From Clostridiales bacterium (GTDB lineage Bacteria; Bacillota; Clostridia; Oscillospirales; Acutalibacteraceae): 47,886 bases of DNA. Below, piece after piece: positions 1 to 47,886 of the stretch. Each line of letters starts with the position of its first letter. The stretch's first letter is position 1. Below the pieces are notes generated by a model. That model was not told where the DNA came from. It was given only the letters and a program-made list of their open reading frames with translations, and did not search any database. The stretch spans positions 1-47,886 of the forward strand of contig JAJQDK010000010.1 in NCBI GenBank assembly GCA_021202245.1. Direction: 5' to 3'. Position numbers and translations under genes: made by a program.

Positions 1-53
1 AATGATGAATGGCACCCGCCGCCTTAGTGGCGGGGGACATCTTTGCATAAGTT
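1..53 (+). repeat. 3' part of the long (~168 bp) composite hairpin element, cut by the window edge
   Basis: Near-identical to 6335-6387 and 12534-12586 (aatgat.aatg.cacccgccgccttag.ggcgggggacatcttt.cataagt). Confidence 0.9.
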
Positions 54-269
54 ATTACTGTAAATAATTATGACAAGTATCAGCTCCTGACAAACACTCT
101 GACAGCCGACTGACAAACAACTGACAAACAACCGACAATCGACCGACAACAATCAAAGAAAGTAAAGAATATAAAGAATGTTAAGAATGAAAAGAATAAT
201 ATATATACGTCAGCTTCCGCTGACAGGTGTGCGCCCTTTGGTTATCAGGATGTGATTAAATTCATTTAA
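51..269 (+). pseudogene. Fragment of a phage replisome-organiser/replication-initiator gene with internal origin iterons
   Basis: One frame reads VITVNNYDKYQ...*QTTDKQPTIDRQQSKKVKNIKNVKNEKNNIY..., with an in-frame TGA at 111-113 and no start codon. ITVxNYDKYQ and KNVKNEKN are recognised from memory as Firmicute phage initiator motifs. Confidence 0.65.
87..199 (+). repeat. Iteron-like direct repeats followed by an A-rich 9-bp tandem
   Basis: CYGACA cores at 87, 99, 110, 121, 132 and 143 (11-12 bp period), then (a/t)aagaa(t)nn units at about 155-199. Confidence 0.75.
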
Positions 270-375
270 TAATTATTTAAAATTCGGCGGATAAAAGTCA
301 AGCCGAATAAAGCATATAGCTTCACCCGGCTTTTTGGATTTGTATTTATTTATGCCCTAACCTATGTGTTATTTT

Positions 376-425
376 AACTCGGAGCTAAGCCCGATGTAAG
401 CTCGCTTAAGATTGGAAAATAGGTT
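376..425 (+). repeat. 50-bp short-form hairpin element (type S)
   Basis: aactcggagctaagcccgatgtaagctcgcttaagattggaaaataggtt; homologous to 6556-6604 (reverse), 25330-25379 and 28333-28382. Confidence 0.9.
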
Positions 426-442
426 ATTTTTTACGGGCAATC

Positions 443-484
443 AAAAACGCAGCACCGAGGAAATTACCTATCTGCGCTGCGTTT
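443..484 (-). terminator. Intrinsic terminator of glgB
   Basis: AAACGCAGC...GCTGCGTTT stem with a U-tract on the minus strand, just after the glgB stop. Confidence 0.65.
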
Positions 485-498
485 GCTTCTGTTTGATT

Positions 499-2607
499 TT
501 ATAACCTATTCGCCACTTTGCTCCGAGTTGAATCAGCCGTTAAGCTGTTTTTTTCTGTGCTTTCGGACTCTGCTTCCGTTTCCGCCGGAGCCGTGTCGGC
601 ATCCTCTGCGGCAACCTTCTCGGCAGCCTTTTCGTCCTTCAGCTTCTTTAGAGCCTCTTTCTTTTTCTCCGTCATCTTGGAGGTTGATTTCTTTCTGACG
701 GGAACGGGCAAAGCCTCCTTGAGCCTTAAATACATTACACCGAGGGGCGGAAGCGTGAGCTTAATCGAATACGGCAGCTCGTGATCCTTGACCTTTTTGC
801 TCTTGATGCTGTCGCCGTTGGTAACTCCGCAGCCGCCGAATTCCTCGCTTTCGGAATTAAACACTTCCTCATAAATTCCGTAAACGGGAACGCCGATTGT
901 ATAATCGTCACGCTGAACGGGCTGGAAGTTGCAGACGCAGATTATTTCACTGCCGTCCTCGGCAATTCTGCGGAAAGCGATAACGCTCTTTTGGTAGTCG
1001 TCAAGAGCTATCCATTGGAAGCCGTCCCAGTCGTAGTCGTTCTCATGCATGGCAGGTACGTCACGGTAGAATTTGTTTACCTCGGCAAAAAAGTGATTAA
1101 GCTGACGGTGCTTTTCATAATCAAGCAAATTCCACTCAAGCTGTGATTCGGCGTTCCATTCGTCGAACTGACCGATTTCACTGCCCATAAACATCAGCTT
1201 TTTGCCCGGATGAGCCATCATATAGGCAACAAAGCCTCTCACGCCGGCAAACTTTTGGTCGTAATCGCCCGGCATTTTATTTATAAGAGAGCCCTTGCCG
1301 TATACTGCCTCATCGTGTGAGATAGGCAGCATAAAGTTTTCGGAAAAGGCATAAACCATACTGAAGGTGAGCGTGTCGTGATGATAATTTCTCCACAGCG
1401 GGTCGAGCGAAATGTACGACAGCATATCGTTCATCCAGCCCATATTCCACTTGTAGTCAAAGCCGAGTCCCATATCCTTGATGGGATAACGTGTTACGTT
1501 GGGCCAAGCCGTGCTTTCCTCGGCAATCATCAAAGCCTCGGGGTGGAACATATGGACTACGGAATTGAGCTTCTGCAAAAAGTCAACGGCAACAAGGTTT
1601 TCTCTTCCGCCGTAGGCATTGGGCAGCCATTCGCCGTCCTTGCGGTTGTAGTCAAGATAAAGCATTGAAGCCACCGCATCAACACGGATGCCGTCAATAT
1701 GGTACATATCAAGCCAGAACATAGCAGAGGAAATCAAGAAGCTTGTGACCTCATAGCGGCCGTAATTAAATATATACGTGCCCCATTCCTTATGCTCGCC
1801 TATGCGGTAATCCTCATATTCATAGCAGCCGGTGCCGTCAAAGCGCGCCAGACCGTGGGCATCCTTGGGAAAATGAGCGGGAACCCAGTCCAGAATAACG
1901 CCTATTCCCTCTTCGTGGCACCTGTCGATAAAATACATCAGGTCCTTCGGCTCTCCGTAGCGTGAGGTTGCGGCAAAATAGCCGGTAACCTGATAGCCCC
2001 AGCTTCCGTCAAAGGGGAACTCGGTAAGAGGCATAAACTCAATGTGAGTGTAGCCCATTTCCTTTACATAGGGAATCAGCTCCTCGGCAAGCTTTCCGTA
2101 GCTGAAGGTGTTGCCGTCCTCATATTTGCGCCAAGAGCCTGCATTCATCTCATAAACATTTATAGGCTGCTTTGAGTGCGGATGCTCTTCTTTATATTTG
2201 TACCACGCCTCGTCGTGCCACTCATATCCGTTAATCTCATAAACACGGGAAGCGTTTTCGGGACGAGTTTGGCAATGAAAGGCATAGGGATCGGTTTTGA
2301 ACTGCCTTTGCGACCAGGGAGTTTCAACACAATATTTATAGCAGGCAAATTCCTGCACGCCCTCTATAAACAGCTCCCAAACTCCCGACTCGGAAATGCG
2401 GTACATAAAGTTTGCATCGCTGCCCCAGTTATTAACGTCGCCTACAACCGACACGCTCAAAGCGATGGGCGCCCATACTCTGAACACTACGCCGTTGCGG
2501 TTGTCCCAATTCACAAAATGCGAGCCTAAAAATTCATACGCATTGACAGACTCTCCCGCTAAGAATCGGTCAAGCGGCGGTCTTTCGTCATTTAATTTAT
2601 AAGCCAT
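499..2607 (-). CDS. glgB: 1,4-alpha-glucan branching enzyme (GH13_9) with a K/E/A-rich C-terminal tail
   Basis: FRVWAP, SWGYQ, DWVPAHFP, DGIRVDAVASM, AEEST, WNMGWM and SHDE motifs; start moved to ATG 2607 (RBS AGAGGG). Confidence 0.95.
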   Translation of the reverse strand: MAYKLNDERPPLDRFLAGESVNAYEFLGSHFVNWDNRNGVVFRVWAPIALSVSVVGDVNNWGSDANFMYRISESGVWELFIEGVQEFACYKYCVETPWSQRQFKTDPYAFHCQTRPENASRVYEINGYEWHDEAWYKYKEEHPHSKQPINVYEMNAGSWRKYEDGNTFSYGKLAEELIPYVKEMGYTHIEFMPLTEFPFDGSWGYQVTGYFAATSRYGEPKDLMYFIDRCHEEGIGVILDWVPAHFPKDAHGLARFDGTGCYEYEDYRIGEHKEWGTYIFNYGRYEVTSFLISSAMFWLDMYHIDGIRVDAVASMLYLDYNRKDGEWLPNAYGGRENLVAVDFLQKLNSVVHMFHPEALMIAEESTAWPNVTRYPIKDMGLGFDYKWNMGWMNDMLSYISLDPLWRNYHHDTLTFSMVYAFSENFMLPISHDEAVYGKGSLINKMPGDYDQKFAGVRGFVAYMMAHPGKKLMFMGSEIGQFDEWNAESQLEWNLLDYEKHRQLNHFFAEVNKFYRDVPAMHENDYDWDGFQWIALDDYQKSVIAFRRIAEDGSEIICVCNFQPVQRDDYTIGVPVYGIYEEVFNSESEEFGGCGVTNGDSIKSKKVKDHELPYSIKLTLPPLGVMYLRLKEALPVPVRKKSTSKMTEKKKEALKKLKDEKAAEKVAAEDADTAPAETEAESESTEKNSLTADSTRSKVANRL
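503..529 (-). repeat. Collapsed 27-bp mini copy of the element inside the last codons of glgB
   Basis: Minus strand AACTCGGAGCAAAG-TGGCG-AATAGGTT joins both ends of the type S element; encodes STRSKVANRL. Confidence 0.8.
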
Positions 2608-2678
2608 AAAAACCCTCTTTTCTAAAATGGTTGATATTACATTCAGTAAAAGCAAAGAATACAATTCAGCTTTTACTC

Positions 2679-2707
2679 ATTATAATATATTTTAAACAAA
2701 TATGCAA
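2679..2707 (-). promoter_or_regulatory. Sigma-A promoter of glgB
   Basis: TTGCAT-17bp-TATAAT on the minus strand. Confidence 0.6.
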
Positions 2708-2823
2708 GAGGTAAAATGGAATTTTCTGTAAAAAATTCAAGCAATCGTATTTAAGCATCATATGTATCGGATGAATTTACGCCTGTTTTTGAGCATATCC
2801 CCGAATATTTTTCAAACTTATTT

Positions 2824-2879
2824 AACCTAAGCAGCAAAAGCCCCCGCCTCTAAAAGCGGGGAGCATCGGCGAATAGGTT
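2824..2879. repeat. Hairpin element with TAACCTA...TAGGTTA termini, overlapping the tmcAL stop codon
   Basis: 7-bp terminal inverted repeat; internal ccccgc/gcgggg stem; right end ggcgaataggtt shared with 503-529. Confidence 0.75.
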
Positions 2880-4035
2880 ACCGGGTATTGGTCTGTGCAG
2901 CCGTACGTTTTATCTGCTCAGTGTAATCCTCTCCGCTCCTGCGTATTTTTCCGTATGCAAGAGCGGCAACATCCGTGGAATAAATATCCTTTTGCAGCAG
3001 CTCGGCAACGCTTCCGCCGAGCTTAAGCCCCTTGCTTGCTGAGGTCACCACGTTAAATTCACAGCTTTTCAGCAATGACGCTCCGTCCGAATTAAAGCCC
3101 AGCACCCTTACATATTCCACGGGCGTGCTTTGCAGCTCCTCTGTAATTTCAAGCAGCGCACAGCAGAGTATCCGCCTTATTCTTGCGTGAGTGTAGCGCT
3201 TGGTTTTTACGGCTGATATTATTTCTTCTGCGGAATTATATTGGCTTACCGCAGCGACAATTCTGTTTTCCAGTCCCTCGTTCACATCGGGAAGTCTGCG
3301 GAAATCCTCCGCAGTCATACTTCTCAGCCTGTACAGCAAAACCCTCTCAAGATTTTCAGGATAGGCAATGCTTTCAGGAACGCAGGGAACAAAGCTCTTG
3401 AACTCCGCATTTTTACGCATAAGCTCTCTGATGTAGGAAGCCGAAGCAATATTTCCGCTTGCGCTGCGGCTATCGTGAGCCGCTCCCCTGCGCTCAATCG
3501 CAAGCGGCTTTATCGAAGAATTTTCAATGCTTCTGAGGTATTCAACCGCAAGAATATTATTCGGAGCGGTGAGAACATCGGCAACCTCGTCCCCCAGCAC
3601 CTGTCTGACGGCGCTCTCAAGCGCGCGGGGATAATAGCCTCCGCCTTTCATCTCGGTATTTATCAGCTTCTGCACCTCGGAATTTTTCGTTGACTGCGCC
3701 GCCCTGCTCAACAGAGCGACGTCCTGAGTTTCACATCCGAACGCAAGGTGATTCACGCATTTGAACGACTTTGCACTCTCCGCACCGCAGCGGGCAAATC
3801 GCTGCGCGTTTGAAAGCGCATAAACGGCAGGCAGCTCCGCCACGAGGTCGGCTCCGTTTTGCAGCGCTGCTTCCGCCCTTGAAAACTTATCGGTAATTGC
3901 AGCCTCGCCCCGCTGGGTAAAGCTTCCGCTCATTATTGCAATCACGGGCTCACCGGTAATCTCCTTGGTCTTTTCAAGAAGATATTTATGCCCGTTATGA
4001 AACGGATTAAATTCACATATGACGGCTGTCGCCAT
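2878..4035 (-). CDS. tmcAL: tRNA(Met) cytidine acetate ligase (HIGH nucleotidyltransferase, YlbM family)
   Basis: EFNPFHNGH, MSGSFTQRGE, PNNILAVEY, ASASYIR and KTKRYT motifs. Confidence 0.9.
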   Translation of the reverse strand: MATAVICEFNPFHNGHKYLLEKTKEITGEPVIAIMSGSFTQRGEAAITDKFSRAEAALQNGADLVAELPAVYALSNAQRFARCGAESAKSFKCVNHLAFGCETQDVALLSRAAQSTKNSEVQKLINTEMKGGGYYPRALESAVRQVLGDEVADVLTAPNNILAVEYLRSIENSSIKPLAIERRGAAHDSRSASGNIASASYIRELMRKNAEFKSFVPCVPESIAYPENLERVLLYRLRSMTAEDFRRLPDVNEGLENRIVAAVSQYNSAEEIISAVKTKRYTHARIRRILCCALLEITEELQSTPVEYVRVLGFNSDGASLLKSCEFNVVTSASKGLKLGGSVAELLQKDIYSTDVAALAYGKIRRSGEDYTEQIKRTAAQTNTR

Positions 4036-4148
4036 AAAAAACGCCTCCCGTTTAAAAAAGCTCTTGAAAATATACAGCTTTTGGAGTATGATAATATTGT
4101 ATTATTTGTATATAGTAAACAATAAATTATTGAAGGGAATGACAACAA

Positions 4149-5357
4149 ATGAAAATTCTTGTTATCAACGCAGGCAGCTCTTCGCTCAAATATCAGTTTA
4201 TTGATATGAATGATGAAAAGGTGCTGGCAAAGGGTAATTGCGAAAGAATAGGAACGGACGGAGCATTTATCGGATTTAAAACAAAAAGCGGTGAAAAAAT
4301 CGAGAGAAAAAGACAAATGCTCAACCACACACAGGCGTTTGAGGCTGTTAAGGAGGCTCTGCTCGACCCGAACTACGGGGCAGTAAAGGAGCTTACCGAG
4401 GTTTCCGCCATAGGTCACAGGGTGGTTCAGGGCGGCTCGTACTTTGATAAGTCGGTGCTTATAAACAACCACGTAATCAACCGCATCAACGAGTATTCAA
4501 GCCTTGCCCCTCTGCACAGCCCGGCAAACATTCAGGGCATTGAGGCTTGCTCAAAGGTATTCGGCACCAAGGTTCCGCAGGTTGCTGTTTTTGACACCGC
4601 CTTTCATCAGACGATGCCCGAAAAGGCTTATATGTACGCAATTCCTTACAAATATTATGAAAAGTTCGGTGTTCGCAAGTACGGCGCCCACGGCACCTCG
4701 CACCGCTATGTTACCGACAAAATGGCTGAGCTTATGGGCAAAAAGAAGGAAGAGCTTAAGCTCATCACCTGCCATATAGGCAACGGCTCCTCGATTACGG
4801 CAGTAAAAAATGGCAATGTAATCGACACCTCAATGGGCCTTACACCGCTCGGCGGATTTATGATGGGCACACGCTCCGGCTCTCTTGACCCCTCGGTTGT
4901 TACCTTTATCGCCGAAAAGGAGCATCTTACTCCCGATGAGCTTTCACGTATTCTCAACAAGGAATCGGGACTGCTCGGTGTTTCGGGAATTTCCTCCGAC
5001 GACCGTGACGTTTCCGAAGCCGAAGCCAACGGAAATCTGCGCGCCCATCTTGCGCACGAGATGCTGTACTATCAGATTGCGCAGTACATAGGCTCATATT
5101 ATGTAACGCTCGGTGGCTGCGACGGCATTGTTTTCACGGCAGGCCTCGGCGAAAATCAACCGCAGCTGCGTGAAAAGGTGTGTGAGTATCTCTCCTGTCT
5201 CGGCGTTGAGATTGACAAGGAATTCAATGCAAAAGCCCGTGTAGGCGTTACGGGAACAATCTCTACTCCCGAATCCAAAATCCGTGTTGAGGTAATTGCA
5301 ACCGATGAGGAAATGGTAATTGCAAGAGATACAAAGGCAATCGTAGAATCGCTTTAA
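4149..5357 (+). CDS. ackA: Acetate kinase
   Basis: VINAGSSSLK, GHRVV, APLH, FDTAFH, GTRSG and FTAGLGEN motifs. Confidence 0.97.
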   Translation: MKILVINAGSSSLKYQFIDMNDEKVLAKGNCERIGTDGAFIGFKTKSGEKIERKRQMLNHTQAFEAVKEALLDPNYGAVKELTEVSAIGHRVVQGGSYFDKSVLINNHVINRINEYSSLAPLHSPANIQGIEACSKVFGTKVPQVAVFDTAFHQTMPEKAYMYAIPYKYYEKFGVRKYGAHGTSHRYVTDKMAELMGKKKEELKLITCHIGNGSSITAVKNGNVIDTSMGLTPLGGFMMGTRSGSLDPSVVTFIAEKEHLTPDELSRILNKESGLLGVSGISSDDRDVSEAEANGNLRAHLAHEMLYYQIAQYIGSYYVTLGGCDGIVFTAGLGENQPQLREKVCEYLSCLGVEIDKEFNAKARVGVTGTISTPESKIRVEVIATDEEMVIARDTKAIVESL

Positions 5358-5381
5358 TAGCTTTGAGCTTTAATATTTTAC

Positions 5382-5434
5382 AAAAACGGGACTGTCCTAA
5401 ACGATATACGGTCGTTTGGGGCAGTCCCTTGTTT
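5382..5434. terminator. Bidirectional terminator between ackA and the DUF378 gene
   Basis: GGGACTGTCCTAAACGA/TCGTTTGGGGCAGTCCC stem with flanking A and T tracts. Confidence 0.7.
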
Positions 5435-5664
5435 CAGGCGCTGTGATGAGTTACTGCATCGTCAGAAGAAGCCTCGTTCGTATTCCTGAACAGGAGCGAA
5501 ATGCACCATATTGCGGCAAGACCGACGATGATATAAATTATTCTGCTCACAATTCCCGTTTGCCCGCCACAGAGCCACGCCACAAGGTCAAACTGAAAAA
5601 TTCCGATACAGCCCCAATTAAGACCTCCGATAATAAGAAGCGTCAACGCTGTTTTATCAAGCAT
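5434..5664 (-). CDS. DUF378 small membrane protein
   Basis: LLIIGGLNWG...FDLV...RIIYIIVGLAA signature; RBS AGGAGG. Confidence 0.85.
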   Translation of the reverse strand: MLDKTALTLLIIGGLNWGCIGIFQFDLVAWLCGGQTGIVSRIIYIIVGLAAIWCISLLFRNTNEASSDDAVTHHSA

Positions 5665-5732
5665 TCAAAGTCCTCCTTTGTATTTGCTGTTAATATTGTT
5701 GACGCATAAAGCCGAATTATTCATTTGTTTTG

Positions 5733-5782
5733 AACAGAGCCGAGCGGATTTGTCCGCATAGCTCCGTCCGACGGCTTAGGTT
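5733..5782. repeat. 50-bp hairpin element (AAC...TAGGTT) overlapping the stop codon of the downstream-facing gene
   Basis: AAC-AG-AGCCG...CGGCT-TAG-GTT imperfect palindrome; minus strand begins TAACCTAAGC, as at 2823. Confidence 0.65.
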
Positions 5783-6158
5783 AAAAGAACAAAAGCATAA
5801 ATGCCGCCAACGCAATGCCGAAAGCGATGACAATCGCTCCGAAAATTCTCGTCCTTTTTATTGCGTTCTTCAGCTTGTATTTTGAAATCATATTTTCAGT
5901 CGGAAACGGCAGTATAAGAATCATAAGTCCCAAAATCAGGCAGCTGAGGGTTGAAATTGCCGCTCCGGCGGTTCTTGAAAACGAAAACAAAAAGATGCCG
6001 ACAGGTATGCCGAAAACGCAAATCATATTGATGACTGAAAAAAATCTTCCGAGCTTTTCGTTAAGCTCATAAAATTTATTTGCCTTTAGGTGGCAGTCAT
6101 CGCTGCAATACTGCTCAAAATATGTAATTTCCTTGGCACAGTATTCACATTTTTTCAT
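5781..6158 (-). CDS. Membrane protein with an N-terminal Zn-ribbon (DUF2116-like)
   Basis: CEYC-x10-CSDDC followed by three hydrophobic helices; ATG 6158 preferred to TTG 6167. Confidence 0.7.
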   Translation of the reverse strand: MKKCEYCAKEITYFEQYCSDDCHLKANKFYELNEKLGRFFSVINMICVFGIPVGIFLFSFSRTAGAAISTLSCLILGLMILILPFPTENMISKYKLKNAIKRTRIFGAIVIAFGIALAAFMLLFF

Positions 6159-6219
6159 CTGCAACAAAACCTTTCACTAAACCGTTGATAAATTATTTTC
6201 AGTATTTTTGATACGTTTT

Positions 6220-6387
6220 AAATCGGAGCAACGCTCTGTCAAGCTCGCTTGAAGCAGAGTTTGCGATAGGTTGCAGCTTGCAAAGGGAGCGTTAGCTTCT
6301 CAGTGTTTCAGCGGGAGATTACAACTCCCTCTGAAATGATAAATGGCACCCGCCGCCTTAGTGGCGGGGGACATCTTTACATAAGTT
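6220..6387 (+). repeat. Long composite hairpin element (unit A 6220-6272 + unit B 6275-6387)
   Basis: Full copy also at 12416-12586, partial copies at both window edges; multiple GC-rich stems; TA-flanked. Confidence 0.9.
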
Positions 6388-6416
6388 ATTTTAACACAAA
6401 CAGCATAGCTTTTCAA
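6388..6416 (-). promoter_or_regulatory. Sigma-A promoter directly abutting the element and reading into it
   Basis: TTGAAA-17bp-TAAAAT with a TGn extension on the minus strand. Confidence 0.55.
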
Positions 6417-6555
6417 CAAAAGCTGGATAAACATTTCGGCAATTTTGACCCTATGTTTTTTTATTTGCACTCCGAAACATTGCAATTTTGCAATGAATCT
6501 GCTATCATTTTATCATAATACAGGCTTTTTTAATTAAAGAACCTGTCCTAAGTTT

Positions 6556-6604
6556 AACCTATTAGCCAATTTAAGCGAACATACATCGGGCTTTGCTCCG
6601 AGTT
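6556..6604 (-). repeat. Type S element (49 bp) upstream of the response regulator, preceded by the mini unit aacctgtcctaagtt (6540-6554)
   Basis: Reverse complement aactcggagcaaagcccgatgtatgttcgcttaaattggctaataggtt. Confidence 0.85.
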
Positions 6605-6629
6605 AAAACAACGGCACGGAGGTGCGGAT

Positions 6630-7313
6630 ATGAGATTGCTGCTTGTTGAAGATGAAAAAAGAATGTCACAGGCGCTTTGCGAGATTTTTAAGCTTGAAAA
6701 ATACGAGGTTGATTGCTTCGCCGACGGAATCAGCGGACTGAACGCACTTGAAAGCTGCATTTACGATGTCGCCGTTTTAGATGTTATGCTGCCCGGATTA
6801 AACGGCTATGAAATTGTAAAGCGTGCGAGAGCCCAACGTGTGCGCACACCGATTTTGATGCTCACCGCCAAAAGCGGACCGGATGACAAGGTCAACGGTC
6901 TTGACAGCGGCGCCGACGATTATCTTACAAAGCCCTTTATGACCAAGGAGCTTCTTGCACGGCTTCGTGCCCTTTGCCACAGAAACATAAACACTTCCGA
7001 CGGCAAGCTGACCTTCGGCGATATACAGCTTGATACAAGCAGCGCTATGCTTATCTGCACCGCAAACGGCCTGTCCGTCAGACTCAGTGAAAAAGAGCTG
7101 CATATTATGGAATATCTCATAGCAAATCAGGGACGGATTATGACGAAGGAACAGCTTGCAGTCAAAATATGGGGATTTGAAAGCGATGCCGAATACAACA
7201 AGGTTGAAGTTTACATGTCGTTTACAAGGAAAAAGCTTTCTTTTATAAAGGCTGAAACCGAAATAAAGGCAGTAAGAGGGATTGGCTACGAACTGAGGTG
7301 CAAGTATGTTTAA
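6630..7313 (+). CDS. OmpR/PhoB-family response regulator
   Basis: LLVEDE, DVMLPG, LTAK, GADDYLTKPF and winged-helix VRGIGY motifs; RBS GGAGGT. Confidence 0.93.
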   Translation: MRLLLVEDEKRMSQALCEIFKLEKYEVDCFADGISGLNALESCIYDVAVLDVMLPGLNGYEIVKRARAQRVRTPILMLTAKSGPDDKVNGLDSGADDYLTKPFMTKELLARLRALCHRNINTSDGKLTFGDIQLDTSSAMLICTANGLSVRLSEKELHIMEYLIANQGRIMTKEQLAVKIWGFESDAEYNKVEVYMSFTRKKLSFIKAETEIKAVRGIGYELRCKYV

Positions 7314-8577
7314 AAAGACAAGAATAAGAATTGTCGCCGTTATTATGCTCGTTTTAACCCTGATTTTTTTAGGAACTCTTGCAATTATTTACGCCTCAAG
7401 CTATTTAGAAACCGCAAACAGCAACAGCGAAAACGCAAAACGCTATGCTGCGCAGTATTCCCTTGACAACCAACCCGGCGAAGATTCTCACAAGCCCGAC
7501 AACAGCTCCGACTTGACGGCAACTGCTTCGGAGGCGCCCGGTCGGATTCCGAATAAAGAAACCCACTCCTTCCGGGTCACAACCTTTTACTCTGTCGCAG
7601 TTGACGACAACGGAAACGTCCTGGCTGTAGACGCCGGTCAATCGGAAATTTATGATGAAGCTACGCTTACAGCGTTTGCCGAAAGCGTTTTAAAAAGCGG
7701 CAAGGACGACGGAACAGACAAAGATTTAATATATTCCACATATGACAAGGACAACTACACTCTGGTAGTTTTTATGGACAACACTATAATAAGCGAAAGC
7801 TTTTCCACTCTTTTTCGTTATACGCTTATCTTCGGCAGCATTGCTCTCGTTTTGATTTTCTTTATCTCGGTATATCTGGCAAGATGTATAGTTAAACCGT
7901 TGGAAAAAAGCTATCAAGTGCAAAAGCAATTCATTTCCGATGCAGGTCACGAATTAAAAACGCCTGTTTCCGTTGTAAGTGCAAACTTAGAATTGCTTGA
8001 ACGGGAAATCGGAGAAAATCAGTGGCTTGATAATGTTAGATACGAAAACGAGCATATGGGCAAGCTTGTTGAACAGCTGTTGGAGCTTGCGCGCACGGAA
8101 AACGTGGCGGTTGCTTTTGAAGCTGTTGATTTCAGCCGATTGGTAAACGGCGAAGCCCTTACCCTTGAAAGCGTTGCCTTTGAAAAAGAAATCAAACTCA
8201 ACACCGATATCGGCGGCTCTGTATTTATTAACGGCAACGCCACACAGCTGAAGCAGCTCGTTACAATTTTGATAGACAACGCCCTTCAGCACAGCGCTGT
8301 CGGCAGTGAAATTTCAATCATCTTAAAGGAACAGCACGGAAACGTGAGATTGTCGGTCATCAATGACGGTGAAGAAATACCGGCAGAGCAAAGAGCCGCA
8401 CTGTTTGAGCGATTTTACAGAGCCGACGATGCAAGAAACGGCATTAACAGCGAAAAGCATTACGGGCTCGGACTTGCGATTGCAAAGGCTATTGTGACGG
8501 GGCACAAAGGAAAAATCAGCGTTTTATGTTATCGCGGCAAAATTGAATTTGAGGTTCTTTTTCCGATAAAAAAATAA
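7306..8577 (+). CDS. Membrane sensor histidine kinase
   Basis: Two TM helices; H-box DAGHELKTP, N-box ILIDNA, FERFYR and GLGLAI; overlaps the regulator stop. Confidence 0.93.
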   Translation: MFKKTRIRIVAVIMLVLTLIFLGTLAIIYASSYLETANSNSENAKRYAAQYSLDNQPGEDSHKPDNSSDLTATASEAPGRIPNKETHSFRVTTFYSVAVDDNGNVLAVDAGQSEIYDEATLTAFAESVLKSGKDDGTDKDLIYSTYDKDNYTLVVFMDNTIISESFSTLFRYTLIFGSIALVLIFFISVYLARCIVKPLEKSYQVQKQFISDAGHELKTPVSVVSANLELLEREIGENQWLDNVRYENEHMGKLVEQLLELARTENVAVAFEAVDFSRLVNGEALTLESVAFEKEIKLNTDIGGSVFINGNATQLKQLVTILIDNALQHSAVGSEISIILKEQHGNVRLSVINDGEEIPAEQRAALFERFYRADDARNGINSEKHYGLGLAIAKAIVTGHKGKISVLCYRGKIEFEVLFPIKK

Positions 8578-8580
8578 TTT

Positions 8581-8636
8581 TACCCAAGCTGCAAAAGCTC
8601 ATGACTGTCTAGGCTGAAAACAGCTTGCATTAAGTT
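8581..8636 (+). repeat. Degenerate and collapsed element copies between the kinase and esterase genes
   Basis: tacccaagctgcaaaagc resembles taacctaagcagcaaaagc (2823); agcttgcattaagtt (8622-8636) matches unit B ends joined at TGCA. Confidence 0.55.
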
Positions 8637-8642
8637 ATATTT

Positions 8643-8675
8643 TTCAATATAACTTCAATAATTCTCCTGTATACT
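8643..8675 (+). promoter_or_regulatory. Putative OmpR-type direct-repeat site plus a -10 box
   Basis: TTCAAT-N5-TTCAAT (11-bp period) at the -35 position, TATACT at 8670-8675. Confidence 0.5.
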
Positions 8676-8706
8676 TATGCTATCAAATATATAGGAGGAT
8701 TGTTTT

Positions 8707-11181
8707 ATGTTTTTCAAAAAAACAGCAGCCGCTGTCACTGTGCTTGCAATGGCGCTAAACTTTGCGGCATTCTCATCAGAAACAAACAACACCGACAATG
8801 ACAATACTGAACAATCATATATTGAACAAACGCTTAACATAGCAAATAACAGCGAACTGACGTGGAGCTACACCTCAAGCGACAACGCCTGGGTTATGTC
8901 TGTTGTATCAGCCGTAGCCTATCCGGAGCTTGCCGATTATCAAGGGGTATCGGTAGCCGTGCCCGGCGCATATGTAACGGGTATCGACACCGACGGTGAC
9001 GGTGATGCCGATGTGACCGCCGATAATTACTCAAAGGCAATAAACGGTACGTTGGTAATTGACAGCACCTCCTCAGTCACCTCCGAAAACGGGCAAATAT
9101 ACACCGCCTCTACAGCTCCCGTTATAATAAACACGGGTGCGGCAGGTTACAGTGCGCAGGAAAACCAGCAGGCTTCTACCTCAAACTGTACAAACGGTTA
9201 TATCAACGTCGCTTGCGGAAACCGAGGCAAGCAGTCAACAGCAGTAGATTCCGACGGCAACACCTACTACACCGGCGACGCTCCCGACTGTCTGGTTGAC
9301 CAAAAAGATACTATACGTTTTGTAAAATACAATATTTTGCTCGGCAACCTTCCCGGAAGCACCGAATACTTTGTATCTACGGGAGGTTCGGGCGGCGGTG
9401 CCCACGCAGTTACGGTTGCGGCAACCTCAAATAATTCCGTATATTACGATTATGAAATTTCACAGGGTGCAGTCGGAGTTTATAAAAATGACGACGGTTC
9501 ATACTCCACCTCCGTTACGATTGACGGTACGGAGTATGAGATCAGCGACGGAGTGTGGGGCTGCGTAGCATACTCTGCAATCACATCTCTTGCCGAAGCG
9601 GATATGGCATTGGCATTTGAATATTATCTTGATTCCGATTACAGCTTTAATACGGATTTTCAAAAGCTTACCGCACAATATCTGTCCGAGGAATATATGA
9701 CATATATCAACGACCAAAATCTCACTGTTGAAGAATCCGCTGTCGGCTTTGACCTGAATGACGACGGAGATACAGACGACACTGTTGAACTGACTATTGA
9801 ATATGATGAAGAAAAATATTCGGATACCAACGGCTACGGCGGAACCTATTTGACGCTTTACTTGAAAGAATTTATTTCCAACCTGCAATGGTATGTTGAT
9901 AATCTTGATTATGCAGACGGTTGGACCTGGTTTGATTCCGACGGAAACGTTCTCAGCGATGAAGCTGTGGCTTCAATGACCACCGCCGAAAAAGCTCAGG
10001 CATTTATTGAAGGCAGATACACAGAAGGCACCTCTAACGATAATGAAAATGCGGCAGGCGGTTCATTGCCTGATGGTGATTTGCCTGACGGTTCATTGCC
10101 GGACGGCGATTTGCCGAGCGGAGAGCTTCCCGGCGGTGAGAATACCGTCACCTCGGGTATGGGCGATGAAACAGGCACACCCGATGCCGGAACTACTCAG
10201 GGCACCGGCAGCAGCGTTGATTCAAACAATTACAGCAGCTTTGAAGAAATGCTGGAAGCATATCAGTCTGACATAGCGGAAGTGGAAGCAGGCGACGAGT
10301 ACGGAAACAATCAGGTTACTCTGTACAATCCACTCGTCTATATCGGCGCAGACGCCACGGAGGATCCGACCTGGACAAGAATTTTAATGGGCGCTTCCGA
10401 GGGAGATATGTCTATGTTCTCATCCTTAAATTTGCAGATTGCCTGGCTTAATGCCGGCACCGACGCCACAGTTGAATGGCAGTGGAATGGCGGTCATGTT
10501 CCCTCGGAAATCTTCGGCGAATCGCTTTCCTTGACAATTGATTCAAAATACGGCGAGTACGTTGAGGGAGCTGTCAGCGTGACAAAATCCGAAGCTGAAA
10601 CGCCGACCGCTAACGGCACTTCAAGTGAATGTTCAGGCACTGATATTTCCGACTGGGTCAGCGTTTCCGACAACGGCGAGGTATCATTCTCGCTTGCGGA
10701 TGCCGTTTCGTACAGAACTGACGGAGCAAGCAAGGCTACTCCCGGTTTTGACGTTATTGATTACGGTCAGGAAACCTATGAATTCGGCAGTTCAACACAG
10801 GATGCAAGACATTTTGACAAATATGTTTTGCAGGTATTCACGGAACACGCAGACGAATTATCCGAACTTTTCACCTCCGGCGCAGCAGAAAACACCGAGG
10901 AAACAACAGGATACACTCAGGAAACGACACAAACAGAGGATGATTCAACGTACATCGGAATTATGGGCGACGCAAACAGCGACGGAGTAGTTACCGTAGC
11001 CGATGTTACGGTTGTGCAAAAAGCTTCGGTTAAGCTTACAACGCTCACCGAGGAACAGAATACGCTTGCCGATGTGAACGGCGACGGCAGAGTTTCCATG
11101 CTGGACGCAACCTGTATTCAAAAATATGTTGTGGGCGGATACTCCGACACCGGCTCAACAGGTCAGGCTGTCAGCGAATAA
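8707..11181 (+). CDS. Secreted subtype-A tannase-like alpha/beta esterase with a C-terminal type I dockerin
   Basis: Signal peptide; GDAPDCLVDQKDTIRFV, nucleophile elbow GGSGGGA and W.W.GGH; dockerin GDANSDG..V.D...VQK / ADVNGDG.VS.LDATCIQK. Confidence 0.7.
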   Translation: MFFKKTAAAVTVLAMALNFAAFSSETNNTDNDNTEQSYIEQTLNIANNSELTWSYTSSDNAWVMSVVSAVAYPELADYQGVSVAVPGAYVTGIDTDGDGDADVTADNYSKAINGTLVIDSTSSVTSENGQIYTASTAPVIINTGAAGYSAQENQQASTSNCTNGYINVACGNRGKQSTAVDSDGNTYYTGDAPDCLVDQKDTIRFVKYNILLGNLPGSTEYFVSTGGSGGGAHAVTVAATSNNSVYYDYEISQGAVGVYKNDDGSYSTSVTIDGTEYEISDGVWGCVAYSAITSLAEADMALAFEYYLDSDYSFNTDFQKLTAQYLSEEYMTYINDQNLTVEESAVGFDLNDDGDTDDTVELTIEYDEEKYSDTNGYGGTYLTLYLKEFISNLQWYVDNLDYADGWTWFDSDGNVLSDEAVASMTTAEKAQAFIEGRYTEGTSNDNENAAGGSLPDGDLPDGSLPDGDLPSGELPGGENTVTSGMGDETGTPDAGTTQGTGSSVDSNNYSSFEEMLEAYQSDIAEVEAGDEYGNNQVTLYNPLVYIGADATEDPTWTRILMGASEGDMSMFSSLNLQIAWLNAGTDATVEWQWNGGHVPSEIFGESLSLTIDSKYGEYVEGAVSVTKSEAETPTANGTSSECSGTDISDWVSVSDNGEVSFSLADAVSYRTDGASKATPGFDVIDYGQETYEFGSSTQDARHFDKYVLQVFTEHADELSELFTSGAAENTEETTGYTQETTQTEDDSTYIGIMGDANSDGVVTVADVTVVQKASVKLTTLTEEQNTLADVNGDGRVSMLDATCIQKYVVGGYSDTGSTGQAVSE
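10060..10134 (+). repeat. Five tandem 15-bp coding repeats (GSLPD GDLPD GSLPD GDLPS GELPG)
   Basis: Read directly in the DNA and protein. Confidence 0.85.
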
Positions 11182-11236
11182 AAGCAAATAGATTTGCAAA
11201 AAAAGAACACACGGCATACGCTGTGCGTTCAGAATG

Positions 11237-11281
11237 CAGAAAAAGCAGGTTGTTTCAAGAGAAGCATCCTGCTTTTTCTGT
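11237..11281. terminator. Bidirectional terminator
   Basis: CAGAAAAAGCAGG/CCTGCTTTTTCTG inverted repeat between convergent genes. Confidence 0.75.
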
Positions 11282-11331
11282 AGTAAGTATTGTTAATTCA
11301 GGAAATTATTGCTCGTTAAAAGCAGGATGAA

Positions 11332-11643
11332 TCACACAAATTTAACCGCAGTGCCATAAGCAAGCACCTCGGCAGCCTGCTGCATAACGGAGGCGGAGGT
11401 AAATCTCACTCCGACGATTGCATCTGCTCCCATTTGAGCTGCCTGATCTATCATACGCTGAGTTGCAATAGCTCTTGATTTTGCCATCATCTCGGTATAA
11501 GACTTGAGCTCACCGCCCACCATTGTCTTAAAGCCCTGTCCCATATCGCTGAACATATGCTTGGACTGGATGGTATTGCCTGTAACCAATCCGAGAGTGG
11601 CGCAGTTTCTTCCGGTAACTGTTTCGGTTGTGACCAATATCAT
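11332..11643 (-). CDS. YbjQ/UPF0145 putative heavy-metal-binding protein
   Basis: LGLVTG...VGGELKSYT...GADAIVGVRF...AYGTAV signature. Confidence 0.9.
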   Translation of the reverse strand: MILVTTETVTGRNCATLGLVTGNTIQSKHMFSDMGQGFKTMVGGELKSYTEMMAKSRAIATQRMIDQAAQMGADAIVGVRFTSASVMQQAAEVLAYGTAVKFV

Positions 11644-11765
11644 ATAAACACCCCATTAAATAAGATTGTATATATTTTATCATAATTTTGTACATCAGTC
11701 AACCAACGGTCGGAATTTAATAAGCTCTGTCGGAAAAAGTTTAATATTATGAAATTAAGAGCGGC

Positions 11766-12392
11766 TTATGCGCTTTCAGAAGCGCCCGCTTTAATTATTT
11801 CAAGCTTGCGAAGATAGATTTTTTTCTCATCCTCAGCATTGTTTTCCACAACAAAAACATTGAAAATTGCTTCCTTTAAAACCTGCGACAATATTTGGGT
11901 GAGAAATTCAACATCCTCGTCCTGCTTGAATTTCAGCTTATCTTTATTTAGAAAATCCGTTATCTTTTCCATACGTCCGATGCCGTCAAAGCCGTTGAAG
12001 CGGTTGAACATATAATCCGAAAACAAATCGTCGTTAGCCTTAATATTTTTAAAAAGATTTTTTAAAATTACTTTTTTGCTTTCATCCTCGTAAAAGCCGA
12101 CTATAATATCATACAATTTAACATAGGTATAAAAAATATCGCCGTCCGACTCACGCAGAGCGTCGTTCACGCCGTCAAGCGAAAACCGAATAAAGGTACT
12201 CATCAGCACCTCCACCAAGTCAACCTTATCGTCAAAATATTGATAAAAGCTTCCTCTTGAAATTTTTGCGGCTTTTACAATGCGGTTTATGCTCACCTTT
12301 TCGGTTGTTGTGCTTGCAAATTCATTCATTACGGCTTCAATTATTCTGTTTCGCTTTTCCTCGGGGAGATTATAAAAGGTCTTTTTTATCAT
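11766..12392 (-). CDS. TetR/AcrR-family regulator
   Basis: TFYNLPEEKR...SINRIVKAAKISRGSFYQYFDDK helix-turn-helix. Confidence 0.9.
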   Translation of the reverse strand: MIKKTFYNLPEEKRNRIIEAVMNEFASTTTEKVSINRIVKAAKISRGSFYQYFDDKVDLVEVLMSTFIRFSLDGVNDALRESDGDIFYTYVKLYDIIVGFYEDESKKVILKNLFKNIKANDDLFSDYMFNRFNGFDGIGRMEKITDFLNKDKLKFKQDEDVEFLTQILSQVLKEAIFNVFVVENNAEDEKKIYLRKLEIIKAGASESA

Positions 12393-12415
12393 ATACTTAA
12401 CTCCTTATTTGTTTT

Positions 12416-12586
12416 TAATCGGAGCAACGCTCTGTAAAGCTCGCTTGAAACAGAGCTTGCGATAGATTGCAGCTTGCAAAGGGGGGAGCGTTAGCTCCTC
12501 AGTGTTTCAGCGGGAGATTACAGCTCCCACTGAAATGATGAATGACACCCGCCGCCTTAGAGGCGGGGGACATCTTTGCATAAGTC
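12416..12586 (+). repeat. Long composite hairpin element, second full copy, inside the predicted tetR 5' UTR
   Basis: Colinear and highly similar to 6220-6387. Confidence 0.9.
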
Positions 12587-12648
12587 ATATGACAGGTTGT
12601 CATATGACAACTTGTCATAAGTTTAACATCTTCCCCTTAAAGTGTCAA
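12584..12648 (-). promoter_or_regulatory. tetR promoter with tandem palindromic operators
   Basis: TTGACA-17bp-TAAACT (TGn) on the minus strand; overlapping TATGACA-N3-TGTCATA palindromes at 12588-12604 and 12603-12619. Confidence 0.65.
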
Positions 12649-12662
12649 CAGAAAATTGAAAT

Positions 12663-13163
12663 TTATTTGATAATATCGGCGCATTGAGCGTCCGTCAGCC
12701 TTATAAGGTCCTTAGGCTGCAGGTCAATCTGATAACCGATTTTGCCTGTGCTTACTATTATTTTCGGAATTTCCTCCGCAGTTTTGTGAAATGTGGTTTT
12801 ATATTGCTTTTTCATTCCAATCGGCGAGCATCCGCCCCGCACATAGCCCGTCACCCTTGTGATATCCTTAACGTGTATCATTGCAACAGATTTTTCGCCT
12901 ACGCTTGCGGCGCACTTTTTTAAATCAAGCTCGTCCGCAACAGGAACAACAAAGACGTAGAATTTTCCGCTTGCGCCCTTTGTCACAAGTGTTTTAAAAA
13001 CATATTCCGGGTCTTGGTTCATAAGCTTTGCAACCGAAGCGCCGTCAACTGCATCCTTGCCGTGAGGATATTCGTGAGGTATATATTTGATGTTTTCTTT
13101 TTCAAGAATTCTCATCACATTTGTTTTTAAATTAGGGGCTTTCCCCGAGTTATATTCTGCCAT
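12663..13163 (-). CDS. ybaK: Cys-tRNA(Pro) deacylase
   Basis: KTNVMRIL, VFKTLV and TGYVRGGCSPIGMKK motifs. Confidence 0.92.
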   Translation of the reverse strand: MAEYNSGKAPNLKTNVMRILEKENIKYIPHEYPHGKDAVDGASVAKLMNQDPEYVFKTLVTKGASGKFYVFVVPVADELDLKKCAASVGEKSVAMIHVKDITRVTGYVRGGCSPIGMKKQYKTTFHKTAEEIPKIIVSTGKIGYQIDLQPKDLIRLTDAQCADIIK

Positions 13164-13255
13164 TTTTCCACTCCGAAGGTTTTTTTCATTTTAATTCATT
13201 TTCCGGCACATTGTCAAGACACAAAGCGAATTTTGAAAGGATAAACTAAGCACCT

Positions 13256-13693
13256 GTTCGTAGCGGCGGTCACTGACCGCCACAGTCGCTCCGCACATCA
13301 CTGTGTGCGAAGGTATAATTTCCCACCGCAGCCCGTGCCTCCCTCTGACGAGGGAGGTGTCACGCAAAGCGTGACGGAGGGAGAGAAAACGTTATAGTTA
13401 TATCTAACTTATACCACTGTGTACCAACGTATAATTTCGCTCAACCTCGTAGGGGCTGATATTATCCGCCCGAAGTAAAGGCAGGATGTTTTAATTCTAA
13501 TTATACATTTGACAAAGCTATATACGTTAAAATGTAAATGCAAAAAATTTATGAAATTAAATTATAGTTTTTATAAGGACGGCTGCGCCGTGCGGGCGGA
13601 TACTATCCGCCCCTACGAGGTTGTGGGGCATCAAGTGACAGCACACAGTGGTATGCGTTGCGGCAATGGCGAACACTGTTCGCCGCTACGAAC
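13256..13693. repeat. Nested inverted GTAG-type REP pairs (REPIN/BIME-like)
   Basis: GTAG+hairpin at 13260 and 13449, inverted partners ending CTAC at 13616 and 13689; a further inverted repeat at 13411-13422/13643-13654. Confidence 0.75.
13337..13384 (+). repeat. GCCTCCCTC...GAGGGAGGTG...GACGGAGGGAG double-hairpin repeat of the type common in Clostridia
   Basis: Two stems, cctccctc/gagggagg and tcacgc/gcgtga; family recognised from memory. Confidence 0.55.
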
Positions 13694-13746
13694 GTGTTAT
13701 AATTTTAGCGTATCATCGCAAAGAAAGCTGCGGCATAATATTTTTA

Positions 13747-13823
13747 ACTCAACACTCCAAACTCCAAACTCAACACTCCACACTAAACACTAAACACTAA
13801 GCACTAAGCACTACCCACTGACC
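13747..13823 (+). repeat. Heptamer tandem repeat (ACTnnnn x11)
   Basis: actcaac actccaa actccaa actcaac actccac actaaac actaaac actaagc actaagc actaccc actgacc. Confidence 0.85.
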
Positions 13824-13862
13824 GCCGCTGCGAACGGGAGGGTATTCCCTTATTTGCTAATG

Positions 13863-13924
13863 TTGACAATTTGATTTTTTAGCGCTAAACTAACTGTTAG
13901 ACTTTTAACAGTTAGTTTTCTAAC
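13863..13924 (+). promoter_or_regulatory. marR promoter and operators
   Basis: TTGACA-17bp-TAAACT, then palindromes ACTGTTAG-N4-TTAACAGT and GTTAG-N4-CTAAC. Confidence 0.65.
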
Positions 13925-13946
13925 CGTTTACGGAAAGGAGCTTAAT

Positions 13947-14396
13947 ATGAAGAGGTCGCTGCATTATCTTTTAATGGCTAATCACACGGAGCTGCAAAAA
14001 CAGCTTTTCTCTTCCGTAAAGGACACCGAATTGACCTTGGGTCAGCCGAAAGTTTTGGATTACCTAAAGGAGCGCAACGGCGTTGTGCAAAAAGAAATTG
14101 CCTGCGCCTGCCACATAGAGCCGGCTTCTCTGTCCTCAATCCTCAACGGTATGGAAAAGAAAGGCTTGATTACAAGAAAAATGTCGCTTGAAAACCGCAG
14201 AGTCTGCTATATCTTTTTAACCGAAAAGGGAGAAAGACTTATGCGCAGAGTAGACGATGAATTTAAAAGGATAGACGAAAGCTGTCTTTACGGCTTTTCG
14301 GAAAAAGAAAAAGAAACCCTGAACGGATTTCTTGAAAGAATTTATAATAATTTGTATAATGTCAAAAGTACAAAAGGAGATAATACTGTTGAATAA
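13947..14396 (+). CDS. MarR-family regulator
   Basis: LTLGQPKVL...QKEIA...MEKKGLITR...NRR...LTEKG. Confidence 0.9.
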   Translation: MKRSLHYLLMANHTELQKQLFSSVKDTELTLGQPKVLDYLKERNGVVQKEIACACHIEPASLSSILNGMEKKGLITRKMSLENRRVCYIFLTEKGERLMRRVDDEFKRIDESCLYGFSEKEKETLNGFLERIYNNLYNVKSTKGDNTVE

Positions 14397-15096
14397 AAAA
14401 GAGCTTTCAAAACGATATTTACTTTTCATCATCAGCCTGTTTTTTTCCGCCCTCGGAGTTGCGTTTACAAAGCACGGCGGATTAGGCGTATCGCCGATTT
14501 CCTCCGTGGCAAACGTACTGAGCTGCCGGTTTGATTTTTTATCAATCGGCATTTGGCTCATCATATGGAACTGTCTGCTGATTTTGGGGCAAATAGTCAT
14601 TTTAAGAAGAAAATTTCAGATAATCCAGCTTCTGCAAATTCCGCTGTCCGTTTTATTCAGAGTATTTACCGATATAGGAATGAAGATTGTTTCGTGGATT
14701 CCGACAGATTCATACATAATGAAATTGTTGATGGTTGTAACAGGAATAATAATATTAGCCTTCGGCGTATCTCTTTCGGTGATTGCAAACGTAATTTTAA
14801 ATTCCGGAGAAGCGTTTGTCAAGGCGATTTCGGACACAACCCATAAGCAGTTCGGCAATGTAAAAATAGCATTTGATGTAGGCTGTGTTGCGGCGTCTGT
14901 GATTTTGTCGCTGATATTCTTCGACTTTAAAATTGTGGGCGCAAGAGAGGGCACCGTCATATCGGCGTTCACGGTCGGATTGGTTGTAAAATTTTTCAAT
15001 AAGCACTTGCAGCAGCCGATAAGCTCCCTGCTTACGACACAAAGCACCGAAGCGGAGCTGCCCGCTTCTAATCTGAATCGCAGCAACGCAAGATAG
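14389..15096 (+). CDS. YczE/YitT-like (DUF6198) membrane protein
   Basis: LGVSPISS, LQIP, GEAFV, KIAFD and REGTVISA motifs; TTG start with RBS AAAGGAG, overlapping the marR end. Confidence 0.8.
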   Translation: MNKKELSKRYLLFIISLFFSALGVAFTKHGGLGVSPISSVANVLSCRFDFLSIGIWLIIWNCLLILGQIVILRRKFQIIQLLQIPLSVLFRVFTDIGMKIVSWIPTDSYIMKLLMVVTGIIILAFGVSLSVIANVILNSGEAFVKAISDTTHKQFGNVKIAFDVGCVAASVILSLIFFDFKIVGAREGTVISAFTVGLVVKFFNKHLQQPISSLLTTQSTEAELPASNLNRSNAR

Positions 15097-15163
15097 CTTT
15101 CAAGCAAGCTGCCTGCCCCGTAAGGCGCAAAAGCAACGGCGGAGGGCATTTGCGTTTCAGGTT
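15075..15163. repeat. Collapsed unit-A copy (15075-15099) plus a hairpin element ending CAGGTT on the next gene's stop
   Basis: aatcgcagcaacgc-aagatagctt versus aatcggagcaacgc...gcgataggtt; minus-strand stop reads TAACCTG. Confidence 0.55.
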
Positions 15164-15581
15164 AAAAAATCTTCTTTTCAAATTCCTTTCCGCAACGGGG
15201 ACAGCGCACGGTATGAGTTCCTTTTTTTCTTTTAACTCTCAGCTGAGCTTTGCAGGAGGGACATTTGAGGTACTTGTAGTCATTGCGCTCTTTAAATCTG
15301 CGGGCACACAGCTTAAACCAATTTGTCACCGAATTAAAAATTGCCGTAAAGCGCCTGTTTTCGGCACTGCGCCCGTAGATATTGCGTGAAAGGGTACGAA
15401 ACAAAAATAGTGCAAGGGCAATCAACTCAAAGAGGTCGATAATAAGGCTTGCGGTTGAATTAAATACAAAGAGATTTACAAACCAAAGCACAAGAAAAAC
15501 GATAAAAATAAATTTATTGAAATTATCCATACCGTATCTGCCTTGCATAAAGGCAGAAAATTTTTGCATTAAGCCTCGCAT
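15162..15581 (-). CDS. Conserved clostridial membrane protein with a C-terminal Zn-ribbon
   Basis: FMQGRYGMD, two TM helices, RTLSRN, CPSC...CPRC. Confidence 0.8.
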   Translation of the reverse strand: MRGLMQKFSAFMQGRYGMDNFNKFIFIVFLVLWFVNLFVFNSTASLIIDLFELIALALFLFRTLSRNIYGRSAENRRFTAIFNSVTNWFKLCARRFKERNDYKYLKCPSCKAQLRVKRKKGTHTVRCPRCGKEFEKKIF

Positions 15582-15659
15582 TTATATCATCCTTTCGATA
15601 GTATTTTATCATATGCGCCCCGTAGGAAGCAATATACATTTTGTATGTTTTGCTTTTGC

Positions 15660-16514
15660 TTATGAAACATAATCGGCGCAAAAGTAAACGTATTTTACGT
15701 CTGCTATTACTGCGGAATGCTCGGTTTTGACTACTACCGTTTTGTGCTGTGAAGCGCTGAGCTCACTCACGCATTGAGCAATATTACAGGCTTTGCGGTC
15801 ATAACCGTACTTGTCAAAAAACTCTTCCTCGGTCATAACCAACGACTCGTATCCCTCAAAGAGAGAGAGCCGTGAATAGTCAATCAGCATATATTCATCC
15901 TTGAGCAAATGTATGCCGATGTCGGCATTTACAAGAGAATCTATATAATACGGAGCGTCGCCCGTAAAAAATCCGGTCTTAAAATATCCAATTGAAACCG
16001 TCAGGTCGGAGTTCACTGCGATGCTGCCCACTCCGGTGTCACCGTTGATTCCGCTGTTTATGTCGGCGCTGATAACATAGGCGTTTGATGAGTTAATCTG
16101 CTCAATAGCCGAAAGTGCCTGACCTTGCACCTCTCCCTTAAAGCCTGTTCCGAAAATGCAGTCCACCACTATGTCATAGCCGATAAAGCTGCCTGCCGAG
16201 CCAAGCGCTTCCTCCTCGGCTCCGAGAGCCTTTGCGTTTTTATAATAGTACAGTCCGTCCTCGGAAAATCCGTCGCCGACTCTGACTATGGTGGGAATAA
16301 TTCCGTTTTGGCAAAGTATACAGGCGAGAGCGTAGCCGTCGCCACCGTTGTTGCCCTTGCCGCAGACAACGGCAACCTTGCCTACAAATTTTACGGAATT
16401 AAAAATTCCCTGCGCCGCTCTGAGCATAAGCTCTGCCGACGAGGTATGCTCGGCAATGGTATGAGCGTCGCTTTGACGCATATTTTCAACAGTAATAACC
16501 TTTTGCAAGTCCAT
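15660..16514 (-). CDS. nnrE: NAD(P)H-hydrate epimerase (YjeF_N) with a short residual C-terminal segment
   Basis: LMLRA, CGKGNNGGDG, VDCIFGTG, SADINSG and ADIGI motifs. Confidence 0.85.
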   Translation of the reverse strand: MDLQKVITVENMRQSDAHTIAEHTSSAELMLRAAQGIFNSVKFVGKVAVVCGKGNNGGDGYALACILCQNGIIPTIVRVGDGFSEDGLYYYKNAKALGAEEEALGSAGSFIGYDIVVDCIFGTGFKGEVQGQALSAIEQINSSNAYVISADINSGINGDTGVGSIAVNSDLTVSIGYFKTGFFTGDAPYYIDSLVNADIGIHLLKDEYMLIDYSRLSLFEGYESLVMTEEEFFDKYGYDRKACNIAQCVSELSASQHKTVVVKTEHSAVIADVKYVYFCADYVS

Positions 16515-16562
16515 TTTGCGTTTTCCTTTCCCATTGATTTGTCAGCCTAATATGTATATAGC

Positions 16563-17288
16563 TCACAGCACTTCACGTGCTGCGTTGTATGCGATTTCAA
16601 CGGCTTCCTCATCGGTGTTGCAAGTAAGCCGAAAAAGCTTTACCGAGGAAAAGAACTCATCGAGAAGCGAAAGCAGGACAGCCATTTTTTCCCTGTCCGA
16701 GGGTACAACGGTCGCTTCCAAAATTTCCTTAAATACCGTGCCTGCGGCTACACGCTCGGCGCGGTTTTCTTTTCCCCTTTGCAAAACAAAAACAGCCTTT
16801 ACGGGCGCCTTTGTGTTCTGTCCTATATTTGATTTGCCCATCCACGGAGTGCCGAAAACATAAAATTTGCCGTCAATCTTCCTCACAATGGGCTTATCGT
16901 CGTTAATCATAGTTACCCTATCGCCGAAATGCTTTCGCCAAAGGGCGGTGTGGGTTGACTTGCCCACTCCTCTTTAAGCCGTGAACATATACCCCTCGTT
17001 GTCCATGGCAAGGCATGACGAATGAAAGAAAAAGCCGTTGTAGCTTTCAAGAATCCGGTTGCAGATTGCGGTCAGCACAAGCGTGCTTTCCGCCGCCTCG
17101 GGAGGATACTCATACCTGCACCTTTTGCAAAAGGCGGCTACCGCTTCCTCGTCAGCGCTTGCATCAAAGTCAAAGCTCTCCGCCTCGGTCAAATACGGTT
17201 CAAGCCGATTTTTAACCAAGCTGTATATCGGTTTTATAAGTATATTAAGCTCTGCAATCTTGTATATAGGCATAGTTTTCTCCAACAA
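16563..17288 (-). pseudogene. HPr-kinase-related (ScmC-like) P-loop protein interrupted by an in-frame TAA
   Basis: The two track ORFs share one frame: FHSS...FTA*RGVGKSTH...INDD.P...GTPW.G; stop at 16974-16976. Confidence 0.75.
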
Positions 17289-17490
17289 TATTTGTATTTT
17301 TCCGTATTCAAATCGAAGATGAGCAAATTTACCCCGCTTAATTTCACCCTAAGCCATACGCTGTGTATATTTCATACACGGCGTCGGGCGTATCATAAGG
17401 GTCGTTTTTCGGAAATAATTATTCTTTTGCAGAATTAAAAGGTAAAAACTTAAAAAATTTAAAAAAATCGCCGTTTTTAAAAATTTCCTC

Positions 17491-17519
17491 TTGACAAGCC
17501 GCCCGTAGGGTTATAAAAT
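17491..17519 (+). promoter_or_regulatory. Sigma-A promoter of rpoBC
   Basis: TTGACA-17bp-TAAAAT. Confidence 0.7.
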
Positions 17520-17710
17520 AGTAAAATGTACCATAATGGGGTTAAATACCGACGGGGACAGAAATTTTCAAAAAAACAGCTTCAACATAAGGGGATATTA
17601 GCATAAATTTCTTTATGTGTCAAGAGTTTTTTTCATCACTTATTTTTTGCTTTTCCGTCAGCCCCGCAATACGATATACAAATCCGAATTTTTTAAGGAG
17701 TGATATGCCT

Positions 17711-20700
17711 ATGGTTAATGTCAAACCCGTAAAGCTTGGCAACACCGAAAGAATGAGCTTCGGTAAGATTGATGAAGTTATCAGTATGCCGAACCTCATT
17801 GAGGTGCAAAAGAAATCATACGAGTGGTTTCTTAACGAAGGTCTTAAGGATGTGTTCAAAGATGTTTCGGGAATTACCGATTATCAGGACAACCTTGTGC
17901 TCGACTTCATTGATTATGAATTGGACACGGACCACCCTAATTGCAGCGTAATTGAATGTAAGGAGCGTGACGCAACATATTCCGCTGCGCTCAGGGTTAC
18001 CGCTCGCCTGCTCAACAAATCTACAGGCGAAATTAAAGAAAGCAACGTATTTATGGGCGATTTTCCGCTTATGACTCCCAGCGGAACCTTTGTAATTAAC
18101 GGCGCGGAGCGTGTTATTGTTTCTCAGCTCGTAAGAAGCCCCGGCGTTTACTATAAGATGGAGCAGGACAAAACCGGCAAGGAGCGTTACTCTACCACGG
18201 TTATCCCCAACCGAGGTGCGTGGCTTGAATACGAAACGGACGTAAACGACGTTTTCTATGTTCGTATCGACAAAAACCGCAAGCTTCCCGTAACCTCATT
18301 CATCAGGGCTTTGGGCTTGGGCAGCGACGCTGAAATTCTCGATTTCTTCGGTGACGATGAGAGAATGAAGGCCACCATTGAAAAGGACCAGGCGCATAAC
18401 ATTGAAGAGGGTCTTATCGAGGTTTACAAAAAGCTTCGTCCTTCCGAGCCCCCCACAATCGAAAGCGCGCAAACTCACATAAACAACCTGTTCTTTGACC
18501 CCAACCGCTACGATATGTCAAGAGTGGGCAGATATAAATATAATAAGAAGCTCGGCATTGCAAACCGCCTTGCGGACAGAGTTCTTGCAGAGCCTGTTGC
18601 CAATCCCCGCACGGGCGAGGTTATGGCTCTCAGAGATGAAAAGGTTTCCAAGCAAAAGGCGCTTGAAATTGAAAACGCAGGCGTAAACGTCGTATATGTC
18701 AAGGCTGTGGACGAAACCGTGGTAAAGGTTATTTCAAACGGTATGGTTGACATTAACTGCTATGTTGACTTTGACGCCGAAAAGGAATGTGACATTCGTG
18801 AAAATGTACGCTTTGATGTTTTGTGCGAAATTCTTGATGCCGCGCAAAACGAGGAGGAGCTTAAGGATATGCTCCGTGAGCGTGCCGACGAGCTTGTTCC
18901 CAACCACATTACGGTTGAGGATATTTTTGCCACAATTAACTACCTCAACTGCGTAGCTCACGGCGTGGGCAACACCGACGATATTGACCACCTCGGCAAC
19001 AGACGTATCCGCTGTGTGGGCGAGCTGCTTCAAAATCAATTCAGAATAGGTTTTTCAAGACTTGAGAGAGTTGTAAGAGAGAGAATGACAACCCAATCTC
19101 AGGATATGGATTCATTATCCCCTAATTCACTTATAAATATCCGTCCCGTTACGGCTGCAATCAAGGAATTTTTCGGTTCATCTCCGCTTTCGCAGTTTAT
19201 GGATCAGACAAATCCGCTTGCAGAGCTTACTCACAAGCGCCGCCTTTCGGCGCTCGGACCGGGCGGCTTGTCCCGTGACCGCGCAGGATTTGAGGTTCGT
19301 GACGTTCACTACACGCACTACGGCCGTATGTGTCCTATTGAAACCCCGGAAGGACCTAACATAGGACTTATCTCCTATCTTGCATCCTTTGCAAAAATCA
19401 ATAAATACGGCTTTATCGAGGCGCCCTACCGTAAAATTGACAAGGAAACGGGCATTGTTACCGATGAAGTAGTATATATGACCGCCGACACCGAGGACAA
19501 CTATGCGGTTGCTCAGGCCAACGAGCCTCTCGATGAAAACGGCAAATTTGTAAATTCAAGAGTGGCAGGCCGTCTGCGTGACGAATTTGTTGAGCTGCCG
19601 CCCGATAGATTTGATTATATGGACGTATCGCCTAAGATGGTAGTATCTGTGGCAACGGCTATGATTCCCTTCCTTGAAAACGACGATGCAAACCGTGCCC
19701 TTATGGGCGCTAATATGCAGAGGCAGGCTGTTCCGCTTCTCACCTCGCAGGCGCCTATTGTAGGCACCGGAATGGAATACAAGGCAGGCACCGACTCCGG
19801 CGTTTGTATTCTTGCCGAGGAGGACGGCGTTGTCACAAGCGTAGACGCCCGCAGTATTCGTGTTCAGTACGATTCCGGCAGGGTGCAGGACTTTGAGGTA
19901 ATCAAGTTTTTACGTTCCAACCAAGGCACCTGCTTTAACCAGCACCCGATTGTTTCAAGGGGACAGCGTGTTAAAAAGGGCGAGGTTCTCGCCGACGGCC
20001 CCGCAACCGACAACGGCGAAATCGCACTCGGCAAAAACGCTCTCATCGGCTTTATGACCTGGGAGGGCTATAACTACGAGGATGCTGTTCTTATCAGCGA
20101 AAAGGTAGTCCGTGAGGACGTTTACACCTCAATCCACATTGAGGAATTTGACATTGAGGCAAGAGATACCAAGCTCGGCCCCGAGGAAATTACAAGAGAT
20201 ATTACAAACGTCGGCGAGGATATGCTCAGAAACCTTGACGAGGACGGTATTATCCAGATAGGCGCAGAGGTTCACGCAGGAGATATTCTTGTAGGTAAGG
20301 TTACGCCGAAGGGCGAAACCGAGCTGACAGCCGAGGAAAGACTGCTTCGCGCTATTTTCGGCGAAAAGGCTCGTGAGGTCAGAGATACCTCCCTCAGAGT
20401 TCCCCACGGAGAGAGCGGAACCGTTGTTGACGTTAAGGTGTTCACCCGTGCAGACAGCAGAAACGAGCTTCAGCCCGGAGTAAATAAGGTAGTCAGAGTT
20501 TATTTGGCTCTCAAGCGTAAAATCAGCGTAGGCGACAAAATGGCAGGCCGTCACGGAAACAAGGGTGTTGTTTCAAGAATTCTGCCCGTTGAGGATATGC
20601 CTTTCCTCCCCGACGGCACACCGCTTGACATCGTGCTTAACCCCCTGGGCGTACCTTCACGTATGAACATCGGTCAGGTGCTTGAGGTTCATCTCGGCTA

Positions 20701-21445
20701 TGCCGCCAAGGCTCTCGGCTGGAAGATAATGACGCCGGTATTTGACGGCGCCCACGAGCAGGATATATTCACTGCTCTTAAGGATGCAGGCTACAGCGAG
20801 GACGGCAAAACCTGGCTTATTGACGGACGTACCGGCGAACGCTTTGACAATCCCGTTACGGTGGGATATATGTACTATCTCAAGCTCCATCACCTTGTTG
20901 ACGAGAAAATCCACGCAAGAAGCACAGGCCCGTATTCACTGGTTACTCAGCAGCCGCTCGGCGGTAAAGCTCAGTTCGGCGGTCAGCGCTTCGGTGAGAT
21001 GGAGGTTTGGGCGCTTGAGGCTTACGGCGCAGCCTATACTCTTCAGGAAATTCTTACCGTTAAGTCGGACGACGTTGTCGGCCGTGTTAAGACCTACGAA
21101 GCAATCGTTAAGGGTCAAAACATTCCCGCTCCGGGTATTCCCGAATCGTTCAGAGTTCTTATTAAAGAGCTTCAGTCACTTGCTCTTGACGTTCGTGTTC
21201 TTGACAGAAACGGCGACGAAATAGATATGAAACAAAAGTTTGACGAGGACGAGGATCTTGCCGATGCAGCAGACAGCCGCGACAGCTCCGCGTTTGAGGA
21301 GGAAAGCATTATGACCTCAATGGAGGGCTATGTGCTTGACGAAGGCGGCGAGGACGGCAATATGTTTGACGAATCCTCTCTTGCCGACGAGGAATCCGAC
21401 GACAACACGTTAGACTTTGACAGCTATAACAGTGATGAAATGTAA
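17711..21445 (+). CDS. rpoB: RNA polymerase beta subunit
   Basis: [38 protein letters not shown] and [14 protein letters not shown]; start from RBS AAGGAGTGA (ATG 17705 also possible). Confidence 0.98.
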
Positions 21446-21457
21446 GGAGGCAGTACA

Positions 21458-24400
21458 ATGATGGATAATAATGTTTTTGATTCGATTAAAATCGGGCTTG
21501 CTTCCCCCGAACAAATAAGAGAATGGTCATACGGCGAGGTTAAAAAGCCCGAAACCATTAACTATCGCACCCTTAAACCCGAACGTGACGGCTTGTTCTG
21601 CGAGCGTATTTTCGGACCTACAAAGGATTGGGAATGTCACTGCGGAAAATACAAGAGGATTCGCTACAAGGGTAAAATCTGCGACCGCTGCGGAGTTGAG
21701 GTTACCCGTGCCAAGGTAAGGCGTGAGCGTATGGGCCACATTGAGCTTGCCGCTCCCGTATCCCACATTTGGTACTTCAAGGGTATACCCTCCAGAATTG
21801 CCCTTATGCTTGACATTTCTCCCAAGCTTCTTGAAAACGTGCTTTATTTCTCACAATACATTGTTACCGACCCCGGCGACTGCCGTGACCTTACAAAGCT
21901 GCAGTGTCTTACCGAGGAAGAGTACAGCGATATGCGTGAGAAGTATGAGGCCGACTTTAAAGCCGGTATGGGCGCCGAAACAATCAAGGAGCTGCTTAAA
22001 GAAATCGACCTTGAAGCACTTTCCGCCGAGCTTAAGGAGGAGTTTGAGAGCGCAACGGGACAAAAGCGTGTGCGCCTGCTCAAGCGCCTTGACGTTGTAG
22101 AAAGCTTCAGAATGTCGGGCAACCGTCCCGAATGGATGATACTCGACGTTGTTCCGGTAATTCCGCCGGATATCCGTCCTATGGTTCAGCTTGACGGCGG
22201 ACGTTTTGCTACCTCCGACCTCAACGACCTCTACCGCAGAGTTATCAACCGCAACAACAGACTTAAAAAGCTTCTTGAGCTCAATGCTCCCGAAATCATC
22301 ATTCGCAACGAAAAGAGAATGCTGCAGGAATCGGTTGACGCGCTTATTGACAACGGCAGACGCGGCCGTCCCGTAACAGGACCCAACAACCGTCCGCTCA
22401 AATCGCTTTCGGATATGCTCAAGGGCAAGCAGGGACGTTTCCGTCAGAATCTTCTCGGAAAGCGTGTCGACTATTCGGGACGTTCGGTTATCGTAGTAGG
22501 TCCTGAGCTTAAAATGTATCAGTGCGGTCTTCCCAAGGAAATGGCACTTGAGCTGTTTAAGCCGTTCGTTATGAAGCGACTTGTTGAAACAAATGAAAAA
22601 ATGAATATAAAGGCGGCAAGAAAAGCCGTTGAGCGTGCAAAGGACGAGGTATGGGACGCTCTTGAGGTTGTAATCAAGGGTCATCCGGTTCTCCTTAACC
22701 GTGCGCCCACACTTCACAGACTCGGTATCCAGGCGTTTGAGCCCGTGCTTGTTGAGGGACGTGCGCTCAAGCTTCATCCGCTTGCCTGCACCGCCTACAA
22801 TGCCGACTTTGACGGCGACCAGATGGCTGTTCACGTTCCACTTTCCGCCGAGGCTCAGGCTGAGGCAAGGTTCCTTATGCTTGCGGCAGGCAATCTGCTC
22901 AAGCCCTCCGACGGTCAGCCTGTTACCGTTCCTACTCAGGATATGATTCTCGGCTCCTATTATCTCACCCTTGACAAGGACGGAGAAAAGGGCGAGGGCA
23001 AGGTATTCCGTGATGTAGACGAGGTTATGATGGCTTATCAGACAGGCGAAATCGAGCTTCACTCCAAAATCAAGGTTCGCCGTGAAGCGGTGGTTGACGG
23101 AGTTAGGGAGTCTGCGCTTGTTGACACCACCATCGGAAAAATCATCTTTAATAACCCAATTCCCCAGGACTTGGGCTTTGTTGACAGAAGCATCCCAGAA
23201 AACAAATTTAAATTTGAGATTGACTTCCTTGTAGGCAAGTCGGGACTCAAAAAAATTATAGACAAATGTATTAAAATCCACGGCACAACCAAAACCAGCG
23301 AGGTGCTTGACAACATCAAGGCGCAGGGCTACAAATACTCCACCAAGGGAGCTATCACCGTTGCCGTATGCGACGCCGTTATTCCGCCTGCAAAGAAGGA
23401 AATCATTGCAAAGGCAGAGGAAGAGGTTGACGCAGTCCGTGACGAGTATATGATGGGTCTTCGCTCTGACGAGGAGCGTTATGAGGAGGTTCTCAACATT
23501 TGGGAAAAGGCAACCAACGATGTTACCGATGCCCTGCAGAAAAACCTCGACCGCTACAATCCTATCTTTATGATGGCTGATTCGGGCGCCCGCGGCAGCA
23601 TGAGCCAGATTCGTCAGCTTGCGGGTATGCGCGGACTTATTGCAAACACCTCGGGTAAAACAATCGAAATCCCCATCAAGGCTAACTACCGTGAGGGCCT
23701 CAACATTATGGAATACTTCATTTCATCCCGAGGCGCTCGTAAGGGTCTTGCCGACACCGCTCTGAGAACGGCTGACTCGGGTTATCTTACCCGTCGTCTT
23801 GTTGACGTATCTCAGGAGGCTATTATCCGTGAGGAGGACTGCGGCACAACAGAGGGACTTGAAATATTCGATATCAAGGCGGGCGAGTCCAATGTTATCG
23901 AGGGACTCCACGAACGTCTTATCGGCCGTTATCTGCTTGACGATTTCTGTGACTCAAACGGCAGCGTGCTTGTTTCAAAGGACGTTTTAATTGGCGACAA
24001 AGAAGCAGATATTATAGTTGAGTCGGGCGTACAGAGCATTAAAATCCGTTCAGTGCTTGAATGTCGTGCAAAGCACGGCGCCTGCAGAAAATGCTACGGC
24101 GCCAACCTTGCAAACCGTCAGCCCGTTACTGTCGGCGAGGCAGTGGGAATCATTGCCGCTCAGTCAATCGGCGAGCCCGGTACACAGCTTACAATGAGAA
24201 CCTTCCACACCGGCGGTGTTGCTTCGGCAGAGGATATTACACAGGGTCTGCCCCGTGTTGAGGAGCTGTTTGAAGCGCGCAAGCCTAAGAGCCTTGCTAT
24301 TATCAGTGAAATTGACGGTGAGGTTCGTTTTGAGGAAATTAAAAACGCCCGTCACGCCGTAGTCTACAATAAGGAAACAGGCGACGATAAGGCTTATCTC

Positions 24401-25033
24401 ATCCCGTTCGGCTTCCGTGTTAAGGTTCAGGAAGGCCAGCAAATCAAGAAGGGCGACAAAATTACCGACGGTGCGGTTAATCCGCACGATATACTCGATA
24501 TCCTCGGACCGGAGGCTGTAATGAACTATCTTATCTCAGAGGTTCAGAGCACCTACCGCTTACAGGGTGTTGAAATCAACGATAAGCATATTGAGGTTAT
24601 TGTTCGTCAGATGATGCGCAAGGTTAAGGTTGACGACGCAGGCGACACCAAATTTATTTCAGGTCAGACCTACGACAAGAACGAGGTTCTCTACGAAAAC
24701 AATCTGATTAAAAAGCGTATCGCAGCAGGCGAAGAGGGACTCAGAGAGGCTCAGTTTACACAGCTTCTCCTCGGTATTACAAAGGCTGCCCTCGCAACCG
24801 ACAGCTTCCTTTCAGCCGCATCGTTCCAGGAAACAACAAGGGTTCTCACCGATGCCGCAATCAAGGGCAAGGTTGACCCGTTGGTCGGCTTAAAGGAAAA
24901 CGTAATCATCGGCAAGCTTATCCCGGCAGGCACGGGAATGACGCGCTATGCCAATGTTGAGCTTGAAGTCGGCTCGCAAATTGATACGGACGAGGACGGC
25001 TCGGATATCAGCGCAAACGTCAGAGCTGTTTAA
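21458..25033 (+). CDS. rpoC: RNA polymerase beta' subunit
   Basis: NADFDGDQM catalytic motif, Zn finger and [16 protein letters not shown]. Confidence 0.98.
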
Positions 25034-25074
25034 GCGGCAGTACCGATATTTTAATTTAATCTAAGAAGCAAATG

Positions 25075-25110
25075 ACCGACACCGCTTACGGCGGCGTCGG
25101 TTTTTGTTTT
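25075..25110 (+). terminator. rpoC terminator
   Basis: ACCGACACCGC/GCGGCGTCGGT stem plus T-tract. Confidence 0.8.
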
Positions 25111-25237
25111 GTGACAGTATTTTTCGGCAAAAAATAAGCTTCACATAATTTTCACATTAAAGAATTTATTTTTGACGTTATTATTTCCAAAGCATAAGTC
25201 TGTTCTTTGTTGGACCTCACAAAAATATTTTTACATA

Positions 25238-25266
25238 TTGTATCAAAAAAGTCGTAATGATATAAT
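25238..25266 (+). promoter_or_regulatory. Sigma-A promoter of the sas6-like gene
   Basis: TTGTAT-17bp-TATAAT with a TGn extension. Confidence 0.65.
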
Positions 25267-25329
25267 AAATCTATATATCCCCCGCCTCTGTAAGCGGCAG
25301 GAGATATACTGTCTTTCAGCAGGAAATTC

Positions 25330-25379
25330 AGCTCGGAGCAAAGCCCGATGCAAGCTCGCTTAAGATTCGCGAACAGGTT
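25330..25379 (+). repeat. Type S element in the sas6-like 5' UTR
   Basis: agctcggagcaaagcccgatgcaagctcgcttaagattcgcgaacaggtt. Confidence 0.85.
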
Positions 25380-25489
25380 GTAATTACCCGCTGAAGGCAG
25401 GCGGAGTCTTGCTCCGCTATAAATAATTTAATATAGCTCCAATGACAAATTAAGTCGGAGTCAGTATTATTTCAGGAGGAAAATTTAAC

Positions 25490-28255
25490 GTGAAAAAGAA
25501 AAAACAAAAGAAAATTGTAAGCCTATTGCTTGCACTTGCAATGCTTGTGTCAAGTGTTACGGTTTCCGCCTTTACGGCTATTGCGGCAACGGGCGGTTCT
25601 CAGGTATATTTTGACAACTCATCCTATAATTGGGAGCAGGTTTACGTTTACACCTACGGCACTGTGGAAAACGCAGAATGGCCCGGCGAGCTTATGGAGC
25701 TTGACGAGGCAACGGGATTCTACACTTCTGAATTTCCCTCAACCTACAAGTCCGAAAGCATAATCTTTAACAACGGTCTTGAAGAGGACGAGGGCAAGGA
25801 GCAATATCCCGAAAATGCAGGATTATCGCTTGCAGCAGGCGAATGTAAGCTTCTCACCGCTGAAAATCAGTGGGTAGATTACGGCAAGCCCGACGACCAC
25901 GGCTACGGCTTTGCCTACACCGCTTCGGGCACGGCGTTTTCCACCGAAAACATTTCCGTTAAACTCGGACTGAAAAACGCCGAAACAGGCTTTTATTCGA
26001 TTGACGGCTCTGAAAGCAAAGAATTTACCGACGGAACCGTAATTACAGTCGGCGACGGCAAAATCGCCGATACCTCAATCACCCTTGTTTTGACGGCAAC
26101 AGGTGACGACGGTGTAGCCACACAGCAGATTTATACATACAAAAAGACCTTTACCGCATCCCAGACCACCTTTTCTTCACCGAGCGACGGTCATACAACC
26201 GAGTCTGAGTCGGGCTACTACTCAACCAACCCGAATATGCAGCTCGGTCAGTACAAAACCATCACGGTTGACGGCGATCCGAGCGACTGGGACAGCTCTA
26301 TGATAATTGCGCAGGGCATCGCAAACGACGACCCCCGTGTTTATATGCCGTCCTCAATGCACGAACAGCCCTGGGATGACTATGCTCTGTACTGCGCCTG
26401 GGACGATGACAACCTTTACTTTATGTGGGAAATGGCCAACACAACCTACATCACCTCTCCGAGCGACGACTTTGCCGCTTCTAATGAAGCACGTCCCTGG
26501 AGAAACAGCATACCTATGTACCTTGCCCTTTCAATAGATCCCGACAAGCACGCCACAGGAAAAGCAATCGGAACAAGCTTAGACGGCTCAACCTACACCA
26601 ACCCCTATGTTTGGGGCTGTGACGGAGGCGTTGCAGCTAACGGCGGAGTAGGCTTCACAACCAACGTAGACACGCTTATTGCCTTTGACTCAAACAACTC
26701 CAACGGCGGAGCCTCCGTTTTTTATGCCGACGTTCAGGACACGGACGGCAGCTGGCTGTTTAATTATGACACTAAAACTCCTATCGGCGTAACCTCTTAT
26801 GAAAAGCAGGACAACCAAAACGGATTTCAGATTAAATATGCCAACGGCACTCTCTCCGATACTCTTTACGGTGTAAACGGAGCGAAGGGCTCAAGAACCT
26901 TGGGCGACAACACCGACTCAAACTCAGAATGGGTTGACTTCTTTGACCTCGGATATAAGGACTCCTACGGCTTTATCTATGAGGTTGCCGTTCCGCTTTC
27001 CGTTCTGGGAATTGACAGCACTTACATTGAAGAAAACGGTATCGGCGTAATGCAGATACTCACCTACGGCACCTCGGGTATGGATACGCTTCCTCACGAC
27101 CCGTCAATGCTTGATAATGCAGATGTTGAATACAGCTACGATCCCTCCACCTCACACGAAAAAGAGGACGACGACGACATCACCGTTCCGCTTGCGCGAG
27201 TAGGACAGCTTCTCTCGGACACTGTAATCAACTACGCTCCGCTTGAAGTAAACTTCGGTGCTGACAGAAACTCCGGTCAGGCGCTTAACGCTACTCTCTC
27301 GCTTGTTGCAGAGGCTTATAACAACACAGGCGATGTCACCTATGACTTTAAGGTAAACGGCGCCACAATTCAAAATTCTTCCGCATCATCGGTTGCCTGG
27401 GTTCCGGAAGCCGAGGGCACATATGAGATTTCGGTAACGGTTACCGACTCGGACGGCGACACCTGCACCGAAACAAAAACCTTTGTTGTGGGCGCCGCAA
27501 GCGACGACCCCGACCCGACCTACACAGAGGCTACAGAAGCTACAGCCGCCTCCGCTGCTTCGGGAGCAACCTCAGCAACAGAGTCTGGCGATACGGAGCT
27601 TACATCGCTCTCAAGAGTATACTTTGACAACTCCGTTGCAGGATATGAAACGGTTTATGTATACGGCTGGGGAGAAGCAAGCATAAACGGCACATATAAG
27701 CTGACGCAGATTGAAGGCACGGATATTTGGTACTATGATTTCGGAACAGAGGTTACGGAAGGTAAATTCCTGTTCAGAGCTGCAACCGACAATTGGGACG
27801 AACAGTCCGAGGATGTCAGCGTAGCCGACGCTATTGACCAAAATGCTAACTGCTACAAGGCAAACGCAGGCAAGCAGACAGGCGGAGAATGGTACTACTA
27901 TTCCCCCGCATCAGCCGAAACAACCGAGCAAACAGAAGCAACCGCGGTCACCGAGGAACCGACCTCAGCAGAAGTCACAACAGAGGCAACGGAAGCCACA
28001 ACAGAAGTGACCGAGGCTACAACAGAGGCAATGGAAGAAACTTCCGAGCAGGAGCAATACTATGCCGGTGATGTAAATCTGGACAGAACAGTAAATGTTG
28101 CCGATGCAACCCTTGTTCAGAAATACATAGTAGGCAACGAGCCTCTTTCCGAGCTTCAGCTTCAGCTTGCGGACGTTGACCTAAACAACAGCATAAGCAT
28201 TGTGGATGCAACCCTGATTCAAAAAATCGCCGTAGGCTCATACTCGGCGGATTGA
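25490..28255 (+). CDS. Sas6-like amylosome starch-binding protein: signal peptide, CBM26, Ig-like, CBM74, Ig-like, second CBM26-like, Thr/Glu linker, dockerin
   Basis: VYFDN..W..VY.Y...WPG (CBM26); DGD.SDW..M.IAQG.ANDDPRV...YALY.AWDDDNLY (CBM74, recognised from memory); GDVNLD..VNVADATLVQK dockerin; GTG start with RBS AGGAGG. Confidence 0.75.
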   Translation: MKKKKQKKIVSLLLALAMLVSSVTVSAFTAIAATGGSQVYFDNSSYNWEQVYVYTYGTVENAEWPGELMELDEATGFYTSEFPSTYKSESIIFNNGLEEDEGKEQYPENAGLSLAAGECKLLTAENQWVDYGKPDDHGYGFAYTASGTAFSTENISVKLGLKNAETGFYSIDGSESKEFTDGTVITVGDGKIADTSITLVLTATGDDGVATQQIYTYKKTFTASQTTFSSPSDGHTTESESGYYSTNPNMQLGQYKTITVDGDPSDWDSSMIIAQGIANDDPRVYMPSSMHEQPWDDYALYCAWDDDNLYFMWEMANTTYITSPSDDFAASNEARPWRNSIPMYLALSIDPDKHATGKAIGTSLDGSTYTNPYVWGCDGGVAANGGVGFTTNVDTLIAFDSNNSNGGASVFYADVQDTDGSWLFNYDTKTPIGVTSYEKQDNQNGFQIKYANGTLSDTLYGVNGAKGSRTLGDNTDSNSEWVDFFDLGYKDSYGFIYEVAVPLSVLGIDSTYIEENGIGVMQILTYGTSGMDTLPHDPSMLDNADVEYSYDPSTSHEKEDDDDITVPLARVGQLLSDTVINYAPLEVNFGADRNSGQALNATLSLVAEAYNNTGDVTYDFKVNGATIQNSSASSVAWVPEAEGTYEISVTVTDSDGDTCTETKTFVVGAASDDPDPTYTEATEATAASAASGATSATESGDTELTSLSRVYFDNSVAGYETVYVYGWGEASINGTYKLTQIEGTDIWYYDFGTEVTEGKFLFRAATDNWDEQSEDVSVADAIDQNANCYKANAGKQTGGEWYYYSPASAETTEQTEATAVTEEPTSAEVTTEATEATTEVTEATTEAMEETSEQEQYYAGDVNLDRTVNVADATLVQKYIVGNEPLSELQLQLADVDLNNSISIVDATLIQKIAVGSYSAD

Positions 28256-28292
28256 TAATCACGGATTGACGGTTACAGGCTAAACTATAAAT

Positions 28293-28333
28293 AAACACGC
28301 CCGAAGTGAGATAATCATTTCGGGCGTGTTTTT
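28293..28333. terminator. Terminator between the sas6-like gene and ldh
   Basis: AAACACGCCCGAA/TTCGGGCGTGTTT inverted repeat. Confidence 0.8.
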
Positions 28334-28382
28334 ACTCGGAGTAAGGTCCGATGTAAGCTTGCTTAAGATTGGTTAATGGGCT
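28333..28382 (+). repeat. Type S element, diverged
   Basis: 37/50 identical to 25330-25379 by manual ungapped comparison; same orientation. Confidence 0.8.
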
Positions 28383-28408
28383 GAACCGGCTATTCGTTTT
28401 TCTTTGAT

Positions 28409-29362
28409 TTACAGGTCAAGACTTTTAAAGCTTTCGTTTAAAATATCGCAGCAATGCGTCAGCTTTTCAAGCTCGTCCTCCGTTAGCTTCAGCTCCAAAA
28501 TTCTCTTTGCGCCGCCGCTGTTTAATATGCACGGATTGCCGATGAACACGTCCTTTTTGCCGCCGTATTCGCCCCTTAGCCTTGCCGATACGGTCAGCGC
28601 GGAGTTTTCGTTGCGCAGAATTGCATGCACTATTCTCACCATAGCCATTCCTATACCGTAATAGGTAGCTCCCTTTGCCTCGATAATTTTCTGCGCCGCA
28701 CTGCGCACCTCTGCGCTTATCCTGTCAAGGTCCTCCATATAATAGCTCTGCGGATTGTCCCTGAGAACATCCTTGATAGGCTTGGGAGCAAGCAGCGCCT
28801 GACTCCACGGCACAAACTCACTGTTGCCGTGCTCGCCGATTACATAGGCGTGGATATTGCGCGGGTCAACCTCAAAATATTCGCCCAGCAAATACCTCAG
28901 CCTTGCCGTATCAAGGGTTGTTCCCGTGCCGATTACCTTTGCGGCGTTAAAGCCCGAAAGTTCATAGGTTATCCTCGTCATAATGTCAACGGGATTTGTC
29001 GCAACAAGAAAAATTCCGTCAAATCCGCTCTGCACAACCTCCGGCACGATTGATTCAAAAACCATTGCGTTGCGCTTCAGCAGCTGAAGCCTGCTCTCCC
29101 CCGGCTTTTGGTTTACACCTGCGCAGATTGCCACAATCTCTGCATCGCTGCAGTCCTGATAGCTTCCGCTGTAAATCTTCATACTTGAATGTGAAAAAGC
29201 AAGTCCGTGGTTTAAGTCCATCGCTTCGCCGTTTGCTCGCTTTTCGTTGATGTCAATCAGCACCAGCTCATCGCACACATTTTGATTCAGAGTGGCATAC
29301 GCAAAGCTCATTCCTACCATTCCCGTGCCCACAAGCACAACCTTTGTCTTGTTTCCGAACAT
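28409..29362 (-). CDS. ldh: L-lactate dehydrogenase
   Basis: VGTGMVG, QKPGESRL, ATNPVD, GTTLDTARL, GEHG and KGATYYGI motifs. Confidence 0.93.
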   Translation of the reverse strand: MFGNKTKVVLVGTGMVGMSFAYATLNQNVCDELVLIDINEKRANGEAMDLNHGLAFSHSSMKIYSGSYQDCSDAEIVAICAGVNQKPGESRLQLLKRNAMVFESIVPEVVQSGFDGIFLVATNPVDIMTRITYELSGFNAAKVIGTGTTLDTARLRYLLGEYFEVDPRNIHAYVIGEHGNSEFVPWSQALLAPKPIKDVLRDNPQSYYMEDLDRISAEVRSAAQKIIEAKGATYYGIGMAMVRIVHAILRNENSALTVSARLRGEYGGKKDVFIGNPCILNSGGAKRILELKLTEDELEKLTHCCDILNESFKSLDL

Positions 29363-29477
29363 TGTTTGTCATTTCCTTTCTCTCGGGCAGACTCAGCAAT
29401 ATGCGCCTGCTCAATCATTTCATTATATTTTTTTCATACTTTCGTGATTTATACCAATTATTTATATGAAAATCACC

Positions 29478-29506
29478 TTGAAACACTGTAAATTTTATGA
29501 TAAAAT
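29478..29506 (+). promoter_or_regulatory. Sigma-A promoter of nfnAB
   Basis: TTGAAA-17bp-TAAAAT with a TGn extension. Confidence 0.65.
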
Positions 29507-29639
29507 ATTAGAGAAAGACTTGGCTACAACTAAGTATCCGCTGATTTGCTCAGCGCTGCCCATCCGGGAGTCCGGCGTTCTAAGCGCCTGTGTTATTCCG
29601 TTTGGGGTGAATTTGTCTACGAAAGGAATAGGATAAGAG

Positions 29640-30482
29640 ATGTACAAGATTGTTAAGAAAAAATCCCTTAACTCAACTGTTACATTGATGGAAATTGACG
29701 CTCCGCTTATTGCCAAAAAGGCAGAACCGGGTCAGTTTATCATCCTCAGGGTTGATGAGGACGGAGAGCGTATTCCGCTTACTGTTGCGGGCTATGACAG
29801 AGAAGCAGGCACGGTACGCATTATATTTCAGATTGTAGGTGCCACAACGGAAAAATTGAATCACCTTGAAAAGGGCGACTGTATTCAGGACTTTGTCGGA
29901 CCTCTCGGTGTTCCCACACACACGGACGGACTCAAAAAGGTTTGCGTTGTGGGCGGCGGCGTAGGCTGCGCCATTGCACTGCCAGTTGCCGAAAAGCTGC
30001 ACGAGCTCGGCTGTGAGGTTCACTCCATTATCGGCTTCAGAAGCAAGGATCTTGTTATTCTTGAGGACGAATTCAAGGCTTGCTCCGATAAATTTGTTAT
30101 GATGACCGACGACGGCTCCTACGGCAGACAGGGCGTTGTAACCGCTCCGCTTGACGAGATGATTAAGGCGGGCGAAAACTATGACCTTGTTATCACGATT
30201 GGCCCCTTGATTATGATGAAATTTGTTGTCAAAACCACCAAGCCCTATAACATTCCAACCACGGTGTCTATGAACCCGATTATGATTGACGGCACGGGAA
30301 TGTGCGGCGGCTGTCGTCTTACCGTTGACGGCGAAACTAAGTTTGCCTGCGTAGACGGTCCCGATTTTGACGGCTTTAAGGTTGATTTTGACGAGGCTAT
30401 GAAGCGCGGCGCTATGTATAAACCGTTTGAACGCCACGCTTATGAGGAAACATGCAATCTTTTCAAAAAGGAGGTTGAATAA
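29640..30482 (+). CDS. nfnA: NfnA, ferredoxin-NADP reductase small subunit (FAD/NAD-binding, 2Fe-2S)
   Basis: PGQFI, GERIPLT, GPLG, GGGVG, TDDGSYG and MIDGTGMCGGCR...CVDGPDF motifs. Confidence 0.85.
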   Translation: MYKIVKKKSLNSTVTLMEIDAPLIAKKAEPGQFIILRVDEDGERIPLTVAGYDREAGTVRIIFQIVGATTEKLNHLEKGDCIQDFVGPLGVPTHTDGLKKVCVVGGGVGCAIALPVAEKLHELGCEVHSIIGFRSKDLVILEDEFKACSDKFVMMTDDGSYGRQGVVTAPLDEMIKAGENYDLVITIGPLIMMKFVVKTTKPYNIPTTVSMNPIMIDGTGMCGGCRLTVDGETKFACVDGPDFDGFKVDFDEAMKRGAMYKPFERHAYEETCNLFKKEVE

Positions 30483-30484
30483 TT

Positions 30485-31879
30485 ATGCCTAATATGTCAC
30501 CCAAAAAGGCTCCCATGCCCACTCAGGCTCCCGATGTAAGAAACAAAAACTTTCTTGAGGTAGCAACAGGCTACACAAAAGAGGTTGCCGTGGAAGAGGC
30601 ACAGCGCTGTTTAAACTGCAAAAATAAACCCTGCGTTTCAGGCTGTCCCGTACATATCGCTATCCCCGACTTTATCAAGGAGTTGGCTAACGGCAATTTT
30701 GCCGCCGCATACGACGTTATTTCCGAGTCAAGCTCGCTTCCCGCTGTCTGCGGTCGAGTTTGCCCGCAGGAAACGCAGTGCGAAGCAAAATGCGTAAGAG
30801 GCATCAAGACCGAACCCGTAGGTATCGGCAGACTTGAGCGCTTTGTTGCGGATTGGCATAATTCACAGCCCGACGCCGAGGTTAAAAAGCCTGTTTCCAA
30901 CGGTCACAAGGTTGCTGTAATCGGCTCCGGCCCGTCAGGTCTTACCTGCGCAGGCGACCTTGCCAAGAAGGGCTATGACGTAACCGTATTTGAGGCTCTG
31001 CACCTTGCGGGTGGCGTGCTTGTTTACGGTATTCCCGAATTCAGACTTCCCAAGTCCATAGTACAAAAGGAGGTTGACACCCTCAAGCAGCTCGGTGTTA
31101 AGGTTGAAACCAATATGGTTATCGGCAGAGTTATCTCTATTGACGAGCTTATGGACGATTACGGCTTTGAGTCGGTATTTATCGGCTCGGGCGCAGGACT
31201 TCCCAGGTTTATGAGCATACCGGGCGAAAACCTCTGCGGAGTTTACTCGGCAAACGAATTTTTGACAAGAACCAATCTTATGAAAGCCTACAAGGATGAT
31301 CCCACAACCCCGATTATGCACGCAAAGAGGGTTGCAGTTGTCGGCGGCGGCAACGTGGCAATGGATGCCGCACGCTGTGCAAAACGTCTGGGCGCCGACG
31401 AGGTTTATATAGTATACAGAAGAAGCGAGGAGGAGCTTCCCGCTCGAAGAGAAGAGGTTGAGCACGCAAAGGAAGAGGGCATTATCTTCAAGCTGCTTAA
31501 CAACCCTGTTGAGATTATCGGCAATGACGATGAATTTGTAACCGGTATGAAGTGCATCAAAATGGAGCTCGGAGAGCCCGACGCAAGCGGCAGGCGCAGA
31601 CTTGTTCCGGTTGAGGGCAGTGAGTTTCTGCTTGATGTTGATGCCGTTGTTATTGCTATCGGCACTTCACCCAATCCGCTCATCAAATCCACCACAAAGG
31701 GACTTGAAACGCAAAAATGGGGCGGAATTATCGCCGATGAGGACGGTCTGACCTCACGAGAGGGCGTGTACGCAGGCGGCGATGCCGTAACGGGCGCTGC
31801 AACGGTTATTCTCGCTATGGGCGCAGGCAAAACAGCTGCCGCCGCTATCGACGAATATATTCAGAACAAAAGCAAATAA
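30485..31879 (+). CDS. nfnB: NfnB large subunit (often annotated as homotetrameric NADPH glutamate synthase GltA)
   Basis: RCLNC...C..GCP, CGRVCPQE.QCE, GSGPSG, YGIPEFRLPK, GGGNVAMD and AGGDAVTG motifs; coupled to nfnA. Confidence 0.85.
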   Translation: MPNMSPKKAPMPTQAPDVRNKNFLEVATGYTKEVAVEEAQRCLNCKNKPCVSGCPVHIAIPDFIKELANGNFAAAYDVISESSSLPAVCGRVCPQETQCEAKCVRGIKTEPVGIGRLERFVADWHNSQPDAEVKKPVSNGHKVAVIGSGPSGLTCAGDLAKKGYDVTVFEALHLAGGVLVYGIPEFRLPKSIVQKEVDTLKQLGVKVETNMVIGRVISIDELMDDYGFESVFIGSGAGLPRFMSIPGENLCGVYSANEFLTRTNLMKAYKDDPTTPIMHAKRVAVVGGGNVAMDAARCAKRLGADEVYIVYRRSEEELPARREEVEHAKEEGIIFKLLNNPVEIIGNDDEFVTGMKCIKMELGEPDASGRRRLVPVEGSEFLLDVDAVVIAIGTSPNPLIKSTTKGLETQKWGGIIADEDGLTSREGVYAGGDAVTGAATVILAMGAGKTAAAAIDEYIQNKSK

Positions 31880-31946
31880 ACCGGCTCGGATTTTTTGAGC
31901 TTTGCGGGTATTCCCTTGAGGAGTACCTGTTTTCTTTTTGCAACGC

Positions 31947-31978
31947 AAAAAATCCCGACCTGTTTCCAAGTCGGGATT
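31947..31978 (-). terminator. Terminator of the ribosomal superoperon
   Basis: AATCCCGAC/GTCGGGATT stem with a U-tract on the minus strand. Confidence 0.75.
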
Positions 31979-32019
31979 AAGCAGCTGTTCATACAACCGT
32001 TATTCAACTGTACAAAGAG

Positions 32020-32361
32020 TTAAATAAGCTCAATGATTGCCATTTCAGCGCCGTCGCCTCTGCGGGGACCGATTTTGGTTACTCTGGTGTAGCCGCCGTT
32101 TCTGTCGCTGTATTTGGGAGCAATTTCATTGAAGAGCTTGCTTGTAACATCTTCCTTTGTAACAAAAGACAATACAAGACGTCTGTTATGAAGTGTATTA
32201 TTCTTTGCAGTAGTAATCATCTTCTCTGCCATAGCCTGAACTTCCTTGGCACGAGTAAGAGTAGTTTCTATTCTGCCGTTTTCTAAAAGAAAGGTAACCA
32301 TAGCACGGAGCATAGCTGTTCTCTGAGCTGTAGTTCTTCCTAATTTTCTTGTACCGGGCAT
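32020..32361 (-). CDS. rplQ: 50S ribosomal protein L17
   Basis: RKLGRT...[10 protein letters not shown]...GGYTR..K.GPRRGD; ATG 32361 follows the RBS. Confidence 0.95.
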
Positions 32362-32403
32362 TATTGTATTCACTCCTTTACCGTTTTGGGTTATTAAAGG
32401 GTT

Positions 32404-33357
32404 TTATTCGTCCTCTTTTTGAAGACTGAAGCCGAGAGAACTGAGCTTCTGGACAACTTCCTCAAGCGATTTTCTGCCGAGGTTGCGAACCTTCATCATA
32501 TCCTCTTCGGACTTGTCGATTAAATCCGCCACCGTGTTAATTCCGGCACGCTTTAAGCAGTTGAAGGAACGTACAGACAAATCGAGATCCTCGATGGTCA
32601 TCTCAAGAACTTTCTCCTTGCCCTTGTCATCCTTTTCAACCATAACCTCAGTGTTTGAAGCCTTGTCTGAAAGATTAACAAAGAGGTTAAGATGCTCGGT
32701 AAGAACCTTGGCTGCAAGCGATACAGCCTCCTGAGCGTTGATAACTCCGTTGGTCCAAACATCGAGAATAAGCTTGTCATAGTCGGTAATCTGACCTACA
32801 CGGGTATTGTCAACCGTATAGTTTACCTTTAACACGGGAGTATAAATCGAGTCTATCGGCAAAACGCCGATAACATTGTTTTGGCTAAGCTGCTTGTTGC
32901 GCTCAGATGTAATATAGCCTCTGCCTTTGTCAATGGTTATTTCCATATTGAGCTTTGCGCCGTCGCCGAGTGTGGCAATGTGGAGGTCGGGGTTTAAAAT
33001 CTCAACCTCATTATCGCACTTGATGTTGCCCGCAGTTACCTCGCAGGGGCCCTCGGCTGCAATTTCAACAACCTTGGGGCTTACCTCGTGGAGCTTGGGG
33101 ACAAGACTTTTCATATTAAGAACAATTTCCGTAACGTCTTCCTTTACGCCGGGAATAGTTGAAAATTCGTGAAGAACACCGTCAATTTTTAATGATGTAA
33201 CGGCACAGCCTTCAAGAGAAGAAAGCAGTACACGGCGCAGACTGTTGCCGAGCGTATTGCCAAAGCCACGCTCAAGCGGTTCAACAACAAATTTGCCGTA
33301 CTTTCCGTCCTCGGTTAATTCCTCGGTTTCAATTCTTGGCTTTTCAATTTCAATCAT
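32404..33357 (-). CDS. rpoA: RNA polymerase alpha subunit
   Basis: [17 protein letters not shown] and [13 protein letters not shown]. Confidence 0.97.
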
Positions 33358-33430
33358 TCGCGAATCCTCCTTACATTATGCAGCCGCGCAAGCGGCCCAT
33401 CTGTGTGTAATCTGCCTATGAAAAATGGGA

Positions 33431-34033
33431 TTACTTGGAGTACAACTCAACGATGAGGTGTTCTTCAACAGGAAAGTCTATGTCTTCTCTCTGCGGTGCT
33501 GCAATAACCTTTCCGCCCAAAAGATTTTCGTTCTTCTGGAGCCATTTGGGAGTCATTACAGACGAAGTTTCACCCTCTGCAATAGATTTAAATCTTGTAG
33601 TTGAGCGGCTCTTTTCCTTAACCTCAATTACATCGCCTACCTTGATAAGGTACGAGGGGATGTTCACCTTCTTACCGTTTACGGTAAAATGAGCGTGGTT
33701 TACAAGCTGTCTTGCTTCTCTTCTTGTAGCTGCAAGACCAAGTCTGAATACTACGTTGTCGAGTCTGCGTTCAATGGTTGTGAGCAATACCGAACCGGTG
33801 ATGCCCTCAGCCTTTTCAGCCTTTTCATAGTAGCTTCTGAACTGCTTTTCGCCGATACCGTAAACAAACTTAACCTTCTGCTTTTCGGTAAGCTGCATAC
33901 TGTATTCGCTCTTTTTTCTTCTCATTTTTCCGCCCGGATTTCTGTTGGACTGCTTTTTGGAATAGCCCATTACTGCGGGCGAAATGCCTAATGCTCTGCA
34001 GCGTTTTGCAATGGGCTGCATATTTTTAGCCAT
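33431..34033 (-). CDS. rpsD: 30S ribosomal protein S4
   Basis: EKQKVK, ERRLDNVVFR and IVELYSK. Confidence 0.96.
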   Translation of the reverse strand: MAKNMQPIAKRCRALGISPAVMGYSKKQSNRNPGGKMRRKKSEYSMQLTEKQKVKFVYGIGEKQFRSYYEKAEKAEGITGSVLLTTIERRLDNVVFRLGLAATRREARQLVNHAHFTVNGKKVNIPSYLIKVGDVIEVKEKSRSTTRFKSIAEGETSSVMTPKWLQKNENLLGGKVIAAPQREDIDFPVEEHLIVELYSK

Positions 34034-34058
34034 AGTAGAATTTCCTCCTTATTTATTA

Positions 34059-34460
34059 CTATACACGTCTTCTCTTGGGAGGACGGCATCCGTTGTGAGG
34101 AATTGGAGTTACGTCTTTAATCATAGTAACCTCAAGTCCTGCTGACTGCAATGCTCTGATTGCAGCCTCTCTTCCCTGTCCGGGACCCTTAATGTATACT
34201 TCAACGGATTTCATACCATGCTCCATTGCTGCCTTTGCAGCTGTTTCTGCTGCTGACTGAGCGGCAAACGGAGTTGACTTCTTTGAACCTCTGAAACCGA
34301 GCTCACCTGCGCTTGCCCATGAAACAGCGTTGCCCTGTGTGTCGGAAATAGTAACAATGGTATTATTAAATGTTGACTGGATATGTGCTGCGCCCTTTTC
34401 AATGTTTTTGCGCTCACGGCGACGGCGAATAACCCTTTTTCCACCTTTTGATGCTGCCAT
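34059..34460 (-). CDS. rpsK: 30S ribosomal protein S11
   Basis: STFNNTI, KSTPFAA and [18 protein letters not shown]. Confidence 0.97.
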
Positions 34461-34475
34461 AGTCCTTTGCCCTCC

Positions 34476-34844
34476 TTACTTCTTCTTATTAGCCATGGTC
34501 TTACGGGGACCTTTGCGGGTACGAGCGTTGGTTTTGGAACGCTGACCTCTTACGGGAAGGCCTTTTCTGTGGCGAACGCCACGGTAACAACCAATATCAA
34601 TAAGTCTTTTAATGTCATAAGCTATGTCACGGCGAAGGTCACCTTCAACACGGCAGTTATGCTCAATATATTCTCTGAGCTTTGATACATCCTCTTCGGT
34701 TAAATCTCTGACACGAGTGTCGGGATTAACTCCTGTTGCAGCAATAATGTCGTCTGCAGTTTTACGTCCGATACCGTAGATATAAGTCAAACCGATTTCA
34801 ACTCTTTTATCTCTCGGCAAGTCAACACCTGCTATACGAGCCAT
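34476..34844 (-). CDS. rpsM: 30S ribosomal protein S13
   Basis: [10 protein letters not shown] and [18 protein letters not shown]. Confidence 0.97.
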
Positions 34845-34892
34845 TCAGTTGCACCTCCATATAAAATTAAAATATTTTCTGTTTTTAGGTAA

Positions 34893-35006
34893 TTAACCCT
34901 GACGCTGTTTGTGCTTAGGGTTCTCGCAAATAACTAAAATCTTACCTTTTCTTTTGATGATTTTGCACTTGTCGCACATTTTCTTTACTGATGGTCTGAC
35001 TTTCAT
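34893..35006 (-). CDS. rpmJ: 50S ribosomal protein L36 (Zn-binding; not in the ORF track)
   Basis: Translated by hand: [37 protein letters not shown]. Confidence 0.95.
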
Positions 35007-35049
35007 TTACAATCATTCCTTTCTAAAAAGTCGTGTTTCTCTACCTGAG

Positions 35050-35268
35050 TTACTTTGAACGCCAGGTAATTCTTCCTCTGTTCAGGTCATACGGCGACAT
35101 CTCAACCGTAACCTTATCACCCGGCAAAATACGAATAAAATTCATTCTGAGCTTGCCTGAAATAACAGCTAAAATCACGTGACCATTCGGCAGCTCTACC
35201 TTAAACTGTGTATTGGGAAGAGCTTCCTTAACTATACCTTCAATTTCAATTACATCCTGTTTAGACAT
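35050..35268 (-). CDS. infA: Translation initiation factor IF-1
   Basis: MSKQDVIE...[25 protein letters not shown]. Confidence 0.95.
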
Positions 35269-35272
35269 ACCG

Positions 35273-35518
35273 TCAACCTCCGTTTTCAATAAATTCTTTT
35301 AAAATTCTTTTTATCTGCGGATTGGTTTCAAAAGAACCCTCGATAACCGTATTTGTGGGCGCAAGGTGAATCAGCTTCTTCCTTTTGGGGTGTTCAACCT
35401 TTCTGCGCCTGCCGTCTGCTATATAAGCATACTCGGCGTCCGTGTCAAGCACTATGAAAAAGCCGCCCTTGTCACGCCCCGCCTTTGCCTTCACTATGCT
35501 TCCTCTTTGTGTGTTCAT
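35273..35518 (-). CDS. KOW-domain RNA-binding protein (L14e-like)
   Basis: KAGRDKG...ADGRRRK...PKRKK..HL; usual position between map and infA. Confidence 0.85.
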
Positions 35519-35527
35519 AAATCACCT

Positions 35528-36280
35528 TTAGTCACACAGGGTCATAATTTTGGGCCCGTCGGGAGTAACGGCAACCGTGTGCTCAAAATGTGCGGAAAGC
35601 TTGCCGTCCTTAGTGACGGTGGTCCACTCATCATCGAGTACACGCACCTCAAATGTGCCCTCGTTTACCATGGGTTCAATGGCTATTGTCATACCCGGAA
35701 TAAGTCGCACTCCCCTTCCGAGTGTGCCGTAATTGGGTACGCTTGGGTCTTCGTGTAATTTCGCACCTACGCCGTGGCCGACAAAATCTCGTACCACCGA
35801 GTAACTGCGAGCTTCGACATACTTCTGAACTGCGCTGCCGATATCGCCTATGCGATTGCCGGCAAGAGCCTTGTTAATTCCCTCATAAAGGCTCTCCCTT
35901 GTGGTGTCGAGCAAAGCCTGCGCCTGAGCGCTGATTTTGCCGCAGGGAAACGTAAAGGCGTTGTCGCCGTGGAATCCCTCATAGTATGCGCCAACATCCA
36001 CGCTTACTATGTCACCTTCCTTAAGGACGTGTTTCTTGCTTGGTATGCCATGGATAACCACGTTGTTTACGGAAATGCATGCGCTTGCAGGAAATCCGCC
36101 GTAACCGAGAAACGAGGGAGTTGCGCCCTGTTTCTCGATATATTTGCGGACAATCGTATCTATTTCATAAGTAGTAATGCCGGGCTTTACAGCCTCTCCC
36201 GCAGCACGCAGCGCCTCGGCAGAAATTCTGCAGGCGTCTTTCATTTTTGAAAGCTCCCGTGCTGTTTTAATAATTACCAT
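35528..36280 (-). CDS. map: Type I methionine aminopeptidase
   Basis: CISVN..VIHGIP, GHGVG..LHEDP, AIEPM and SAHFEHT motifs. Confidence 0.96.
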   Translation of the reverse strand: MVIIKTARELSKMKDACRISAEALRAAGEAVKPGITTYEIDTIVRKYIEKQGATPSFLGYGGFPASACISVNNVVIHGIPSKKHVLKEGDIVSVDVGAYYEGFHGDNAFTFPCGKISAQAQALLDTTRESLYEGINKALAGNRIGDIGSAVQKYVEARSYSVVRDFVGHGVGAKLHEDPSVPNYGTLGRGVRLIPGMTIAIEPMVNEGTFEVRVLDDEWTTVTKDGKLSAHFEHTVAVTPDGPKIMTLCD

Positions 36281-36283
36281 ACT

Positions 36284-36916
36284 TTAAGCCTCTATTGCTT
36301 CAAGGATAAGCTTCGTTGTATCATCAACGCTGTCCTGTCCCTCTACATTTACAAGCTTGTTCTGCTTTTTGTAGTAGTCAACAAGGGGCTCGGTCTCTTT
36401 GTGATATACATCAAGACGTGCAAGTACGGTGTCGGGGTGGTCGTCCTTGCGCTGAACAAGGGTGCCTCCGCAATCGTCGCATACTCCATCCTTCTTGGGC
36501 TTTAAGTTCACAAGATGATAGGGTTTGCCGCAATTTTCGCAGACACGGCGTCCGGACATACGGTTGATAATTCTTTCGTCAGCTACGTCGATGTTGATAA
36601 CGTACTGAATATCAACGCCCATTTTGTCCAGAGCCTCAGCCTGAGGAATGGTTCTGGGGAAGCCGTCAAGAATGAAACCCTTTTTGCAGTCATCCTCGGC
36701 AAGTCTTTCTTTGACAATGCCGATTACAACCTCGTCGGGAACAAGCTTGCCTTCATCCATAAAGGACTTAGCCTTCAAACCCATCTCAGTGCCGTTTTTC
36801 AGCGCTTCACGGATCATATTACCGGTAGAAATTGTGGGAATATCGAAGTGCTCGCAAAGTACAGCGGCTTGAGTGCCTTTTCCTGCACCGGGAGCGCCCA
36901 ACATAATAATGTTCAT
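36284..36916 (-). CDS. adk: Adenylate kinase (Zn-LID)
   Basis: GAPGAGKGTQ and LDGFPRT, two CxxC in the LID. Confidence 0.97.
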   Translation of the reverse strand: MNIIMLGAPGAGKGTQAAVLCEHFDIPTISTGNMIREALKNGTEMGLKAKSFMDEGKLVPDEVVIGIVKERLAEDDCKKGFILDGFPRTIPQAEALDKMGVDIQYVINIDVADERIINRMSGRRVCENCGKPYHLVNLKPKKDGVCDDCGGTLVQRKDDHPDTVLARLDVYHKETEPLVDYYKKQNKLVNVEGQDSVDDTTKLILEAIEA

Positions 36917-36938
36917 TATTATACTCCTTTAAAACTGA

Positions 36939-38249
36939 TTAGTCAAGAAATCCTTTGTAGTGACGCATCATCATCTGAGATTCAAGCTGCTTAACGGTAT
37001 CAAGAGCAACACCTACAAGAATGATAATTGACGTACCGCTGATTGACATCATTCCCATTCCCGTTGCAGCTCCGTAAATATGGGGAACCATTGCGATAAC
37101 TGCAAGGAAGAGAGCGCCGATCAATGTGATTCTTGACAGAATATTTTTGATGTATTCTGCTGTCGGAGCACCCGGACGAATACCGGGGATTGTACCGTTG
37201 TTTGCTTTCAGATTGTTGGCCATTTCAACAGGATTGTACTGAATAGTTGTGTAGAAATAAGCGAACATTATAATGAGGATAAAATACAATACCAAATACA
37301 ACCATCCGGTGGTATCAAAGGCGGCAAAGAACTTGCCCCAGAAGCCGTCATCCTCTTCTAAGCCGATGAACAGATTGATTGTACCGGGAATTGATAAAAT
37401 TGAGCTGGCAAAAATGATAGGAAGCACGCCGCCGAGAGCAACCTTGATGGGAAGATGGCTTGACTGGCCGCCGTACATTTTTCTGCCTACTACACGCTTA
37501 GCGTACTGAATAGGGATACGTCTTTCGCTGTCCTGCATAAATGTGATAACCCAGATAACAGCGATAAAGATAACAGCCCAAAGAGGTACGAGTACATAGT
37601 ACTGAGTAGCGCCGTTTGAACCGAGTGCCCAATACTGACCGAGCGTGCTGATTGTTGTGGGGAGCTGAGCAACGATGCCGGCAAAAAGTAGAATGGAAAT
37701 ACCATTTCCTATGCCGTGAGAGTTGATCTGCTCACCGAGCCACATCATTAACGCCGTGCCGGCGGTAAACACAAGAATAATTACAACCGCTGCAAACCAC
37801 ATATCAAAGCCTGAGTTGTAAACGGTAACGCCGCTGCTCTTCAGATAGAAGAAGTATGCGGTGCCCTGAATAAGGCCGAGACCAACGGTTACATAACGTG
37901 TAATTGTGCTGATTTTACGTCTGCCTGCTTCGCCCTCCTTTGCCATTCTCTCCAATGGAGGAATAGCAACGGTGAGGAGCTGCATAATGATGGAGCTGTT
38001 GATATACGGAGTGATACCCATTGCAAACAAGGTTGCGTTTGAAAAGGCACCGCCCGAAAGTGTGTTGATGTAGGCAAGCATTGTGTTGCCTGTTTCAAAT
38101 CCGCCCATTGCATCCGCAAGTGCGGTTTGGTCAAGAAATGGAACCGGAATTACGGAACCGATTCTGAATATGATAACGATTAAAAGTGTAAATAAGATTT
38201 TCTTTCTGAGTTCAGGAATTGCCCAAGCGTTTCTTATTGTTTTAAACAC
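36939..38249 (-). CDS. secY: Preprotein translocase SecY
   Basis: GITPYINSSII, GIGNGIS and IPGIRPG motifs. Confidence 0.97.
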   Translation of the reverse strand: MFKTIRNAWAIPELRKKILFTLLIVIIFRIGSVIPVPFLDQTALADAMGGFETGNTMLAYINTLSGGAFSNATLFAMGITPYINSSIIMQLLTVAIPPLERMAKEGEAGRRKISTITRYVTVGLGLIQGTAYFFYLKSSGVTVYNSGFDMWFAAVVIILVFTAGTALMMWLGEQINSHGIGNGISILLFAGIVAQLPTTISTLGQYWALGSNGATQYYVLVPLWAVIFIAVIWVITFMQDSERRIPIQYAKRVVGRKMYGGQSSHLPIKVALGGVLPIIFASSILSIPGTINLFIGLEEDDGFWGKFFAAFDTTGWLYLVLYFILIIMFAYFYTTIQYNPVEMANNLKANNGTIPGIRPGAPTAEYIKNILSRITLIGALFLAVIAMVPHIYGAATGMGMMSISGTSIIILVGVALDTVKQLESQMMMRHYKGFLD

Positions 38250-38693
38250 TTAAACCACCTCAGCCTTTCCGCCGGCAGCCTCAATAGCAGCTTTAGCTGA
38301 CTCGGAAAAAGCTGAAACCTTTACAGTAAGTTTCTTATCGAGTTTGCCGTTACCAAGAATTTTAACGGCGTCAAAACCGTTCTTAATCACGCCTGCATTA
38401 ACGAGAGCCTCAGCGTCAACCGTTGCTCCGTCATCAAACTTTCTGTTTAGTGTGCTGAGATTGATTGCAGCTACGTTTTTAGCAAAGATGTTGTTAAAAC
38501 CTCTTTTTGGAACACGACGCTGTAACGGCATCTGACCGCCTTCAAAGCCCGGACGGATACTGCCGCCTGAGCGAGCCTTCTGTCCCTTGTGACCCTTGCC
38601 GGCTGTTTTGCCCCAGCCTGAGCCGTGTCCTCTGCCGATTCTTTTGGGAGCCTTTTTGGATCCTTCAACCGGTGAAAGTTCGTGTAACTTCAT
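38250..38693 (-). CDS. rplO: 50S ribosomal protein L15
   Basis: GRGHGSG.GKT.G.G.KGQ and GFEGGQMPL. Confidence 0.97.
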
Positions 38694-38712
38694 TTAATTC
38701 GCACCTCCCTGC

Positions 38713-38883
38713 TTACGCTTCACTAACCTCTATGAGGTGGATAATTTTTGCTGCCTTGCCCTTTGTCTGAGGGTTATCGGGCTGAACGGTTGTGTCGCCG
38801 ATTTTCTTCAGACCCAAAGCGTGGGCGGTTGCAATCTGATCCTTTTTAGCGCCGATAAGGCTTTTTACTAATTTAATTTTCAT
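38713..38883 (-). CDS. rpmD: 50S ribosomal protein L30 (not in the ORF track)
   Basis: Translated by hand: [29 protein letters not shown]...; lies between rpsE and rplO. Confidence 0.9.
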
Positions 38884-38900
38884 CTTAAGCAACCTCCCTA

Positions 38901-39398
38901 TTATAAAATTTCCTTAACGGATTTACCACGGATAGCAGCAACTTCATCAGCTGTTCTGAGAGCCGAAAGACCTGCAAGAGTAGCTCTTACAACATTGCAG
39001 GGGTTGTTTGAACGAAGAGCCTTTGTTCTGATATCCTTAATGCCTACTGCCTCTACAACGGCACGAACCGGGCCGCCTGCGATAACGCCGGTACCGGGTG
39101 CGGCGGGCTTCATAAGAACCTTACCTGCGCCGTATTCGCCGATTATCTCGTGCGGAATTGTTGTGCCTCTGAGAGAAACCTTCATAAGATTTTTCTTTGC
39201 GTCCTCAATACCCTTGCGGATAGCGTCGGGAACCTCGCCTGCTTTGCCGATACCGAAACCAACGGTTCCGTTGCCGTCGCCGACAACCACGAGAGCCGCA
39301 AATTTAAAAATTCGTCCGCCCTTAACCGTCTTTGATACACGGTTAATGGTAACTACTCTTTCCTTTAATTCGCCTGTTATTTCAACTGTTTTAGCCAA
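38901..39398 (-). CDS. rpsE: 30S ribosomal protein S5
   Basis: [12 protein letters not shown] and PGTGVIAGG. Confidence 0.97.
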
Positions 39399-39416
39399 AG
39401 TTATTCCTCCTCTTCC

Positions 39417-39776
39417 TTAGAAATTGAGGCCGCCCTCACGAGCGCCTTCGGCCAATTCTTTTACACGGCCGTGATATATGTTACCGCCTCTGTCGAATAC
39501 AACATCGGTGATATTCTTTTTCTTGGCACGCTGCGCAATAAGTGCGCCGACTGCCTTTGCTGCCTCTTTGTTTCCGCCATTACCCGTAATGGTCTTGTCA
39601 AGGCTTGATGCCTGAGCAAGTGTTACACCGGCTACGTCGTCAATAATTTGAGCGTAGATATTGTTAGTAGAGCGGAATACGCACAAACGCGGACAAGCTG
39701 CTGTTCCGCTGACTTTGCTGCGGACTCTCTTATGGCGTTTTGCGCGTGCCTTTTTTGTATCAGGTCTGCTTACCAT
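39417..39776 (-). CDS. rplR: 50S ribosomal protein L18
   Basis: PRL.VFRS and VVFDRGG..YHGRV. Confidence 0.97.
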
Positions 39777-39794
39777 TTATAATTCACTCCTTAA

Positions 39795-40337
39795 TTATTT
39801 GCCCTTACCGGCCTTGCCTTCCTTGCGGCGAATAACTTCATCAGCGTACTTAATACCTTTGCCCTTATACGGCTCCGGTGGACGCTTTTCTCTTACTTCG
39901 GCAGCAAACTGACCAACCTTTTGCTTATCAATGCCGACAATAACAATCTTGTTGGGATCGGGAACTTCAATCTTGATGTCGTCCGTATCCTCAACAATTA
40001 CCTGGTGAGAAAAACCGAGGTTCATAACGCATTTGTTGCCCTGCTTCTGGACACGGTAACCAACGCCGTTTACTTCAAGCTCCTTCTTGTAGCCTTCGGT
40101 AACACCGATCACCATATTGTTGATAAGTGTTCTTGTAAGGCCGTGAAGCGAGCGGTTTTCTTTTGCATCATCCGGACGAGTAACCTCAATTACGTTGTCC
40201 TTGATTTCAACTGTCATAGCGGGGTTGTACTTGAAATCGAGCGTTCCCTTGGGTCCTTTGACAGTGATTACGCCGTCAGCAATAGTAGCTGTAACTCCGG
40301 CGGGAATATTTATAGGTTTTCTTCCAATTCGAGACAT
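39795..40337 (-). CDS. rplF: 50S ribosomal protein L6
   Basis: MSRIGRKP and PEPYKGKGI. Confidence 0.97.
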   Translation of the reverse strand: MSRIGRKPINIPAGVTATIADGVITVKGPKGTLDFKYNPAMTVEIKDNVIEVTRPDDAKENRSLHGLTRTLINNMVIGVTEGYKKELEVNGVGYRVQKQGNKCVMNLGFSHQVIVEDTDDIKIEVPDPNKIVIVGIDKQKVGQFAAEVREKRPPEPYKGKGIKYADEVIRRKEGKAGKGK

Positions 40338-40352
40338 TTATCGCACCTCCTC

Positions 40353-40751
40353 TTACCAAATGTAAGCGAGAACTTCGCCGCCAACATGCTCTTTGCGTGC
40401 CTGACGGTCTGTCATAACACCCTTAGATGTGGAAATGATGGCGATTCCGAGTCCCTTCATTACCTTTGGCATATCTTCTGCATTGCTGTAAATACGTAAA
40501 CCGGGCTTAGACACACGGCGAAGACCTGTGATAACAGGAGTCTTGTCTGCTGTGTATTTAAGATTTACTTTAATTACGCCCTGCTTGCCGTCTTCTATAA
40601 CTGTGAAATTCCTGATGTAGCCCTCGTCAACAAGAATCTGACAAATGGCTTTTTTCAGGTTTGATGAAGGAATTTCAACAGAGTCGTGCTTTGCTGAGTT
40701 AGCATTACGGATTCTTGTAAGCAAATCAGCGATTGTATCTGTAATCTGCAT
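40353..40751 (-). CDS. rpsH: 30S ribosomal protein S8
   Basis: [11 protein letters not shown] and [10 protein letters not shown]. Confidence 0.97.
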
Positions 40752-40771
40752 TGCGTTTTACCTCCCTTTAC

Positions 40772-40957
40772 TTACCAGCTTGCTTTCTTTACGCCCGGGA
40801 TTTCGCCCTTGTAAGCGAGCTCACGGAAACAAATACGACATACACCATACTTGCGAAGGTAGGCGTGTGGTCTGCCACAGATTTTACATCTTGAATATTC
40901 CCTTGTAGAGAATTTTTGCTTTCTCTGCTGCTTTACCTTCATTGAAGTCTTAGCCAC
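40772..40957 (-). CDS. rpsZ: 30S ribosomal protein S14, Zn-binding type Z
   Basis: RCKICGRP...CRICFRE...PGVKKASW. Confidence 0.95.
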
Positions 40958-40969
40958 AACAATCCCTCC

Positions 40970-41509
40970 TTACTTTGAAAACGGAGCGCCCATAAGAGCC
41001 AGCAGCTCACGAGCTTCTTCGTCTGTGTTTGCGGTTGTTACAAAGCAAATGTCCATACCGCGTACCTTGTCAATCTTGTCATAATCAATCTCAGGGAATA
41101 TAAGCTGTTCCTTAAGGCCCATATTGTAGTTTCCTCTGCCGTCAAAGGAATCGGGATTGATGCCTCTGAAATCTCGTACACGGGGAAGTGCAATGTTGAA
41201 GAGTCTGTCGAGAAATTCATACATTCTCTCGCCTCTGAGAGTTACCTTGCAGCCTATCGGCATACCCTCTCTGAGCTTGAAGTTAGCAACTGATTTTCTT
41301 GCTCTGCATATGAGAGGCTTCTGACCTGTGATGGCAGAAAGATCCTTGCAGATTGCGTCAATTACCTTTGAGTTTTCTCTTGCTTCGCCTGCGCCCACGT
41401 TGACAACAATTTTGTCAAGCTTGGGAATTTGCATTGTGCTCTTATAGGAGAACTTTTTCATAAGAGCAGGTGCAACTTCATTTGAATAATATTCTTTAAG
41501 TCTTGCCAT
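40970..41509 (-). CDS. rplE: 50S ribosomal protein L5
   Basis: [11 protein letters not shown] and LPRVRDFRG. Confidence 0.97.
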
Positions 41510-41523
41510 ATCTTATTTCCTCC

Positions 41524-41841
41524 TTAAAGTGCTTCGCCGCATTTAACGCAAACTCTGCCCTTGGAGCCGTCCTCATAAATCTTGTGGCCGACTCTTGTAG
41601 GCTTTTTGCAGCGAGGGCAAACAATCTGAACCTTAGACGCATACATAGCGCCCTCAGCCTTGATTATACCGCCCTGTTCGCCCATCTTTCTGGGCTTAAC
41701 GTGCTTTGAAACCATATTGATTTTTTCTACGATTACTTTGCCTTCTTTGGGGCTAACCTCGAGAACCTGTCCCTTTTTGCCCTTATCCTTACCGCTGATA
41801 ACGATAACGGTGTCGCCTGTTTTTACATGAACCTTACTCAT
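41524..41841 (-). CDS. rplX: 50S ribosomal protein L24
   Basis: GDTV.VISGKDKGK. Confidence 0.96.
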   Translation of the reverse strand: MSKVHVKTGDTVIVISGKDKGKKGQVLEVSPKEGKVIVEKINMVSKHVKPRKMGEQGGIIKAEGAMYASKVQIVCPRCKKPTRVGHKIYEDGSKGRVCVKCGEAL

Positions 41842-41856
41842 AGTGTGACACCTCCA

Positions 41857-42225
41857 TTAAAGTACTTCGGGAGCGAGAGATAAAATCTTCATAAAGTCCT
41901 TATCACGAAGCTCTCTTGCTACCGGTCCGAAGATACGAGTACCTCTCGGGTTCTTATCTTCCTTAATAATTACAGCCGCATTTTCATCAAAACGGATGTA
42001 TGTGCCGTCCTCACGTCTTACGCCCTTTGCGGAACGAACGACAACGGCTCTTACAACGTCGCCCTTTTTAACAACACCGCCGGGTGCTGCTTTTTTAACA
42101 GAGGCAACTATAACATCGCCAATATTGGCATATCTCCTTCTGGTACCGCCGAGTACACGAATGCACATAAGTTCCTTTGCGCCGGTGTTGTCGGCAACCT
42201 TGAGGATGGTTTGCTGTTGAATCAC
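41857..42225 (-). CDS. rplN: 50S ribosomal protein L14
   Basis: VADNTGAK and [12 protein letters not shown]. Confidence 0.97.
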
Positions 42226-42258
42226 AGTGTATTCCTCCTTTTCTCAAAGCCGCTAAAC

Positions 42259-42519
42259 TTATTTAGCTTTCTCAATAATCTCGACGAGTCTCCATCTTTT
42301 ATCCTTAGAAAGAGGACGGGTCTCCATAACCTTTACACGGTCGCCAATGCTGCACTCGTTGTTCTCATCGTGCGCCTTAAAGCGAACTGTACGCTTAACA
42401 ATTTTATTATAAAGCTTATGCTTTACGCTGTCTTCAACGGCAACAACAATTGTCTTGTCCATCTTGTTGCTTACAACTTTTCCGACAACCGTTTTTCTCA
42501 TATTTCTGTTTTCACTCAC
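42259..42519 (-). CDS. rpsQ: 30S ribosomal protein S17
   Basis: [11 protein letters not shown] and [11 protein letters not shown]. Confidence 0.97.
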
Positions 42520-42536
42520 TGTTAAGTCCTCCTCTC

Positions 42537-42740
42537 TTAAGCTTCCGTACCGTCGATTTCACGCTGACGGAGTATGGTAGATACTCTTGCGATATCCTTC
42601 TTAACGGCACCGATTCTGGATGAGTTTTCAAGCTGATTAACAGCAAGCTGAAAACGAAGATTGAATAATTCTTCCTTGAGTTCAGTGAGCTTTGTCTGAA
42701 GCTCCTCAACCGTCATATCTCTGAGTTCCGATGCTCTCAT
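42537..42740 (-). CDS. rpmC: 50S ribosomal protein L29
   Basis: ELFNLRFQ...DIARV.T. Confidence 0.95.
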
Positions 42741-43159
42741 TACTGCTCACCCTCCTCTTTTTTAACAAACTTGCATTTGATGGGAAGCTTTGTAGAAGCA
42801 AGACGAAGAGCCTCTCTTGCTGTAGCTTCATCTACACCGCCAAGCTCAAACATAACCTTGCCGGGTTTAACAACTGCTGCCCAATACTCGGGAGCGCCCT
42901 TACCTTTACCCATACGGGTTTCGGCAGGTCTTGCCGTGATGGGCTTGTCGGGGAAGATTTTAATCCAAACCTTACCGAATCTTTTGCAGTAACGAGTCAT
43001 AGCGACACGGGCTGCCTCAATCTGATTTGAGGTAATCCAAGCGGGCTCGGCAGCCTGAAGGCCGTAATCGCCGTAAGTAACTTTGTTACCGCGAAGAGCC
43101 TTACCGGTCATACGACCTCTCTGTACTCTTCTGTACTTAACTCTCTTAGGTAATAACAT
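42740..43159 (-). CDS. rplP: 50S ribosomal protein L16
   Basis: [10 protein letters not shown] and [12 protein letters not shown]. Confidence 0.97.
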
Positions 43160-43830
43160 TACTTTCTGCCTCCTTCTCTGCGGGGCTTCCTCGATTTAAC
43201 CTCGTTAAGAACTTCACCCTTGTAAAGCCATACCTTAACGCCGATTTTGCCGTAGGTTGTGTTAGCCTCTGCGAAACCGTAGTCAATATCTGCACGAAGC
43301 GTCTGAAGCGGAATTGTACCCTCATGGTACTGTTCGGAACGGGCAATTTCAGCACCGCCGAGACGGCCCGAACACATAATCTTGATACCCTTCGCACCGC
43401 GGCGCATAGCGTTGCCGATTGACTGCTTCATGGCGCGGCGGAATGAAATTCTCTTTTCAAGCTGCTGAGCAACGTTTTCAGCTACAAGCTGAGCGTCAAG
43501 CTCGGGAGCCTTTACTTCAATAATATTGATAGCAACGGGCTTGTTAAGCATCTTTTCGCACTGGAGCTTGAGCTTCTCGATTTCGGAGCCGCCCTTGCCG
43601 ATAACAAGACCGGGCTTAGCGCAGTGAATACTGATTCTTACCTTTTTGCCGTCGCGCTCAATTTCAATCTTTGAGATACCGAAGTTGTAAAGCTGAGCCT
43701 TCAGTGTTTTACGGAGGTTATAATCCTCAACAAGCGTATCGCCGAAGTCTTTTTTGTTTGCAAACCAACGTGAATCCCAATCTTTAATTACACCGACACG
43801 AAGTCCGTGCGGATTAACTTTCTGACCCAT
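43159..43830 (-). CDS. rpsC: 30S ribosomal protein S3
   Basis: [11 protein letters not shown] and [11 protein letters not shown]. Confidence 0.97.
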
Positions 43831-43844
43831 AATTTAACCTCCTC

Positions 43845-44201
43845 TTAGTCTTCTTTTTCCTTGAGTACGAGGGAAATGTGAGAAGTTCTCTTGTTAATTC
43901 TGAACGCTCTGCCCTGTGCTCTCGGACGAATTCTTTTAAGGATGGGGCCTGCCGTAGCGTTGCACTCTGCAACGTAGAGCCTGGATACATCCATATCATG
44001 GTTGTTCTCAGCGTTTGCCATAGCTGAACGGAGCAGCTTTAAAAGCGGCTCGCAAGCGGCTTTGGGAGTGTGCTTGAGAACAGCTTCCGCATACTTAACA
44101 TCCTTGCCTCTGATGAGGTCGATGACTACGTTAACCTTGCGGGGTGAAATACGAACAAATTTAGCATTTGCCCTTGCTTCAGTCTGTGTTTCCATCTGCA
44201 T
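43845..44201 (-). CDS. rplV: 50S ribosomal protein L22
   Basis: RISPRK and [15 protein letters not shown]. Confidence 0.96.
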
Positions 44202-44215
44202 TACTCTCCTTCCGC

Positions 44216-44488
44216 TTATTTAGACGTTTTGGAACCGGCATGACCCTTAAAGGTTCTCGTCGGCGCAAATTCACCGAGCTTGTGACCTACCATATCCTCG
44301 GTCACATATACCGGAACGTGTTTTCTGCCGTCGTGAACGGCAAAGGTATGACCTACAAATTCAGGGAAAATTGTTGAACTTCTTGACCAAGTCTTTAAAA
44401 TTCTCTTTTCGCCCGATTCGTTCATCTCAAGAACCCTTTTGAGCAGTACAGGCTGAACAAAGGGACCCTTTTTAGTACTTCTACTCAT
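44216..44488 (-). CDS. rpsS: 30S ribosomal protein S19
   Basis: KTWSRSS and [13 protein letters not shown]. Confidence 0.97.
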
Positions 44489-44511
44489 AGTTATAAGCTC
44501 CTTTCTCTGCC

Positions 44512-45345
44512 TTACTTACCGTTTCTTCTGCGAACGATAAGCTTATCGCTGCTCTTGTTGTTCTTACGAGTCTTATAGCCGAGTGCGGGCTTACCCCAAG
44601 GGGTAACAGGGCCCGGACGGCCTACGGGAGATTTACCTTCACCGCCGCCGTGGGGGTGGTCGTTCGGGTTCATTACGGAACCGCGCACGGTGGGTCTCCA
44701 ACCCATATTTCTCTTGCGACCTGCTTTACCGATTTTTACATTCTCGTGGTCAATGTTGCCAACCTGTCCGATTGTAGCCATACAAGCTTCGGGAACATTT
44801 CTCAGCTCGCCGGAGGGAAGTCTTAACAGTGCTAAACCGTTTTCCCTTGCCATAAGCTGAGCCATATTGCCTGCCGAACGAGCAAGCTGAGCGCCCCTGC
44901 CGGGGTAAAGCTCTACGTTGTGGATGAATGTACCTACAGGAATAGCTGTAAGCGGTAATGCGTTGCCGGGTTTGATATCGGCATTTTCGCCTGCGAGCAC
45001 CTTGTCGCCTACCTTAAGTCCCTCGGGAGCAATAATGTAAGCTTTCTCGCCGTCGGTGTATTCAACAAGAGCGATAAACGCCGAACGGTTGGGATCGTAC
45101 TCTAATGTTTTTACTGTGCCTTCAACGTCAAATTTCTGACGCTTGAAGTCGATGATGCGGTACTTTCTGCGGTTGCCGCCGCCTCTGTGACGAACGGTGA
45201 TTCTTCCGTAGCTGTTGCGGCCTGCCTTTTTGTTTAAAGGAGCAAGTAAGCTTTTTTCCGGATCAACCTTTGAAAGAGCCGAATAATCTGTAACCGACAT
45301 ATTTCTTCTTGAGTTAATGGTCGGTTTGTATACTTTAATGGCCAT
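44512..45345 (-). CDS. rplB: 50S ribosomal protein L2
   Basis: EYDPNRSA and [13 protein letters not shown]. Confidence 0.97.
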
Positions 45346-45421
45346 TTGATTTCACTCTCCTCATGATGGCTTTGCGGGAATATGGCTTTTCCCATACATT
45401 CTGCCTGACTTGATTTCAGGC

Positions 45422-45715
45422 TTACATCATGCCTTCAAAAAATTCTATAGGCTTGCTGTCTTCTGCAAGTGTGATGATTGCTTTTTTCCAGCTCTTGGTG
45501 TAGCCGCCGTTGTTTCTGCCCTGACGGCGGAACTTACCTCTTACGCTGACGGTGTTTACCTTGGCAACCTTAACCTTGAAAACCTCTTCGCAAGCTTTTG
45601 CGATTTCAATTTTGTTTGCTGATTTGGCAACTTCAAAGGTATATACCTTGTTTGCCGCACCGATCATACTTTTTTCAGTAATTATCGGGCGAATTACAAT
45701 ATCATGAGCTATCAT
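45422..45715 (-). CDS. rplW: 50S ribosomal protein L23
   Basis: PIITEKS and WKKAI. Confidence 0.95.
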
Positions 45716-46335
45716 GCATATACCTCCTCAATCTTGCTTACGGCATCCTTAACAATAACGAGCTTGTCAGCGTTCAGAATGTCATACACATTAAGGGTGT
45801 TTACCTGAGCTGTCTTAACTCCGGGAATATTGCTTGCCGATTTAATAACCTTGCTGTCAACCTCGGGAAGTACAATAAGAGCCTTTTTGTCAGCCTCTAT
45901 TGCCTTGAGCATTGCAACAACTGTTTTGGTTTTATATTCGTCCATTGTAATTGAGTCAACAACTACAATCTCGTTCTCCTTAGCCTTTGAAGAGAAAGCC
46001 GACTTCATTGCAAGACGTCTTACCTTCTTGTTTACAGAGAATCTGTAATCTCTGGGCTTGGGAGCGAATACAACGCCGCCGTGTGTCCACTGCGGAGAAC
46101 GTGTCGAACCCTGTCTTGCACGTCCTGTGCCCTTTTGTCTCCACGGCTTTTTGCCGCCGCCGGAAACCTCTGCTCTTGTAAGAGCGGACTGTGTGCCCTG
46201 GCGCTGAGCAGCAAGATAGCTCAATACCATCTGATGCATAACAGCTTCATTGGGCTCAATACCGAATACGGAATCGGAAAGGTCGATTGAACCAACCTTT
46301 TTGCCTTCCATATCTACTACTGCTAAATTTGGCAT
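45712..46335 (-). CDS. rplD: 50S ribosomal protein L4
   Basis: [15 protein letters not shown]. Confidence 0.97.
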
Positions 46336-46351
46336 TTATAATCCCCCTTCC

Positions 46352-46984
46352 TTAAGCCTTAACGGAATCTTTAATTACTACGATTCCCTTATTTGGTCCG
46401 GGAACAGCGCCCTTAACAGCAATAAGGTTGTTCTCTGAGTCAACCTTAACGACTGTGAGGTTCTGAACTGTTACCCTCTCTGCGCCGAGATGACCTGCCA
46501 TCTTCTTGCCCTTCCAAACACGAGAGGGCGATGAGCAGGCACCGATTGAACCGCCGTGACGAACGCAGGGGCCTGTACCGTGGGATTCCTTAAGGCGCTG
46601 GAAGTTCCAACGCTTGATAACGCCTGCGGTACCCTTACCTTTGCTCTTGCCGGTTACGTCAATCTTGTCGCCGGGGGTGAATACATCTGCCTTAACGAGG
46701 TCGCCTATGTTGTAGGCGTCTGTGTCGTCAAAGTGGAACTCTTTAAGAGTCTTTTTGGGAGCTACACCCGATTTGTCAAAAAATCCCTTCATAGGCTTTG
46801 TAACCTTGTGCGGTTTCATATCGCCGAATCCGAACTGAACCGATGCGTAGCCGTCGTTTTCAACTGTTTTCTTGGCTGTAACCACGCAAGGACCTGCCTC
46901 GATAACAGTTACGGGAATAAATACTCCCTTTTCATCGAAAATCTGTGTCATTCCGACTTTCTTGCCGATGATTGCTTTTTGCAT
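46352..46984 (-). CDS. rplC: 50S ribosomal protein L3
   Basis: [15 protein letters not shown] and KGAVPG. Confidence 0.97.
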
Positions 46985-47086
46985 TTTTGTATCCTCCTTA
47001 TAGGTTATTGGTTGGCGTCTGCCAACTTGACCCTGTCTGCTTGTAGGTTGGTATAAGATTTAAGCTAAGCAAGTGTGATGAGCTGA

Positions 47087-47398
47087 TTATAACTTAATCT
47101 CGATATCAACGCCGGCAGGGAGCTCTAAGCTCATAAGAGCCTCGACTGTCTTGTTTGACGGTCTTAAGATGTCGATAAGACGCTTGTGGGTTCTGATTTC
47201 AAACTGCTCACGGCTGTCCTTATATTTGTGAACGGCACGGAGAATTGTAACAATCTGCTTCTCAGTGGGAAGCGGAACCGGACCCGAAACTCTTGCGCCT
47301 GTGCGCTTAGCCGTAGCCACGATTCTCTCTGCCGACTGATCGACGAGCTGATGGTCATAACCCTTTAATCTTATTCTAATCTTTTCCTTGACTGCCAT
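47087..47398 (-). CDS. rpsJ: 30S ribosomal protein S10
   Basis: IRIRLK, GPVPLPT and SREQFE.RTHKR. Confidence 0.97.
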
Positions 47399-47409
47399 AT
47401 CGTCGCCTC

Positions 47410-47720
47410 CTTAAAAATTTAGTTGGCGGGCGTTTGCTTCCAAAACTTTTTGAAACTCTGCCGGGTGTTTCCTCACCCCGCATTAAAAAACCCGTTTAAC
47501 TGTTCAGTTAACCGGGAACATCCTGAAAGCCGCAGAGCGCACTTACGGCAAAGCAACCCCATTGCCGTGTCAGCTCCTTTGTTTCATTGTAAATCGCCCG
47601 GTTTAAAATCGGACATACTCCACGGAAAAACCGGCAAAATTGCCGCAACCTCCCGCTTCATCGCATATCTATGTGCAGTCACGCAAGGATTATTATACTA
47701 TGAAAGCCGTTTAAATTCAA
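47410..47720 (-). promoter_or_regulatory. S10 operon promoter and long structured leader
   Basis: TTGAAT-17bp-TATAAT (47720-47692); leader of about 285 nt containing GCGATGAAGCGGGAGGTTGC and ACACCCGG, resembling Firmicute rpsJ leaders. Confidence 0.6.
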
Positions 47721-47791
47721 TAATTTTGCAAAATTATCCGTGTAGAATTTTTTGAAAATTTATCCTTAAAATTTTGTTAGATTTGCACATA

Positions 47792-47819
47792 TTGCAAAAT
47801 CGCCGCTTTCCTGTATAAT
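47792..47819 (+). promoter_or_regulatory. Plus-strand sigma-A-like promoter reading into the terminal element
   Basis: TTGCAA-16bp-TATAAT. Confidence 0.5.
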
Positions 47820-47838
47820 TGAATTAAGAGTTAATTTT

Positions 47839-47886
47839 AAATCGGAGCAACGCTCTGTCAAGCTCGCTTGAAACAGAGCTTGCGAT
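47839..47886 (+). repeat. 5' part (unit A) of the long element, cut by the window edge
   Basis: aaatcggagcaacgctctgtcaagctcgcttgaaacagagcttgcgat differs from 6220-6267 at two positions. Confidence 0.9.

Follow-up and report, generated by a model that had tools for sequence, protein, structure and literature searches.

The repeats dispersed through the 47,886-nt contig analysed here (the window) are copies and shortened remnants of one gene-less mobile element of about 175 nt from gut Clostridia. The first-pass annotation had described a dispersed family of about 15 members in the window, and this description held: all 15 stretches are present in the sequence as written, 13 of the 15 bear at least one end scoring at least 17 bits against end models built from ends in this genome, and a genome-wide scan with these models placed 361 ends at or above that cut-off in approximately 275 loci. 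We propose that the element inserts at TT↓ATA or TT↓AAA (the arrow marks the point of insertion), likely as a single-strand circle handled by a tyrosine recombinase acting in trans, a reading to which we assign a probability of roughly 0.4.

The copies in the window are collected in Table 1. The two stretches without an end-model match are 6540–6554, a doubtful 15 nt, and 5733–5782, which by eye is a degenerate copy terminating in GGCTTAGGTT; 25268–25312 is weak alone and forms one nested structure with 25330–25379. Both ends of the contig fall within an element copy. The stop codon of glgB (499–501) is the TAA of the TTATAA flank of the 500–532 remnant, and the outer TTA likewise provides a stop in the copies at 2821–2882 (convergent gene 2878–4035), 5730–5785 (gene 5781–6167), and 15072–15166 (gene 15162–15581). 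The full-length element at 6217–6390 is laid out as left end, module A hairpin, internal box, module B four-way junction, and right end, with the box GGTT-GC-AGCT being a variant of GATT-GC-AACC; its site is possibly common to genome G043, where the flanks align too poorly to tell. The element at 12413–12589 is missing from the same position in all three congeners compared. The ribosomal-protein block was correctly described as free of clear copies, with no element end between 29,400 and 47,800.

Table 1. Element copies and remnants in the window.
Position	Strand	Feature	Basis
1–56	+	3' portion of full-length (E168-type) element truncated at contig start; right end R2	
373–428	+	50-nt deletion derivative, left end L and right end R1	End models
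500–532	−	27-nt minimal L-R1 remnant within last codons of glgB ORF	End models
2821–2882	+	R3-R1, two right ends back to back, 56 nt	End models
5730–5785	+	Degenerate short copy, R3-like right end	By eye, no end-model match
6217–6390	+	Full-length element	CM 168.8 bits; fold z −5.5
6540–6554	.	Doubtful 15-nt remnant adjoining next copy	No end-model match
6553–6607	−	50-nt L-R1 derivative	End models
8578–8639	.	Degenerate short copy	R3 end 28.5 bits
12413–12589	+	Full-length element 5' of TetR-family gene	CM 174.8 bits
15072–15166	+	89-nt L-R3 derivative	End models
25261–25454	−	Old element in decay; hairpins a, b, c still discernible; hairpin b loop interrupted	CM 35.8 bits
25327–25382	+	50-nt L-R1 copy nested in hairpin b loop of 25261–25454, at TT↓GTA	
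28330–28385	+	50-nt L-R1 derivative, decayed right end	End models
47836–47886	+	5' part of full-length element, cut by contig end	CM match

The location at gene boundaries was also borne out genome-wide: ORFs of at least 150 aa cover 76% of the genome, yet contain 23 of the 361 ends. Copies are dispersed with unrelated housekeeping genes alongside, and their orientation relative to genes is balanced (17 same, 18 opposite). At 15 bits the end models returned 165, 78, 47, and 92 real matches, compared with 1, 7, 0, and 4 in locally shuffled DNA. The parent of about 175 nt was found in 11 of 151 sampled Clostridia genomes, as well as in two phage contigs and one ICE-like locus. Among phage and viral scans, one of two matches was real in one scan and one of 31 in a further one; other viral scans gave no element match, the 80 of 120 loci that were scanned contained no element, no close empty relatives of the element-bearing phages were found, and searches of GenBank phages and PLSDB plasmids gave no meaningful match. 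In the Rfam scan (cmscan) for a known family, the S10 leader alone reached its gathering score, matches at E ≤ 5–10 were attributable to chance, and nothing matched the element. A literature search, with subscription papers and bioRxiv supplements outside its reach, found no description of the family.

Comparison of filled and empty orthologous loci, a check the first-pass annotation had suggested, disclosed three empty sites. These and the tandem junctions show insertion at TT↓ATA (or TT↓AAA) with only the TT shared and no target duplication. The empty locus L177 reads flank-TTATA-flank against the filled locus L032 at 93% identity; L198 against L219 fits an empty site with one substitution beside a small duplication; and L199/L222 against G000:C12 gives the empty site GAAGA-TTATG. 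Nine of the 13 tandem-junction rows listed were genuine by eye, and all nine have three T. A search for variable target duplication across 92 paired elements detected none (best z 3.4 in 864 boundary/length tests), and in one conspecific run over 35 kb (X1) there was no empty site among the matches listed; conspecific runs X2–X4, with small shares only, were left out. The base before the target TT was A in 41 cases, T in 31, G in 11, and C in 3 (n = 86). Host flank tracks end type, R1 and R2 occurring with ATA and R3 with AAA in 21 of 22. The TA flanks noted earlier are indeed present at both ends of most copies, but not as a duplication.

The empty orthologous sites, together with the lack of any enzyme gene found alongside, agree with the earlier suggestion of non-autonomous mobile elements. 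No enzyme gene linked to element copies was found, the 490 neighbouring ORFs revealed no recurrent mobile gene, and no genes were found between element ends. A large member carrying an enzyme gene between the same ends, which the first-pass annotation had suggested looking for, did not appear in G000 or the fetched loci, where no element was split around a gene; a few split matches were rejected as separate copies or a different repeat.

The AAC and GTT termini originally described are real, but their limits were too narrow, as the conserved ends reach 3 nt further to read TTT-AA... and ...GTT-ATA or GTT-AAA. The end consensuses have only about five outer bases in common and are not true inverted repeats. 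Among the 92 paired elements, 84 are L-R1, L-R2, or L-R3, the interior in each case being a colinear subset of the parent sequence, and the 50-nt form is the commonest type (43 of 92). Chimeras are present as L-L, R3-R3, R3-R1, and 50-nt heads fused to module B. The interiors are mostly nested internal deletions of one parent of about 175 nt, with several subfamilies and a few chimeras.

Hairpin character, attributed earlier to the whole family, applies to full-length copies, whose fold is strong (z = −5.5), but not to most short copies, which are poor hairpins (z = 0.39 for 373–428 and 0.16 for 8578–8639). In the consensus fold 91.4% of cells are paired, compared with 32–42% in slid controls, and two-sided changes occur in 34 of 56 pairs versus 18.4 in shuffles, counts that are inflated by the relatedness of the copies. 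Helix 1 (AATC/GATT) is 99.1% paired, and AACC/GGTT is replaced by AATC/GATT or AGCT/AGTT in 6–8 alignment rows. A distant copy folds spontaneously into the same structure as DNA, at −46.4 kcal/mol for the plus strand and −38.6 kcal/mol for the minus strand. Two terminal stretches, the left-end AATC and the right-end GGTT, are complementary to the internal box GATT-GC-AACC. The latter stretch, in the full-length parent, has the internal AACC as its partner and not, as first supposed, the left AAC. In a divergent 144-nt subfamily of G384, the box ATT-C-AAC fits its own ends by eye. Since both ends match the box, circularisation would recreate a duplex G↓TT site, in the manner of attC. The earlier analogy with attC is apt, with a predicted G↓TT crossover and an AAC partner in a folded single strand (helix 4 outer pairs of the computed fold).

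In the proposed mechanism, the ends would be joined in the circle as GG-TT-TA-AATC, the sequence of the tandem junctions, and would then pair with the internal box. This pairing would yield a duplex site with a 6-nt spacer (TTTAAA versus TTGCAA) whose middle two bases are mismatched, sitting between two bulged arms in the geometry of attC-type folded sites. Cuts at G↓TT in the circle and N↓TT in the double-stranded target would swap TT-led strands, so that the host enzyme would integrate the circle by one strand exchange and replication would resolve the junction. A precedent is the insertion by IntI of folded single-stranded attC into minimal double-stranded genome sites with one cut (bioRxiv 10.1101/2022.09.11.507474). 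Phages and ICEs may ferry copies between lineages, and short copies could arise by deletion between internal repeats; some short copies appear to move on their own. The recombinase, encoded elsewhere, is probably a host Xer-type enzyme. The fullest version of the proposal, in which the element is a solo cassette, a self-completing single-stranded recombination site that hijacks the host chromosome-resolving tyrosine recombinase and rides phages and ICEs across Clostridia, is put forward only tentatively.

A search of G000 for six recombinase and transposase families gave a 330-aa Xer-like protein as the sole full-length product, with no members of the Y1, resolvase, IS110, Y2, or IS630 families. 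Little can be read from this, Xer being near-universal, and in G137 (84% complete) the search for tyrosine recombinases found no match. Of 30 integrase loci (E < 0.05), 3 have an element within 1.5 kb, and one element adjoins the xer gene of G015; we tentatively put these proximities down to chance in genomes rich in elements. A dif-like scan returned 67 loose matches and no clear site. An early idea, in which both ends serve as outward XerD-like arms, was abandoned, since the crossover lies within the arms themselves.

Several observations run against parts of the tyrosine recombinase scheme. The 50-nt form has no internal box and folds no better than shuffles, yet a 50-nt copy is nested in another element and, in G092, the same short forms recur at several loci. 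The target is without the G that IntI needs, and counts of G.T versus A.C over the chosen pairs are nearly even (113 to 91). It is also difficult to envisage how a tyrosine recombinase could excise a single copy, given that the host arms are unpaired.

Such excision is natural for the chemistry of the explanation ranked next, in which a Y1 HUH transposase mobilises a non-autonomous IS200/IS605- or RAYT-like element through peel-and-paste; this we regard as possible though less likely. Read on the minus strand, host (T)ATAA or (T)TTAA would precede one end and the TAAA of the element would close the other. The absence of duplication, the precisely healed empty site, the hairpins near both ends, and the coupling of host flank to end type all fit. 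Guide and target in IS608 follow a base-by-base pairing rule. In the element, a tetranucleotide 12–16 nt inside co-varies with the flank (ATGT with ATAA, AAGT with TTAA), as the IS608 guide/target pairs in PMC5934647 would suggest. However, the same four bases take part in helix 7 (92% paired; 3 of 3 pairs compensatory), a matching guide for the other end was not found, L044 and L113 have AAGT with ATAA, and the better-folding strand is the opposite one. The Y1 domain was not found in G000, G166, G422, and G333, four of 13 carrier genomes being without a Y1 match; none of 25 scanned Y1 loci (9 + 16) has an element nearby, and five genomes searched without a positive control contained no Y2/IS91 domain. 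REPIN/PATE elements and IS200/IS605 ends resemble ours in being non-autonomous, hairpin-rich, and intergenic, without duplication, and in having a short AT-rich target or host tetranucleotide beside one end, whereas ours has no GTAG/CGTC foot, a candidate guide tetranucleotide that fits at one end only, and no linked Y1 gene.

A further reading has a serine recombinase (IS607/TnpX type) or an IS110-type enzyme move the element as double-stranded DNA by way of a 2-bp core, with a fold that is either an RNA guide or incidental. This would account for the persistence of unfolded 50-nt forms, but we consider it unlikely. A shared dinucleotide core without duplication is typical of the IS607/TnpX and IS110 families, and IS110 bridge RNAs are similar in length to the element. 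Nevertheless, G000 has no resolvase match and the other four genomes only large ones (494–719 aa) with no element within 1.5 kb; IS110 was found in none of five genomes, the target is specified by only about 5 nt, and at both ends it is the same strand that the internal box complements, unlike the case of bridge-RNA guides. Slightly less probable again is an RNA-mediated element, its fold acting in a transcript that is copied back by reverse transcriptase. Against this reading are loops (GTTA/GTCA and 2-nt) of the kind found in stable DNA hairpin motifs, and sharp ends on both sides with neither a 5' truncation series nor a tail. Pointing towards RNA are G.U-type pairs at consensus positions (GU in 26 and 25 of 47 at two columns), a CUUG-like loop, the reported transcription of bcr1 (PMC3184786), and a retron-like reverse transcriptase 1.9 kb from a copy in phage contig L255, although this link is a single case.

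The IS630/ERIC-type MITE with TA target duplication, raised in the first-pass annotation, has the TA at both ends of most copies in its favour but is largely refuted, because it predicts flank-TTTATA-flank at empty sites and two T at tandem junctions, each one T away from what was observed, and moreover the ends are not true inverted repeats and IS630 (PF13358) was found in 0 of 10 carrier genomes against 5 of 14 controls, noting that MAGs can lose IS copies. Cassette shuffling, with fixed ends exchanging freely interchangeable interiors as first described, is just as improbable despite the existing chimeras, because most interiors derive by nested deletion from a single parent (colinear in the 84 elements above), and orientation is even with no genes between ends.

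Among known systems, Clostridiales-1 and the Bacillus bcr1 are look-alikes. As described in PMC3184786 and PMC6542083, bcr1, which comprises the group A repeats of the Bacillus cereus group, resembles our element in its length of about 155 nt, many dispersed copies at non-conserved positions, two independent stem-loops maintained through compensatory changes, the presence of a TTTAT motif, and a proposed mechanism resembling site-specific recombination. By the same description, bcr1 differs in having 5-bp TTTAT direct repeats and being confined to the B. cereus group, whereas our element has TTTAA/TTATA flanks, a shared core of 2 nt, a Clostridia host, and the module B four-way junction. Clostridiales-1 (RF01699; PMC2864571), to which the ends had been likened, is similarly about 168 nt, multicopy in gut Clostridia, and multi-stem, with a GCTTGC/GCTCGC hairpin tip and a GGAG..GC-GTA-GC hairpin; its ends TGATACC...GGTATCA pair together as P1, however, and its hairpin order differs. 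Its covariance model had no match at the 48-bit gathering cut-off, nor at E ≤ 5–10, and RF01699 searches run without a positive control found it in 0 of 1, 0 of 101, and 0 of 151 genomes, so that membership is not supported even though length, copy number, and loop motifs are similar. Integron cassettes share completion of the site on circularisation, tandem stacking at the regenerated end, and minimal genomic targets, and complete integrons are described as absent from Firmicutes genomes in PMC4889954. By comparison, our element has no genes, no arrays, random orientation, and no G in the target, and the best TIGR02249 (IntI) score among seven proteins of G000 and G015 was 81 bits against a cut-off of 265.

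To our knowledge, no mobilising enzyme is known for structured orphan repeats of Firmicutes such as bcr1 and Clostridiales-1. In this family the question can be tested with oligonucleotides, since its ends and target are defined, empty alleles exist, and the fold predicts exactly where recombination should occur. Intergenic DNA is remodelled by the element at hundreds of positions in each genome; genes can be interrupted, and metagenome assemblies are broken by its copies. If a host Xer proved responsible, insertion of a 175-nt cassette at a target of 5 nt would represent a new way for DNA to move, one that might also serve as a tool. Should the solo cassette prove correct, it would place integron-type chemistry in a phylum without integrons and would offer a candidate model for other orphan structured repeats, for example, bcr1 and Clostridiales-1.

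The window is the whole of contig C26 of its assembly (G000; 1.82 Mb in 153 contigs, 97% complete); it carries glgB, ackA, a response regulator gene, rpoBC and ldh, and both contig termini interrupt an element copy. All 15 stretches that the first-pass annotation had described as AAC...GTT hairpin elements were recovered from the window sequence. End models trained on G000 itself gave 165, 78, 47 and 92 matches at 15 bits, compared with 1, 7, 0 and 4 in shuffled DNA. Element ends number 361 in 275 loci of G000, 23 of them within long ORFs, and among the 92 elements with two ends a left end (L) is combined with right-end type R1 in 43, R2 in 21 and R3 in 20. The 20 copies of the full-length, 168-nt type lie 3.9% from their own consensus and the 32 copies of the 50-nt type 9.8%; the former type is young and the latter older. 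Repeats like those of a separate mosaic family in G000, which has GTAG-tagged hairpins, accompany RAYT-like Y1 genes in two other genomes (G015 and G092; loci L183 and L185); in G000 no such gene was found.

Features located in the window, elsewhere in G000 (contigs C) and in fetched loci (L) or compared genomes (G)
Feature	Location	Strand	Description
S10-Clostridia ribosomal protein leader	window 47594-47669	-	Rfam match, 50.8 bits
Unpaired R3-type end	window 25058		22.6 bits; just past rpoC; absent from the first-pass list
Tail of the glgB ORF	window 499-620		long charged low-complexity tail past the family match, terminating in a 27-nt element remnant
Low-complexity repeat	window 75-260		CTGACAAAC runs, AAAGAAT runs; about 5 copies in G000
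Mosaic repeat family	window 13236-13842; many G000 contig ends		GTAG-tagged hairpins, CCCCTCAAGGGG-type hairpins, heptamer runs
Fourth element subfamily	G000:C9:44363-44412, C23:9326-9371, C153:6513; G384; G405 (L516, L524)		left end TTCAATAAGGGCTTG, right end CTTGCCC..AGTTATA
Clostridia tyrosine recombinase family	L524:1444-2283, L017:1189-2031		~280 aa
ORF	L014:1-354 (G000:C82)		50-nt element and broken integrase upstream; start resembles a Cas9 N-terminus
Retron-like reverse transcriptase	L255:5993-7147	-	in a phage contig of 94 kb, at a distance of 1.9 kb from a full-length element

Pattern scanning across GTDB returned 101 stretches, the 80 listed ones coming from 37 genome records, and alignments of these stretches (A1 and A2) defined a parent of ~175 nt. 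It comprises, in order, the left end TTTAAATCGG, hairpin module A, the box GATT-GC-AACC, module B (three hairpins within a closing stem), and the right end AGGTT, after which comes ATA. The interchangeable interiors proposed earlier gave way on this comparison: the short copies in the window are colinear subsets of the parent or of sister subfamilies, apart from a few chimeras. The two members listed at 25268-25312 and 25330-25379 are present but constitute a single object, in which a 50-nt copy has entered an older, opposite-strand element at TT|GTA within a loop.

Filled and empty orthologous loci, a comparison suggested in the first-pass annotation, revealed that empty alleles exist and that TT, not a duplicated TA, is shared at the junction. 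At seven element sites compared between G123 and G166 (92-98% identical), three are shared, two are eroded by deletion in G166 and two are empty in one genome. In the cleanest pair, GTCACAT-TTATA-TGTTAC is the empty allele and GTCACAT-TTTAAATCGG...G-TTATA-TGTTAC the filled one; the two junctions share just TT, and TA duplication does not fit because an additional T would then remain. The second pair agrees once a single substitution beside a small duplication is allowed for, and a third empty site, on contig C12 of G000, reads GAAGA-TTATG with flank identity of 70-81%. None of the three congeners compared has the 12413 copy of the window at that position; two of them carry another copy, or a remnant, farther on. 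No variable target duplication was found among the 92 paired elements, and in three window copies the target TTA doubles as the stop codon of convergent genes (at 2878, 5781 and 15162). All nine head-to-tail junctions among the 13 rows listed read G/A-TTT-AAATC, as predicted either for entry of a new copy into the TTATA that a right end restores or for multimerisation of circles. Empty sites were lacking from a conspecific run, ~98.7% identical, over the 16.5 kb compared with the window and the 18.8 kb compared with C102, which counts against recent activity. The site at 6217 may be common to the distant genome G043, where its flanks align poorly.

A 56-pair structure, set by hand and scored on 58 rows, was 91.4% paired, while slid controls reached 32-42%; alignment A2 excludes fragmentary and near-identical rows. 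Two-sided changes affected 34 of the 56 pairs versus 18.4 in shuffles, counts that are inflated by kinship. Unconstrained folding of a copy from another family returned the same structure (z of -9.5 on the plus strand and -6.8 on the minus strand). The left-end AATC and the box GATT are 99.1% paired, a helix uninformative for covariation because it is almost invariant. The box AACC pairs with the right-end GGTT; both change together in 6-8 rows, and this helix loses its third pair in 19 of the 58 rows. With the ends joined, the two stems are predicted to stack as one duplex, with TTTAAA and TTGCAA opposed at the crossover. By eye, the divergent subfamily of G384 preserves this pairing scheme around a bubble of one base, which computed folds show only partly. 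The box is gone from the 50-nt form, whose folding does not exceed chance expectation.

We favour, at a probability of about 0.4, a single-stranded circle integrated in trans by a tyrosine recombinase. Folding of the circle would restore a site of two arms separated by a mismatched 6-nt spacer; the circle, cut at G|TT, would then join an N|TTATA target via one strand exchange performed by the trans-supplied enzyme. IntI carries out such integration with attC and GWT sites, according to bioRxiv 10.1101/2022.09.11.507474.

Peel-and-paste by an HUH transposase is the second most probable reading, somewhat behind the first, and would account better for excision and the one-sided target; but a guide fits at one end only, and this reading implies the strand that folds less well. 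No enzyme gene linked to the element was found. An element is close to 3 of 30 integrase loci and to none of 25 Y1 loci, no copies in G000 or the fetched loci are split around a gene, and the recombinases found in G000 are one full-length Xer-like protein plus broken integrases. One member of the ~280-aa tyrosine recombinase family has an element ~190 nt upstream of its start, and none lies near L017, L512 or L520. Y1, resolvase, IS110, Y2 and IS630 domains were absent from G000, MAGs being prone to lose such genes; mobilisation by a serine recombinase or IS110, RNA-mediated movement, an IS630-type element and module swapping are weaker explanations.

Named records with the repeat are gut Clostridia, and these records together with dockerin-like repeats suggest a Ruminococcus-like host. 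An 18-nt left-end pattern occurs in 50 of 151 genomes of the genus, mostly as one or two matches each, among which are chance matches within uvrB, and four genomes hold 20-79. With a covariance model, copies were detected in 11 of 151 genomes sampled from the class (G000 counted), in 8 genera; scores in other families reached 197 bits. Phage contigs L151 and L255 contain full copies, as does the ICE-like locus L047, and we infer that the element spread horizontally.

The element works similarly to bcr1, as far as the review descriptions in PMC3184786 and PMC6542083 go, and resembles attC without a cassette; it seems to belong to neither. Nor is it a Clostridiales-1 member, which its ends had first suggested, on comparison with the main text and supplement of PMC2864571. 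Clostridiales-1 may itself be a mobile single-stranded DNA element instead of an sRNA, as suggested by its rows in supplement 5 of that paper, where genomes hold numerous copies and the loops read GC-GTA-GC. PMC10969869, PMC4889954, PMC6006769 and PMC5934647 also bear on known relatives. No description of the family was found in the literature searched, and subscription papers may contain one; the element is apparently undescribed. It is real and mobile, its junction is defined and the mechanism proposed for it can be tested; its distinctive feature is that this junction is self-completing.
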